Shown: positions 1 through 32,000 of the stretch, in pieces
Numbering within the stretch: position 1 is the stretch's first letter
How the letters are laid out: every line of letters starts with the position of its first letter
From: Candidatus Brocadia sp.
GTDB lineage: Bacteria > Planctomycetota > Brocadiia > Brocadiales > Brocadiaceae
Assembly: GCA_021650915.1 (NCBI GenBank)
Contig: CP091279.1
Coordinates: forward strand, 3,720,001 to 3,752,000
Direction of reading: 5' to 3'
Length of the DNA: 32,000 nucleotides
Program-made: the position numbers and the translations under genes
Notes under the pieces: generated by a model
Seen by the model: the letters and a program-made list of their open reading frames with translations, nothing else
Databases searched by the model: none
Told to the model about the DNA's origin: nothing

Positions 1-194
1 GGTGGCTTATCCCGGGTGATTTATTGCACTTTATCAAAAACCCGGAGAGGTTAAGACTAAAACCCAGTTTTTTTGATTTCAAAACAAAAGACGATATTAT
101 TTCCCTCAGCGATCCTATGCCAGTAATTGGAAGAATATCGTCCGTTCTGGCTTTTTTATATGATAAGGAAATGAAAAATCTTTTACATGGATGA
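1..194 (+). CDS. 3' end of an upstream CDS entering from the left edge (product unknown)
   Basis: Frame 3 is open from the window edge to TGA at 192-194 (about 63 codons, ...PGDLLHFIKNPERLRLKPSFFDF...KEMKNLLHG*). It is on the same strand as the next gene and ends 9 nt before that gene's ATG. No motif recognised. Confidence 0.3.
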   Translation, partial: WLIPGDLLHFIKNPERLRLKPSFFDFKTKDDIISLSDPMPVIGRISSVLAFLYDKEMKNLLHG

Positions 195-203
195 GGATAA
201 TTT

Positions 204-995
204 ATGAACATAAGAAGAAATTGTATTTTATTGGTATGGTTTGTAGCGATTGTTATTTTTTCCGTGACTACGATAAGCAATGCCGAAGAATCTCCTGCGC
301 ATGTGGCTCAGGAAGATTTGTATGAAAAGGCGATGGTTCTTAAAGAAGATGGTAAGGGTGATGAGGCGATAAATATGTTCAATAAATTCATGGACACCAA
401 CAAGGACGAATTAAAAAGAACTGATGCCATGTTAGAGCAATGCATGATTATGAAAGGTATGAAAACTCCTACTTGGAAAACTAAGGCAAGAGAGGCACAA
501 CAAAAGGTTAAAATTCTTTATAGAACTAATTATATGAATCCAGAATACTGGCTTGTCTATGCAAAGTTTGCAGCGATTGTCAATGAGGAACGTGATGTAT
601 ATGGAGCATTTAAAAAGGCATTTTACTATAAGCCGGATTATCCGGAAGGTTATATTGTAAAGGGAGATTTGTACAGCTACCTTGCAAAAAATACCGACCC
701 GTCAGAATCCACTGCAAGCACTGCAATCGGTTATGAAGAGGCACATGTCAGTAAAGAGAATTCCGTCCGTTACCAGAAAGGAAAAGAGGCAAAGGAGTCT
801 TACGAAATTGCACTTAGAAATTCAACCCTGGATAACGATAAAAAGGCGTCTATTCATTATAAAATTGGCGAACTGGAAATGAATATTTTATTAAATAAAG
901 AAGAAGCGATTAAGAACTGGAAGAAGACGGTTGAGCTTTCCCGTGATAGTATGTATGGTAAAAAATCCGCCGAACTCTTGAGCAAGAATCTGTGA
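204..995 (+). CDS. secreted TPR-like helical-repeat protein
   Basis: 263 aa. ATG 204 is preceded by GAGGA (193-197). N-terminal signal peptide MNIRRNCILLVWFVAIVIFSVTTISNA/EE. Several TPR-like helix pairs (EAINMFNKFMDTN, PEYWLVYAKFAAIV, DYPEGYIVKGDLYSYLAK, ASIHYKIGELE...EEAIKNWKKTVELS). The stop overlaps the next start (GTGA). Confidence 0.7.
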   Translation: MNIRRNCILLVWFVAIVIFSVTTISNAEESPAHVAQEDLYEKAMVLKEDGKGDEAINMFNKFMDTNKDELKRTDAMLEQCMIMKGMKTPTWKTKAREAQQKVKILYRTNYMNPEYWLVYAKFAAIVNEERDVYGAFKKAFYYKPDYPEGYIVKGDLYSYLAKNTDPSESTASTAIGYEEAHVSKENSVRYQKGKEAKESYEIALRNSTLDNDKKASIHYKIGELEMNILLNKEEAIKNWKKTVELSRDSMYGKKSAELLSKNL

Positions 996-1816
996 TTAAT
1001 GGTTTGACCGTTGACCTTGAAGACTGGTATCACATCTGTGGCGTAGAAGGCTATTCTGACCCACAGAACTGGGATACGTATGAAAATCGCATCATAAGAA
1101 ATACCGATAAGGTACTTGCCCTGTTAAGAACGTATAAAGTAAGGGCTACTTTTTTTGTCCTTGGATACATTGCCTTCAAAGAGCCGGATCTCATAAGAAC
1201 AATTAAGAGTGAGGGGCATGAAATAGCAACGCACGGCTTCTATCATAAAAGGATCTTTGAGATGACGGAACGGGAGTTTGAGGAAGATGTTCATAAGTCT
1301 ATTTCGGTCATATCATCAAATATCAACGAGGATGTTCTAGGCTTTAGGGCACCGGAATGGTCGATAAGAAAAGAAACTCCTTGGATGTTGAAAATACTCA
1401 GGAAACTTGGTATTCTCTATGACTCGAGTATGGTTCCCCTTACCAGAATGGGAAGCAGGGATTTTCCTCTTTATCCATGCAAATTTACTACTGATTACGG
1501 AGTAATATGGGAATTTCCTCTTACTACAACAAGGCTATTTTGGGAACATCTCCCTTTTACCGGAGGATTGCCCCTGAGGATATTCCCTTACTTTTACATT
1601 GTCTCGAAGATTCAAAGAATAAATCGGGAAGGATATCCGGTTATCGTTTATATTCATCCGTGGGAATTTGACGTGGAACAGCCACACATTGACCTCCCGG
1701 TAAGCAGACGTTTTATGCATTATTTTAATATAAAAGCAACGTGCAAAAAGGTGGAGGGCTTGCTTCAGCATTTCCAGTTTTCCACGGTGAAGGACGTGCT
1801 TGGGATCAGGACATGA
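992..1816 (+). CDS. polysaccharide deacetylase-family hydrolase (CE4/NodB-like, DUF3473 / PEP-CTERM-locus subtype)
   Basis: 274 aa. Blocks LTVDLEDWYH, KVRATFFVLGYIA, GHEIATHGFYH, GFRAPEWS, FTGGLPLRIFPY and VYIHPWEFD match my memory of the DUF3473-type deacetylases found in exosortase/EPS loci. GTG start at 992 lies in a GTGA overlap with the upstream stop. Confidence 0.85.
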   Translation: MINGLTVDLEDWYHICGVEGYSDPQNWDTYENRIIRNTDKVLALLRTYKVRATFFVLGYIAFKEPDLIRTIKSEGHEIATHGFYHKRIFEMTEREFEEDVHKSISVISSNINEDVLGFRAPEWSIRKETPWMLKILRKLGILYDSSMVPLTRMGSRDFPLYPCKFTTDYGVIWEFPLTTTRLFWEHLPFTGGLPLRIFPYFYIVSKIQRINREGYPVIVYIHPWEFDVEQPHIDLPVSRRFMHYFNIKATCKKVEGLLQHFQFSTVKDVLGIRT

Positions 1817-2016
1817 GAGATGCCTATTTTATGAAATCATTATTTTCTGCCCTTTTGTGCTATGTTGTCTTGCTGGCCATTTTGATAATTTTCGTTGCTG
1901 TTACAGGCATTATGGGAGCGCTCTTTCTTCTTACAATCGGTGTAGTATTCCTGGTTTATTTTTATGGCGGGTTTAAAAAAATTACCGTTTTGGGAGGCAA
2001 AGGTCGTACGTTTTGA
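1813..2016 (+). CDS. small two-helix membrane protein (67 aa), no recognised family
   Basis: ORF-track ORF 1741-2016 trimmed to ATG 1813, which forms an ATGA overlap with the deacetylase stop (alternative ATG at 1831). Two hydrophobic helices (SLFSALLCYVVLLAILIIFVAV, GALFLLTIGVVFLVYFYGGF) plus a basic tail. Its TGA overlaps the TTG start of the next gene. Confidence 0.45.
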   Translation: MRDAYFMKSLFSALLCYVVLLAILIIFVAVTGIMGALFLLTIGVVFLVYFYGGFKKITVLGGKGRTF

Positions 2017-3224
2017 ATAGAAGGGTTGTTGTAACCGGTATCGGTATGATCACTGCCCATGGCATCGGGATAAAGGCAAATTGGACAAAGATAAAATCAG
2101 GCATGTCCAGCATACAGGAGATTGCATCATTTGATTCTTCAAAATACAGAGGAAAGACAGGCGGAGAAGCGCGTGAATTTAGTACTGCTACCCTTAACAA
2201 TCTGAAGAATAAAAGGCTCGATAGGGCGTCACATCTTTTGATTCATACAACACGCGAAGCGCTTGCGGATGCGAATATCATTGATGCGGTAAAAAACATA
2301 CCTGTACTTTTGTCTGTTGGCACAACGCTCGGCGGTATGATTTCCGGAGAGATATTCCATAAAGAGGTTATAAAAAGAGGGCTGAACAGGGCAAAGGTTT
2401 CCCGGGTATTTGATTATCTGGCTCATTATCAGGCGATTCATCTTTTTAAGGAATTGGAATTAAAAGGGGACTTTTTCGTTTTCTCCAATGCCTGCGCTTC
2501 AGGCACCGATGCTATTGGACATGCATTCAATTCAATACGACACGGTGATTATGACGTGGCCATTTGCGGGGGATATGATACCATGAGTGAGTTTTCATTT
2601 GCAGGATTTAACTCACTTATGGCAATAACACCAACCCTTTGCATGCCTTTTGATAAAAAGAGAGAAGGTCTGGTTCTTGGAGAGGGTGCAGGCGTTTTGA
2701 TTTTAGAGGAACTGGAACATGCTCATAAGCGAAATGCACGTATACTGGGTGAGATAGCTGGTTATGGCGCATCATCGGATGCATGCCATATGACAAGCCC
2801 TGAACCATCGGGAAAAGGTGCGGCGATCGCTATAAAAAGGGCTTTGAAAGATGCCGGCCATCCTGAAATTGATTACATAAATGCCCACGGTACCGGGACA
2901 AAATACAATGACATCATGGAAACGAACGCCGTGGTAATAGCGTTTGAAAGCAAGGCAAAGGAAATACCTGTCAGTTCAATAAAACCAATGATCGGGCACC
3001 TCCTCGGAGGCGCTGGAGCAGTTGAGGCAATCGTTTCCCTGTTATCCATACTTTACAAAACCCTTATACCTAATATAAATTATACAACGCCCGACCCTGA
3101 ATGTGCTTTAAATATCGTCAGGGAGTCTATGGGGTGTAATATAAAAACAGTCCTCTCCAACTCATTTGGATTTGGAGGTTCCAATGCAGCAATAATAATC
3201 AGGGAATATGTATGGAGAAATTAG
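2013..3224 (+). CDS. fabF: beta-ketoacyl-ACP synthase II-like ketosynthase (KS-1, catalytic)
   Basis: 403 aa. N-terminal VVVTGIGMIT. Active-site Cys in FSNACASGTDAIG (TGC at 2493-2495). His motifs INAHGTGT and KPMIGHLLGGAG. C-terminal NSFGFGGSNAAIII. TTG start in a TTGA overlap. Confidence 0.9.
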   Translation: MNRRVVVTGIGMITAHGIGIKANWTKIKSGMSSIQEIASFDSSKYRGKTGGEAREFSTATLNNLKNKRLDRASHLLIHTTREALADANIIDAVKNIPVLLSVGTTLGGMISGEIFHKEVIKRGLNRAKVSRVFDYLAHYQAIHLFKELELKGDFFVFSNACASGTDAIGHAFNSIRHGDYDVAICGGYDTMSEFSFAGFNSLMAITPTLCMPFDKKREGLVLGEGAGVLILEELEHAHKRNARILGEIAGYGASSDACHMTSPEPSGKGAAIAIKRALKDAGHPEIDYINAHGTGTKYNDIMETNAVVIAFESKAKEIPVSSIKPMIGHLLGGAGAVEAIVSLLSILYKTLIPNINYTTPDPECALNIVRESMGCNIKTVLSNSFGFGGSNAAIIIREYVWRN

Positions 3225-4267
3225 TTTTGACAGGTGTAGGCATGGTGACTTCTATGGGTATCGGGAAGGAACAATTCTGGAATAACGTAGTAAACGGCTC
3301 TTCCGGGATCAAACGTCTTACGAAGTTTCCTACGGCACACGAAACCTACTGTGGAGAAATTAGTGACTTTCATTTCGATGTATCGATAAGCGACAACAGG
3401 TTCAGACGCGCAGCGGATATATCAAAATACACGCTAACTGCAGTAAACTTAGCAATAAGCGATGCAGGCACGAAGACTTTGGATGACAAAGATACCGCAT
3501 TGGTCGTAGGGATAACCCATGGTGCATTAAATTATGCCCAAGCATTCCATAAGTCACTGGTGATGGAAGGCGTTGATGATATAAGCCCAATACATTTTTC
3601 AGATTCGGTGCTTAACGCCCCGGCCGGTAATGTATCCATCGGCTTTGGTATCAAAGGCCCGATTCATACGCTCGTTGGTGGCGCGACAACTGCTATAAAG
3701 GCAGTGATGCTTGCATCCCGGATGTTGAGCTCCGGAGTGGTTAGCAAGTCAATCGTTGTTTCCTCAGATGAACTGAACGAACTTTCTCTCCACTGCTATT
3801 CACGTCTGGGAATACATACCCTGTCGGAGGGTTCAGGCGCGGTATTGATTGAAAAAGAGGGAAAAATAACGGGAACGACACCCTATTGTTACCTATCAAG
3901 TATAGCATCCCAATGTAATCCCTCAAATCCCTGTGCTACATTGCATGAGGTAATCAATCAATGTTTGGAAAAGGCAGACATAGGTCCAAAAGATATAGAT
4001 CTTGTGATGACGGATTCTTGTGTGCCCGTCAAATCGGATCTTCATGACATTCCTGTCGGATGCATTATACCTCTTTCAGGAAATGCATTTTCACTTACGG
4101 TAATATTGCATATAATAGTGTCTTCTCTGGCCATTAACAATGGCGCGATACCAAAAGCCATTATCAGGAATGGCATTTCAATATCCGATTGCTTACAAAA
4201 TGTGCTCATCTACTCTACAGAAGAAGATGGCATTGCCTCTGCAATGATTTTATCGAAATGCTTATAA
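3212..4267 (+). CDS. KS-like protein lacking the catalytic Cys and His residues (KS-beta / chain-length-factor-like partner of KS-1)
   Basis: 351 aa. KS-like N-terminus LVLTGVGMVTSMGIGKEQFWNNVVNGSSGI and a SEGSGAVLIEKEG block. The nucleophile position reads LVGGATTAIKAV (no Cys), and there is no HGTGT or GHxxG motif. ATG 3212 overlaps the KS-1 stop by 13 nt. Confidence 0.8.
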   Translation: MEKLVLTGVGMVTSMGIGKEQFWNNVVNGSSGIKRLTKFPTAHETYCGEISDFHFDVSISDNRFRRAADISKYTLTAVNLAISDAGTKTLDDKDTALVVGITHGALNYAQAFHKSLVMEGVDDISPIHFSDSVLNAPAGNVSIGFGIKGPIHTLVGGATTAIKAVMLASRMLSSGVVSKSIVVSSDELNELSLHCYSRLGIHTLSEGSGAVLIEKEGKITGTTPYCYLSSIASQCNPSNPCATLHEVINQCLEKADIGPKDIDLVMTDSCVPVKSDLHDIPVGCIIPLSGNAFSLTVILHIIVSSLAINNGAIPKAIIRNGISISDCLQNVLIYSTEEDGIASAMILSKCL

Positions 4268-4286
4268 GTATGAATAGAATGCGTAT

Positions 4287-5351
4287 ATGAATCAAAGTGT
4301 AGATTCTCCCAATATAAAGTTGCTGTTAAGTCAATCACACCCCCAGATGTTTCTCACAGACCGGCTTATACGTTTTGTTGAAGAGGAAGGCATTTCCGAA
4401 CTTCTTCAATCTATGAGACGGTTTACCATTGAGGAGGCTCTTGAGGCATTCCGCGAAAAGCTTGGTTACAAGCTTCAGGATAGAGTAAGACTCAGAATGG
4501 CAAAAGTAATTGTTGATCTCTTATATGAATGTGAGTACCTGGAGAAGAAGGGCGAACGTTATTTCTGGATAGAAGGTAAGGGTTTTGAGACAAAATTGTC
4601 AGCAGATGGATACAAGGTGGCAAAGGACGCTTTTAAAGGACAGGTAGATTTTTTTGAAAGGTGTATCATGTATGCCGATAAGTTTTTGAATGGCAACCCA
4701 CCACTGTATAGCTTCGACAGCGCTTCAACCGGGATTTGGGAGGAATTTCTTGGTAATACCGAATTCAGATTTGCTCGCTCTGTCCTGATAAATCTGTTGT
4801 TTTCCGGGAGGAATGACAACGCAACCGTTCTTGCCCTTTGTTACGGACCCGGTTTTGATATCCTTCAAATGCAGGAACAGTACAATATAAGGGTAACAGC
4901 GCTGGATTTCAAAGACGTCTTTCAGAGTCAGGCGTCCCGGAGAATATTAAATCCCAATTCGGTAAAATGGGTTCAATCGGCATTATGGAAGGGATTTGGG
5001 ACTCCCCTGCCTTTTCATGATACTATGTTCGATGCCGTATTTTTTGCATGCGCTGACCCTTATATTCCGGAGGAATCACGCGAGTTTGTTTATAAAGATA
5101 TATTCAGGGTATTAAAACACGGTGGTATTCTCGGTATTGTAACCCGCAGTTATCCCGATACAGAGAGAAAATATGTGAAAGACCCTTTTGTAAGGAAAGG
5201 CACTCTTTGCCATGACTTTTCCGAAAGTGTTTGTGAGGGGTGGTGCGGGTTTTATCATCCGCAAGAATCGGAAAATCTTTTTAAAACCATCGGGTATCAT
5301 GTCAATACGATAATGCTGAATGCCTCTGTTTGGCGGCTTGATAAACCATGA
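4287..5351 (+). CDS. class I SAM-dependent methyltransferase with ~170-aa N-terminal helical extension
   Basis: 354 aa. The C-terminal half carries Rossmann-MTase blocks (VLALCYGPGFDIL, FDAVFFACA, IFRVLKHGGILGIV). The N-terminal extension resembles the dimerisation/winged-helix heads of small-molecule MTases. Its stop overlaps the next ATG (ATGA at 5348). Confidence 0.75.
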   Translation: MNQSVDSPNIKLLLSQSHPQMFLTDRLIRFVEEEGISELLQSMRRFTIEEALEAFREKLGYKLQDRVRLRMAKVIVDLLYECEYLEKKGERYFWIEGKGFETKLSADGYKVAKDAFKGQVDFFERCIMYADKFLNGNPPLYSFDSASTGIWEEFLGNTEFRFARSVLINLLFSGRNDNATVLALCYGPGFDILQMQEQYNIRVTALDFKDVFQSQASRRILNPNSVKWVQSALWKGFGTPLPFHDTMFDAVFFACADPYIPEESREFVYKDIFRVLKHGGILGIVTRSYPDTERKYVKDPFVRKGTLCHDFSESVCEGWCGFYHPQESENLFKTIGYHVNTIMLNASVWRLDKP

Positions 5352-6538
5352 AGAGTTTGAAGGATACTGTAGTCGTAACGGGAATCGGTGTTATTACTCC
5401 TCTGAAACCGTTTAGGGAAGTCGATGAGTTCTGGAATTCGTTGTGTTCCGGTGAAGATGCCATAAAAAGGATGTCACTTCCGCTGCTTGATATGGATAGG
5501 AAATGGCTTATGGCAGGTATCGATCAATCCCGTTTTCCGAATAGTATAAGTCCCGAAAACAAACTTCAATGGATTGCAGAAGAAGCGCTGTGCATGGCAA
5601 TGAAAGATGCAAATCTCGAAGAGTATGGCAACGCCGGCCTTTCTCTCGGAACGGTGCTTGGTAACGTGCTTGCAAAGGAAAAACGATTACTGGAGAACAA
5701 AAAACAACAGTCAAAATGGGATAATGAAGAGGAATCGCTTTCGCATATCACAGCATATCTTGCTGCTCAACATAATCTGAGCGGACCGACTATTACCATT
5801 TCCACAGCCTGTACTTCCGGTACGGACGCAATAGGAATAGCGGCGCGAAAAATAATGACCGGGAAAACAAGTATGATGTTTGCCGGTGGTGTCGACGTGC
5901 TCAGTGATTTTGCCATTTTAGGCTTTCATGTCCTTCAGGCTCTGACAGAGGAAAAGGTCAGACCTTTTGATAAGAACAGGAGTGGCCTTGCTCTTGGTGA
6001 GGGTGCGGCCTTCGTCGTGCTTGAGTCTGAAAAGCACGCAATTCATCGACAGGCAAAAATATATGGAAAGGTGATGGGCTATGCTTCAAGAGCCGATGCC
6101 AATCACCTGGCAGGCCCACACAGAGAAGGTCGAGGACTCGCTGATGCCATAAATCGTGCAATTTCAGAATATGCCCTCGAACCTCAGGAGATCGACTATA
6201 TTAATGCACATGGGACCGGCACGGTATATAATGACCTCATGGAAACAAAGGCCATAAAAAAGGTATTTGGAAAGGCGGCATACGATATCCCCATAAGCTC
6301 AACAAAATCGATGCTGGGGCATTCCTTCGGCGCTTCCGGCGCCATAGAGGCAATATGCTGTTTGCTTTCCATGAAAAACAAAGTAGTTCCTCCTACGATC
6401 AATTTCCATGAAAAAGACCCCGAATGTGACCTTGATTATGTTCCGAATGTGTCAAGATATCATGACGTGAACACAGCCATTTCACTGTCTGCAGGTTTTG
6501 GCGGTCAAAACGCTGCAATACTATTTGGTCAAGCATGA
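5348..6538 (+). CDS. fabF: beta-ketoacyl-ACP synthase-like ketosynthase (KS-2, catalytic)
   Basis: 396 aa. VVVTGIGVITP. Active-site Cys in ISTACTSGTDAIG (TGT at 5810-5812). INAHGTGT, KSMLGHSFGASG, SAGFGGQNAAILF. ATGA overlaps at both ends. Confidence 0.9.
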   Translation: MKSLKDTVVVTGIGVITPLKPFREVDEFWNSLCSGEDAIKRMSLPLLDMDRKWLMAGIDQSRFPNSISPENKLQWIAEEALCMAMKDANLEEYGNAGLSLGTVLGNVLAKEKRLLENKKQQSKWDNEEESLSHITAYLAAQHNLSGPTITISTACTSGTDAIGIAARKIMTGKTSMMFAGGVDVLSDFAILGFHVLQALTEEKVRPFDKNRSGLALGEGAAFVVLESEKHAIHRQAKIYGKVMGYASRADANHLAGPHREGRGLADAINRAISEYALEPQEIDYINAHGTGTVYNDLMETKAIKKVFGKAAYDIPISSTKSMLGHSFGASGAIEAICCLLSMKNKVVPPTINFHEKDPECDLDYVPNVSRYHDVNTAISLSAGFGGQNAAILFGQA

Positions 6539-7128
6539 AACCGGTAATCACGGGGGTGAGTAAAATAAGCAGCAACAACATCGAATATGCGGCATCCGGT
6601 CTTAAAGATTCTATCAGGCAGATGCGATTTGTTAACAGTCTGGAGCAATTGGCTGTTACCGCTGTTGGTATTATGCTGAATGATGCCAAAATAGATATTC
6701 CCATTGGGAATTCCAATGTCGGTCTTTTTGTTGGTATTGACGATTCTATAGAAGATATTAAGGATGAGTATTTTGAAGGTATTCTGAATGAGGGTATCCT
6801 GGGAGCAAGTCCTTTACTTTTTCCCTATACGACACCGAATTCACTGGCGGCACAGGTATCCATAGCGTTTGATATAAGGGGGGAAAATATCACAATTCCT
6901 ATACAATATTCATATCGCACGGTACTAGAATATGCGGTTGAATGTATTACCGAAAAATACACCGGAACAGCAATTGCAGGTGGAATTAGAGTACAAGATA
7001 AAAATTTATCTATTGGAAATGGTCGATATGTAGCAGAATTTTTTTTACTTGAAGACGTAGACAGCGCAAGAAAACGGGGAGCAACGATATATAACAATGC
7101 ATGGGAAGGGTTGTGTGAGAGTTTTTGA
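6535..7128 (+). CDS. half-length KS-like protein (N-terminal thiolase-fold half only, no catalytic Cys); putative partner of KS-2
   Basis: 197 aa. By eye it aligns only with the N-terminal half of a KS (VITGVSKIS, GLFVGIDDS, LLFPYTTPNSLAAQVSIAFDIRGENITI, AEFFLLEDVDSARKRGATIY). The nucleophile position reads IQYSYRT. The His-bearing C-terminal half is absent. ATGA overlap with KS-2. Confidence 0.6.
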   Translation: MKPVITGVSKISSNNIEYAASGLKDSIRQMRFVNSLEQLAVTAVGIMLNDAKIDIPIGNSNVGLFVGIDDSIEDIKDEYFEGILNEGILGASPLLFPYTTPNSLAAQVSIAFDIRGENITIPIQYSYRTVLEYAVECITEKYTGTAIAGGIRVQDKNLSIGNGRYVAEFFLLEDVDSARKRGATIYNNAWEGLCESF

Positions 7129-8422
7129 TGCCATTGATAGATATTCCTCAGACGAGATAAAAACTCTTCAGGGAGAATTGCTGACCGAAACCGTCCGGTA
7201 TGCATACGAGCATTCTCCTTACTACAAAAAAAGATTCGACGAACTTGGTTTACACCCTTTGCATATGAAAGGTATGGAAAGCATCGAAGAGATGCCTTTT
7301 ACCACGAAGGAAGATGTTCAAAGGGATACATGGGGGTTTCTGGCCGTTCCGAAGCAGGATATTGCAGAAATAGTTTCCACTACGGGAACAACGGGTGATC
7401 CTGCATTTATCGCCCTCACACACAATGATCTTGAAAGGCTTGCATGGAATGAGGAAAAGAGCTTCCGGTATGCCGGCGTTGTCAAAGGGGATCTATTCCA
7501 CATAGCGGTTACCTGTGATAATCTCTTTATAGCCGGAATAGCGTATTACAGAGGACTCATAAATTTGGGCGCCTCTGTTGCACGGATAGGACCGCAAAAT
7601 ACTATCAGGTATCTTGACCTGATAAGAAAATTGAAACCGACAGGTATTGTTGCAGTTCCGTCATTGATACTCCAGAAATTGTGTCGTGCCGGTGAAAATG
7701 GCATATCCGTGAAAGATCTTGGTTTAGAAAAGATTGTTCTCATTGGCGATACCGTCAGAAATGCGGATTTTAGCACGAACAGGCTTGGCAGTTTGATCGA
7801 GAACGCATTTGGCAGAATTTGTTACTCTACCTATGGGATTACCGAGGCGCACCTGTCATTCTGTGAGTGTCAGGTGCATCGCGGTCTTCACAGCCATCCT
7901 GATTTGGTTCTGGTGGAAATAGTCGATGATAACGGCAGAACCCTTTCTGACGGCGAGGTTGGAGAGTTGGTGCTCACTCCATTTCAGATAGAGGGAATGC
8001 CACTGATACGGTATAAAACGGGAGACATTACTTTTAAAATGTCAGAACCATGCCCGTGTGGAAGGAATTCTGTCCGCATTGGTCCAATTCTCGGAAGGAA
8101 ACATCACAAGCTGAAGGTCAAAGGCGTTACGCTCTATCCACAGACCATTGGGAATGCCCTTCTCGATGTAAAGGAAGTGATTAATTATCAGATAGAAGCA
8201 TATACAGGCGATGATCAGACAGACCACATACTCCTCTGGATTGGCTCCTATAATACCAGGAGAGATTTTCTGGCATCCTTGCATGACGCCATCCATGCCA
8301 GGGCCAGGATAACGCCCACAGTAAAAATTGAACGTCCGGAGGAAGTGGAAAAGAGGCTTTTTGAAGGGGGAAGCAGAAAGGCAATTACCTTTAAAGACAG
8401 GAGAATTAAATTGTATGAGTAA
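7097..8422 (+). CDS. adenylate-forming enzyme of the phenylacetate-CoA ligase (PaaK) / coenzyme F390 synthetase-like family
   Basis: 441 aa. N-terminus of PaaK type (SSDEIKTLQGELLTETVRYAYEHSPYYKKRFDELGLHP...MPFTTKEDV). AMP-binding loop STTGTTGDPAF. ITEA and YKTGD motifs. ATG 7097 overlaps the upstream gene by 32 nt; in-frame GTG 7115 (14-nt overlap) is an alternative start. Confidence 0.8.
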   Translation: MHGKGCVRVFDAIDRYSSDEIKTLQGELLTETVRYAYEHSPYYKKRFDELGLHPLHMKGMESIEEMPFTTKEDVQRDTWGFLAVPKQDIAEIVSTTGTTGDPAFIALTHNDLERLAWNEEKSFRYAGVVKGDLFHIAVTCDNLFIAGIAYYRGLINLGASVARIGPQNTIRYLDLIRKLKPTGIVAVPSLILQKLCRAGENGISVKDLGLEKIVLIGDTVRNADFSTNRLGSLIENAFGRICYSTYGITEAHLSFCECQVHRGLHSHPDLVLVEIVDDNGRTLSDGEVGELVLTPFQIEGMPLIRYKTGDITFKMSEPCPCGRNSVRIGPILGRKHHKLKVKGVTLYPQTIGNALLDVKEVINYQIEAYTGDDQTDHILLWIGSYNTRRDFLASLHDAIHARARITPTVKIERPEEVEKRLFEGGSRKAITFKDRRIKLYE

Positions 8423-9467
8423 CACGGCAGACATGGTTCACAAACTTGGTTTTGCAGAAGATGAAATTACCGAATGTCTTGAGAAAAGAGGGTTGCTTTC
8501 CATCGAATTGGAATTTACAAAAAAATGCAATCTCAGATGTCTTTATTGTTACTCCAGCGCTGGAGATCCCTTTGAGAATGAATTGAATCTTGATGAATTA
8601 AAGTCGGTTATATCCCAGGCAAAGGATCTGGGTGTTAAGAAAATAATACTTTTAGGAGGGGGTGAACCTCTGATATATAGCGGCGTAAGGAATATCATAG
8701 AGTATATAGATTCACTGGGATTACAGCAGGTGCTCTTTACGAATGGCACTCTCGTCACGAAGGAATGGGCACAGTTCCTTTTTCATAAAAAGGTTACGGT
8801 AATTACGAAGAGCAATAGCCTGAACTCCGAAGTTCAGGATATCCTTGCGGGTAGAAAAGGTGTCTTCAGCAATATAAGAAAGGGGTTGAAATTTTTACTG
8901 GATGCAGGGTACCCGAATGGAAAGGCGTCGTTAGGAATACAGACCATTATATGCAGGCAGAATATTGCCGAACTTCCGTCTATGTGGATATGGGCGAGAG
9001 AAAATCGCATTATTCCTTATTTTGAGATATTGACATATCAGGGTAGGGCAAAAGAAAATACAGACCTGAATGTATCTGTTTCTGAAGTCAAAGCGATATT
9101 TGAACGTTTAGAGATGATTGACAGGGAAAGGTTTGGTATTCTATGGGAATCGCGTCCAACCATCGCATCCTTCTCGTGCAAACGCCATTTTTACAGTTGC
9201 CTTATTAATTCACAGGGATACGTACAGCCATGCCCGGGCATAGATATGTCTGTTGGAAATATCAGAGAAAAACCTCTGAGAGATATTCTGGAATCCAGTC
9301 ATGTCATTACGAATCTCAGAAATATCTCCGAAAAGATTGAAGGCGCTTGTAAAACATGTGAGTATCGTTATGAATGTTATGGATGCCGGGGAAATGCGTA
9401 TCAAATTACCGGCAATTATCTGTCGTCTGACCCGACGTGTTGGCGCTTCAAGAAAAATCACGAATGA
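8415..9467 (+). CDS. radical SAM enzyme with C-terminal SPASM domain
   Basis: ORF 8328-9467 trimmed to ATG 8415 (8-nt overlap with the upstream stop). CNLRCLYC (Cx3Cx2C) and the GGGEP motif. C-terminal Cys pattern CLINSQGYVQPC ... CKTCEYRYECYGC ... C, i.e. Cx10C with Gx4C, then Cx2Cx5Cx2C, then a final Cys. This is the SPASM auxiliary Fe-S signature. Confidence 0.85.
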   Translation: MSNTADMVHKLGFAEDEITECLEKRGLLSIELEFTKKCNLRCLYCYSSAGDPFENELNLDELKSVISQAKDLGVKKIILLGGGEPLIYSGVRNIIEYIDSLGLQQVLFTNGTLVTKEWAQFLFHKKVTVITKSNSLNSEVQDILAGRKGVFSNIRKGLKFLLDAGYPNGKASLGIQTIICRQNIAELPSMWIWARENRIIPYFEILTYQGRAKENTDLNVSVSEVKAIFERLEMIDRERFGILWESRPTIASFSCKRHFYSCLINSQGYVQPCPGIDMSVGNIREKPLRDILESSHVITNLRNISEKIEGACKTCEYRYECYGCRGNAYQITGNYLSSDPTCWRFKKNHE

Positions 9468-10828
9468 AAATCCTGCTTATCTCTACTAATAACGAGAAGT
9501 ATCCATATCCTGTGGCTCCGATTGGCGCTGCATATATTGCAAAAGCGTTACGAAACAACGGGTATCATGTTAAGATTATCGATCTTTCTTTTGTGGAAGA
9601 CGATTGTGCGGTTATCAGGGATGTCCTGAAAGATTTTGTCCCCCATGTTATTGGCATATCGATAAGGAATATTGACAATCTCACCTACGGCAAAAGTATT
9701 TTCTATATGCCGAGAATTAGACATCTTGTAAACTTCATTAAAAGACACACATCTGTTCCATTAGTAGTTGGTGGCTCTGGTTTCTCTATCTTTCCCGAAG
9801 AGGTTTTGAGATATCTCGAATTGGAAACAGGCATTGTTGGAGAAGGAGAAACAGCATTTGCCCTGGTTGTTGGGGCCATTGAAAAGGGCAAGGACCTGGA
9901 CAATATCCAGAACCTCTGTTATTTAAAAGGTAATAAATTTTACTCCAACAGCATTGCATATACGCAGATTAACAATCGGCCTGACAGATCCCTTTTAAGC
10001 AATAGAATGTATTTTGAACTTGGTGGCATGGCCAATATTCAGTCAAAGAGAGGATGTCCATTTCAATGTACGTATTGTACATACCCATGCATTGAAGGCA
10101 ACAAAATGAGATTGAGAGAACCCATGGATGTCGTGGAAGAACTCAAGGAGATGCGGATTGATTACGGTATTGATTATGTCTTCTTCGTGGATGATATTTT
10201 TAATTTCCCGGAGGAGCATGCTGTTGCCATATGCGAAGAAATAGTCAGAACTAAGGTTAAGGTAAACTGGACTTGTTTTGCAACACCCAAAGGCATGACA
10301 CAGAAACTTGCCGCGCTTATGAAAACGGCCGGCTGTAAAGGGGTCGAATTCGGCTCAGATGCAGGTTCCGAAAAAACACTCAAAGGACTGAGTAAGCATT
10401 TTACCCATGATGACATTGCATATGCTGCTGAGTGTTGCGGGGAAATCGGCCTTCCTAATGCCCATTATATTATCATTGGCGGGCCTGGAGAAGACCATGG
10501 AACACTGCAAGAAACGTTTGCCTTTTTTGAAAAAATCAATCCAACCGCAGTTATTGCTTTGTTGGGATTGCGAATCTATCCAAATACACGGCTTCATAGT
10601 AAATCGATAGAAGACGGTGTAATTGAAAAAGACAGAAATTTGCTTGAACCTGCATTTTATTTATCACCGGAAATGGATACAACTGTAATATTCCGGAATA
10701 TTGCTGAACATGCAAGGAAACATCAAAACTGGATCGTACCCGGACTTGATATAAGATGTGATACGAATATGTTGGCAGTATTGAGGAAAATGGGCAGGAA
10801 AGGTCCATTGTGGGACATGCTCTCGTAA
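9464..10828 (+). CDS. B12-binding-domain radical SAM enzyme (class B-like)
   Basis: ORF 9437-10828 trimmed to ATG 9464 (ATGA overlap). N-terminal flavodoxin-like cobalamin-binding-type domain (MKILLISTNNEKYPYPVAPIGAAYIAKALRNNGYHVKIIDL...VVGGSGFSIFPEE). Radical SAM core SKRGCPFQCTYCTYP (Cx3Cx2C). Confidence 0.85.
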   Translation: MKILLISTNNEKYPYPVAPIGAAYIAKALRNNGYHVKIIDLSFVEDDCAVIRDVLKDFVPHVIGISIRNIDNLTYGKSIFYMPRIRHLVNFIKRHTSVPLVVGGSGFSIFPEEVLRYLELETGIVGEGETAFALVVGAIEKGKDLDNIQNLCYLKGNKFYSNSIAYTQINNRPDRSLLSNRMYFELGGMANIQSKRGCPFQCTYCTYPCIEGNKMRLREPMDVVEELKEMRIDYGIDYVFFVDDIFNFPEEHAVAICEEIVRTKVKVNWTCFATPKGMTQKLAALMKTAGCKGVEFGSDAGSEKTLKGLSKHFTHDDIAYAAECCGEIGLPNAHYIIIGGPGEDHGTLQETFAFFEKINPTAVIALLGLRIYPNTRLHSKSIEDGVIEKDRNLLEPAFYLSPEMDTTVIFRNIAEHARKHQNWIVPGLDIRCDTNMLAVLRKMGRKGPLWDMLS

Positions 10829-10841
10829 GGCAATAGGTCAT

Positions 10842-11585
10842 ATGAAAATGAGCACGCAAAGAGTTGTTCTTGTTACAGGCGGAAGCAAGGGAATAGGAAA
10901 GGCAATATCTGCAGCTTTTGCCGCAAATGGAGACACGGTAATTATAAATTATCATACATCATTTGATGAGGCAAATAAAGTGAAGTTGGAATTATTGCCA
11001 GGAAATACCTCCGTTTCTCTTGAACGGGCTGATGTATCGGATTATCTGCAAGTAAAACGGATGGTTGCCGATATCCTGGAAAAGTACGGGAAAATCGATG
11101 TGGTGGTAAATAATGCCGGTATTGTCAGAGACGGTTTTTTGATGCTTATGTCTGAAAGGGACTGGAATGATGTTATTGCTATAAACCTGAACGGCGTTTT
11201 CAACTGTTCAAAGGCCGTATCAGAATCGATGATCAGTCAAAGGAACGGTATAATAATCAATATCGCTTCCTTGAGCGGAATTACGGGACTGTCTGGTCAG
11301 GCAAATTATTCAGCTGCCAAAGGCGGCGTTATTGCCTTTACAAAGGCGCTTTCAAAGGAACTTGCGCCTTTTAATATACGGGTTAACGCCGTTGCTCCGG
11401 GAGTAATAGAAACGGAAATTGTCGATTCACTTAACGAGAGGGTAAAAAATAATTTTCTCAACGCTATCCCTATGAAAAGATTCGGGAAACCGGATGAGGT
11501 TGCATCTGTTGTTAAGTTCCTTGCATCACCGGATGCCGTCTATATCACGGGAGAAACTATTTGCGTTACGGGAGGACTCCATTGA
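10842..11585 (+). CDS. fabG: 3-oxoacyl-ACP reductase (SDR family)
   Basis: 247 aa. VTGGSKGIGKAI cofactor loop, NNAG, catalytic S...YSAAK, PGVIET. Alternative ATG at 10848. Confidence 0.9.
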   Translation: MKMSTQRVVLVTGGSKGIGKAISAAFAANGDTVIINYHTSFDEANKVKLELLPGNTSVSLERADVSDYLQVKRMVADILEKYGKIDVVVNNAGIVRDGFLMLMSERDWNDVIAINLNGVFNCSKAVSESMISQRNGIIINIASLSGITGLSGQANYSAAKGGVIAFTKALSKELAPFNIRVNAVAPGVIETEIVDSLNERVKNNFLNAIPMKRFGKPDEVASVVKFLASPDAVYITGETICVTGGLH

Positions 11586-11836
11586 TGTCTGACACAATTC
11601 TAAAACTGAAAGATCTGCTGATAACAAGATTAAAACTCAAGGTAAAAGCGGATGGTATACAGGAAGATACACCCTTGTTCGGACCAAACAGTCTTGGCCT
11701 CGATTCTATTGATGTGCTGGAACTGATTATCGGCATCAAAAAGACCTTTGGTGTTGAAATACCTGACAAGGAAACCGCAGAAAAGATATTTATCACGGTA
11801 GGTGCAATAGCACAATATATAGAAGAAAAAAGATGA
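11585..11836 (+). CDS. acyl carrier protein (cluster-dedicated)
   Basis: ORF 11561-11836 trimmed to ATG 11585 (TGATG, 1-nt overlap with the fabG stop). 83 aa. Phosphopantetheine-attachment motif LGLDSIDVLELI, followed by FGVEIPD. Confidence 0.85.
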   Translation: MSDTILKLKDLLITRLKLKVKADGIQEDTPLFGPNSLGLDSIDVLELIIGIKKTFGVEIPDKETAEKIFITVGAIAQYIEEKR

Positions 11837-12249
11837 CAGTTCCCTATCCGTCCCCAAGAACCGCACTACCCCATTCTTACCCGTTTCTCCTGATTGATAG
11901 AATACTTGACCTCGACGAAGGCAAACGCATTGTATGTCTGAAGAATGTGACTATTAATGAGGAATTTTTTCAAGGGCATTTCAAGGATAACCCTGTAATG
12001 CCTGGGTCCCTTATTATAGAAGCAATGGCACAAACGTCTGGATTGATGATTGTTAAAGAAAAATCAAGTATGGCTTATTTGGGCAAGATAAAAGATGCAA
12101 AATTCAGAAAAATGGTTGTGCCTGGTGACCAGCTTATTATTACCTCATCTCTCATTGATAAGTTTCCACCATTTTATACCTTTGAAGTTATTGCATCAGT
12201 TGGAAGCGAGATTGTGTCTGAAGCAGAGATAATCCTTTCCTTAAGTTGA
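11833..12249 (+). CDS. fabZ: 3-hydroxyacyl-ACP dehydratase (FabZ-like hot-dog fold)
   Basis: 138 aa. LPHSYPFLLIDRI and FFQGHFKDNPVMPGSLIIEAMAQ, the FabZ catalytic His/Glu block. ATGA overlap with the ACP gene. Confidence 0.85.
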   Translation: MTVPYPSPRTALPHSYPFLLIDRILDLDEGKRIVCLKNVTINEEFFQGHFKDNPVMPGSLIIEAMAQTSGLMIVKEKSSMAYLGKIKDAKFRKMVVPGDQLIITSSLIDKFPPFYTFEVIASVGSEIVSEAEIILSLS

Positions 12250-12262
12250 TAGGCAGGGCTCT

Positions 12263-13093
12263 ATGAAATACGTCAATTGCAATCTCTGTAATGCTGATGA
12301 TACTTTTCTTGTTACAACACAAAATGGTTATAAGATTGTACGATGTAAAAGTTGTGGTCTTGTTTATGTGAATCCCAGACCAGACAACGAGGCGCTAAAG
12401 CATCTCTATGATGAATATCACCAGAGAAACGGCAAAGACGTGAACGATTGGGCAAAGCTTATGGGAAAAAATTTTAAGGAGATTTTATTGTTTTTAAACA
12501 AAGCGCTTCCAGACAAAGGGAAGCTACTTGATATTGGATGTGGTTACGGACACTTTATCGAGATAATGAAACAGCAAGGATGGTCTGTATATGGAATCGA
12601 TCTCTCTCCTAAGGTATTGCTCTATGCAAAGGAAAAAGGACTGGATGTATTAGAAACATCCATAGATGACGTATCAGTTCCCGACGAATATTTTGATGTC
12701 GTAACGGCATTTTATGTGTTAGAGCATGTGACAAATCCGCTTCATGTCCTCAAAAACATGTATAAAATGCTAAAACCATGTGGAATTCTTGTCTTACGGG
12801 TTCCGCACACAACACCGATTATTCGAATTCTTTCGTTTTTCAGAATAAAGAATAATCTTTATGATACCCCCTATCATTTATTTGACTATTCACCAGAAAT
12901 AATAATTCAACTCCTTAAAAAGGCCGGGTTTTCCTCTGTCAAGGTAACACCGGGAAGCCCGACAATCCCTGCCAATGTATTTGAAATGATAGTTTCTGTG
13001 GTTTCGGGAAGTCTTTCTAAATTCCTTTTTGCAATAAGTGCTGGAAAATTTCTCTTACCCGGGATAAGCAAGACCATTTTTGCTTTCAAATAA
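12263..13093 (+). CDS. class I SAM-dependent methyltransferase with N-terminal CxxC...CxxC zinc-ribbon
   Basis: 276 aa. CNLCNADD...CKSCGLVYVNP ribbon. SAM motif LLDIGCGYGHF. FDVVTAFYVLEHV, LKPCGILVLRVP. Hydrophobic C-terminal tail. Confidence 0.8.
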   Translation: MKYVNCNLCNADDTFLVTTQNGYKIVRCKSCGLVYVNPRPDNEALKHLYDEYHQRNGKDVNDWAKLMGKNFKEILLFLNKALPDKGKLLDIGCGYGHFIEIMKQQGWSVYGIDLSPKVLLYAKEKGLDVLETSIDDVSVPDEYFDVVTAFYVLEHVTNPLHVLKNMYKMLKPCGILVLRVPHTTPIIRILSFFRIKNNLYDTPYHLFDYSPEIIIQLLKKAGFSSVKVTPGSPTIPANVFEMIVSVVSGSLSKFLFAISAGKFLLPGISKTIFAFK

Positions 13094-13120
13094 AAGAAAA
13101 AGAGACTTAGGTACTGTAAG

Positions 13121-15652
13121 ATGAAACGTATGAAATTAGAACATCTTCTGAGAAAAGTTGCATTTGTTATTTTCTTGTACCACAAGAAAATAGTCATCCT
13201 CTTTTCTGTTTTGATTATTGCCTCTTTCTACACTATTTTTCATATGAAAATTGAATCCGATGTTTTAGACGTGCTCCCTTCCGGCAATAAAACGGTTGCT
13301 CAATATAAGGATTTTATAGAAAAATATGGAACCATGGATAACATTGTATTTATCGTGGAATCGGAAGATAATAAAATTAGTGAAAACATAGACCTTATTG
13401 AAAAGATTGCCAAGAATCTTTCCGAATCTCCCCTAATTGAATATGTTGATTACGGCCCACTAAACTATAAGAACGAAGTATTTATAAGATATTTACCACT
13501 CTTTCTTGATGAAACCGGGATAAAATTTCTTAAGAAAAGATTAACACCACAAGGAATTAAACAGCAAGTCAAAATAAACCACGATAGGCTTGTTTCGCCT
13601 CTTAGCTCACCTTTTGATTATGAAATGATTGCAAGAGATCCACTCAATTTACATACTATTCTGAGAGCTAGTTTGTTAAAACAGTATCAGGCGAGCAAAT
13701 TAGATTTAAGCATGGGATATTATTTCACGAAAGATCATTCTGCCGCTCTCCTTCTTGCTAAACCCACAGGTAAGGGCAGAGACATGGCTTTCGTAAAGGA
13801 ATTAAAAAAAGAATTGGATATTATTACCTTCTCTGCATTGCAAGAGTGTAGCAATCCTCCTGGCGTAAAAGTTGGGATAACAGGAGGACATGCAATTGCG
13901 GAAGATATTCGTCAGATTATCAAACATGATGTTACTGTATCTTCTGCACTCTCTATTATTCTTATTGGATTGCTTATAATGCTGGCATATAGGGTGAGAA
14001 TAAAGATTCTTTCCATAATAGGATTAACTATGTTCGCATCTCTAGCAGTAACGTTAGCATTCGCTTATCTCCTTTTTGGAAGTTTAAATATTGTAACGAG
14101 CGCCGTTGTGGCAATACTTATTGATATTTATGTGGATTATTCTTTGCACATGGTAAAAAGGTATTGCGATGAATTTAAAAAACATAATAATCCATACATG
14201 GCGTTAGAAGTAACCCTCACGAGAACAGGGCCAGCTATAATCTTGTCCGCCCTGACAACTTCACTGTCTTTTTTCTGTATCCTTGTAACAAATTTTAAAG
14301 GGTTGTATGAGCTTGGAGTAGTATCCGGAATAGGTGTTATTTTGAGTATGATGTGCAATTTGTTTTTGATGAATGCACTTCTTGTGTGGATCAGTAAATC
14401 TGGTTTGCAACGAATACAATATGGAAGAAATTTCTTTCGTGGAAGCGGGAATTTTCCCAATTTTCTCATAGGGAAAACGAAATATATTCTTACATTGAGT
14501 GCCATTTTGGTTTGTTTGGCAGCATTCGGAATAGCTCGATTAAAATTTAACAATAATCCAGATTCGCTTGCGCCCGTGGATAGTCCTGCTATTCTCTCAG
14601 GAAAGAAGCTGGGTGAAAAAATGGGGAAAAAGGGAGAACCTCTGAATATTATAATTAAATCAGATAACAAAGAAGAACTCAGCCGCGCCTTTGATGAACT
14701 GGAAACTGTTTCTACTCGGTGGAAACACGCTAAGATAATTGAGGATTATAGTTCGTTAAATACATTTATGCCTAAGCCATCGGATCAATTAATAAATGTG
14801 AATACATTAAGAAAAATTGGACATGACAGCTTATTAAGAGTAGATTCTTTAGAAAGTGTACTTATATCTGCCCTTGAAAAAAATGGTTTTGTGTTTGAAA
14901 AAGATTATATTAATAAATATTTACACGAGACAGTAACTACACTTAATACTATTGAGCCTATAGGCTTTGACGAACTTGAAGCAATGTCAATTCCCAATGT
15001 ATCTCATTTTTATAATAAGCGGGATTTATCAATCGTTGCGTATCTTTATCCAACGGTAAAGGGATGGGATAAACGGACCGTGGATACAATACAGGATTAC
15101 ATTATATCAAAAGGGGGAAATTGGGTACTCGTAGGTAAGCCTATTCTTTTTACCGAAATACAGTCATCTATTATCTGGAATAGCGGAATTGCAACCGTAT
15201 TAACAGTTTTGCTGAATCTCATTATTATCTATTGGTATTTTAGAAGATTCCTGGTAGTCGTTTTGGTTATGCTGCCTGTGACACTTGGATTCGTGTTTAC
15301 TGTGGGAATAATGGGTTACGCAAACATCTCTTTTAATGTTTTTAATATTAGTGCGATTGCTCTCATTTTTGGATTAGGAGTTGATTATGGCATATACGTT
15401 ATACAGGCGTATCTGATGGAGGATACCGTGGATGTCGGAAATGCCCTTCGCATTAGCGGAAAAAACGTGATTATGTGTGCCGCGACAACCATAGCCGGTT
15501 GTGGAAGCCTGATAACCGCAAAATTCATTGGGATTGCTACGATAGGTCTTGTTCTTAGTATCGGCGCTATTACCTGCGCTTTCACGGCGCTTATTATTTT
15601 ACCTGCAATTATCATGCTTAAAGGGAAAAGGCTTTGCCATGCCAGACTATGA
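13121..15652 (+). CDS. MMPL/RND-superfamily lipid exporter
   Basis: 843 aa. Duplicated architecture: one TM helix, a large soluble loop and a bundle of about five TM helices, twice (the TM bundles lie around aa 270-420 and 690-835). GxxxD-type helices (FGLGVDYGIY) typical of MMPL/HpnN-like exporters. Confidence 0.8.
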   Translation: MKRMKLEHLLRKVAFVIFLYHKKIVILFSVLIIASFYTIFHMKIESDVLDVLPSGNKTVAQYKDFIEKYGTMDNIVFIVESEDNKISENIDLIEKIAKNLSESPLIEYVDYGPLNYKNEVFIRYLPLFLDETGIKFLKKRLTPQGIKQQVKINHDRLVSPLSSPFDYEMIARDPLNLHTILRASLLKQYQASKLDLSMGYYFTKDHSAALLLAKPTGKGRDMAFVKELKKELDIITFSALQECSNPPGVKVGITGGHAIAEDIRQIIKHDVTVSSALSIILIGLLIMLAYRVRIKILSIIGLTMFASLAVTLAFAYLLFGSLNIVTSAVVAILIDIYVDYSLHMVKRYCDEFKKHNNPYMALEVTLTRTGPAIILSALTTSLSFFCILVTNFKGLYELGVVSGIGVILSMMCNLFLMNALLVWISKSGLQRIQYGRNFFRGSGNFPNFLIGKTKYILTLSAILVCLAAFGIARLKFNNNPDSLAPVDSPAILSGKKLGEKMGKKGEPLNIIIKSDNKEELSRAFDELETVSTRWKHAKIIEDYSSLNTFMPKPSDQLINVNTLRKIGHDSLLRVDSLESVLISALEKNGFVFEKDYINKYLHETVTTLNTIEPIGFDELEAMSIPNVSHFYNKRDLSIVAYLYPTVKGWDKRTVDTIQDYIISKGGNWVLVGKPILFTEIQSSIIWNSGIATVLTVLLNLIIIYWYFRRFLVVVLVMLPVTLGFVFTVGIMGYANISFNVFNISAIALIFGLGVDYGIYVIQAYLMEDTVDVGNALRISGKNVIMCAATTIAGCGSLITAKFIGIATIGLVLSIGAITCAFTALIILPAIIMLKGKRLCHARL

Positions 15653-17096
15653 TGTAATAGTTATCGGGAGTGGGATTGGCGGTCTTATAAGCGCCGGGAT
15701 TCTGGTGTCAAGGGGTTTAAAAATACTTCTTGTAGAAAAGAATGTGAATCCCGGCGGGTATCTTTCGTCGTTTAAGAGAGGCGACTTTATTTTTGATTCC
15801 GCTGTCGATTGCTTTTCGGGTATTGAAAAGGGTGGATTGATAAGCAATGTCTTAAAGCTTCTCGATGTTGATAGCCAGGTGCATTTTGTGCGTGTTGATC
15901 CTATACGAGTAAGCATGTTCCCGAACCTTAAGGTTTCAGTTGATTCGGATATAAATACCTATATGGATAAACTTATGGCAATATTTCCTTCCGAAGCTGC
16001 TGCAATCAGGGGGTTCTTTAAAAGAGCTTCTATGGTATATGATGAACTCCAAATAGCGATAAACAAGCTTATTTCGGGTGAATTTGAATTAAATATAATA
16101 AGTCCGAACATACTGAAACTTATGTATAGTTCGTACGAGGAATTGCTGGTTGAATATATTACCGACTACCGGCTTAAAGCCGTATTGTCCGACCGGTGTA
16201 CGTTTGTTGGCCTTCCGCCTTCAAAAGCTTCTGCCTTTTCAATGATTGCCTTAATGATGAGTTACTTTAAATTTGGCGCATATAGACCTGTGGGGGGCTT
16301 TCAAAAACTCGCGAATGTCTTTGTTGATGGAATAAGGAAGAACGGAGGCAAGGCTATCTTCGGTACGGAGGCAAAGCAGATTATTTTAGACAAACAAAAT
16401 TATTGTACGGGTGTAAAATGTGATAACGGTGATGAATATACAACACGCTATATTATATCAAATGCCGACTTTAATCATACCTTCAGGAGCATCATGGGAG
16501 GAAAATATTCGTCTTTTGCCAGAGATATGACGGAGAACATTGGAAGTTCAACCTCTTTTTTTATAGTCTATGCGGGTATCATGGGCGATGCCGGCAAATA
16601 CTCCAGTATCGGCTATTATCCATCTTATGATATGGAGGGTTTCTTTTCTCCGGATAAGACGTTTAAGGAGGATACAACCATAGGCATTACTATCGCCAGT
16701 ATCGAGGATAAATCACGTGTTCCAGCGGATTGTAATACCATAGTGCTGCACGAAATGGCAGATGGATCTCGATGGGATTGTGTTGATAAATCAAAATGTA
16801 CCGGGGCAGTATTAAAAAAAGCAGAAAGTATCATTCCTGATATAATGGATAGAATTGTTGTCCTTGACTCAGCAACACCTCAGACACTGCAGAGATACAC
16901 GGGAAACTATCATGGCGCTGCATTTGGCTGGAGACAGGCGCCGGTGTTCAAGGGGATAAAGAGATGCGGAATAAATAATCTGTATATTGCCGGCCACTGG
17001 GGGAACATGGGTGGCGGCGTTTTAGCTGCTGCATACGCTGGAGTTGAAGCGGCAAGCGAAATTCTTACGAAAGAGGGAATACACATTGCCATCTGA
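15639..17096 (+). CDS. FAD-dependent oxidoreductase of the phytoene desaturase (CrtI/CrtD) family
   Basis: ORF 15549-17096 trimmed to ATG 15639 (14-nt overlap with the exporter stop). Dinucleotide fold YDVIVIGSGIGGLISAGILVSRGLKILLVEKN..PGG. C-terminal LYIAGHWGNMGGGVLAAAYAGVEAA block typical of the CrtI/amine-oxidase fold. Confidence 0.8.
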   Translation: MPDYDVIVIGSGIGGLISAGILVSRGLKILLVEKNVNPGGYLSSFKRGDFIFDSAVDCFSGIEKGGLISNVLKLLDVDSQVHFVRVDPIRVSMFPNLKVSVDSDINTYMDKLMAIFPSEAAAIRGFFKRASMVYDELQIAINKLISGEFELNIISPNILKLMYSSYEELLVEYITDYRLKAVLSDRCTFVGLPPSKASAFSMIALMMSYFKFGAYRPVGGFQKLANVFVDGIRKNGGKAIFGTEAKQIILDKQNYCTGVKCDNGDEYTTRYIISNADFNHTFRSIMGGKYSSFARDMTENIGSSTSFFIVYAGIMGDAGKYSSIGYYPSYDMEGFFSPDKTFKEDTTIGITIASIEDKSRVPADCNTIVLHEMADGSRWDCVDKSKCTGAVLKKAESIIPDIMDRIVVLDSATPQTLQRYTGNYHGAAFGWRQAPVFKGIKRCGINNLYIAGHWGNMGGGVLAAAYAGVEAASEILTKEGIHIAI

Positions 17097-18126
17097 TGTT
17101 TGTGTTGTTATCCCTGCCTATAACGCATCCAGTACCATTGGGAATATCGTAATCGGCGCATTAAAACATGTTTCTAAGGTCATCGTCGCCGATGACGGTT
17201 CTACGGATAATACAGCAGTTGCGGCTTCCGGGGCAGGAGCAGAGATAGTTATAATAGACAGAAATAGAGGAAAAGGAAATGCCCTAACAGTTCTTTTTCA
17301 GAAGACCGTAGATGAAGGATACGATGCCGTAATAAGCATGGATGCGGATGAGCAACATGATCCTGAAGAGATACCGAAGTTTCTTGCTGCTCATATCATG
17401 CACCCGGATGATATAATTTCAGGCTCAAGAATGGGTGAGAAAGAAAAAATTCCAAGGGCGCGATACAACTCTATGTGTATAGCGCGATATTATATTTCCC
17501 TTGCCGCCAATCAATTTATAGAAGATACACAATGTGGTTTCAGGCTTTACCCTCTATCGATAATAAAAAAAATCCGGTTGAAGACAGAAAGATTCGTTAC
17601 TGAAACCGAATTGCTGATGAAAGCGGGAGATATGGGCGCAGACATCAGGTTTGTAAGTATTAAAACGATATACAATGAAAACGGGACCCATTTCAAGCCT
17701 GTTAAGGACATTGTTGCTATAACAGCATATGTCATTTCCTATATTTACGTCAAATGGTTAATCGAAGGGATAACCTCAAACAATTCAAATACCTATTTAA
17801 CACAAAACCATCTAAGGGATTTAATAGGCAAAAACAAAACCGTGGATATTTTTTTTCAAATATTTACGGTTTTCACCGCCCTGCCTGCAACGGTGTTTTT
17901 TTTACTCGAATATCAATTTTTAGGGCTATTTATACCAAACAATTTTGCATCTATACGGGAACGTGGCTGTGGATTTTCCAAGATTACCCTTTCAACACAA
18001 ACGTTGCCTGTTTTGTTTATCGTTGCCGGTATTGAAAAAATCATGAATGTTACCGGGTCTAAGGTCAATATCTTGGATGGTTTTATAAAAAGGTTCTTCT
18101 CAAATTCATGGAAAGATACGGAATAG
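17086..18126 (+). CDS. family 2 glycosyltransferase with C-terminal membrane domain
   Basis: VCVVIPAYNASSTIGNIV, VADDGSTDNT and the DADEQHD (DxD) motif. C-terminal hydrophobic helices (IVAITAYVISYIYVKWL, IFFQIFTVFTALPATVFFLLEY). The start is ambiguous: TTG 17086 (11-nt overlap, preferred) or TTG 17044 (ORF-track start, 53-nt overlap). Confidence 0.8.
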   Translation: MPSDVCVVIPAYNASSTIGNIVIGALKHVSKVIVADDGSTDNTAVAASGAGAEIVIIDRNRGKGNALTVLFQKTVDEGYDAVISMDADEQHDPEEIPKFLAAHIMHPDDIISGSRMGEKEKIPRARYNSMCIARYYISLAANQFIEDTQCGFRLYPLSIIKKIRLKTERFVTETELLMKAGDMGADIRFVSIKTIYNENGTHFKPVKDIVAITAYVISYIYVKWLIEGITSNNSNTYLTQNHLRDLIGKNKTVDIFFQIFTVFTALPATVFFLLEYQFLGLFIPNNFASIRERGCGFSKITLSTQTLPVLFIVAGIEKIMNVTGSKVNILDGFIKRFFSNSWKDTE

Positions 18127-18149
18127 TATAAAGATAGTAATCCACATAC

Positions 18150-18788
18150 ATGGCTATTTCGATAAAAGAAGGCTTTAAATTACTAGTATATAGATACATT
18201 CCCTATTGTTTTTTATATCCCTTTTTTGTGGTATTTGGCAGGTTAGAAGTCAAGGGGATTGAACACATTCCGATAAAAGGCGGTATTATTATAGCGTCGA
18301 ACCATTTAAGTTATATTGATCCGCCTCTCTTAGCAACGATACTTCCTCGAAGATGCAATTTTATGGCAAAACATGAATTATTTGATATACCGATATTGAA
18401 ATATATCATACGGTATTATGCCTTTCCTATAAATCGGCAAAAACCAAGGGTGTCCGCAATAAAAACTGCGATACACAAGCTTTGCAACGGAGAAATAGTC
18501 GTCATATTTCCGGAAGGGAGCAGAAATATAGGAACAACTTTCCTTCCTCCTAAAAACGGTATTGGCATGGTAGCTCTTTTGAGTAAGATGAATGTTGTGC
18601 CGACATTGATTGAAGGCACAGACAATCTCTTTCCCCCGGGCAAATTCATCCCAAGACCGGCAAAGATACGAATAACGTTTTGCAAACCACTTGACCCTGT
18701 CCTGGAAGATACGGATTATAGAGTAATCAGTCGCAAAATCATGAGCCATATAACACAAATGACTGCGACAAAAACTTTAGGTGCTTAG
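18150..18788 (+). CDS. plsC: 1-acyl-sn-glycerol-3-phosphate acyltransferase-like (LPLAT/PlsC family)
   Basis: 212 aa. HX4D motif ASNHLSYIDPP and FPEGSR motif. Last gene before the terminator. Confidence 0.85.
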   Translation: MAISIKEGFKLLVYRYIPYCFLYPFFVVFGRLEVKGIEHIPIKGGIIIASNHLSYIDPPLLATILPRRCNFMAKHELFDIPILKYIIRYYAFPINRQKPRVSAIKTAIHKLCNGEIVVIFPEGSRNIGTTFLPPKNGIGMVALLSKMNVVPTLIEGTDNLFPPGKFIPRPAKIRITFCKPLDPVLEDTDYRVISRKIMSHITQMTATKTLGA

Positions 18789-18947
18789 CATTTTCTGTAA
18801 CCCATATTACCAGCGGTTGTTACAATAGCATTTTTAGGCGTATTTTGCTAAATAGTCCTGAGAAAAACCTCTTTAAAACGGGATTTTTGCAATTTTTTCT
18901 GGATACCACTATTTCATAACTTACTGATCAGGCAATACTGGGTGAAA

Positions 18948-18989
18948 ATAAAAAAGGCATGTTTCTGTAACGAAACATGCCTTTTTTTT
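18948..18989. terminator. bidirectional rho-independent terminator shared by the convergent + operon and the - strand lipoprotein gene
   Basis: Perfect 10-bp stem ggcatgtttc (18956-18965) / gaaacatgcc (18972-18981) with a 6-nt loop. An A-run lies upstream (18949-18955) and a T8 run downstream (18982-18989), so the hairpin reads as a terminator on both strands. Confidence 0.75.
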
Positions 18990-19033
18990 ATGAGGTTTTG
19001 AACAAAAACCCTTGTGTCAGATTCCCGAGATCG

Positions 19034-20263
19034 TTATTGGTGTTGATGGTCTTTGGGAACCTCTTTCTCGCAATCAAAGCAGAAGTACGTCTTGCCACAT
19101 TCGTGTCCCGTCCCACTCTCTGCTTTGCAGGTAGGACAAAACGAGGTGATACCACAAATATGATCGTCTCCCACTTCTTTCTCGCAATCGTAACAGAAGT
19201 AAGTAACATCACAGATGTGGCCTGGGCCAACTTCTTCTTCACAGGTTGAACAAAAAGTAGTTACTCCGCAGACGTGTCCATCCCCCACCTCTTTTTTGCA
19301 ATCCTTACAAAAGAAGGTTAGGTCGCAGATATGACCGCTGCCAACCTCCTCTTTGCAGTGCTGGCAATACGTGGTAAGACCACAAATGTGTCCTTCCCCG
19401 ACTTCTTTATTACAAGTGGCGCATTTATGTGGCGCCTCAGCCATAGATTCCTTTTTTCCCTCTGGCAGTGCCTCCACCTTTTCGTCTTGAGGTTTTGCAG
19501 CGGGTATTTCAGGCACAGCAGCCTGTGGCGCTCCTGGTGCTGGCGCAACTTCTGGTATAACGGGCGCTTTTGGCACTTCAGGAACTGCTGGTACCTCTGG
19601 CATTGAAGGAGCTTCCGGTGCTTCAGGAAGTTCTGGTACTGCCGGGGCCTCTGGCACTTCGGGAACCTCAGGAACCTCAGGAACCTCAGGAACCTCAGGA
19701 ACCTCAGGAACCTCAGGAACCTCAGGAACTGCTGGTACCTCTGGCATTGAAGGAGCTTCCGGCGCTTCTGGAAGTTCTGGTACAGCCGGGGCCTCTGGCA
19801 TTGAAGGAACCTCTGGCACTTCAGGAACCTCTGGAACCTCTGGCTTTGCAGGAGCTTCTGGCGCTTCAGGAAGTTCTGGAACTGCCTGGGCCTCTGGCAT
19901 CGAAGGAGCCTCTGGCACAGCTGGTACCTCTGGCATTGAAGGAGCTTCCGGCGCTTCTGGTACTGCTGGAACCTCTGGCATCGAAGGTGCTTCTGGCGTT
20001 TTAGGCGCTTCAGGTACCGCCGGGGCCTCTGGCACTGTTGGCGCTGATACCTGTGGAATCTCAGGTCGAGTTACTTGAGCCTCAGGAGTAACCGTTGGCA
20101 CTGGGGTAGGTATTGGTATTCCTTCAGGACGTTTTACCTCCTTCAAAGGTTCTCCTTTTATCTCAGGCGCCTTTGTTTCCTTGACTTGTGTCTGGGTGGC
20201 AACACAGGAACTCAAAAAGATTGTAAGACTTACTAAACCTACTCCCCAAAACCCCTTTTTCAT
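19034..20263 (-). CDS. lipoprotein with Pro/Glu/Val/Ala-rich spacer and seven tandem CxxC-x9-HxC modules
   Basis: 409 aa. AAGGAGG lies 6 nt upstream of the ATG. Signal peptide with lipobox LSSC (Cys20). Residues ~46-258 are [12 protein letters not shown] repeats. Residues 279-409 are a 19-aa period, C-x2-C-K/E-E-E-V-G-x-G-H-x-C-x-x-T-x-F/Y, repeated six times plus a C-terminal partial copy (20 Cys and 10 His in 131 aa). Confidence 0.85.
19490..20128 (-). repeat. in-frame low-complexity coding repeat ([12 protein letters not shown] units) with higher-order ~75-bp near-identical copies
   Basis: Near-identical blocks begin at 19581 and 19725 (ggaactgctggtacctctggcattgaaggagcttccgg...ggaagttctggtac.gccggggcctctggca). 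Related copies continue up to ~20000. Confidence 0.85.
19662..19729 (-). repeat. perfect 9-bp tandem array (ggaacctca x7 plus a partial copy), encoding (PEV)n
   Basis: Counted directly: units at 19662, 19671, 19680, 19689, 19698, 19707 and 19716, then the partial ggaac. A degenerate unit precedes the array at 19653. Confidence 0.95.
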
Positions 20264-20305
20264 AAACTCCCTCCTTAAACCTTATTTTGCAAATAGTTAT
20301 TACGA

Positions 20306-21778
20306 TTAATTTTTAATGCTGTTGCTCGCTATTAATTCCAACTCATCGGGTATTTCCCGTTTTTCCAGGTCTATTCCAGCTGCAGAAAAAAACTTCTTTC
20401 TTACCGCATCAAAGGTGATTCTCGAAAGTGACTTCTTATCGTTTACGTCTCCAAAAATCCCCAAGTCAACACAGCCTGCCGCCATATTGGCATGTCCGCC
20501 CGCGTTCATAAATCCAAAGGCCTTTTGCAGTAAAAATGCGAGATTGATTCTTGAATCTACGCTTCGCGCTGATAGCTGCACTTTATCCTTGTCGATACCA
20601 AAAACGAGAACGGTGGATACACCCTCCATCTGCAACATCAATTCAGCCGCTTGCGGCAGGGCGTCCCTGTCGGTTATAAATTCCACAAAAGATATCAGGT
20701 ACGAACCCCGTATTTCACGATTTCGTATGGTTCTTCCGATGATATCCATGGTTTCTGCGCTCATGGGAGGATTTTCGATTTGATTTAAGAGCGCCGTGTC
20801 CAGCAATGGGGAGAGGTAAGCCGCAGCTTCGAGATCTTCAGTGGTTGTGTTTCTGGTAAACCCGCCTGTGTCTACCCGGATTCCGTAACGAAGCGCCGTA
20901 GCCAGGGGTGGATCAGGAACAATATCCAGATGTCTCAGATATCGCGTCATGATGGTAGAAGTTGCGCCAATCTTAGGTAATATTTCAATAAACTCGCCTT
21001 TTACAAGACTGAGATCTGTTTGATGATGATCAATGACAATATGAGGAATAGTATGGAGGGGCAAGATATTATTTTTTGAAGGGATAGAAGCCTCTATTAA
21101 TGCCACCTTGCCTGCCGATGAAACTATTTTAAGCACTTCCTCAGTGGTTTTTAACCGGGTAAGATCGGTTTCTAACAAATTGACCAGCGTCTTGTTTTGC
21201 TGACGACCGATGTTCCCACCGTAATAGATATTGGATTTAATATTATATTTTTCCGCAATGCGCTTAAGCGCGAATCCGGAGGCAATGGCATCTGGATCAG
21301 GATTGTCCTGCAAAAAAATCGCTACTCCCTTGTTTGCTGCTGCCTGGATAACACTTACCAAACTGAAAACAGATCTTTTCAGTTTAGCCGTTTCTAGTTC
21401 ATTCAGGATTGCATCGATAATAATCCTGGCGGTTTGAACGGTGCGATCGACGCCGTTCTCTGATAACTCGGCGCCCTCCATTTCATCAGTTGCCTGCGAT
21501 AATATAAATTTATCAGGAAATAATTTCCTTATGCGGTTTGCTAAGGTTAAATTATCTCTGTGAGTCTTCTGCAGAAGGATGAAGGCTATCGTATTTTTTA
21601 TTGGCAAAGAATCAAAGTCCAGGGTATGGATGTCAGCGGTCATTACGCGCAGATTGGGCTCTTTTAAACCAAGAAAAACCGCTTCGTTATTGCCGATTAC
21701 CAGTGTTTCTTCACCAGATCGGCTTAAAATTCTGGCTAAAGCGCAACTAATTTCATCACATCCTAAAATAAGATACAT
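20306..21778 (-). CDS. DHH/DHHA1-family phosphoesterase with N-terminal degenerate TrkA-N (Rossmann-like) domain
   Basis: 490 aa. DHH motifs NPDPDAIAS and VIDHHQT. DHHA1 motif AGGHANMAAG. The N-terminal ~130 aa resemble TrkA-N/RCK (MYLILGCDEISCALARIL...LVIGNN...VMTADI), but the GxGxxG loop is replaced by GCDEIS. Confidence 0.8.
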   Translation of the reverse strand: MYLILGCDEISCALARILSRSGEETLVIGNNEAVFLGLKEPNLRVMTADIHTLDFDSLPIKNTIAFILLQKTHRDNLTLANRIRKLFPDKFILSQATDEMEGAELSENGVDRTVQTARIIIDAILNELETAKLKRSVFSLVSVIQAAANKGVAIFLQDNPDPDAIASGFALKRIAEKYNIKSNIYYGGNIGRQQNKTLVNLLETDLTRLKTTEEVLKIVSSAGKVALIEASIPSKNNILPLHTIPHIVIDHHQTDLSLVKGEFIEILPKIGATSTIMTRYLRHLDIVPDPPLATALRYGIRVDTGGFTRNTTTEDLEAAAYLSPLLDTALLNQIENPPMSAETMDIIGRTIRNREIRGSYLISFVEFITDRDALPQAAELMLQMEGVSTVLVFGIDKDKVQLSARSVDSRINLAFLLQKAFGFMNAGGHANMAAGCVDLGIFGDVNDKKSLSRITFDAVRKKFFSAAGIDLEKREIPDELELIASNSIKN

Positions 21779-22039
21779 CGTTACATCCTTTTCTTAGTGA
21801 AATTTCTTTCTAAAGAAAATCAAGAGGCGACGTATTATACGATTATGTCTCTTAGAAGTCAATATTAAAACTGCTTCCTTCCTAATTTTAACCTTTTACA
21901 AATATGGGAGTTATATTATGGAATAGTATCGTAAGCTGTGACATAAGCGTCTTTTTTCCGATCGAGTTTTAACTTGAAATCTTGTGATTGGTTCAGGTAA
22001 CATTACCGTAAATATTCCGGATCATCCAGAATCACGATT

Positions 22040-23182
22040 GTGAGCAAGTGTCTGCATATGCAAATGTATGATATTGTTAATCAGGTTGGCATTACCGAAT
22101 CCCTATGGCGGGAATCCATTGAAAGGCATGACGCTGTCAGTGAAGAATTTGACGGTATTCGTTTTTTCAGGATAACAAAAAAGATTGGCGTCTTGGGTAA
22201 GGGATCCATTATTACTGAGGAAGGAATTATTTTTGGTTTTCCCAGCATAGCCCGGGTATTACATTTGGAAAACGGCGTTCGTAATGCCTATAGGCACCCT
22301 TTTTATGTGGAAGAAAAAGTTGATGGGTATAATGTCAGGGTTGTGCGTATCCAGGGCCGTGTGTTGGTTTTTTCCCGTGGTGCATATGTTTGTCCGTTTT
22401 CTACAGACCGGATTGCAGATTTTTTGGAAGCAAAGAAAATATTTGATGATATGCCGGGCCTGATCGTTTGTGGTGAGTTTGCCGGTCCCGATAATCCTTA
22501 TAACATTGAACATCCTCCTTATGTGAAGGAAGACGTCGGGTTTTTCGCCTTTGACTTAATGTCGATCAATCAACCTCATGCAATCCCTGTTAATGAACGA
22601 TATAAGATCTTTGACACCTATCGTATGCCTACGGTAAGGAGATTTGGACAGTTTTCAGCATCGGATATTTCAGGCCTGAAAACGATCATGAAAGAGCTGG
22701 ACTCGATGGGATGTGAAGGTGTTGTGCTAAAGCCAACCCATCCTGCAGAAAAGATTTTAAAGTACGTGACGCTCGGCTCTTGTTTGCGTGATATTAACGT
22801 TACCGCTCCTTTGATGCCAGAGATGGCTTCTGAATTTTTTACCCATCGGATTATTCGTGCAGCGATGTTTATTTATGAACAGACGCGGTTTTTACAACCA
22901 GAAGTTTTCTCGCAATTGGGAAAGGCCTTGCTTAGGCCGTTATGTGACAATGTCGCAAAAGCGGCGCGGAACGAAGTTATTGACGAACAATTTCTTCTCA
23001 GGTTTCGGGAAGAGAAAAATATCCAACGGATGATAGATCACCTCCACAAATGTAAGGTAAAGTTCGAGGTGCTATCGAAAAATAAAATAGGAAACTACTG
23101 GCATGTCAAGTTCGCAAAAAAGTGTTATGCCACCTATGAAATCCTTCAAGGACATTTGCAAGGTGCAACTCATGTGGACTAA
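22040..23182 (+). CDS. ATP-dependent RNA ligase, Pab1020/MthRnl (Rnl3) family
   Basis: 380 aa. Nucleotidyltransferase motif I FYVEEKVDGYNVRV, preceded by GFPSIARVLHLENGVRNAY. Motifs CGEFAG and EGVVLKP. This matches my memory of the archaeal homodimeric RNA ligases. Start uncertain: GTG 22040, or ATG 22058/22064. Confidence 0.8.
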   Translation: MSKCLHMQMYDIVNQVGITESLWRESIERHDAVSEEFDGIRFFRITKKIGVLGKGSIITEEGIIFGFPSIARVLHLENGVRNAYRHPFYVEEKVDGYNVRVVRIQGRVLVFSRGAYVCPFSTDRIADFLEAKKIFDDMPGLIVCGEFAGPDNPYNIEHPPYVKEDVGFFAFDLMSINQPHAIPVNERYKIFDTYRMPTVRRFGQFSASDISGLKTIMKELDSMGCEGVVLKPTHPAEKILKYVTLGSCLRDINVTAPLMPEMASEFFTHRIIRAAMFIYEQTRFLQPEVFSQLGKALLRPLCDNVAKAARNEVIDEQFLLRFREEKNIQRMIDHLHKCKVKFEVLSKNKIGNYWHVKFAKKCYATYEILQGHLQGATHVD

Positions 23183-23330
23183 GTTAGTTTTAATGGCAGC
23201 GGTTCAGATCAATGCGAAATACATCAAGAAACAACATGGCGAGCGTTTATAATCGTGGATGGGATGGTCGTGCTTTTCGTGCCAGAACAGGTGAAGAGAG
23301 ATTTAATCCTTCTCTGAATAATTATTCCGT

Positions 23331-24038
23331 TTACGGTGCCAGCTTATCGAGTATGCCGCGTAACATACGGGGATCAAGGTAGCGGATGCCAAGTTTATCA
23401 GCCCATTTAACGATACCCGTGTCCGCGGTCACCAGTATGCCATCGAGTTCCTTCGCCAGGAGGATTAAATCAACATCCTCTTTACTATCAATGATTCCTT
23501 CTCTCAGGGCAGCGCGATATTTTTTTCTCAGATCGGCAATAGCAATATCCTCTAAAGTTTCGGATTCAGTTTTATAGGGAATTTCTTCTGTCATGCGCAC
23601 ATCCGGAAAAAGAAAAACTGACTTCTCTCGTGAGGATTTTCGTTTCCGTTCGATCTCTTCGGATATCTTTAAACTCTTTCCTATTCTTTTGCGTACAGCT
23701 TCTTCGGCCACTCGCAGTCCCTTGTCAATCCTGTGGCGCACATCTTCAATGAGTTCGTACAATAAAAAAGCCGGGACAGAAAGTTCGTATCGCTTTGGAG
23801 GTTTTTGGATGATACGAATTTGAAGATCGGGAGGGATGTCCTTTGTTTCTATAAAATTGAACAACTCCTGATAGATCGATGGAGGCATATAAAAGGATAT
23901 TCCTTCTAATTTGCCGACGATCTCCAGAAATGTACGTAACGCCGCTGTTGGGTTCAACCCAAACGATTGGTACACTTCCGGGTTAGTAAAAATACTTGTA
24001 TCGATGATGATTCGTCCGTGTTTAATGTTTTTTTCCAT
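23331..24038 (-). CDS. HARP-type RNA-free RNase P homolog (PIN-like; UPF0278 / MJ_0950 RNA ligase partner family)
   Basis: ORF 23331-24089 trimmed to ATG 24038, which has GAGAGG 6 nt upstream and lies 10 nt after the upstream stop. Blocks [102 protein letters not shown] closely follow my recollection of Aquifex Aq_880 and the archaeal UPF0278 proteins. Confidence 0.75.
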
Positions 24039-24048
24039 AAAAAGCCTC

Positions 24049-25293
24049 TCATTTGGATAGGGATTTTCTCTCCTTCTTGGTAAACTCAAAAACGTTTCGA
24101 AAGAGTTGTGCCTCCGCAGAAGTCATTTCTTTGCCTCTCCGTTTCATTGCAATCTTTGCCACGAGTAGCGCCTTTTCCAGGTTGTAGACCACCATGCCAT
24201 GATGGGAATACCACGTAAAAGAAGGTAAATATTTCGGAGGATAGGACGTGGTTATAAGATTGCAGGAAAAACCAAAGATACTTCCCGTCTGGATCGTCGT
24301 ATTGATGGCAGTTTTCGTATGATCCCCCATTACCATCCCCAGGAACATGTGATTGGTGTCCATAACATCCCCTTCAATTTCAACCTTGATATTTCCGTAG
24401 GTATTAAGAAGATTGCTGTTTACCGTATCCGCGCCCATATTAACCCATGAGCCAATATAGGAATCACCGACGAATCCGTCGTGCTGCTTGTTGGTATAGT
24501 TGTGAAAAATCGTATTGACAATTTCTCCCCCAACCTTGCAAGCCTCGCCAATATTGGACCCTTCCCGTATCCGTGTGTTAGATTGAACGACCGCATGATC
24601 ACCAATGAAAGCGGGGCCCTCAACGGTGGTGTTCGGGGCGATGGTAACATAATTCCCCACATAAATGGGCCCTTCCTCCGCATCAAATACGCATCCGGGT
24701 TTAATCCGGCTTTCTTGACCGATGTATATTTGGCCTTTATTCACAAAGTACACACCGTCATACACCTCTCCCAAAATGGCCCCCTCTTTGACAAACATCA
24801 GGTAATCCTTTTCTATTTGGGACTTATTGTATTTAACAAGATCCCAAAAATAATGGATAACAGGCACCTGGATATTAAGCGATCGTACAGAATTTTGTAA
24901 AAACCCAACGGGACCATCTGCAAGGAACATTTCTGGCGATAGTCTTTTTGCGTTTTTTCCTGCAAGTCGGGCATACACCAGCGTACTGTCTTGAATTCCC
25001 ATTTCCTCAGGCCCCTCTGTTGAAATAGGGAAAGAGAGAAGTGCTCGGCCGTTTAAAAAAAGGCAAGTATCGTCTGTTGTATGCAGGCTATTAATGCGAT
25101 AGGGGTATCGTTCACGCAATACATCAGATAAAAAATCCCTGCAAAAAAGGGTAATTATTGCATGAGGATAATATCTGGCTATTCTTTCTAAAGGGGAAAA
25201 CAACCCGCATCGAAGTTCAAAGGCTGTCCTTGTATGTACGAGAGGAAACAGCTTTGAATATTGATTATCTTCAAATACATAAATATACTGCAT
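24049..25293 (-). CDS. GlmU-like putative sugar nucleotidyltransferase / left-handed beta-helix (hexapeptide-repeat) protein
   Basis: ORF 24049-25314 trimmed to ATG 25293 (AAGAGGA 8 nt upstream). N-terminus [27 protein letters not shown]. The C-terminal half is consecutive hexapeptide-type turns ([86 protein letters not shown]). Confidence 0.7.
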
Positions 25294-25505
25294 TTGAAAA
25301 TCCTCTTTTCTCACCTCAATTTAAAAAGTTTTTTGCCCCCGATGTTTGTGTGACGGTAGCATACTGAGACACATAATCTTTGTCAAGTTAATATAAGTTT
25401 GTGACATTTTCTGACGCTTTGTCTTTTCTACTCTTTAAAATACATAAATAAGCCGTTCTATCTCCATGATAGGTAAGCATACAGAATGTAAAATTTTTTA
25501 TATCC

Positions 25506-25534
25506 TTGACATAAAATAGCTTACATATTAAAAT
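25506..25534 (+). promoter_or_regulatory. near-consensus sigma70-type promoter (TTGACA-N17-TAAAAT)
   Basis: -35 TTGACA at 25506-25511, 17-nt spacer, -10 TAAAAT at 25529-25534. It lies in a 475-bp AT-rich intergenic region and points toward the gene starting at 25793, which implies a leader of ~250 nt. Confidence 0.4.
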
Positions 25535-25792
25535 GAAAGCCATTCCCAATGAGGCAATTATCTTTGATAAGAGGGAGTTTGTTTGTTAAAGAAATTTACA
25601 AATATTCTTAAAATTAAGGTAAATTTTCTGCTTGATAAAACCTGTTTTATGCTATTAATTTTTTAGTAATATTTACCGAATATATTACTGAATTAAACAG
25701 GTCAGAAGACTTGGATATAATAAACAAGTTGTTATTTATCGTTTTTATGTCTTCTATTATGAAATGAGTATTGTTTTTGTTGGTACGATTTG

Positions 25793-26770
25793 ATGATTAG
25801 AGAAAAAGCCCCTATATTTACTATTCCACTAAAGCGTATTGAAGGTTTTTTAGCCGATATAATCTGCTTTAGAGATGCCAAGGCGAGAACGAATCATCCT
25901 GCCTTAGCGTTTGTAATTGGTGTTCATAACGAAAGCCGCTTAGAGGTATGGGATAAATTTTTAATCAAGCACGAATATAAGATATCTAAACAGCATGGTG
26001 AAAATTTTGTGGATGTAACCAATGATAGCAATCTCATTCACAGACAAGGAAACATTGTCCCCGGCGCAATGACTGTTTCCAAGATCATCCTTCCCTTGGA
26101 AATTATCTTCTCGGAATTGGAAATTTCTTCGGTAAATATAAAATTTACTGGTTCTGCTTACTATAACGAAAGAACATGCAATTTGTTTTTATGGCAGTTT
26201 GTAAGTAATGATTATATCCAAATTGAAGTAAAAACGTATCAATGCGACAGGACAATCGCTACAACTATTATCTTGGGCAGGTTAAAAGCCGCCGGTAAGC
26301 AGGTCAAAGAAATCGATGAATCGACAGTAAACAAAAAATGTCTGTCAAGGGTACAAACTTACTTCGAGACCTTGGGAATTAAAAGTAATTTTTATCTACA
26401 GAAAGAAGAATACAAGGATTACACCTATCCTCTTGCCTATATAGCTTCATTACCATCAGCAGAAATTGTAAATCAGCTGTCTGGGCAGGGAGGTATGATT
26501 AATATACTGCGTATGGATTTTGGCAGTTATGAACGAATTCCCATTACCGGGGACAGAGGTCCTGAGGTGAAGCTTGCGAGGGCAAAGAAGAGAAATACCT
26601 TTAATAAGATCATGGCTGAAATCGCTGAAGGACTTGTTACATATTATCGCGGTCTTGCTATCGTAAATCCTATCGCAAAATTTCACAATTCCAAAGAACC
26701 TGTTATAGGCGCTATTAATAAGTTGATAAGTACCGATCATCAGGAAAAAGAATTCATAGCACCTACCTGA
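25793..26770 (+). CDS. hypothetical protein with divergent MaoC-like hot-dog (hydratase) signature
   Basis: 325 aa from ATG 25793 (TTG 25790 is adjacent). The segment NFVDVTNDSNLIHRQGNIVPGAMT resembles the MaoC/R-hydratase motif F-x-x-[LV]-[ST]-G-D-x-N-P-[LIV]-H...GM. Asp and His are retained; Gly is replaced by Asn and Pro by Leu. The rest is unrecognised. Confidence 0.55.
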   Translation: MIREKAPIFTIPLKRIEGFLADIICFRDAKARTNHPALAFVIGVHNESRLEVWDKFLIKHEYKISKQHGENFVDVTNDSNLIHRQGNIVPGAMTVSKIILPLEIIFSELEISSVNIKFTGSAYYNERTCNLFLWQFVSNDYIQIEVKTYQCDRTIATTIILGRLKAAGKQVKEIDESTVNKKCLSRVQTYFETLGIKSNFYLQKEEYKDYTYPLAYIASLPSAEIVNQLSGQGGMINILRMDFGSYERIPITGDRGPEVKLARAKKRNTFNKIMAEIAEGLVTYYRGLAIVNPIAKFHNSKEPVIGAINKLISTDHQEKEFIAPT

Positions 26771-27052
26771 TATAGTTTATACACACCAAATTGATGGACA
26801 TTATTCCTCTTATAACTTGCACGTTTGTAGAATTGTGTCCAACACAACGCTAAACTTAAATAATATTAGGATAGAATGCGAGAGATGCTTCTTGGGTTAA
26901 AAGAGCGGGATTTTATTATCTATCAAGAAAAAACCTTTTTAACAATCTCAGTCGTAAGCACTTCAATTTTTACACAAACAATATCTGGTACTGCTGGCAG
27001 GGTATTACAACCTCTCTTGCAGACCAATTAAGTGTGCAGTTTTGTGTACTTC

Positions 27053-28825
27053 ATGCGAATATATTCATTACAAGATTTTATCAAGTATTTAGAAACAACC
27101 GGTGAGTTGATACGGATCAAAACCGAAGTGGATGCAAAATTGGAAGTGGTCGAAATTTCCATTCGAGCACTCCGCGAAAATATGCCTGCCCTCCTCTTTG
27201 AAAATGTTCGCGGTTCCCGATTCCCTCTTGCCATGAACGTCCTTGCCAGCGAAAAACGGATTGAGCTGGCGCTGGGCAAACATCCCAACCAGCTTGGCGA
27301 TGAGTTGATCACCTTCATGGAAGAGGCTTTACCTCCAAAACCGAAGGTGTTCTTTCAACACCCGGGTATAGTAGGACGGCTGTTTTGCACTCTTCCTAAA
27401 ACAATATCCAGACCCCCATCTCAGCAAGTGATGTGCAGCCCTAATTTAAATGAGTTTCCTATTACGACCAGCTGGCCAGAGGACGGCGGACGTTTTATTA
27501 CCCTGCCTCAGGTTTTTACGTACGACCCTCAAACAAAAAAACGAAATGTAGGAATGTACCGCATGCAGCTTTTTGACGAACGAACGACTGGGATGCACTG
27601 GCAGATTCAAAAAGGAGGCGGATTTCACTATTATCGCGCAAAAAAGATGGGGAAGGAATTCCAAATTGCCGTGGCACTGGGAACTGATCCTGCGCTTTTG
27701 CTGGCAACCGTTGCAGCATTGCCAGAAGGGATCGATGAAGTTATGTTCAGCGGTTTCCTGCGCGGCAAAAGGACAAGAATGGCAAGGGGCAAAACGATTT
27801 CCTTACTTGTGCCTGCCGATGCCGAATTTATTCTTGAAGGAACAGTTCATTTGACGGAGTTACGCATGGAAGGTCCCTTTGGCGACCATTTCGGACATTA
27901 TTCTAACGCCGCCGAGTTTCCTGTCTTCTCTATTAATACCATTACCCACCGCAGAAATCCTATTTATCCGGCAACGGTTGTGGGACGTCCGCCCATGGAA
28001 GATAAATACCTGGGAAATGCAACCCAGCAGGTGTTGGGTCCGCTGATCCGTCTGATTCATCCGGAAATCTGCGATCTTTGGGCTTATTATGAAGCAGGGT
28101 TTCATAATCTGCTCGTGGTAGCTGTCGAAGAACGATACCGTAAAGAGGCAATGAAAACCGCACTTTCCATCATGGGTGAAGGACAACTTTCTCTCACCAA
28201 ATGTATTATTACCGTTTCTGAGGATGTCAATCCCCGTGACTTTCATGCAGTTCTCCGGGCCATCCGTGAAAATTTTGATCCTGCATATGATTTTATTATG
28301 ATTCCAAAGGTACCACTGGATACCCTCGATTTTACCAGTTATAAAATGAATTTAGGAAGCAAAATGATCATTGATGCCACGAAGGGCAAATCCGGGAATG
28401 TTGTGTGGGAAGATTCGCTCAAAGTCCAAGATTTTGAGCGTTTATTGAAAATCGCTGATGCAAGAATAGAGGACTGGAATATCATTGACGAAACGTTATT
28501 GGTTGTCACGGTGCCTGATAATGGGAAAGAAATAGTTACGAAATTAACAAAATCTCCCGAAATCATCGGGCCAAAAATCATTGCGGCAGTGAGTCCCGAT
28601 GTTAATGTTCGTGACCTGGAACAAACTATCTGGGGAATATTCACCCGATTCGATGCTGAACGGGACATGGTGTTTACTCAGGAGAAATTGGTGGGTATTA
28701 GCCCTGTATTCAGAGGGAAAATGGGTATTGATGCCACGTGGAAGAGGGGCTATCCTTTACCACTTGTCATGACGGATGAAATAATTGATCACGTAGACAA
28801 GCAATGGGATACCTACTGGAAATAG
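27053..28825 (+). CDS. UbiD-family (prFMN-dependent) decarboxylase, long form
   Basis: ORF 27032-28825 trimmed to ATG 27053. N-terminus LQDFIKYLETTGELIRIKTEVDAKLEVVEI...PALLFENVRGS. Blocks TSWPEDGGRFITLP, NVGMYRMQ and EGPFGDHFGHY are typical of UbiD. At ~590 aa it carries a C-terminal extension relative to the ~490-aa canonical UbiD, as far as I remember that length. Confidence 0.85.
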   Translation: MRIYSLQDFIKYLETTGELIRIKTEVDAKLEVVEISIRALRENMPALLFENVRGSRFPLAMNVLASEKRIELALGKHPNQLGDELITFMEEALPPKPKVFFQHPGIVGRLFCTLPKTISRPPSQQVMCSPNLNEFPITTSWPEDGGRFITLPQVFTYDPQTKKRNVGMYRMQLFDERTTGMHWQIQKGGGFHYYRAKKMGKEFQIAVALGTDPALLLATVAALPEGIDEVMFSGFLRGKRTRMARGKTISLLVPADAEFILEGTVHLTELRMEGPFGDHFGHYSNAAEFPVFSINTITHRRNPIYPATVVGRPPMEDKYLGNATQQVLGPLIRLIHPEICDLWAYYEAGFHNLLVVAVEERYRKEAMKTALSIMGEGQLSLTKCIITVSEDVNPRDFHAVLRAIRENFDPAYDFIMIPKVPLDTLDFTSYKMNLGSKMIIDATKGKSGNVVWEDSLKVQDFERLLKIADARIEDWNIIDETLLVVTVPDNGKEIVTKLTKSPEIIGPKIIAAVSPDVNVRDLEQTIWGIFTRFDAERDMVFTQEKLVGISPVFRGKMGIDATWKRGYPLPLVMTDEIIDHVDKQWDTYWK

Positions 28826-28834
28826 GTAGGTGGT

Positions 28835-29059
28835 TTATATAATATTAAAATGCGTACCATCACAAAAAGGCGGATTATGGGTACGTTGACAGTTGCAGAT
28901 TGCTACCTGTTTTCTTTCAGCTATTTTGAATACCTGCGGTTCAAATTCAGTTCCCTGATGCGAACCATCACAGAAAGGCTGTTTTTTCGTCTCTCCGCAC
29001 GTACACCAATAATATGTTCCCGGTTCCAGGGTAACAACAATGGGCATCTTTTTCCCCAT
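28835..29059 (-). CDS. double-CDGSH iron-sulfur domain protein
   Basis: 74 aa with two CDGSH-type motifs: CTCGETKKQPFCDGSH and CNCQRTHNPPFCDGTH. Confidence 0.85.
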   Translation of the reverse strand: MGKKMPIVVTLEPGTYYWCTCGETKKQPFCDGSHQGTEFEPQVFKIAERKQVAICNCQRTHNPPFCDGTHFNII

Positions 29060-29387
29060 GTTATGTTTCTCCTTTGATATTTTTTTAAGGTAAGAGTATC
29101 TAATTTTTCTCTATTTTAGCAAAAAACGATATTTCGTCTAGTGTCTTTATAAATAAATTTTATCACCATTAATTTTATTCGGAATGAGTCGGAAGTGTGT
29201 TAAGCAGAAACGTACAAATCCACGGATAAAATTTTGCTAAAAAAGAATCAAACAGCAAAAGGTCTGTAAGTTTTTTAGAGAGAAGGTGATGAATAACGGC
29301 GAATAAATTCAACGTGAGGTATGTATTTGTGCAATCATACATCAACGAATTCTTATAGAAAGATGGGATAATACCTGTATGAGTATT

Positions 29388-29403
29388 TGGCATGCGAACT
29401 GCT
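29388..29403 (+). promoter_or_regulatory. candidate sigma54 (-24/-12) promoter TGGCAT-N5-CTGCT
   Basis: TGGCATGCGAACTGCT has the GG-N10-GC spacing of the consensus TGGCAC-N5-TTGCW. It lies 250 nt upstream of the polysaccharide-export gene on the same strand. Confidence 0.35.
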
Positions 29404-29652
29404 CACTTCATTAAAAGCATCTTGACCGTATGTATTTAAAAACAAATTGATATTTTCGGATAGTGTCTCATTTTGAAGATGGAAGGAGCATGTATTGATG
29501 GGTTTCACCGATTCTCAAAAATACTCTTAAGATATTATGAATTTAAAACTTAAAGAAGTATCATGCTTTGTCGATAATATGCCGTGTCTTATTTAGTCAA
29601 TTTAAGAAAAGCATATTATGTGTTTCTAATTTTTAAAAAAAGGGTGGTGAAG

Positions 29653-30495
29653 ATGATAAAATATGTTGTGATTTTGTTCATATTGTGTAGTAACTTTATT
29701 CCATTAACACTCTGTTACGCTGAAGAAAGTAAAGGCGTTCAGTATACTGTTGGTGTGGATGATGTGCTTAACATAAGCGTACATGGGCATGATAACCTCA
29801 GGACGGAAGCAACTGTAACGTCAGATGGTTCAATATCTTTTCCATATATAGGAACCCTTTATGTTAAAGGAATGAGTTTGCCTGAGATCGAAAAGGAAAT
29901 AGCAAACAGGCTTGCAAGCGGTTATATAAAATACCCTGTTGTCGCTATAACTTTGTCAACCTCCAAGAGTATGAAATTTTTTGTGTATGGTGAGGTTAAA
30001 AACCCGGGAAGATACATCCTTGAAGATAATATGACGGTATTAAAAGCCATTTCAGCAGCGGGGGGTATTACCCCAGATGGATTTTATGGTAATGTAAAGC
30101 TACGACGTAAGCAGAAAGATAGAAAAGAGTATAAGGAATTTGATATAGATCTTAAAAACACAAAAGAGAGTAGCATCAACGGCGATATGCCAATTGAATC
30201 TGAGGATATCGTAGTTATTGACCGTAGCTATAATTTTTTTGTATATGGTGAAGTTATGAAGCCGGGTAAATTTACGCTTGAGGATTACACAACAGTCCTG
30301 AAGGCCATATCCCTTGCTGGAGGTTTCGCGAAATATGGTTCTCTTGACAGAGTCAAAATCCTTCGAACAATTCCAGGTAAAACAGAATATGAAAATATCA
30401 AAGTTGATATGAAAGGTGCCGTGAATGGGCAAGTTGGTAAAGATATCCGTTTAAAACCAGAAGATATAGTAGTCGTGTTAGAAGGCATTCTTTAA
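29653..30495 (+). CDS. polysaccharide export protein (Wza/Poly_export + two SLBB domains)
   Basis: ORF 29584-30495 trimmed to ATG 29653 (GGTGGTGA upstream). Signal peptide. YTVGVDDVLNISVHGHDNL...DGSISFPYIGTLYVKGMSLPEIEKEIANRLASGYIKYPVVAITL is the Poly_export block. Two SLBB-like repeats: FFVYGEVKNPGRYILEDNMTVLKAISAAGG and FFVYGEVMKPGKFTLEDYTTVLKAISLAGG. Confidence 0.85.
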   Translation: MIKYVVILFILCSNFIPLTLCYAEESKGVQYTVGVDDVLNISVHGHDNLRTEATVTSDGSISFPYIGTLYVKGMSLPEIEKEIANRLASGYIKYPVVAITLSTSKSMKFFVYGEVKNPGRYILEDNMTVLKAISAAGGITPDGFYGNVKLRRKQKDRKEYKEFDIDLKNTKESSINGDMPIESEDIVVIDRSYNFFVYGEVMKPGKFTLEDYTTVLKAISLAGGFAKYGSLDRVKILRTIPGKTEYENIKVDMKGAVNGQVGKDIRLKPEDIVVVLEGIL

Positions 30496-30504
30496 GGGGG
30501 TGGT

Positions 30505-32000
30505 ATGAACTCGAATTTTCCCGGAAATACTTTGCGAGACTATTTAAGAATTATATTCAGACATAAGGCCGTAATTATAACCACATTTGTAGCCATAATG
30601 GTAAGTGTTGTCATTGGGATGGAACTTAAGACGCCGATTTATACCGCCCAAGTTAAGATGCTCATCTCGGCAGAAAAGCTGATTGAATCTCCTTATTATA
30701 AGGTTCTGGGTGGTTATCAACAGACAGAAATATCTCTTACTCAGAGTGAGATTGTCAATTCCAATCCTGTAATTGAGCGTGCTGTAAAGGCACTTATGCT
30801 TGATCAACGTCCATTTGATTACGAAAAAAATTATTGTTCTCCGCTTAAAGCATATTTAATTGATTTATGGCATACGATGTCGAAACCTGCAGTCGATTTA
30901 ATAAGCTCAGGGCTTAAGGCATCGAATTCCAATACCACTTTACCGGAAAATGAACAGTCGTATCCTTTTCGATTTGCGGTCGAAAGCCTCAAAGCTAAGA
31001 TATCAGTTGATCCAATAAGAGACACCAATTTATTCACAATAACCGCCAGTGACTTTAACCCAAGAACAGCCGCTATGATTGCAAATGTAGTTAGCCGTTC
31101 ATATATCATTTTTGATCTTGAGCAGCAACTGGCTGAACTCCAGTTACAATATGGAGAAAAACATCCGACTGTAGCACAATTAAAGGATAATATTAGTAAG
31201 ATGATCAAAAATCTTACCGGCGAAACACTTTCTAACATAGAGGCCATTGGTCCGGCAAGTGTTAAAATTGTTGAACAGGCGCAAGTTCCCCTTCAACCAA
31301 CAGGAACCAATAAACGTATTACCCTCCTTATTGCCTTTTTTATGAGCCCCTTTTTGGGAATTATGATTGCCTTCGGATTCGAGTATCTTGACCACACTTT
31401 TAAATCCCCACAAGATGTGGAAACGTTTCTCAATTTACCACTTCTGGGCTCTATCCCCAAAAAAGGTTTCAAAGATAAAACACTGATTAAAGATTCAAAA
31501 CGAATGATCGCTTTTACTCCTGCTTACCAGAACCTTTCTGATCAGATATATCTTTTAATGAAGGATAAAGGCTTAAAATCAATTTTAATGACCGCGCCTT
31601 CACCTTCGGACGGATCTACCACTATCATTGCCAATCTTGCCAATTTTCTATCAAGCAAAGCAGGCCATAAGGTGATGGTTATTGATGCCAACTTAAGGAC
31701 GCCGACAATCCACAAAGTCTTCAATATTTCTGGTAATACGGGTCTTGCGAATGTGCTCGAAGGTAAAGTCTCTTTGGAAGCGGCAGCTCATGAATTAAGT
31801 GCTAATTTGACGGTGTTGCCTGCTGGTAATACTACCCTTAATTCAACACCCCTCTTAGACTCAGCCCGTATGGCCAATATAATCTCATCGGTTAAAGAAA
31901 AGTATGAATTAATTTTTATTGACTACGCGAATTTAAGAAATTTTAAAGATGCTTGTGTTCTTTGTCCATATTTAGACGGAATTGCCTTGGTTGTGAGTGA
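30505..32000 (+). CDS. Wzz-type chain-length determinant fused to a BY-kinase-like P-loop domain (5' partial; runs off the right edge)
   Basis: Not in the ORF track because it has no stop. I translated 30505-32000 by hand and found 498 codons with no stop. N-terminal TM helix (AVIITTFVAIMVSVVIG), a Wzz-like periplasmic coiled region, a second TM helix (ITLLIAFFMSPFLGIMIAFGF), then FLNLPLLGSIP and a MinD/BY-kinase-like domain (ILMTAPSPSDGSTTIIANLA, VMVIDANLRTPTIH, ELIFIDYAN). Confidence 0.8.
   Translation, partial: MNSNFPGNTLRDYLRIIFRHKAVIITTFVAIMVSVVIGMELKTPIYTAQVKMLISAEKLIESPYYKVLGGYQQTEISLTQSEIVNSNPVIERAVKALMLDQRPFDYEKNYCSPLKAYLIDLWHTMSKPAVDLISSGLKASNSNTTLPENEQSYPFRFAVESLKAKISVDPIRDTNLFTITASDFNPRTAAMIANVVSRSYIIFDLEQQLAELQLQYGEKHPTVAQLKDNISKMIKNLTGETLSNIEAIGPASVKIVEQAQVPLQPTGTNKRITLLIAFFMSPFLGIMIAFGFEYLDHTFKSPQDVETFLNLPLLGSIPKKGFKDKTLIKDSKRMIAFTPAYQNLSDQIYLLMKDKGLKSILMTAPSPSDGSTTIIANLANFLSSKAGHKVMVIDANLRTPTIHKVFNISGNTGLANVLEGKVSLEAAAHELSANLTVLPAGNTTLNSTPLLDSARMANIISSVKEKYELIFIDYANLRNFKDACVLCPYLDGIALVVS

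Follow-up and report, generated by a model that had tools for sequence, protein, structure and literature searches.

A 19-gene array of Candidatus Brocadia fulgida, counterpart of the Kuenenia kuste3352–kuste3335 cluster, as a candidate envelope-lipid operon shared with non-anammox anaerobes

Gene clusters of the aryl-polyene/flexirubin family as a rule anchor and export their products with LPLAT, GT2, MMPL and LolA proteins. The Kuenenia cluster kuste3352–kuste3335 was put forward for ladderane synthesis in 2006/2009; it was found to be syntenic with a cluster of Desulfotalea psychrophila, in which no ladderanes were found (Rattray 2009). On expression of the kuste cluster in E. coli there was no product; kuste3342 and kuste3343 escaped detection throughout, and insolubility affected most of the proteins (Javidpour 2016). 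The field now favours another cluster, the six-gene Cluster I (KustE3603–3608), and structural and biochemical work is done there. For one methyltransferase of B. fulgida, AmxMT1 (PDB 8HD2), C-alpha methylation of a small beta-ketoacyl-ACP was proposed from the crystal structure and docking, not from an assay, and in a pull-down this protein captured AmxACP3, a carrier protein of Cluster I (PMC9821293).

The window (the whole stretch of DNA analysed, 32,000 nucleotides) holds a counterpart of the Kuenenia cluster. The g06 product (4287–5351) is identical to PDB 8HD2 at 354 of 354 residues and the g11 product is BROFUL_02282 (an exact match to KKO18988.1), which identifies the locus as the Ca. 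Brocadia fulgida copy; judged by these identities, the source of the window is this anammox bacterium. Gene order is that of kuste3352→kuste3335, both as tabulated by Javidpour 2016 and at the Kuenenia genome locus (L086). The operon is a locus already known and not a new candidate. The preliminary description had matched its composition to the candidate of Rattray 2009 and Javidpour 2016, and had stated that heterologous expression gave no ladderanes; it was right in both. The features are as follows.

3–194, + strand: ATP-grasp gene 3′ end, last 64 codons; same co-directional array, start outside the window
204–995, + strand: g01, 263 aa, N-terminal signal/TM segment, possibly TPR-like; counterpart kuste3352
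992–1816, + strand: g02, polysaccharide deacetylase with DUF3473, XrtA-type, NodB fold (PF01522, PF11959); kuste3351
1813–2016, + strand: g03, 67-aa hydrophobic two-helix peptide; kuste3350 (66 aa)
2013–3224, + strand: g04, ketosynthase KS1, FabF-like (PF00109, PF02801); kuste3349
3212–4267, + strand: g05, chain-length-factor-like KS partner (PF00109 N-terminal domain, PF13723); kuste3348
4287–5351, + strand: g06, AmxMT1, class I SAM methyltransferase (PDB 8HD2); kuste3347
5348–6538, + strand: g07, ketosynthase KS2 (PF00109, PF02801); kuste3346
6535–7128, + strand: g08, 197-aa truncated KS-like partner (PF00109, partial match); kuste3345
7097–8422, + strand: g09, adenylate-forming ligase, PaaK/FlxY type, presumed starter-acid activator (PF00501); kuste3344
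8415–9467, + strand: g10, radical SAM/SPASM enzyme (PF04055, PF13186); kuste3343
9464–10828, + strand: g11, B12-binding radical SAM enzyme, TIGR04072 (BROFUL_02282); kuste3342
10842–11585, + strand: g12, FabG-type ketoreductase (adh_short_C2, KR); kuste3341
11585–11836, + strand: g13, acyl carrier protein (PF00550); kuste3340
11833–12249, + strand: g14, FabZ-type dehydratase (PF07977); kuste3339
12263–13093, + strand: g15, second class I SAM methyltransferase (Methyltransf_23/11); kuste3338
13121–15652, + strand: g16, MMPL/HpnN-like RND lipid exporter (PF03176); kuste3337
15639–17096, + strand: g17, CrtI/carotenoid-isomerase-family flavoenzyme (PF01593, PF13450); kuste3336
17044–18126, + strand: g18, GT2 glycosyltransferase, start codon uncertain (PF00535); kuste3335
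18150–18788, + strand: g19, PlsC/LPLAT-family acyltransferase (PF01553)
18950–18997, no strand: bidirectional intrinsic terminator, flanked by g19 and the convergent ORF 19034–20263

The 19 ORFs of 204–18788 are all on the + strand and mostly overlap. Recomputed junctions are 4-nt overlaps at 992, 1813, 2013, 5348, 6535, 9464 and 11833, further overlaps of 13 nt at 3212, 8 nt at 8415, 1 nt at 11585 and 14 nt at 15639, one of 32 nt at 7097 and one of up to 53 nt at 17044; all others are gaps of 13–27 nt. Strand, ORF coordinates and overlaps are thereby as first described, with the one at 7097 added. The convincing terminator earlier placed at 18956–18989 also holds: 18950–18997, a perfect hairpin followed by U8, folds at −25.2 kcal/mol (z = −6.0) and 0 of 200 shuffles fold as well. 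Its layout is an A-run, a GC-containing 10-bp stem extended to 16 pairs, and U8. A simple pattern scan missed it and it was caught by folding; internal terminator-like and promoter-like sites were found by pattern scan only at chance level in the array. The array does not, as had been claimed, begin at 204. The ATP-grasp stop is 9 nt before g01, the translation of 3–194 matches the C-terminus of the ATP-grasp protein of 387 aa whose gene precedes g01 in L084/L085 (an ATP-grasp gene is also there in L001, L005, L006, L008 and L009), and in the genome 8–11 more co-directional genes precede g01. The upstream genes are ATP-grasp, two more radical SAM, and LolA-, DedA- and LpxL-like (the LolA-like protein matches LolA2_flexi at 93 bits, below the NCBI cutoff). 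On balance, the window probably represents most of an operon of ~27–30 genes in Ca. Brocadia fulgida, a judgement made jointly with that on its product given at the end.

Pfam and NCBIfam searches returned every part listed in the preliminary description: two KS, two KS-like partners, KR, ACP, FabZ-type DH, AMP-ligase, SPASM and B12 radical SAM enzymes, two class I methyltransferases, MMPL, CrtI-family flavoenzyme, GT2 and LPLAT, together with polysaccharide deacetylase. ER, TE and MAT domains were not found in the window by these models, also as described. The catalytic tetrad Cys-His-Lys-His is intact in KS1 (g04; 384 bits against the FabF model, below the cutoff of 494) and in KS2 (g07). 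In g05 the Cys is replaced by Ala, His303 by Asp, the Lys by Ile and His340 by Asn, and the best PDB match, 9s5h_C, reaches only 89 bits; by alignment g08 is the N-terminal half of a KS only, and has no Cys. The active-site residues thus agree with the claim of two catalytic KS, each with a Cys-less partner. The best NCBIfam match of g09 is the flexirubin ligase FlxY (433 bits, below the cutoff of 520). The annotation of kuste3350 as an ACP was considered for g03, which is conserved in L001, L005, L007, L008 and L009, and was rejected: g03 lacks a Ser attachment motif and does not match the PP-binding model. Since g03 is not a carrier protein, g13, with its LDSID Ser motif, is the sole ACP in the window; its identification as amxACP was itself rejected (best PDB matches ≤41 bits).

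g12 scores 297.7 with TIGR01830 (cutoff 297.75) and 261 bits with FlxB (below cutoff). g14 scores 158.5 with the FabZ model NF000582 (cutoff 113), and ordinary FabZ structures outscore the other dehydratase entries, presumed amxFabZ. As KR and DH score as ordinary FabG and FabZ, the missing ER gene does not establish a polyene product, and the earlier deduction of a polyene from KS, KR and DH without ER does not follow. kuste3341 is described as a Kuenenia fabG outside the canonical FAS cluster (PMC4790861). From this and the housekeeping-like KR and DH, part of the operon may serve general fatty-acid synthesis.

Both radical SAM enzymes carry CX3CX2C, at residue 38 in g10, which also has a C-terminal Cys cluster, and at residue 198 in g11. 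The nearest models of g10, AhbD and NirJ2, are both far below their cutoffs. g11 matches TIGR04072 at 434.8 bits (cutoff 360), followed in score by models of the methylases BzaD, Trp 2-C-methyltransferase and PhpK. For g15 no NCBIfam model was at or above cutoff. Below cutoff, too, are the scores of g17 with TIGR02730 and TIGR02734, the HpnN-like match of g16 (235 bits) and the AglJ, PpgS and ArnC-like matches of g18, which resembles polyprenyl-phosphate sugar transferases. kuste3336 did not substitute for CrtI in E. coli (PMC4790861). g16 is 53% identical to Kuenenia ‘mmpL8’ (P0275); among distant MMPL relatives there are methyltransferase-MMPL-acyltransferase fusions. g02 scores 264 bits with TIGR03006, slightly below the cutoff of 276, and g19 has an HX4D motif (HLSYID at residue 52). 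There is no Pfam match to g01, only a weak LcrH/SycD TPR match, and its colinear homologues are 33–78% identical.

A pathway can be proposed. The PaaK/FlxY-like ligase g09 would activate a carboxylic-acid starter and load it onto ACP g13, for extension with malonyl units by the KS/inactive-partner pairs g04/g05 and g07/g08, each beta-keto group being processed by KR g12 and DH g14. AmxMT1 (g06) would methylate C-alpha of a short beta-ketoacyl-ACP, as its published structure and docking suggest, and g11, as a class B B12 radical SAM enzyme, would most likely methylate an unactivated carbon. The chain could be tailored further by g10, g17 and g15. LPLAT g19, with GT2 g18 and deacetylase g02, may then join it to a glyco- or phospholipid anchor. 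Transfer of the product to the outer envelope may fall to the MMPL pump g16, assisted by the LolA-like and DedA-like proteins encoded upstream.

Relatives of g11 are encoded at 589 genomic loci at least. g01–g19 are strictly colinear in a Nitrospira MAG (973-kb contig), in Dissulfurispiraceae and in NC10 (1.08-Mb contig), and near-strictly so in Desulfobacterota MAGs (one GT2/MT2 inversion in L020), both radical SAM genes being within the colinear set in all of these. Concatenated identity to B. fulgida is 63–71% for Nitrospirota versus 65–68% for Kuenenia, Jettenia and STL-AMX1. Each of the 19 genes is matched by a colinear gene in one or more non-anammox loci, and comparison with these carriers revealed no anammox-specific gene in the window. 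g12 is missing from the corresponding position in Jettenia and STL-AMX1; g19 is colinear in Jettenia (L005) and Nitrospira (L006) and is not adjacent in Kuenenia. The ladderane reading of the preliminary description presupposed that the full set is not equally conserved outside ladderane makers, and this does not hold, the set being about equally conserved in non-anammox lineages (absence of ladderanes is experimentally established among non-anammox carriers only for Desulfotalea). Being common to several phyla of strict anaerobes, the operon is not specific to ladderanes.

That it builds ladderanes directly, with the two radical SAM enzymes turning an ACP-bound polyene (KS, KR and DH, no ER) into fused cyclobutanes by cyclisation, is accordingly a weak reading and very improbable. 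In its favour, the operon is in an anammox genome and this role was proposed for it, the literature favours radical SAM chemistry as the route to anaerobic ring formation, and the 2016 E. coli experiment was an unfair test because of the two undetected proteins and the insolubility of most others. However, Nitrospirota, NC10 and Desulfobacterota have the identical gene set in identical order and with equal sequence similarity, Desulfotalea has a syntenic cluster but no ladderanes, no window gene is peculiar to anammox, export genes of the LolA and MMPL types speak for the outer envelope, not an internal organelle membrane, as destination, the nearest characterised relatives of g11 are methylases, and experiments are at present focused on Cluster I with its different ACP, FabZ and KS pair. 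Rattray 2009 concluded that a shared precursor is made, an anaerobically formed polyunsaturated or activated acyl chain, which anammox bacteria alone convert to ladderanes, e.g. via Cluster I. The synteny of Kuenenia with Desulfotalea and the unusual polyunsaturated hydrocarbons of the latter (Rattray 2009), the occurrence of a CrtI-like enzyme in both operon and Cluster I, and the AmxMT1 pull-down of AmxACP3 favour this. It is nevertheless improbable: the hydrocarbons were not tied to the cluster by genetics; an ACP, a KS/CLF pair and a FabZ are already encoded in Cluster I, which according to the literature can itself initiate chains through decarboxylation of malonyl-ACP; and the export and anchoring genes suggest a finished product, not an intermediate.

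Mid-chain methyl-branched C16 acids are known from anammox, NC10, Nitrospira and some Desulfobacterota. Their occurrence in these carrier groups, the canonical FabG and FabZ scores, the three predicted methylases (g06, g15 and g11), and the resemblance of deacetylase, GT2, LPLAT and the upstream LpxL-like acyltransferase to glycolipid/lipid A assembly logic, would fit an operon that modifies ordinary fatty-acyl chains (e.g. by mid-chain or alpha-methyl branching) for a glycolipid or lipid-A-like anchor, with no polyene-type chain. This is unlikely, though less so than either role in ladderane synthesis. For the mere modification of bulk fatty acids an operon would need neither a starter ligase nor two pairs of dedicated KS and partner, and a literature search turned up no link.

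Given the presence of the same operon, gene for gene, in non-anammox anaerobes, the candidate product is most likely some specialised envelope lipid other than ladderanes. The described systems that the operon resembles are those for aryl polyenes and flexirubins, as the preliminary description held on domain content, and with which the flexirubin-model matches agree. Flexirubin systems supply the best or near-best NCBIfam models of g09, g12 and the upstream LolA (all scores are below NCBI cutoffs), the active-site pattern is KS/CLF-like and g05 matches PF13723. In contrast to aryl-polyene systems, the DH is FabZ-type and not of the ApeI/ApeP type, and thioesterase and ammonia-lyase are lacking from the operon. 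Aryl-polyene systems are not known to contain ATP-grasp, deacetylase or CrtI-like proteins, nor as many as four radical SAM enzymes. On balance, the operon is probably built on the aryl-polyene/flexirubin type II plan, its putative product being a methylated, radical-SAM-tailored acyl lipid for the envelope.

The nineteen ORFs of the gene array, all on the + strand between window positions 204 and 18788, were put together at the junctions much as first described. On recomputation there are 4-nt ATGA, GTGA or TTGA overlaps at seven junctions (992, 1813, 2013, 5348, 6535, 9464 and 11833), overlaps of 1–53 nt at a further six and gaps of 13–27 nt at the last five. Promoter- and terminator-like motifs within the array are at the chance rate only in a motif scan. 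The hairpin at 18950–18997, recovered by direct folding (−25.2 kcal/mol, z = −6.0), is a convincing bidirectional terminator; a terminator pattern scan of the window did not report it (18956–18989). Pfam and NCBIfam profile searches, domain by domain, found every domain that had been listed. Because ORFs, junctions, domains, KS and SAM motifs and terminator all check out, the observation of an operon is confirmed.

Two genes at 19034–21778 are convergent to the operon. One is a 409-aa ORF that matches no Pfam family and lies where the window is richest in GC (0.49); the other encodes a TrkA_N-DHH-DHHA1 phosphoesterase. At 22040–24089 a Pab1020-type RNA ligase gene (+) adjoins a convergent PIN_5 ribonuclease gene (−), an arrangement suggestive of a pair for RNA repair or of toxin type, with no relation to the lipid operon. 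Positions 27032–28825 and 29584–30495 encode a UbiD-family decarboxylase and a Wza-like protein for polysaccharide export (Poly_export and SLBB). Scans of the whole window for tRNAs and Rfam families gave no match.

The start of the array at position 204, as given in the preliminary description, did not stand: the window edge cuts the array. Positions 3–194 encode the C-terminal 64 residues of an ATP-grasp protein, whose stop codon is 9 nt upstream of the first gene, g01, and on two matching contigs (L084, identical to the window across the window's first 10 kb, and L085, which differs by 1.2%) the array runs on upstream in the same direction.

Upstream continuation of the array on the matching contigs
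L084, 2334–9991, same direction as g01: upstream co-directional genes
L085, 3054–9991, same direction as g01: upstream co-directional genes
Order outward from g01: ATP-grasp protein; second B12 radical SAM enzyme; small ORFs (two to five); second radical SAM/SPASM enzyme; DedA/VTT protein; LolA-like protein; LpxL-like acyltransferase

In loci of Nitrospira and Dissulfurispiraceae, too, the ATP-grasp gene is found at this position. The second B12 radical SAM gene (467 aa) is HpnJ/BchE-like, and the small ORFs upstream of it are lipoprotein-like. The called product of the second radical SAM/SPASM gene (L085 4976–6029; 312 aa) does not contain CX3CX2C; CNFSCEFC is present in an in-frame extension 5′ of the called gene in L085, and the true start is therefore probably some 40 codons earlier. 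Counting this upstream part, the unit spans about 26.5 kb, with genes for four radical SAM enzymes.

When aligned with E. coli FabF, both catalytic ketosynthases, KS1 (g04) and KS2 (g07), have the Cys-His-Lys-His tetrad intact, while in g05, the KS1 partner, the tetrad positions are Ala/Asp/Ile/Asn, and g08 is the N-terminal half of a KS only. A model of g07, g08 and the ligase g09 as a cispentacin-type carbocycle-forming set (AmcF, short AmcG and loading ligase) is not supported: g07 scores 335 bits against FabF and 268 against AmcF, the dehydratase g14 scores 57 bits against AmcE, and an NCBIfam search gave no AmcG match for g08. CX3CX2C is present in both radical SAM enzymes of the window, and g10, nearest to the AhbD/NirJ-type SPASM enzymes in NCBIfam, also has a SPASM-type Cys cluster at its C-terminus. 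The other, g11, has an N-terminal B12-binding domain (PF02310) and a radical SAM core (PF04055); its motif is CPFQCTYC at residue 198, with all three Cys invariant in 16 homologues. By its score against TIGR04072, ‘lipid biosynthesis B12-binding/radical SAM protein’ (rSAM_ladder_B12; 434.8 bits, cutoff 360, model positions 1–441 of 443), g11 is a member of that family, and its next-best models are the class B methylases BzaD, Trp 2-C-methyltransferase and PhpK.

The small gene g03 (1813–2016, +) encodes a 67-aa hydrophobic peptide with two transmembrane helices, of a type conserved in the operon across phyla. It has no Ser attachment motif, and g13 is therefore the single ACP of the window. 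The Kuenenia counterpart of g03, kuste3350 (66 aa), was annotated and expressed as ‘ACP’, an annotation that looks wrong. The CrtI-like flavoenzyme g17 scores 126 against the CrtI phytoene desaturase model TIGR02734, below the cutoff of 238, and kuste3336, its Kuenenia counterpart, did not complement crtI (PMC4790861). Among distant relatives of the MMPL protein are fusions of about 1,280 aa that join a methyltransferase, MMPL and a PF01553 acyltransferase (P0328, P0330, P0334 and P0336–P0339). Such Rosetta-stone fusions suggest that the separate products of g15 (the second methyltransferase, MT2), g16 (MMPL) and g19 (LPLAT) cooperate.

The locus is already known, as the gene-table, structure and protein matches show, and the feature was correctly described. 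The methyltransferase g06 is identical at 354 of 354 residues to PDB 8HD2, the crystallised AmxMT1 of Candidatus Brocadia fulgida (PMC9821293), and g11 is an exact match to KKO18988.1, BROFUL_02282. The link to the candidate cluster of Rattray 2009 and Javidpour 2016 had been drawn correctly: the order and annotations of kuste3352 to kuste3335 of Kuenenia stuttgartiensis, as tabulated in Javidpour 2016, agree one to one with g01–g18, and the Kuenenia genome locus (L086, CP049055.1), reached via the MMPL homologue P0275, is colinear over g04–g18. Protein identity between the two is 49–69% over g05–g18, with g04 partly covered; in B. fulgida, though not in Kuenenia, the GT2 gene is followed by an LPLAT gene. 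The Kuenenia operon, its ‘largest’ for fatty acid synthesis according to the literature, was nominated for ladderane synthesis in 2006 and 2009 (Strous 2006; Rattray 2009). When its genes were expressed in E. coli in 2016, no new fatty acids were found and the operon's two radical SAM proteins were undetected (PMC4790861).

A scan of 185,579 species-representative genomes for relatives of g11 gave at least 589 loci, and all 19 window proteins were scored against the best 80 of these. The complete set, including both radical SAM genes and in unchanged order, is present in the anammox Jettenia ecosi and the Brocadiaceae MAG STL-AMX1, and the Brocadia carolinensis locus is colinear for g01–g16, as far as it extends. 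With Kuenenia, the operon is found in three named anammox genera and a Brocadiaceae MAG. For Scalindua, the protein searches gave no match so named, which is not countable as absence since most matches are unnamed. Outside anammox bacteria the full colinear operon is present in a Nitrospira MAG (973-kb contig), a Dissulfurispiraceae MAG and an NC10 MAG (1.08-Mb contig); three further Nitrospirota contigs are colinear up to their ends, and near-colinear, less complete copies are present in two MAGs, one labelled Deltaproteobacteria and one unclassified. Among the best 80 loci, all 19 genes have colinear counterparts outside anammox bacteria, each in one locus or more.

Identity to the B. fulgida copy (KS2, ligase, SPASM and B12 proteins; 1,398 gap-free columns)
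Jettenia ecosi, anammox: 67.8%
STL-AMX1, anammox: 66.7%
Kuenenia, anammox: 65.2%
Nitrospiraceae MAG (L002), Nitrospirota: 70.7%
Nitrospirae groundwater MAG (L003), Nitrospirota: 69.3%
Dissulfurispiraceae, Nitrospirota: 64.3%
Nitrospira MAG (L006), Nitrospirota: 63.1%
NC10, Methylomirabilota: 51.3%

The operon is not restricted to the ladderane-producing anammox bacteria, and the non-anammox identities resemble those between anammox genera. In neighbour-joining trees, the only kind made, of the concatenated proteins, the anammox copies are not monophyletic (0 of 100 and 0 of 50 bootstraps), a result due only to the nesting of a single Nitrospiraceae-labelled contig, L002, inside the anammox group. 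This contig (CAYFQB010000031.1) carries the copy closest to B. fulgida outside Brocadia; it is either a recent transfer or mis-binned, and horizontal transfer is not claimed. Jettenia ecosi (L005 11362–11840) and STL-AMX1 (L008 11362–11474) have no KR gene between the genes for the B12 radical SAM enzyme and the ACP; the Brocadia, Kuenenia and Nitrospirota loci have one there.

Syntenic clusters had been noticed before. In those of Desulfotalea psychrophila (DP1853–DP1860), Geobacter and Pelobacter, the radical SAM pair is syntenic, as are a PDH-like enzyme, a membrane protein and a phenylacetyl-CoA-type ligase (Rattray 2009). The Geobacter-type loci are a reduced variant, with 40–44% identity of the B12 radical SAM protein and without AmxMT1, the ligase, the CrtI-like enzyme and MT2. 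Immediately before the TIGR04072 gene, reduced loci in Geobacteraceae and Syntrophaceae (L049, L079, L041, L056, L057 and others; approximately 4000–9000) carry an LpxL-like gene and two to three tandem copies of the B12 radical SAM gene of the second type. On aryl-polyene-like clusters with a B12 radical SAM enzyme in Desulfobacterota, the literature found consists of surveys only; these record ‘ladderane’ clusters, as called by antiSMASH, in many phyla outside anammox bacteria.

This distribution bears on the product. The preliminary description had favoured ladderane synthesis and held that equal conservation of the full gene set, both radical SAM genes included, in organisms making no ladderanes would refute it. 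Colinear operons at similar identity outside anammox bacteria thus show, at the level of sequence, just such conservation, and the ladderane interpretation is weaker than was thought. Synteny with Desulfotalea psychrophila was called ‘striking’, yet no ladderanes were found in that organism (Rattray 2009). That the operon builds ladderanes directly is accordingly very improbable, given the colinear copies in non-anammox phyla and a syntenic cluster in a bacterium that makes none. Barends and co-workers regard a six-gene Cluster I (KustE3603–3608, Broful02170–73) as the likely ladderane cluster. Cluster I shares part types with the operon (ACP, FabZ, a KS/inactive-KS heterodimer, a phytoene-dehydrogenase-like enzyme and a B12 radical SAM enzyme) but is a separate locus with different proteins, and its six genes include no ligase, SPASM enzyme, methyltransferases, MMPL, GT2 or LPLAT. 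KS1 scores 285 bits against chain B and g05 89 bits against chain C of PDB 9s5h, which we take to be the Cluster I KS heterodimer. The dehydratase g14 matches ordinary FabZ structures better than other dehydratase entries, presumably amxFabZ, and g13 reaches at most 41 bits against any ACP structure. The crystallised Cluster I proteins are clearly distinct from the KS, KS partner, FabZ and ACP of the window, which were rejected as their orthologues. In the model of Rattray, what the operon makes is a precursor, to be processed further by anammox bacteria; AmxMT1 pulled down the Cluster I carrier protein, which fits this model (PMC9821293), and the model is still improbable, if less so than direct synthesis.

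The reading preferred here is a type II pathway on the plan of the aryl-polyene/flexirubin clusters, probably for a methylated acyl lipid that is tailored by radical SAM enzymes, anchored and exported to the envelope. A more far-reaching reading, rather unlikely, is that strict anaerobes in four phyla (Brocadiales, Nitrospirota, NC10/Methylomirabilota and Desulfobacterota) use the operon to make a class of envelope lipid so far undescribed. Up to four radical SAM enzymes, with a ketoacyl and not an isoprenoid lipid as substrate, would then methylate a type II PKS/FAS chain and possibly cross-link or cyclise it before it is anchored and exported; in a narrower variant, the product in anammox bacteria would feed ladderane synthesis. 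According to a 2026 review, ladderanes and jawsamycin are the only proposed cases of radical SAM chemistry on ketoacyl lipids. The structure of AmxMT1 led to the proposal that it methylates the C-alpha of a short beta-ketoacyl-ACP (PMC9821293), as it would in the preferred pathway. Deacetylase (g02) and GT2 (g18) suggest an amino-sugar head group, there is the hint from the fusions that g15, g16 and g19 act together, and the export set (MMPL, LolA-like and DedA-like proteins) would direct the product to the outer envelope and not to an internal organelle membrane. A plausible rival, overlapping with the preferred model and of rather low probability, is that ordinary acyl chains are methyl-branched and then installed on a glycolipid; no literature was found that links mid-chain methyl-branched acids (10-methyl-C16) to the cluster.

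Ladderane synthesis is a long-standing problem that is still open, and one for which the operon has been a listed candidate since 2006. In practical terms the check yields a negative: on its phyletic distribution the operon deserves a lower rank than Cluster I among ladderane candidates, and it is better studied as a widespread lipid pathway of anaerobes. What is added here is gene-for-gene conservation in four phyla, the continuation of the array upstream, where two further radical SAM genes and genes for envelope transport lie, and the pointer to Desulfotalea as a tractable carrier, being culturable, non-anammox and a far easier experimental route to the product than anammox enrichments. Should the radical SAM enzymes indeed modify the ketoacyl chain, a rare type of lipid chemistry would be extended, and a new biomarker lipid for anoxic settings would be possible.

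The preliminary description had also derived a conjugated polyene from the parts list. The aryl-polyene-type type II architecture it recognised is there, with starter ligase, ACP, KS and its CLF-like partner, KR, DH, export genes and no ER. However, KR and DH match ordinary FabG and FabZ (NCBIfam), and the absence of an ER gene does not by itself show a polyene product; an ER may act in trans, supplied from outside the cluster. The operon maps almost one to one onto the aryl-polyene/flexirubin (Ape/Flx) type II PKS clusters, sharing with them the adenylating starter ligase, ACP, KS with inactive partner, a further KS, KR and DH, together with methyltransferase, LPLAT, GT2, MMPL exporter and LolA-like protein, and likewise having no ER. 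Flexirubin models are the best or near-best NCBIfam matches of three proteins, all below cutoff (FlxY, 433 against 520 bits; FlxB, 261 against 340; LolA2_flexi, 93 against 125). As these scores fall below the curated cutoffs, the operon most likely works in the manner of the Ape/Flx family, to judge from its gene content, without being a member. Its DH is FabZ-type and not ApeI/ApeP-type, it has neither thioesterase nor ammonia-lyase and, unlike those of Ape/Flx, its hosts are strict anaerobes. The four radical SAM enzymes, CrtI-like flavoenzyme, ATP-grasp protein, deacetylase and second methyltransferase are not known from Ape/Flx. Apart from the CrtI-like flavoenzyme, the ATP-grasp protein and the second methyltransferase, to which no role is assigned, these extras point to chain tailoring or a sugar-containing anchor.

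Follow-up and report, generated by a model that had tools for sequence, protein, structure and literature searches.

A radical SAM enzyme pair in an anammox gene cluster resembling aryl polyene and flexirubin loci is not ladderane specific and most likely tailors a non-ladderane lipid

The closest described counterpart of the locus analysed here is the operon Kuste3352-Kuste3335 of Candidatus Kuenenia stuttgartiensis (Rattray 2009, Javidpour 2016), which matches it operon-wide in gene order and predicted functions. Our locus lies in a 32,000-nucleotide stretch of DNA (the window) from another species, Candidatus Brocadia fulgida, and contains a pair of radical SAM genes (protein accession no. 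KKO18989.1 and KKO18988.1) corresponding to Kuste3343 and Kuste3342. A candidate involvement in ladderane synthesis has been proposed for both Kuenenia proteins; the proposal was in print by 2009 and, by that paper's account, more than 2 years earlier (PMC2649909). It was tested in 2016 without success, and the Kuste3342 and Kuste3343 proteins were undetectable in Escherichia coli (PMC4790861). The hypothesis that the pair closes ladderane rings, which an earlier note on this DNA had also put forward, is already known and not new, while its statement that no enzyme is known for ladderane formation still holds (PMC10139942, PMC13459092).

The field favours a different cluster, KustE3603-3608, which is reported to occur only in ladderane producers and to be highly expressed (PMC10139942). 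Like the window locus, this Cluster I (amxACP, amxFabZ, amxFabF2/FabFmut, PDH, and a B12 radical SAM enzyme) is a candidate FAS-like locus of anammox bacteria that includes both a cobalamin radical SAM enzyme and a CrtI-like flavoprotein, but it has neither a SPASM enzyme nor a ligase. Its cobalamin enzyme Kuste3608 shares 26% identity with the window enzyme over the N-terminal domain, and the Kuste3608 paralogue Kuste2803 shares 20%. The cofactor classes of the window pair also occur in Tes, Gms, and Mss (SPASM) and in GrsA and GrsB (cobalamin), which are able to link inert lipid chains or cyclise them (PMC13459092) and whose substrates are isoprenoid or finished membrane lipids. Tes shows no detectable similarity to the window SPASM enzyme among its sequence and fold matches.

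In gene content, the window cluster resembles the aryl polyene and flexirubin clusters. Like these, it encodes, with all genes on the forward strand, a FlxY-like ligase (positions 7097 to 8422), a ketosynthase (2013 to 3224) with a chain-length-factor-like partner (3212 to 4267), a FabG/FlxB-like ketoreductase (10842 to 11585; Pfam and NCBIfam matches), an acyl carrier protein of 83 residues with a PP-binding domain (11585 to 11836), and a FabZ-like dehydratase (11833 to 12249), which matches FabA/FabZ and, in the precomputed Pfam annotation, is ApeP-like and ApeI-like. The polysaccharide deacetylase, also shared, is encoded between positions 204 and 2016 together with a 263-residue protein with a hydrophobic N-terminus and a 67-residue two-helix membrane protein (1813 to 2016, a kuste3350 orthologue). 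The tailoring and export genes between 12263 and 18788 encode a class I methyltransferase, an MMPL/HpnN-like exporter, a CrtI-like flavoprotein, a GT2 glycosyltransferase, and a PlsC-like acyltransferase; methyltransferases, GT2, acyltransferase, and MMPL exporter again have counterparts in the aryl polyene/flexirubin clusters. The remaining genes encode a second ketosynthase (5348 to 6538), a 197-residue protein corresponding to a ketosynthase N-terminal fragment (6535 to 7128), and the PKS-type C-methyltransferase AmxMT1 (4287 to 5351; 825 bits over the full length against 8hd2_A), for which a crystal structure is available (PDB ID 8HD2) and whose pocket is too small for a ladder (PMC9821293). 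No enoyl reductase is found among the cluster genes with Pfam and NCBIfam. The similarity misses the equivalog cut-offs, with the PaaK/FlxY-like adenylating enzyme scoring 433 bits for FlxY (cut-off 520) and 232 for PaaK, and the reductase falling below the curated NCBIfam cut-off for FlxB. To our knowledge, radical SAM enzymes are no part of the described aryl polyene/flexirubin clusters.

The two adjoining radical SAM genes, a SPASM gene (8415 to 9467) and a B12-binding gene (9464 to 10828), are flanked upstream by the adenylating enzyme and downstream by the FabG, ACP, and FabZ-like genes, as the earlier note had described. The junctions are equally confirmed: the ligase and SPASM genes share 8 nt (ATG at 8415, ligase stop at 8420 to 8422; ATGAGTAA), an ATGA junction joins the pair (ATG at 9464, TGA at 9465 to 9467), and 13 nt separate the stop of the B12 gene (10828) from the fabG ATG (10842). 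Together with the motifs given below, this arrangement cannot be due to chance.

The SPASM enzyme (350 residues) is an exact match to KKO18989.1 and an orthologue of Kuste3343, with 68% identity in a gap-free alignment over residues 1 to 128 of the latter. Pfam detects Radical_SAM (E=1.9e-19) and SPASM (E=4.4e-10) domains, and the CX3CX2C motif at residues 38 to 45 is followed by the complete SPASM cysteine set claimed before: C255, C262-x10-C273 with G268-x4-C273 inside, C312-x2-C315-x5-C321-x2-C324, and C342. Among 23 homologues with identities down to 58%, C262 is at least 90% conserved and the other seven of the eight cysteines do not vary. The AlphaFold2 model (pLDDT 84.9) shows a generic SPASM fold. 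In the NCBIfam search the protein stays below every curated cut-off; the highest scores are for AhbD, NirJ, and AhbC of the alternative haem and haem d1 synthesis (157, 150, and 107 bits), far under cut-offs of 500 to 650 (500 for AhbD). These enzymes are of similar length, have no peptide-binding domain at the N-terminus either, and use small molecules rather than peptides as substrates, whereas the window has no tetrapyrrole context and pairs the SPASM gene with an adenylating enzyme.

The cobalamin-binding (class B) radical SAM enzyme (454 residues; BROFUL_02282/KKO18988.1) is the Kuste3342 orthologue, with 62.5% identity over the 128 gap-free N-terminal residues. As previously noted, it combines an N-terminal B12-binding domain (Pfam, residues 10 to 135, E=1.9e-17) with a CX3CX2C motif at 198 to 205, within a Radical_SAM match (E=4.1e-19). 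It passes the NCBIfam family TIGR04072 over its full length (434.9 bits against a cut-off of 360), a family with the product name "lipid biosynthesis B12-binding/radical SAM protein" (model rSAM_ladder_B12); the location of the gene amid fatty acid/polyketide-type genes matches this name. TIGR04072 also takes in the Nitrospira and Dissulfurispiraceae orthologues and that of the cultured Desulfosediminicola flagellatus (596 bits). Desulfobulbales members score higher (596 bits) than the anammox/Nitrospirota branch (404 to 435), and homologues from non-anammox MAGs carry the same NCBI product name.

Among characterised proteins, the B12 enzyme is closest to BzaD, TsrM, and PhpK. BzaD, a predicted benzimidazole C-methylase, has the best non-self HMM score (246.8 bits, under its cut-off), and the closest solved structure is the tryptophan C2-methyltransferase TsrM (PDB ID 6WTE; phmmer 4e-39, 151.9 bits; Foldseek TM 0.86 to 0.87), although the identity is only 22 to 23%. 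Both share with the window enzyme the order of a cobalamin Rossmann domain before the radical SAM barrel, and both are sp2-carbon methylases (PMC12931638). The lower-axial Arg69 of TsrM corresponds to R68, which is conserved family-wide. However, Glu273, which caps the cluster in TsrM, is Ile, Val, or Thr across TIGR04072, and Glu236 is Tyr, so that judging by these residues radical SAM cleavage is likely possible and the non-radical mechanism of TsrM is not simply transferable.

At least 463 genomes encode relatives of the SPASM enzyme. Nitrospirota, NC10, Deltaproteobacteria, Omnitrophota, and Bacteroidales share the whole cluster of about 20 genes, together with the radical SAM pair, which often keeps the same overlaps. 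The cluster is also found in Verrucomicrobiota and Sumerlaeota, and a rearranged version exists in Desulfobulbales. The hosts come mainly from groups generally considered anaerobic. Orthologues at 45 to 72% identity and the complete cluster are present in many phyla not known for ladderanes, and most of the carriers are uncultured MAGs. The ligase gene immediately precedes the SPASM gene in 62 of the 76 assessable loci, with an overlap of 4 or 8 nt in 29 loci, and in one locus (L066) the two stand alone without the rest of the cluster. The SPASM enzyme has no more constant partner than the adenylating enzyme, and the ligase-SPASM pair forms the invariant core. On balance, we consider it probable that the pair are accessory radical SAM enzymes of a widespread, mostly anaerobe aryl-polyene/flexirubin-like cluster with a non-ladderane product.

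The earlier note regarded the pair as prime candidates for cyclobutane or cyclohexane closure on a polyenoyl-ACP, which is the older published proposal. The host is indeed an anammox bacterium, no ladderane enzyme is known, an unsaturated chain is plausible because the cluster lacks an enoyl reductase, both cofactor classes are known to form lipid C-C bonds or rings (PMC13459092), and radical chemistry is possible in a B12 enzyme without the TsrM Glu cap. The candidacy is nevertheless weakened by the occurrence of pair and cluster in many non-anammox groups. Desulfotalea psychrophila is free of ladderanes although it encodes homologues, DP1855 and DP1853 (PMC2649909). In the trees, anammox sequences interleave with Nitrospirota and form no separate clade, the Brocadia-Kuenenia identity (62 to 68%) being no higher than that between Brocadia and Nitrospirota, and in one 99%-identical Brocadia genome an IS element interrupts the cluster. 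Expression in Kuenenia is low, with 10.8 FPKM for kuste3343 and 6.5 for kuste3342 against 28 to 122 for kuste3603-3608 (3- to 19-fold lower), and the B12 enzyme belongs to a different subfamily from the field's candidate Kuste3608. With the missing similarity to Tes, this makes ladderane closure by the pair highly improbable. We give even less credence to the SPASM enzyme being a maturase of peptides (RiPPs) or proteins, the role of most characterised SPASM enzymes. Its best structural matches are SkfB, SuiB, PqqE, CteB, and anSME, but these are generic (17 to 24% identity, TM 0.63 to 0.72), and the top HMM scores go to the tetrapyrrole-acting AhbD and NirJ. With only some 28 residues ahead of the radical SAM core, the protein lacks an RRE domain. 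The precomputed Pfam annotation of the operon genes includes nothing PqqD-like, and the conserved neighbour is a ligase rather than a peptide gene. No intergenic gap between 204 and 18788 exceeds 27 nt, leaving no space for a precursor gene, and the search for overlooked small ORFs returned only the conserved, hydrophobic two-helix membrane protein at 1813 to 2016. This agrees with the earlier note, which saw no RiPP precursor and preferred a carrier-bound substrate; it is therefore sensible to assume that the substrate is a small molecule, an acyl group on a carrier, or a lipid.

Rattray's alternative casts the radical SAM enzymes, together with the CrtI-like flavoprotein, as desaturases that work without oxygen in a novel anaerobic pathway to polyunsaturated fatty acids or hydrocarbons. 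It draws on D. psychrophila, which possesses the homologous cluster and produces C31:8 and C31:9 hydrocarbons (PMC2649909). The flavoprotein is conserved across the cluster loci. SPASM/twitch enzymes with auxiliary clusters, such as the anSME, BtrN, and AhbD families, often perform two-electron oxidations. Long polyolefinic hydrocarbons of this type are, however, attributed elsewhere to Pfa/Ole pathways, and the ligase, glycosyltransferase, acyltransferase, and exporter better fit a specialised exported lipid than bulk fatty acids. In Kuenenia, polyunsaturated acids or hydrocarbons were not found (PMC2649909), and Kuste3336 and Kuste3607 showed no CrtI activity and E. coli formed no new fatty acids (PMC4790861), so this route seems unlikely. 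Installation of mid-chain methyl branches, e.g., in 10- or 11-methylhexadecanoic acid, by the cluster and the cobalamin enzyme in particular would suit a class B enzyme, most members of this class being C-methylases (PMC12931638). Sulfate reducers typically contain 10MeC16:0, and 11MeC16:0 is typical of Nitrospira moscoviensis (PMC6487957). The cluster is carried by sulfate reducers, Nitrospira, anammox, and NC10 bacteria alike. For the latter two, 10MeC16:0 has also been reported. The overlap is a taxonomic coincidence only; the literature search found no paper linking the cluster to these acids, and Verrucomicrobiota, Omnitrophota, and Sumerlaeota carry the cluster as well. Ketosynthase pairs, ligase, glycosyltransferase, and exporter would be superfluous for a methyl branch, and the conserved lower-axial Arg is of the type found in enzymes without radical sp3 methylation (PMC12931638), leaving mid-chain methylation with very little probability.

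For the aryl-polyene/flexirubin-like reading, the analysis shows the identities of the genes, their domains and motifs, the synteny and distribution of the cluster, and the similarity of folds, whereas each chemical step is inferred. The ligase would activate a carboxylic acid unit, and the SPASM enzyme, translationally coupled to it, may perform an oxygen-independent oxidative step (desaturation, decarboxylation, or cross-link) on the substrate or product of the ligase, with two auxiliary Fe-S clusters as the putative electron path. The final product would be an exported, lipid-anchored, polyketide-like compound and probably no ladderane. The scores for FlxY, FlxB, AhbD, and BzaD, all under their curated cut-offs, count against this explanation, and the likenesses are therefore analogies rather than family memberships. 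The two class I methyltransferases already present in the operon likewise count against it. The TIGR04072 enzyme would be an optional tailoring enzyme, most probably C-methylating an sp2 carbon of an aryl or polyene group; a cobalamin-dependent rearrangement or cyclisation is a possible alternative, a hydrophilic lower-axial residue being present also in the non-methylating OxsB (PMC12931638). Two otherwise complete clusters (L015 and L019) have no B12 gene, which fits an optional tailoring role.

The SPASM radical SAM gene (8415-9467, 350 aa) and the B12-binding radical SAM gene (9464-10828, 454 aa) were delimited by the ORF listing, and the reading of the junctions reproduced exactly the tight spacing that the earlier note had described. 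The ATG of the SPASM gene at 8415 lies within the last codons of the upstream gene for a PaaK/FlxY-like adenylating enzyme, here called the ligase (7097-8422; ATGAGTAA, with the ligase stop at 8420-8422). The start of the B12 gene overlaps the stop of the SPASM gene as ATGA, both in the ORF listing and at the junction, and the ATG of fabG at 10842 follows 13 nt past the stop of the B12 gene. The domain content of the two genes also agrees with what had been read by eye, as supported by Pfam and by the motifs. The SPASM enzyme matches Radical_SAM (Pfam ID PF04055, E=1.9e-19) and SPASM (Pfam ID PF13186, E=4.4e-10), with the CX3CX2C motif at residues 38-45 and a complete set of SPASM cysteines at C255, C262-x10-C273 (with G-x4-C), C312-x2-C315-x5-C321-x2-C324, and C342. 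Among 23 homologues with identities down to 58%, seven of the eight cysteines of this region never vary, and the eighth, C262, is conserved to at least 90%. The protein carries the seven-cysteine motif of the SPASM subfamily, which predicts two auxiliary [4Fe-4S] clusters. The B12 enzyme has a B12-binding domain (Pfam ID PF02310) at residues 10-135 (E=1.9e-17, 63.6 bits), followed by a Radical_SAM domain (E=4.1e-19) with CX3CX2C at residues 198-205. This is the class B domain order, with an N-terminal Rossmann domain predicted to bind cobalamin ahead of the radical SAM domain. A partial TIM barrel is visible in the AF2 models of both enzymes.

Candidatus Brocadia fulgida encodes the ligase, SPASM, and B12 proteins with exactly the same sequence (as KKO18990.1, KKO18989.1, and KKO18988.1/BROFUL_02282, respectively), and identical proteins are present on many assemblies. 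The gene order and the predicted functions are as in the Kuenenia stuttgartiensis operon Kuste3352-Kuste3335 (PMC2649909, PMC4790861). Partial sequences of Kuste3343 and Kuste3342, translated from the synthetic genes in Table S2 of Javidpour 2016 (PMC4790861), align without gaps over the first 128 residues, with 68% identity to the SPASM enzyme and 62.5% to the B12 enzyme, respectively. The methyltransferase encoded at 4287-5351 was identified, with a full-length score of 825 bits, as AmxMT1 of Brocadia fulgida, an enzyme of solved crystal structure (PDB ID 8HD2). The authors of that structure assign it to the polyketide synthase (PKS) type of alpha-C-methyltransferase, acting on short beta-ketoacyl-ACP, with a pocket judged too small for a ladder (PMC9821293). 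The match to Kuste3352-Kuste3335, together with the AmxMT1 structure, indicates that the operon has already been studied. A ladderane role for its SAM-dependent enzymes was in print by 2009 (PMC2649909), and expression in E. coli left the Kuste3342 and Kuste3343 proteins undetectable and gave no new fatty acids (PMC4790861). A literature search for characterised orthologues (DP1853, DP1855, TIGR04072) gave nothing beyond Rattray 2009. The locus is already known, and the idea that the pair closes ladderane rings is a rediscovery of a published hypothesis, which is weakened by the comparative data.

We scanned one genome per species with the SPASM enzyme and compared synteny by tblastn of the window's 19 proteins against the best 80 loci. 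Relatives of the SPASM enzyme are encoded in at least 463 genomes, and the best 80 loci among them span about a dozen phyla and come from anammox Brocadiales, Nitrospirota (with Dissulfurispiraceae and Thermodesulfovibrionia), NC10/Methylomirabilota, Rokubacteria, many Desulfobacterota, Geobacteraceae, non-anammox Planctomycetia, Verrucomicrobiota, Kiritimatiellae, Omnitrophota, Sumerlaeota, Hydrogenedentota, and Bacteroidota. The pair is carried by the genera Brocadia, Jettenia, and Kuenenia, and no Scalindua locus occurs among the best 80 of at least 463. Within the same best 80, 62 of the 76 assessable loci have the ligase gene immediately upstream of the SPASM gene and in the same orientation, and 28 of 73 have a B12-binding radical SAM homologue immediately downstream. 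A ligase/SPASM overlap of 4 or 8 nt is the commonest layout (29 loci), a count that took the start codon nearest the upstream stop and is thereby biased toward small gaps.

Nearly the whole gene order (deacetylase, ketosynthase (KS), CLF-like protein, methyltransferase, KS, KS fragment, ligase, SPASM, B12, FabG, ACP, dehydratase, methyltransferase, MMPL, flavoprotein, and GT2) is kept in Nitrospirota (e.g., locus L006 on a 973-kb contig), NC10, Deltaproteobacteria MAGs, Omnitrophota, and a Bacteroidales MAG. A 170-kb Dissulfurispiraceae contig has matching gene calls, including the overlapping SPASM and B12 gene starts. Two loci (L015 and L019) are otherwise complete but have fabG directly after the SPASM gene, without the gene for the cobalamin enzyme of family TIGR04072, which indicates that this enzyme is optional. 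In a Spartobacteria MAG (L066, 8672-11068), the ligase and SPASM genes occur as a pair on their own; their neighbours there are unrelated, encoding an FG-GAP protein, an outer-membrane protein, a Znu transporter, and LeuRS. Desulfobulbales show a rearranged order (flavoprotein, KS, PlsC, ligase, SPASM, KS fragment, B12, GT2, ACP, KS, and FabG), and the cultured Desulfosediminicola flagellatus has a B12 enzyme with a TIGR04072 score of 596 bits and a ligase with a FlxY score of 424 bits. Rattray found a cluster of this type in Desulfotalea psychrophila, whose lipids are without ladderanes (PMC2649909). Some 9 kb upstream (149-1288), the Desulfosediminicola locus (L073) has another SPASM radical SAM gene of a different kind, whose best NCBIfam score, below the cut-off, is for a tungsten-cofactor oxidoreductase maturase. 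What may be new in detail is that the ligase-SPASM pair forms the invariant core of a cluster shared by several phyla.

In neighbour-joining trees of the ligase, SPASM, and B12 proteins, built without bootstrap values, the anammox sequences are interleaved with those of Nitrospirota, and the Brocadia-Kuenenia identity of 62-68% is no higher than the Brocadia-Nitrospirota identity of 60-72%. Nothing in these sequence comparisons suggests an anammox-specific change of function.

The SPASM enzyme reaches no curated NCBIfam cut-off. Its best scores are to AhbD (157 against a cut-off of 500), NirJ2 (150 against 500), and NirJ (110 against 515). AhbD and NirJ2 modify tetrapyrroles, and a haem-type role of the AhbD/NirJ kind was rejected on the low scores and on a gene context devoid of tetrapyrrole functions. 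The AF2 model (pLDDT 84.9) shows a generic SPASM fold, with Foldseek matches to SkfB, SuiB, PqqE, CteB, and anSME at TM scores of 0.63-0.72 and identities of 17-24%. Tes (PDB ID 7TOL) appears neither among the phmmer hits at E<=0.001 nor among the top 50 Foldseek matches, and with neither a sequence nor a fold signal to it, a lipid-coupling enzyme of the Tes/Gms/Mss group was likewise rejected.

The B12 enzyme belongs to the NCBIfam family TIGR04072, "lipid biosynthesis B12-binding/radical SAM protein", with 434.9 bits against a cut-off of 360 and residues 2-453 aligned to profile positions 1-441 of 443. The ketosynthase, FabG, ACP, and FabZ genes expected around members of this family lie around it both in the window and in related loci. 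The next families all stay under their cut-offs, namely BzaD (246.8 bits against 450), the TsrM-type tryptophan methylase (151.9 bits), PhpK (149.5 bits), HpnJ (108 bits), HpnR (98.7 bits against 650), and BchE (75.9 bits against 481), and HpnP is not among the 25 NCBIfam families listed. TsrM is the only strong relative with a solved structure by sequence (4e-39), and the AF2 model (pLDDT 90.0) matches it with TM scores of 0.86-0.87, compared with at most 0.75 for the glutamine methylase QCMT/MgmA, AprD4, OxsB, CysS, and TokK. According to a 2026 review, BzaD probably methylates an sp2 carbon and is "reminiscent of TsrM", and the "Ladderane" group is counted with those enzymes whose transformation is unknown (PMC12931638).

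In TsrM, Arg69 lies beneath the cobalamin and is typical of enzymes without radical methylation, and Glu273 forms a cap over the unique cluster iron that presumably prevents radical chemistry (PMC12931638). In the HMMER alignment, TsrM R69 corresponds to R68 of the window protein, which is invariant in 24 homologues and conserved in both TIGR04072 branches. At the position of TsrM E273 the window protein has I245, and the TIGR04072 family varies there between Ile, Val, and Thr; TsrM E236 is matched by the invariant Y207, an aromatic type of residue known at this position from radical enzymes (PMC12931638). Judged from the alignment, the family is a hybrid of "non-radical" and "radical" signatures, with a TsrM-like fold and lower-axial Arg and a predicted uncapped cluster. 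Such a signature would fit methyl transfer to an sp2 carbon and is also compatible with a cobalamin-dependent radical reaction other than methylation. This hybrid TsrM-like signature may be new in detail.

Maturation of a RiPP or another protein would be a usual assignment for a SPASM enzyme such as PqqE, AlbA, SkfB, MftC, or SuiB, a type marked by a precursor gene and by an RRE domain or PqqD partner; here, both are lacking. Across 204-18788 the largest intergenic gap is at most 27 nt, and the sole small ORF (1813-2016, 67 aa) encodes a conserved, strongly hydrophobic, two-helix membrane protein that is encoded at the corresponding position in loci of anammox bacteria, Nitrospirota, and Deltaproteobacteria, for which reason it was rejected as a precursor peptide. 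The absence of a RiPP precursor reported from the bare sequence therefore stands after the small-ORF check of the operon. In the AF2 model the radical SAM core of the SPASM enzyme begins at about residue 29, and the roughly 28 residues ahead of the first core strand leave no RRE domain; no PqqD-like protein occurs among the precomputed Pfam hits of the operon genes. The conserved neighbour of the SPASM gene is the ligase, not a peptide gene, and RiPP or protein maturation, contradicted by the missing precursor and RRE, seems to us exceedingly improbable. The 67-aa protein is the orthologue of kuste3350, a gene that Javidpour et al. listed as an "ACP" and cloned under that name. The window protein matches no NCBIfam family and has no PP-binding domain in the precomputed Pfam record, and the "ACP" label looks like a mis-annotation.

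The earlier note had ranked the pair as prime candidates for cyclobutane or cyclohexane closure, a standing weakened by the distribution and phylogeny of these genes, by their expression, and by a better candidate cluster elsewhere in anammox genomes. A ladderane-specific system would be confined to anammox bacteria, but the full cluster occurs in Nitrospirota, NC10, Deltaproteobacteria, Omnitrophota, and Bacteroidales. In the Kuenenia transcriptome of Kartal et al., given in Table S7 of Javidpour, kuste3343 and kuste3342 reach 10.8 and 6.5 FPKM, with 3-26 for the whole operon, 28-122 for kuste3603-3608, and 60-449 for the canonical FAS cluster (PMC4790861). Ladderane enzymology groups now centre on KustE3603-3608, a separate anammox cluster reported to be conserved in and exclusive to ladderane producers and highly expressed (PMC10139942; bioRxiv 10.64898/2026.05.19.726425). 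In the N-terminal domain, its B12 enzyme Kuste3608 is 58.6% identical to its paralogue Kuste2803, whereas the window B12 enzyme is 26% identical to Kuste3608 and 20% to Kuste2803. A Brocadia assembly with 98.8-99.3% nucleotide identity to the window (GCA_029760155.1, locus L083) carries a 1848-bp IS element (L083 3551-5398) in the CLF-like gene, at about 3813-3818 of the window, with a DDE_Tnp_1 transposase, terminal inverted repeats matching at 14 of 16 positions, and a TACATA target duplication. As an insertion in a MAG consensus this is weak evidence, but it suggests that the cluster is dispensable in an anammox bacterium. We regard ring closure by the SPASM and B12 pair as very unlikely. 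Rattray's idea of anaerobic desaturation or PUFA formation could apply to the SPASM enzyme, though we hold it unlikely. Mid-chain methyl branching, for which a taxonomic coincidence is the sole basis and for which our search found no literature link between the cluster and 10-methyl fatty acids, is highly improbable. A bolder proposal, which we consider distinctly unlikely, is that the conserved ligase/SPASM/TIGR04072 module acts on an unsaturated chain bound to ACP or lipid and, instead of methylating it, forms a C-C bond that closes a ring or rearranges the chain, in a radical reaction assisted by Fe-S clusters and cobalamin, so that many anaerobes would make an undiscovered carbocyclic lipid, and that this product or its enzymes feed anammox ladderane assembly together with KustE3603-3608.

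The part list resembles that of aryl-polyene and flexirubin clusters, with all part types present (ligase, KS/CLF, KR, DH, ACP, acyl- and glycosyltransferase, and MMPL) but with scores below the cut-offs. The ligase scores 433 bits to FlxY (cut-off 520) and 232 bits to PaaK, and the FabG/FlxB-like reductase 261 to FlxB (cut-off 340). For the FabZ-type dehydratase, ApeP/ApeI-like hits occur in the precomputed data only, and a fresh Pfam scan gave only FabA. Further parts are two KS/partner pairs, C-methyltransferases, a CrtI-like flavoprotein, a GT2 glycosyltransferase, a PlsC-like acyltransferase, and a polysaccharide deacetylase. From these parts we infer the chemical steps of a pathway whose product would be an exported, lipid-anchored, polyketide-like compound. 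The SPASM enzyme would probably perform an oxygen-independent oxidative step on the ligase-activated acid or its thioester, as judged from the conserved coupling to the ligase and the known reactions of related SPASM/twitch enzymes. The TIGR04072 enzyme would act in optional tailoring, for which the relationships to BzaD and TsrM and the conserved Arg make methylation of an aryl or polyene sp2 carbon the best guess. Aryl polyenes and flexirubins typically have an ortho-methylated phenol as head group.

Ladderane synthesis has long been an unsolved problem, and identifying a first enzyme of the pathway would be a major advance. The gene pair has been on the candidate list since at least 2009, and the comparative evidence lowers its standing for ring closure. 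Its remaining value lies in a very widespread orphan lipid or polyketide cluster, mostly of anaerobes, whose constant core is a ligase coupled to a SPASM enzyme and which usually also has a TsrM-like cobalamin enzyme with the lower-axial Arg kept and the capping Glu lost. The product from a cultivable carrier (e.g., Desulfosediminicola, Desulfotalea, or Geobacter) would explain a cluster that genome-mining tools label "ladderane" in many phyla, and would also decide whether it relates to ladderanes.

Some further features of the locus were observed. The 197-aa protein at 6535-7128 consists of a ketosynthase N-terminal fragment only, and its gene shares 4 nt with the preceding KS gene and 32 nt with the ligase gene. 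Related clusters retain this protein, with a 178-aa counterpart after the SPASM gene in Desulfosediminicola. The operon begins before the window, as genes for a second B12-binding radical SAM protein (467 aa) and a 387-aa ATP-grasp protein come immediately before that of the 263-aa protein at 204 (loci L081/L082, 1-1780). The same pair is found in Dissulfurispiraceae (L084, 1-1831), and published descriptions of the Kuenenia operon begin at Kuste3352, without these two genes. NCBIfam scans of the upstream ATP-grasp protein, a 192-aa protein of L084, and the 178-aa KS-fragment-like and extra SPASM proteins of L073 were uninformative. The downstream genes (19034-31247) look unrelated to the operon, with a GC content rising to 0.53 at 19-20 kb; their products include a TrkA-N/DHH/DHHA1-domain protein, a Pab1020-type RNA ligase (22040-23182), a PIN_5 ribonuclease, a sugar nucleotidyltransferase, a UbiD-family decarboxylase (27032-28825), and a polysaccharide export protein.

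Follow-up and report, generated by a model that had tools for sequence, protein, structure and literature searches.

Analysis of a 32,000-nucleotide stretch of a Candidatus Brocadia sp. genome (assembly GCA_021650915.1, contig CP091279.1, positions 3,720,001 to 3,752,000; hereafter the window) revealed a gene for a predicted lipoprotein in which a long, acidic, proline-rich linker carries a C-terminal array of seven consecutive mini-modules with the pattern C-x2-C-x7-H-x-[C/H]. The conservation pattern of the Cys and His positions points to metal ligands, not disulfides, and the array is, on balance, best read as a displayed binding platform made up of mononuclear Cys3His zinc knuckles in which the metal is structural. 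Zinc fingers based on Cys are generally viewed as belonging to the cytoplasm and as mostly eukaryotic or archaeal; in this case, a dedicated and strongly conserved Cys-based array appears to be exported and lipid-anchored in anammox bacteria, which are responsible for a large share of the global N2 production.

The gene occupies positions 19034..20263 on the minus strand and comprises 409 codons plus the stop codon (19034-19036). Its reading frame, taken from the list of open reading frames, is real, and the 409-residue translation is identical to the modules quoted in the first-pass annotation of this DNA. Direct reading of the sequence places a strong Shine-Dalgarno element (AAGGAGG, 20270..20276, minus strand) 6 nt 5' of the ATG. 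Antisense open reading frames across the linker (e.g., 19570-20004 on the plus strand) were rejected as repeat artefacts. Directly upstream, separated by the 42 nt noted before, ends a gene for a 490-residue cytoplasmic phosphoesterase with TrkA_N, DHH, and DHHA1 domains (20306..21778, minus strand; Pfam), with which the lipoprotein gene is probably co-transcribed. A consensus scan found a candidate sigma-70-type promoter 5' of this DHH gene (TTGACT-17-TATAAT, 11 of 12 positions, 21834..21862, minus strand), a match that is in itself not evidence of function. Downstream, a bidirectional intrinsic terminator (18950..18987; perfect 16-bp stem, 6-nt loop, flanking A-run and T-run) sits between the convergent lipoprotein and acyltransferase genes and fits the shared terminator proposed earlier. 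The TrkA_N-DHH/DHHA1 gene was found directly upstream in 32 Brocadiaceae loci, 23-64 nt (median 38) separating the two genes. The cytoplasmic DHH gene also adjoins genes for an RNA ligase and its partner, and the conserved DHH gene may be linked to these two rather than to the lipoprotein.

The first 20 residues (20204..20263, minus strand) read as a signal peptide with a KK n-region, a hydrophobic h-region, and the lipobox L-S-S-C already recognized in the first pass, thus showing the features of SPase II lipoproteins ([LVI][ASTVI][GAS]C after a positive n-region and a hydrophobic h-region). Orthologs keep [FS]L[STVA]SC at this site, and a lipobox is also present in most of the distant family members. 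On this sequence basis, we assign the protein as a Sec/SPase II lipoprotein with Cys20 as the predicted lipidated N-terminus.

The following acidic, low-complexity linker (residues 21-280, 19424..20203, minus strand) has a net charge of -36. It had been described as a spacer composed only of Pro, Glu, Val, and Ala, which is incorrect: these four make up 196 of 257 residues (76%; 72 P, 49 E, 39 A, and 36 V), and K, T, S, Q, M, I, and L are present as well. Likewise, the label TonB-like holds for the resemblance in composition, but no TonB_C domain was found in the Pfam search. One NCBIfam match, with 80 bits (cut-off 1700) and E = 1e-22, was to the IgA-binding protein BAC of streptococci and was discarded as reflecting Pro-rich repeat composition only. 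On DNA level, Tandem Repeats Finder resolved the linker as a tandem repeat with a core at 19571..19972 (minus strand; periods of 9, 18, 27, and 144 nt); one 9-mer recurs in 7.6 perfect copies. Among 32 orthologs, the linker length varies from 107 to 267 residues and its composition differs from genus to genus; slippage of the repeat DNA is the likely source of the length variation. The earlier picture of an extracytoplasmic protein anchored by lipid and carrying a long spacer of low complexity is thus supported.

The array itself (residues 281-409, 19037..19423, minus strand; net charge -12) consists of modules starting at residues 281, 300, 319, 338, 357, 376, and 395, i.e., with an exact period of 19, and follows the motif C-x2-C-x7-H-x-C-x5. 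In the translation, modules 1 to 6 are 19 residues long with a Cys3His ligand set (19367..19423, 19310..19366, 19253..19309, 19196..19252, 19139..19195, and 19082..19138, respectively, all on the minus strand), and the terminal module 7 (19037..19081, minus strand) is truncated to 15 residues and reads CxxC-x7-HxH (Cys2His2). The number of modules and their period were given correctly in the first pass, but the spacing between CxxC and His is x7 and not x9, and the statement of three Cys and one His per module applies to modules 1 to 6 only, module 7 having two of each. An aromatic residue is conserved at module position 19. In modules 1 to 7, the second Cys is followed by N, K, K, E, E, K, and E, respectively, and His lies eight residues downstream, confirming that this is not a heme CxxCH motif.

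AlphaFold2 predicted the array of the window protein with high confidence (pLDDT 92.8, pTM 0.74) as one beta-hairpin per module, with two 3-residue strands flanking the CxxC, which lies at the hairpin turn. A distant His-rich family member gave the same strand pattern (array pLDDT 90-95). The structure prediction proposed in the first pass therefore returned a confident hairpin-knuckle fold. No Pfam-A or NCBIfam family covering the module scored above cut-off in the window protein or in 37 family members. Zn_ribbon_6 (PF07191), the family of double zinc ribbons with two CxxC...CxxC Cys4 units, came nearest, scoring 24.6-24.7 bits with the array alone and 18.5 bits with the whole protein against a gathering threshold of 25 bits, and it was matched at E<=0.1 by only 10 of the 37 family members. 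Searches of the PDB by sequence, using the protein as well as a module profile, gave nothing below E = 0.4, and Foldseek comparison of two models with the PDB gave nothing below E = 0.06. The weak resemblances seen in sequence and fold were all to zinc ribbons or to zinc fingers and zinc-finger arrays. As suspected at first reading, the module thus belongs to no family curated in Pfam or NCBIfam and matches no solved structure in the PDB by sequence or fold; a description of the module, or of the anammox protein analyzed here, was not found in the literature.

Orthologs were identified at 39 Brocadiaceae loci with 71-92% array identity, in genera including Brocadia, Jettenia, Loosdrechtia, Wunengus, and Kuenenia. 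The survey of module numbers, likewise suggested in the first pass, yielded seven modules in the orthologs and eight in Kuenenia. All 28 ligand columns (C/C/H/C or H) are invariant across 34 orthologs; the pattern is conserved module by module and lies far beyond chance. Constraint extends to the non-ligand residues, with an array dN/dS of 0.02-0.05 at saturated synonymous sites, and the non-ligand identity of orthologous modules (60-100%) exceeds that between paralogous modules of the same protein (47%). Because of this module-specific identity, and because the module number is fixed while the linker varies, the sites would be structural rather than serving storage.

This bears directly on the metal capture or storage considered at first reading. 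In such a scenario, seven Cys3His sites would reversibly capture ions of soft or borderline metals (Zn, Cu(I), Cd, Ni, Co, or Fe(II)) in a periplasm-like compartment as a buffer, sponge, or chaperone, the long stalk sweeping a large volume and the metal either being withheld for protection of the cell or passed on to importers and enzymes. Anammox cells require very large amounts of metal, each chain offers seven to eight thiolate-rich sites, stalk and array are both strongly acidic, and terminal HxH as well as His-rich variants occur in relatives; the Cys/His exchange and the invariant columns speak for metal binding here as much as they do for structural sites. However, no metal transporter, regulator, or efflux gene adjoins the gene here or near distant homologs, the sites, set in a rigid fold predicted with confidence, resemble high-affinity structural knuckles of the classical type, and metallothionein-like buffers vary freely outside their ligands, whereas here the non-ligand residues are under strong module-specific constraint at a fixed module number. 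Capture or storage fits less well than structural sites because of the single four-ligand site per 19 residues, the rigid predicted fold, the low non-ligand dN/dS, and the module-specific conserved surfaces, and we regard it as unlikely. One counterpoint to the structural reading is that strong non-ligand conservation would also be expected of a specific metallochaperone.

Homologs were also retrieved with an array profile built from 37 sequences. With the single C-terminal sequence as query, a word-indexed search yielded one partial relative; a two-module profile of 42 columns had no match at E<=1e-3 among 5.8 billion sequences, and exact-sequence look-ups returned no record for the window protein or for P0001. 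From the 73 matches of the exhaustive search, nine (P0029, 47, 49, 56, 65, 67, 69, 70, and 73) were removed as unrelated low-complexity or out-of-frame translations, leaving about 64 distant clusters, mostly small lipoproteins. Database homologs are named "hypothetical protein" and carry no precomputed Pfam domain; cluster entries likewise bore this name alone and listed few organisms. Given CxxC-x7-H-x, the fourth ligand position of the 254 modules in these clusters is occupied by Cys in 169, by His in 68, and by other residues in 17 cases, and module position 12 is His in 237 of 252 modules. Terminal modules end in HxH in 34 of 43 cases, one conserved module of a His-rich subfamily reads C-x2-H...H-x-H, and homologous sites can also carry Cys2His2 and even CysHis3 sets. 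The arrays open with CxxC and close with Hx[H/C], usually 0-5 residues from the C-terminus; therefore, each module is a complete four-ligand unit only if the sites form within modules.

These exchanges carry the distinction between metal ligands and disulfides. Extracytoplasmic Cys-rich repeats are usually disulfide-bonded, and the 20 Cys residues in the window array are an even number, so that a metal-free, disulfide-knotted repeat acting as structural stalk or as thiol-disulfide exchange relay, as raised in the first pass, had to be weighed. Against it stand the three Cys per module, the near-invariant His12, which disulfide chemistry leaves unexplained, and the Cys counts, which are odd for 35 of the 60 mature family members and would be odd (23) for the eight-module Kuenenia arrays. 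A fourth position that accepts His in 29% of modules is incompatible with an obligate disulfide bond; the interchange of Cys and His seen at ligand positions is possible for metal ligands but not for disulfide partners. We therefore consider disulfide knotting or exchange very unlikely. Together with the invariant ligand columns and the confident hairpin-knuckle fold, this exchange indicates that the modules behave as metal ligands, in agreement with the original proposal.

As to the nature of the metal site, the ligand set had been noted in the first pass as known from Zn sites and from 3Cys-1His [2Fe-2S] sites. Clusters of the latter type or rubredoxin-like mononuclear iron sites, strung along the array, could form a wire for electron relay, and the ligand set is known from mitoNEET-type clusters in a setting, the anammox envelope, that is rich in redox proteins. 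Fe-S proteins, however, require export in the folded state by the Tat system, and a twin-arginine motif is absent from the window protein and from all relatives scanned, which instead carry the Sec-type lipoprotein signal. The cofactor would therefore have to be loaded outside the cytoplasm, i.e., as a simple ion. In addition, the order and spacing of C-x2-C-x7-H-x-C are unlike those of CDGSH proteins, and the Cys2His2 and CysHis3 variants speak against a conserved cluster, rendering an iron-based relay extremely improbable.

The domain contexts of the relatives bring in a further possibility. The array is found fused in Big_5, HEAT, DnaJ, SurA_N (SurA_N_3), and BatA_N contexts, and judged from these fusions it is a portable extracytoplasmic module. 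Examination of the neighborhoods of distant homologs gave no conserved gene context; one homolog is immediately preceded by a DUF58 gene and an unannotated 614-residue gene. Outside the cytoplasm, zinc sites made of Cys are seldom seen, since periplasmic oxidants and Dsb systems attack them; the case for zinc knuckles depends on a strictly anaerobic host. The same lability could be put to use in a zinc-thiolate redox switch or sacrificial thiol array: oxidants or reactive nitrogen species such as O2, H2O2, NO, or hydroxylamine, including reactive nitrogen intermediates of the anammox pathway, would oxidize the Cys3His sites, zinc would be released, and the array would unfold or rewire, signaling envelope stress or activating a holdase. 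The protein would then represent an envelope counterpart of the cytoplasmic Hsp33 and RsrA, its rigid rod turning into an unfolded, sticky holdase or a signal upon zinc ejection. Zinc-thiolate sites are indeed oxidant-labile, the anammox host is oxygen-sensitive, and the fusions to SurA_N_3, DnaJ, and BatA "aerotolerance" N-terminal proteins together with the DUF58 neighbor would fit. Yet this support is purely circumstantial. The window protein contains no sensor or transducer domain, and BatA was matched weakly, at 22-31 bits (cut-off 25.9). Moreover, redox-inert His replaces Cys at the fourth position in many relatives and across whole proteins of the His-rich subfamily, which would blunt a switch. 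We consider such a switch, including its Hsp33/RsrA-like variant, doubtful.

For the structural zinc knuckles, we infer the following model. Lipidated Cys20 would anchor the exported protein in an envelope membrane, and the acidic linker of about 260 residues would present the C-terminal 129-residue domain of seven mini-modules as a spacer that is flexible or extended and free to drift in length by slippage of the repeat DNA. Each module is predicted to form a short beta-hairpin with the CxxC at the turn (the zinc knuckle), followed by a G-x-G-H-x-C loop, so that Cys1, Cys4, His12, and Cys14 (His14 in the last module) may coordinate a single metal ion, most likely Zn(II), in tetrahedral geometry. 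The bound ion would replace a hydrophobic core, and the seven metal-stapled modules could line up head to tail to give a rigid rod. In this model, the metal would be structural, with the module-specific conserved side chains as the working surface of a platform displayed for an envelope partner.

If the metal sites are confirmed, the array would constitute a new extracytoplasmic metal-stapled repeat domain of about 64 sequence clusters without a Pfam or NCBIfam model or a structure, a marker gene shared by all Brocadiaceae genera sampled, and a new component of the poorly understood anammox cell envelope. The combination of a fixed module number with a freely varying stalk offers a natural experiment on tether length, and the 19-residue module, being small and predicted to fold with confidence, may be useful to protein designers.

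In terms of architecture, the window protein shares the membrane anchor, the long Pro-rich or disordered spacer, and the small C-terminal domain with TonB, LpoA/LpoB, RcsF, and the Pro-rich wall-spanning regions of Gram-positive bacteria. In contrast to these tethers, its linker is much longer (107-267 residues) and strongly acidic, and it carries no known head domain. TonB in particular has an N-terminal transmembrane anchor and TonB_C, whereas the window protein has a lipobox anchor and lacks TonB_C, leaving only the Pro-rich spacer in common; the likeness to envelope tethers is one of composition and architecture, not of homology.

Metallothioneins also hold many Cys per chain and may bind several metal ions, but in polynuclear thiolate clusters with CxC and CC motifs, little regular structure, almost no aromatic and few His residues, and free variation outside the Cys positions. 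The array differs from this class in its even four-ligand units, the invariant His, the aromatic residue at position 19, and the confident beta-hairpin. The CDGSH/mitoNEET motif, C-x-C-x2-(S/T)-x3-P-x-C-D-G-(S/A/T)-H, which belongs to holoproteins that stay in the cytoplasm or leave it by Tat, contrasts with the order C, C, H, C and the spacing of 2, 7, and 1 in the array, and no CDGSH match was obtained with Pfam in the window protein or the family members. The DnaJ Cys-rich domain (CxxCxGxG) and the Hsp33 zinc center resemble the array in their repeated CxxC-Gly, in zinc centers that are structural or redox-sensitive, and in chaperone contexts. DnaJ, however, pairs distant repeats into two Cys4 sites, while the array repeat appears self-contained, includes His, and lies outside the cytoplasm; the DnaJ zinc-finger domain was not matched in Pfam by the window protein or family members.

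Zinc ribbons and rubredoxin-type knuckles (Zn_ribbon_6, DZR, and Zn_ribbon_19) are the only families with near-threshold sequence matches, and the weak fold matches (USP and PLpro "fingers") are similar in kind. They share with the predicted fold of the array a CPxC-type knuckle at a hairpin turn, and with its sequence the four ligands within ~15 residues. Their second knuckle is again CxxC, whereas the array modules have H-x-C (or H-x-H) in a loop; unlike zinc ribbons, the array is built from a 19-residue unit in seven to eight head-to-tail repeats, is located outside the cytoplasm on a lipoprotein, and reaches the threshold of no curated model. Eukaryotic CCHC knuckles and arrays, finally, share the Cys-Cys-His-Cys order, the one zinc ion per mini-module (putative here), and the arrayed arrangement, and the Cep104 ZnF array and ZCCHC4-type zinc-finger structures were the top, non-significant Foldseek matches (best E = 0.06). 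The retroviral-type CCHC spacing is C-x2-C-x4-H-x4-C, with x7 and x1 in the array modules instead. CCHC proteins reside in the cytoplasm or nucleus, with nucleic acids or proteins as their binding partners, whereas the array described here is acidic (net -12) and, as predicted from its signal peptide, exported.

The lipoprotein gene was located at 19034..20263 on the minus strand by the ORF list and by translation into 409 aa, while the plus-strand translation of this interval is stop-ridden. The first-pass annotation was right about the existence of the ORF and the product sequence it quoted, and only the strand needed correction to minus. Reading the translation directly bore out the proposed signal peptide ending in the lipobox L-S-S-C, with Cys20 as the lipobox cysteine, and a strong Shine-Dalgarno sequence (AAGGAGG) lies 6 nt 5' of the ATG. 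The spacer behind it had been described as built of Pro, Glu, Val and Ala only; these four residues do dominate, but at 76% they are not exclusive. The linker is encoded by tandemly repeated DNA (periods: 9, 18, 27, and 144 nt), in which a 9-mer recurs in 7.6 perfect copies. Sizeable ORFs that cover the linker antisense or out of frame (19570-20004 (+) and 19318-19606 on both strands) were rejected as genes and regarded as by-products of this repetitive GC-rich DNA. One database "protein", P0049, results from translating a homologous locus in a wrong frame. The C-terminal array indeed comprises seven modules, starting at residues 281, 300, 319, 338, 357, 376, and 395 with a period of exactly 19. 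Their motif is C-x2-C-x7-H-x-C-x5 rather than the CxxC-x9-HxC given before, and the uniformity claimed for them ends at the seventh, which is shortened and reads CxxC-x7-HxH. As a whole, the earlier observation was confirmed with minor corrections, and its interpretation finds support in part.

With each GTDB species represented by a single genome, the scan yielded 39 loci, all of them in anammox Planctomycetota belonging to the Brocadiaceae. Compared with the window, their arrays show identities of 84-92% in Candidatus Brocadia sapporoensis, B. pituitae, and other Brocadia, 84% in Wunengus, 80% in Jettenia, 78% in Loosdrechtia, and 71-72% in Kuenenia, the only genus with eight instead of seven modules. 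By these identities, the window comes from a Brocadia-like genome. Across 34 seven-module orthologs, 28/28 ligand columns are invariant and the non-ligand columns reach a mean identity of 89%. With a dN/dS of 0.02-0.05 (synonymous sites being saturated), the array is under very strong constraint. Since orthologous modules share 60-100% of their non-ligand residues versus 47% for paralogous modules within the window protein, the seven modules are old, and their individual surfaces have been retained. Between the lipidated Cys and module 1 lie 107 to 267 residues (median 181; 260 in the window), and the linker composition changes by lineage: the PEVP type occurs in Brocadia, a Glu-rich one in Kuenenia, and AEEAAQPAAPEAAAP repeats make up that of another lineage. 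The protein can be read as a precisely conserved head on a variable tether.

Searched exhaustively with HMMER, 1.84 billion representatives yielded 73 clusters at E<=1e-3, 43 of them at E<=1e-10; approximately 64 are genuine, and the remainder are low-complexity or out-of-frame artefacts. A typical member has 120-300 residues, in which signal peptide and lipobox are followed directly by 3-8 modules of the consensus C-[PA]-x-C-x-x-[ED]-[VA]-G-x-[GN]-H-x-[C/H]-G-x-[TS]-x-[FYW]. The spacing from CxxC to Hx[C/H] is mostly 7 residues (236 cases; next, 8 residues with 56), and from there to the following CxxC mostly 5 (261 cases; next, 6 residues with 22). At position 12, 237 of 252 modules carry His. 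When the fourth ligand position was left unconstrained (CxxC-x7-H-x-?), it was occupied by Cys in 169, His in 68, and other residues in 17 modules, the inner ones preferring Cys (C160/H34) and the terminal ones His (H34/C9), a trend that the window's last module fits. One His-rich subfamily uses HxH throughout whole proteins and includes a conserved module C-x2-H...H-x-H; therefore, a second ligand position also exchanges Cys for His. Cys/His interchange at fixed positions is a classic signature of metal coordination and incompatible with obligate disulfide partners. In addition, 35 of 60 mature lipoprotein members have an odd Cys count, and the eight-module Kuenenia arrays would hold 23 Cys. 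These tests point the same way, namely that the module Cys and His would serve as metal ligands rather than in disulfides. Consequently, the disulfide relay proposed earlier finds no support, and a disulfide-knotted, metal-free repeat is improbable, whereas the tethered multi-metal array is supported by both ligand conservation and Cys/His exchange. Arrays open with CxxC and close with Hx[H/C], often exactly at the C-terminus, a register giving complete four-ligand units only if sites form intra-module; each site would hence presumably lie within one module.

Regarding the bound species, the signal is of the Sec/SPase II type, and a twin-arginine motif was found in no family member. Export of cofactor-containing proteins is Tat-dependent, which argues against the Fe-S clusters considered in the first-pass annotation and in favor of a simple ion that is acquired once the protein has been exported. 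A relay of Fe-S or iron sites is thus highly improbable, and CxxCH motifs are absent from the window protein.

The AlphaFold2 model of residues 278-409, built from a 34-row alignment, reached a mean pLDDT of 92.8 and a pTM of 0.74 and shows two three-residue strands per module. Because these correspond to x-[FY]-C and x-E-V, a zinc-knuckle-like placement at the turn of the hairpin is predicted for the CxxC pair, with G-x-G-H-x-C forming the next loop; the metal-site geometry is what we infer. A distant His-rich member of 229 residues was modeled with the same strand pattern (pLDDT 90-95 over regular modules). For a chain of seven repeats, a pTM of 0.74 suggests that the modules pack against each other in a fixed way and form a rod, not a string of loose beads. 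Strong conservation beyond the ligands was seen for position 7 (E/D in 189/237 modules), Gly9, Thr/Ser17, and an aromatic residue at position 19; the acidic side chain might hydrogen-bond to His12 from the second shell, and the aromatic one might provide the packing contact between modules.

Within Brocadiaceae, the array also occurs in the architectures DnaJ - TM - HEAT_2 - Big_5 - array and Ig-like domain - array - SurA_N_3. It is a mobile module of extracytoplasmic proteins that is found together with domains of the chaperone type. Paralogous copies (74-85% identical) were seen in the family proteins P0002, P0003, and P0004 and at the loci L033 (GWA2_39_15) and L037. In a distant group (P0044, P0051, P0055, P0048; locus L041), a three- or four-module array sits C-terminally on large BatA_N-type ("aerotolerance") membrane proteins, and the homolog P0053, which stands alone, overlaps a gene of 614 aa at its end; a DUF58 gene precedes the latter. 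The neighborhoods compared revealed no shared neighbors of the distant lipoproteins, and all homologs found are annotated as "hypothetical protein" except the SurA-named fusion. The chaperone and BatA fusions would suggest an oxidant-sensitive zinc-thiolate switch, which we rate as rather unlikely.

In the window, the predicted 42-nt gap between the DHH stop codon and the lipoprotein gene was found as described, as was the terminator shared with the convergent acyltransferase gene, a perfect 16-bp hairpin with A-run and T-run flanks at 18950-18987 between both genes. At 32 loci, the lipoprotein starts 23-64 nt (median 38) past the stop of the same-strand TrkA_N + DHH + DHHA1 gene (20306..21778 (-) in the window), and the consensus scan placed a candidate promoter (11/12 matches) upstream of the latter; therefore, co-transcription is likely. 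Beyond it, Brocadiaceae loci usually encode a Pab1020-type RNA ligase (TIGR01209) and a PIN-domain "RNA ligase partner" (TIGR03875), which in the window jointly account for 22040-23182 (+) and 23331-24089 (-), and this four-gene block is syntenic in most loci. The DHH protein lacks a signal peptide; it may belong functionally with the RNA-ligase genes, its functional link to the lipoprotein not being established. The same-strand cluster at 2013-18788 (+) encodes four FabF-like ketosynthase ORFs, two methyltransferases, an AMP-binding enzyme, radical SAM-SPASM and B12-binding radical SAM enzymes, a FabG-like SDR, FabA/Z, an MMPL transporter, a phytoene-desaturase-like amine oxidase, a GT2, and an acyltransferase. 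It is similar to the candidate cluster for ladderane-lipid biosynthesis in anammox bacteria and is not adjacent to the lipoprotein gene in other Brocadiaceae loci. Its ORFs 15549-17096/17044-18126 and 8328-9467/9437-10828 overlap by 30-100 nt from the first possible TTG/GTG, the true starts probably lying further downstream. Three further ORFs of 138-326 aa (25790-26770 (+), 204-995 (+), 30831-31247 (-)) gave no Pfam match at E<=1e-3 to 1e-5.

Taken as a whole, the explanation we modestly favor is a lipid-anchored, acidic spacer of variable length that would display a rigid rod of seven metal-stapled mini-domains. The ion would most likely be Zn(II) with a structural role, and the conserved module-specific surfaces could offer a binding platform for an envelope partner. 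The data establish the anatomy of the protein, its conservation, the behaviour of the ligands, the synteny, the predicted secondary structure, and the lack of a known family, while metal identity and role, compartment, and protein function are those we infer. A metal buffer or chaperone would draw on the same ligands and is an unlikely reading; storage is possible, but a structural role is more likely. It is unusual for Cys-rich zinc modules to occur outside the cytoplasm, and this uncurated family is conserved in all Brocadiaceae genera sampled.

In comparison with known families, no Pfam-A or NCBIfam model reaches its cut-off for the window protein and 37 family members, no PDB chain matches the window protein or the module profile by sequence, and full-text literature yielded no description. 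The best sub-threshold family is Zn_ribbon_6 (24.7 bits vs a cut-off of 25), all others being zinc ribbons or fingers; a hit to the streptococcal IgA-binding protein BAC (NCBIfam; 80 bits vs a cut-off of 1700) was dismissed because it matches the composition of Pro-rich repeats. In Foldseek comparisons with the PDB, the best E-values were 0.06 (array) and 0.48 (distant member), with weak matches to ZCCHC4, the Cep104 zinc-finger array, TMEM55B, the zinc-ribbon "fingers" of USP and PLpro, and aRF1. Therefore, the module belongs to no described family, in line with the unrecognised domain proposed from the sequence. It is a zinc-knuckle-type module in a previously undescribed exported tandem format, which would work in the manner of a zinc knuckle of the CCHC type or of half a zinc ribbon yet stands outside every described family, while the whole protein resembles the TonB and LpoB envelope tethers in architecture only.

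Follow-up and report, generated by a model that had tools for sequence, protein, structure and literature searches.

Do an RNA ligase and an RNA-free RNase P homolog that lie tail to tail in a bacterial genome share a task, or are they neighbours with separate functions? The question is raised by a locus of Candidatus Brocadia sp. that lies within the 32,000 nt analysed here (contig CP091279.1, positions 3,720,001 to 3,752,000), hereafter called the window. An earlier note, made from the letters of this DNA, had read the two genes as a cut-and-rejoin module that, together with a DHH-type gene, looked horizontally acquired. The features of the locus, in window coordinates, are the following:

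20306..21778, - strand: TrkA_N-DHH-DHHA1 phosphoesterase (NrnA/GdpP-like), with Pfam domains TrkA_N, DHH and DHHA1; divergent from the ligase
21779..22057: divergent intergenic region with two conserved sigma-70-like promoter sites (promoter scan)
22058..23182, + strand: Rnl3 / Pab1020-type ATP-dependent RNA ligase (TIGR01209), 374 aa, complete
23183..23330: convergent spacer of 148 nt without detectable element (comparison, folding, Rfam, terminator scan)
23331..24038, - strand: HARP (PIN_5, 'RNA ligase partner', RNA-free RNase P homolog), 235 aa, complete
23559..23690 (approximate), - strand: Brocadia-specific 40-aa HARP insertion, about aa 118-157, at the alpha7-alpha8 tip (alignments)
24049..25314, - strand: glmU-like sugar nucleotidyltransferase/acetyltransferase (TIGR03991, 353 bits), directly upstream of HARP

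The window also carries an anammox-type fatty-acid/radical-SAM cluster.

The assignment of the + strand gene to the Pab1020-type ligases, proposed in the note from motifs, was borne out by profile searches. The protein scored 324.5 bits with TIGR01209 (cut-off 136.9), aligning to profile positions 5-375 of 375, and Pfam placed an RNA_ligase domain and the Lig_C domain of the Pab1020 C-terminal region on the open reading frame. The latter (PF18330), which is the dimerisation region, scored 142.7 bits over ligase residues 254-375 and profile positions 1-124 of 125. The top solved structure was Pab1020 itself (2VUG, 263 bits, residues 11-368). The motif stretches FYVEEKVDGYNVRV and GFPSIARVLHLENG quoted in the note were both found in the + strand translation. 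Motif I contains the catalytic lysine, K87, within EEKVDGYN (KxDGxN), and it is followed by motifs III (F163/F165/D166), IV (E220-G221..K225) and V (K235/V237/T238); all four are invariant in an alignment of 18 sequences with identity down to 37%. The ligase of Ca. Brocadia sp. UTAMX2 is 97% identical to that of the window. An alternative GTG start at 22040 would give a ligase of 380 aa, for which an exact look-up returned no record. The likely start is the ATG at 22058, because homologous ligases have 372-374 aa.

The gene on the opposite strand scored 218.6 bits with TIGR03875 'RNA ligase partner' (cut-off 95.3) and 215.6 bits with PF08745 PIN_5 (cut-off 27), and its top solved structure was 7E8K, 'RNA-free ribonuclease P' (267 bits), which places it among the HARPs, as had been proposed; both blocks quoted for it earlier occur in the - strand translation. 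A longer reading frame of 252 aa from a TTG was rejected as an over-extension, since the ATG at 24038 has a GAGG Shine-Dalgarno sequence and lies 10 nt past the stop of the upstream gene. The nearest solved structure is that of PbHARP, from Planctomycetes bacterium GWF2_40_8 (7E8K/7E8O; Li et al. 2022, PMC9051087), a protein shown to form oligomers. The acidic PIN residues, on which the earlier assignment had been made to depend, are present (D13, D184, D188 and D206); across 81 diverse HARPs the last three are invariant and D13 is nearly so. On alignment, D184/D188/D206 correspond to the catalytic D151/D155/D173 of PbHARP, whose alanine mutants are inactive (PMC9051087). The arginines that serve the tRNA elbow and cleavage site are likewise in place, R101, R109, R116, R171, R175 and R179 being the equivalents of R108, R116, R123, R138, R142 and R146 of PbHARP, where key arginines were also probed by mutation; this mapping used a chain-numbering offset of +5, checked against the residues named in PMC9051087. 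Modelling with AF2 from anammox-only sequences reached a pLDDT of 54, and the model from a diverse alignment was used instead (pLDDT 90, pTM 0.81). It consists of a metallonuclease domain and a protruding two-helix domain, and Foldseek returned 34 matches at E<=0.001, HARP structures in every case, with 7E8O first at a target-normalised TM of 0.88-0.93.

The gap of 148 nt between the stops of the convergent genes (23182 and 23331) was found as the note had given it. A conserved RNA or regulatory element in this spacer was considered and rejected: the spacer is not conserved among Brocadia species, where its length ranges from 19 to 255 nt, it folds into less structure than its shuffles (z-score +1.68), and it gave nothing in Rfam at E<=1. 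The terminator scan found no terminator-like site in it. Scanned for Rfam families and tRNAs, the whole window yielded no rnpB, no tRNA and nothing at gathering score. On the other side of the ligase, the promoter scan placed two sites, matches to the consensus only, in the divergent region, one for the DHH gene at 21862-21834 (-) and one for the ligase at 21974-22003 (+). Both blocks are kept across Brocadia loci, the ligase block even where the DHH gene is missing. HARP and the glmU-like gene are probably transcribed together, and their adjacency is also found at Brocadiaceae and Kuenenia loci. Judged by this arrangement, ligase and HARP are not an operon and are not co-transcribed, because their orientation is convergent, a separate promoter-like site precedes the ligase and HARP trails the glmU-like gene. 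Convergence with separate promoter-like sites also means that co-regulation is not implied by their proximity.

Without an operon to join them, how firmly are the two genes kept together? The survey covered the best 80 of 368 Rnl3 loci, and within these a convergent HARP was present at 41 of the 52 assessable anammox ligase loci and at 17 of the 24 other bacterial ones, so that the pairing, on whose conservation the note had staked its reading, is indeed kept in relatives. The tail-to-tail pair recurs in Brocadiaceae, Scalinduaceae, Nitrospirota, 'Deltaproteobacteria' and Aquificaceae, while the remaining flanking genes differ. These data agree with the published account of HARP-Rnl3 co-occurrence in a usually opposed orientation (Seshadri & Gopalan, mBio 2025, PMC12153264), which gives for bacteria 89% co-occurrence and 80% co-localisation and in whose counts each ligase-positive genome is also HARP-positive. 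Table S1 of that paper lists Ca. Brocadia fulgida, B. sapporoensis, KSU-1 and Scalindua japonica as positive for both genes, co-localised and 'Convergent'; KSU-1 is Jettenia-type. An exception is Kuenenia, in which ligase and DHH gene lie together and HARP is elsewhere in the genome, and a ligase with a DHH gene and without an adjacent HARP was seen at 8 of the 47 fully assessable anammox loci (best 80 of 368).

The DHH-type gene noticed beside the ligase was confirmed by its Pfam domains. Against solved structures its product gave weak matches to GdpP-type, TM1595 and SH1221 phosphodiesterases, and Brocadia, Kuenenia and Scalindua share its DxD, DHH and GGH motifs without change. It stands divergently upstream of the ligase at 42 of 49 assessable anammox loci (best 80 of 368), a linkage that persists in Kuenenia despite the displacement of HARP. 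As a universal third partner it can be rejected, since outside anammox bacteria it was found at just 1 of 15 other loci in the same set of 80, and this lone locus is probably a mis-binned contig, because it nests inside Scalindua. Separately, at two Nitrospirota loci the gene immediately upstream of the ligase encodes a DHH-DHHA1-CBS-nucleotidyltransferase (A-adding tRNA nucleotidyltransferase-like).

The suggestion of a horizontally acquired set was not supported in the sense of a recent transfer. In GC and GC3, the ligase, HARP and DHH genes are within 1 SD of the other window genes, and in a rough NJ tree the anammox ligases group in a single clade, congruent with taxonomy and without particular affinity to the archaeal clade. 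Because the pair spans Brocadiaceae and Scalinduaceae and the ligases form this single clade, any transfer would date back to the anammox ancestor or earlier. The same tree is a near-polytomy of anammox, Nitrospirota, 'Deltaproteobacteria', Aquificaceae and Thermococcales clades, and the nearest HARP clusters are mostly metagenome proteins plus one Omnitrophica, with names uninformative on a donor. Published counts of genomes with HARP, 573 archaeal and 178 bacterial (PMC12153264), bear out the note's statement that the families are mostly archaeal.

What might the pair do? We lean modestly towards a reading in which ligase and HARP probably share a set of structured RNAs, in a pathway of end-trimming and sealing or of repair, and HARP is probably not the housekeeping RNase P. 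By homology, HARP would be an oligomeric PIN-type metallonuclease whose helical tip docks on the T-loop of tRNA-shaped RNA, and it would cut at a fixed distance, leaving a 5'-phosphate and a 3'-OH. These would be the ends that an Rnl3-type ligase needs, and HARP has been described both to leave ligase-suitable ends and to trim 3' trailers (PMC12217051). The ligase, again by homology, would act as a homodimer that adenylylates the 5'-phosphate of single-stranded RNA and seals it to a 3'-OH, as a rule of the same molecule, so that a circular RNA results. In anammox bacteria, the TrkA_N-DHH-DHHA1 phosphoesterase may dispose of short oligonucleotides or nucleotides left as by-products. The same cut-and-rejoin hypothesis has been put forward for HARP-Rnl3 in PMC12153264, where functional coupling is hypothetical. 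That HARP is probably not the housekeeping enzyme follows from the presence of RNase P RNA in anammox bacteria, known from the literature, and from the behaviour of PbHARP, which was crystallised with pre-tRNA and cleaves it at the canonical site with weak activity (PMC9051087). Two archaea with HARP knocked out, and Thermococcus kodakarensis with its ligase knocked out, are reported to grow without defect (PMC12153264).

Bacteria, to our knowledge, have no C/D-box guide RNPs. The idea built on circular C/D-box RNAs, the in vivo substrates of Rnl3 in archaea (PMC12153264), is thus inapplicable as such to Brocadia and, given a bacterial locus, these RNAs cannot be the universal substrate of the pair.

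The co-localisation could also stem from co-inheritance, and the strongest alternative is that the two enzymes function independently, HARP as a back-up or condition-specific RNase P acting on pre-tRNA 5' ends and 3' trailers and the ligase in general RNA repair or circularisation, with adjacency the result of joint inheritance or transfer. This possibility was raised by the authors of PMC12153264 themselves, and it suits the convergent genes with separate promoter-like sites, the probable transcript of HARP with the glmU-like gene, the retention of both genes in Kuenenia after their separation and the canonical cleavage of pre-tRNA by PbHARP. We nevertheless consider it rather unlikely, since the tail-to-tail pair recurs in five groups amid differing flanks and, in the published counts, no ligase-positive genome is without HARP (PMC12153264).

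A further reading concerns the HARP tip. Counted between the equivalents of E112 and R171 in 81 diverse HARPs, the tip has 58 aa in the window protein and five other Brocadia sequences and 14-39 aa in the 75 others; the Brocadia tip is thus the longest of those compared, beyond the usual length, in a protein that is a variant still within the family. The insertion is basic, Lys/Arg-rich, and its sequence, including one shared motif, is kept across Brocadia species. It falls between the elbow-contacting arginines R116 and R171 (R123 and R138 of PbHARP). PbHARP lacks the 40 residues, and its own alpha7-alpha8 tip contacts the tRNA T-loop through T135 and R138. In the AF2 model (alpha7 91-139, loop 140-157, alpha8 158-179), alpha7 is longer by about 20 Lys/Arg-rich residues, from which a lengthening of the spike helix by roughly 30 Å would be predicted; the loop is modelled at low confidence (pLDDT 54-66). 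An origin by tandem duplication of the preceding helix segment was considered and set aside as weakly supported (score 35 against 23.4 ± 4.3 for shuffles, of which 42 of 2000 reached it; DNA identity 31/54).

The insertion could retarget Brocadia HARP to RNAs different from, or broader than, pre-tRNA, in a three-enzyme anammox pathway with the ligase and the DHH phosphoesterase. Its position between the elbow arginines, its retention within the genus, its extreme length, the added basic turns of modelled alpha7 and the DHH gene adjoining the ligase at 42 of 49 anammox loci (best 80 of 368 Rnl3 loci) are consistent with this, and the outcome would be a pathway of RNA cutting, sealing and clean-up through which the natural substrates of HARP and Rnl3 could be approached in a bacterium. 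We regard it as improbable, however, because HARP tips vary naturally in length, every canonical elbow and cleavage-site residue is still present, the loop is modelled at low confidence and the DHH adjacency may be simple clade-specific synteny. In addition, genome L001 of the Brocadia clade has a HARP with the ancestral short tip, which argues that the insertion is dispensable or exchangeable.

A toxin-antitoxin or anti-phage module, in which the PIN nuclease would cut tRNA or other RNA and the ligase reverse or neutralise the damage, is very improbable: the idea has been discussed (PMC12153264, PMC6380272), HARP falls in the VapC-like group of PIN proteins and toxins make up about one fifth of the PIN superfamily, but the genes are convergent with separate promoter-like sites and are not co-transcribed, HARP trails a housekeeping-type gene, none of the five proteins tested matched a PADLOC defence model, across anammox bacteria the locus shows stable, vertical inheritance, its composition is native and it has no mobile elements around it, and ligase deletion in T. 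kodakarensis is not toxic (PMC12153264).

The locus can be set beside the systems already described. With PbHARP, the window HARP has 56-57% identity over the structural alignment and differs, besides the tip, in the absence of the basic N-terminal extension. Aq_880, the HARP of Aquifex aeolicus (Nickel et al. 2017; 7F3E, 8KD9), has the same fold and active site at about 38% identity (165 bits; Foldseek E about 1e-16), but it is the sole RNase P of its host, whereas anammox bacteria also have the RNA-based enzyme. The ligase resembles Pab1020 and MthRnl in full-length similarity to Pab1020, in the nucleotidyltransferase motifs and in the C-terminal dimerisation domain, and differs in its bacterial host. 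The pair itself consists of the same two families as the published one, within 5 kb, opposed and kept in relatives, and is not essentially different from it; the window locus is the published HARP-Rnl3 pair, and the pairing, including that in Brocadia, is not new (PMC12153264). Three observations go beyond the publications cited here: the Brocadia tip insertion and the DHH-ligase linkage in anammox bacteria, neither the insertion nor the DHH neighbour being mentioned in the main text of PMC12153264, and the probable co-transcription of HARP with the glmU-like gene. The insertion and no-insertion HARP variants within one genus and the conserved DHH neighbour of the ligase provide two handles on a locus that bears on the role of HARP beside an RNA-based RNase P and on that of Rnl3 in bacteria. 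Brocadia are mesophilic anammox bacteria of wastewater and freshwater. The published pair is linked in the main text to harsh habitats (PMC12153264), whereas here it is a pair anciently fixed in mesophilic, not extremophilic, bacteria, without being a new kind of system.

The earlier note had placed a Pab1020-type RNA ligase gene convergent with a gene for HARP, a small protein-only RNase P homolog, 148 nt apart; both the coordinates and the gap proved correct, and all the motifs it quoted are present in the translated ORFs. The features discussed are:

20306-21778, minus strand: TrkA_N-DHH-DHHA1 phosphoesterase gene (DHH gene), divergent from the ligase
GTG 22040 or ATG 22058 to 23182, plus strand: ATP-dependent RNA ligase ORF of the Rnl3 family (TIGR01209; Pfam RNA_ligase and Lig_C)
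23331-24038, minus strand: HARP, 235 aa (TIGR03875; PF08745 PIN_5)
23559-23690, minus strand: 40-aa insertion (about aa 118-157) in the tRNA-elbow-binding tip of HARP
24049-25314, minus strand: glmU-like gene (TIGR03991), upstream of HARP

The ligase ORF scored 324.5 bits against TIGR01209 'RNA ligase' (cut-off 136.9). Its Lig_C domain is the Pab1020 C-terminal region, and Pab1020 itself (2VUG) matches the ORF end to end with 263 bits; three further solved ligase proteins, 8UCE (with its variant entries), 3QWU and 5D1O, also align over the full length. Because homologs measure 372-374 aa and have the N-terminus MQMY..., ATG 22058 is the likely start. In an 18-sequence alignment reaching down to 37% identity, the motif I lysine K87 (in EEKVDGYN), F163, F165 and D166 of motif III, E220-G221..K225 of motif IV and K235, V237 and T238 of motif V are invariant.

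A GAGG Shine-Dalgarno precedes the ATG of the HARP ORF. Against TIGR03875 'RNA ligase partner protein' the ORF reaches 218.6 bits, where the cut-off is 95.3, and against PF08745 PIN_5 it reaches 215.6 bits; each of its seven solved relatives carries the deposited name 'RNA-free ribonuclease P'. AlphaFold2, given an alignment of 81 diverse HARPs, produced a confident model (pLDDT 90, pTM 0.81). Its 34 significant Foldseek matches are all HARPs, headed by the pre-tRNA complex 7E8O of PbHARP, the enzyme of Planctomycetes bacterium GWF2_40_8 (target-normalised TM 0.88-0.93). Residues were mapped by a phmmer alignment to 7E8K, set against the numbering of Li et al. 2022 (PMC9051087); the 7E8K chain index equals the native numbering + 5, as verified on M93/V95/A97, L103/I104/V107/I111 and R108/R110. 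The catalytic D151/D155/D173 of PbHARP correspond to D184/D188/D206, its cleavage-site R108/R146 to R101/R179 and its elbow-binding R116/R123/R138/R142 to R109/R116/R171/R175. Across 81 diverse HARPs, D184, D188 and D206 are invariant, and D13, R171, R175 and R179 nearly so. A separate observation concerns the protein P0001 (388 aa, from a 1.5-kb JGI contig), in which two complete HARP units are fused head-to-tail in one ORF; the fusion may represent a covalently linked HARP dimer, or it may have arisen in assembly as an artefact.

Conservation of the pairing was assessed by scanning 185,579 species, each represented by a single genome, with a ligase alignment, which returned 368 relatives; the best 80 loci were fetched and their six-frame ORFs searched with the window proteins. 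Among these best 80 of 368, a convergent HARP lies directly downstream of the ligase in 41 of 52 assessable anammox loci (54 species) and in 17 of 24 assessable loci among the 26 others (Nitrospirota/Thermodesulfovibrionales, 'Deltaproteobacteria', Aquificaceae, Ectothiorhodospiraceae and one Thermococcaceae). Family membership, conserved pairing and acidic active-site residues, on any of which the earlier note had let its reading fall, were thus all found. What else flanks the pair varies by lineage: Brocadiaceae have the glmU-like gene, Scalinduaceae a gene for a PCMT-type methyltransferase, and Nitrospirota GlnRS or other genes. Kuenenia has the pair split, with HARP still behind the glmU-like gene and the ligase at another place. 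Elsewhere, a DUF72 gene follows the ligase in Kuenenia hertensis (locus L010, 7359-8099), and in one non-anammox bacterium Clp1-type P-loop (polynucleotide kinase-like, PF16575) and DUF72 genes precede the pair (locus L011, 4215-5885).

Only 10 nt separate the glmU-like stop from the HARP ATG (24038), and Brocadiaceae and Kuenenia share this arrangement, so that HARP probably shares a transcript with this sugar-nucleotide enzyme gene and not with the ligase. The 148-nt spacer contains no element that is conserved or structured, and the ligase has a conserved promoter-like site of its own. Since the genes are also convergent, ligase and HARP are not an operon. Beside the glmU-like gene, a 326-aa ORF at 25790-26770 (+) has no Pfam, NCBIfam or PADLOC match, and a gene of about 325 aa without a Pfam match occupies the same spot in other Brocadia loci (L001, L007-L009).

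The pair had also been read as horizontally acquired, and here the identity and pairing stand while an acquisition of recent date from archaea is not supported. For the ligase, HARP and DHH genes, GC and GC3 (0.42-0.43) are within one standard deviation of the other window genes. A rough NJ tree groups the anammox ligases in a single clade following taxonomy (Brocadia, Jettenia/Loosdrechtia, Kuenenia, Scalinduaceae), with no special affinity to the Thermococcales clade; any transfer is therefore older than the anammox radiation. The nearest ligase, from Brocadia sp. UTAMX2, is 97% identical, and Candidatus Brocadia relatives of the HARP show 83-89% identity. An anammox host also suits the remainder of the window, where genes for ketoacyl synthases, radical-SAM/B12 enzymes, methyltransferases, FabG/FabZ-type enzymes and an MMPL transporter lie clustered at 2-18.8 kb. 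This long co-directional cluster (992-18788, +) comprises a polysaccharide deacetylase, four ketoacyl-synthase-like genes, methyltransferases, an AMP-binding enzyme, two radical-SAM enzymes (one B12-binding, one SPASM), FabG- and FabZ/FabA-like genes, the MMPL transporter, an amine-oxidase-like flavoprotein, a glycosyltransferase and an acyltransferase, and resembles the candidate gene clusters for ladderane lipids in anammox bacteria.

The DHH protein is weakly similar to NrnA/GdpP-type phosphodiesterases, and its DxD, DHH and GGH motifs are intact from Brocadia through Scalindua. Within the best 80 of 368 relatives, 49 anammox loci could be assessed for its gene, and in 42 of them the gene is divergent from the ligase (the loci concerned are drawn from L001, L003, L010 and L014-L066); these include eight loci, and Kuenenia, where HARP is not adjacent to the ligase. 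The intergenic region (21779-22057) carries conserved, putative back-to-back promoters. Outside anammox, the neighbour was absent from all but one of 15 loci in the same set. The exception, a contig labelled Thermodesulfobacteriota MAG (L067), is probably mis-binned Scalindua, because its ligase nests inside the Scalindua clade and its DHH neighbour is of the anammox type. Independently, two Nitrospirota loci (L071, L090) again place a DHH-DHHA1 module next to Rnl3: there an 884-887-aa DHH-DHHA1-CBS-nucleotidyltransferase gene lies directly upstream of, and co-directional with, the ligase. The L090 copy resembles A-adding tRNA nucleotidyltransferase over its full length, with 860 bits, a score that stays under the curated cut-off. 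The adjacency may be plain synteny and is a lead, not a result. A homolog of the 409-aa protein encoded at 19034-20263 (-) follows the DHH gene in most Brocadiaceae loci; its N-terminus is lipoprotein-like as judged by eye, and a long PE(A/V)P-type repeat run precedes about seven C-x2-C ... G-H-x-C repeats with a weak double zinc-ribbon match.

By homology with Pab1020 and MthRnl, the ligase would require a 5'-phosphate and a 3'-OH and circularise single-stranded RNA. HARP oligomers would likewise use one dimer's helical domain to hold the T-loop and the neighbouring dimer's active site to cut, forming a molecular ruler; Aquifex HARP trims 3' trailers too (PMC12217051). The HARP here is probably not the housekeeping RNase P, because anammox bacteria have RNase P RNA (PMC2858038 worked with a Kuenenia RNase P RNA, and the annotation of Scalindua profunda in PMC3655542 includes one) and PbHARP, which comes from a related planctomycete and was crystallised with and without pre-tRNA, cuts the canonical site weakly (PMC9051087). 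The best reading is the published one, that ligase and HARP trim and seal a shared set of structured RNAs; in archaea the known ligase substrates are C/D-box RNAs (PMC12153264). A defence or toxin-antitoxin module is argued against by the stable, native context of the locus and by PADLOC, in which no model matched. As for trimming and sealing, C/D-box RNAs cannot be the substrate set in a bacterium, as bacteria are not known to have C/D-box guide RNPs; the occurrence of the pair in bacteria therefore speaks for a class of substrates that both domains share.

Brocadia HARPs (235-239 aa) carry exactly 40 additional residues between EEAVRK and TESE, a site that lies between the elbow-contacting arginines R116 and R171, so that the E112-R171 segment measures 58 aa, the longest in the 81-sequence alignment, against 14-39 aa in 75 non-Brocadia HARPs (bimodal, peaks at about 18 and 32 aa). 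The Lys/Arg-rich insertion is conserved among them, a 15-residue motif included, and in the model it is predicted to lengthen both helices, so that alpha7 ends at residue 139 and alpha8 starts at residue 158, around an 18-residue loop of low confidence. Tandem duplication can be proposed as its source only tentatively. The ancestral short tip (TSPETEPETIAN) is found in protein P0009 of one Brocadia-clade genome (L001/L002), whose ligase shares 90.6% identity with the ligase of a Brocadia that bears the insertion; the insertion can therefore be dispensed with or exchanged.

The literature has recorded HARPs in Planctomycetes since 2017-2019, and the family name 'RNA ligase partner' already encodes the gene context. 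From a survey of more than a million genomes, Seshadri & Gopalan (mBio 2025, PMC12153264) reported Rnl3 in 89% of 751 HARP-positive genomes, HARP in every ligase-positive genome and co-localisation in 80% of bacterial cases, 'typically bidirectional'; their counts bear out the claim that both families are mostly archaeal. Their proposals include coupled 5' processing and circularisation, RNA repair and toxin-antitoxin. In their Table S1, Ca. Brocadia fulgida, B. sapporoensis, KSU-1 and Scalindua japonica are entered as co-localised and 'Convergent', and Kuenenia as having both genes but not co-localised, in agreement with the window and the fetched loci. The Brocadia pair is thus correct and already known, not a discovery; relative to the published work cited here, the Brocadia insertion and the DHH neighbour of the ligase are modest, testable additions.
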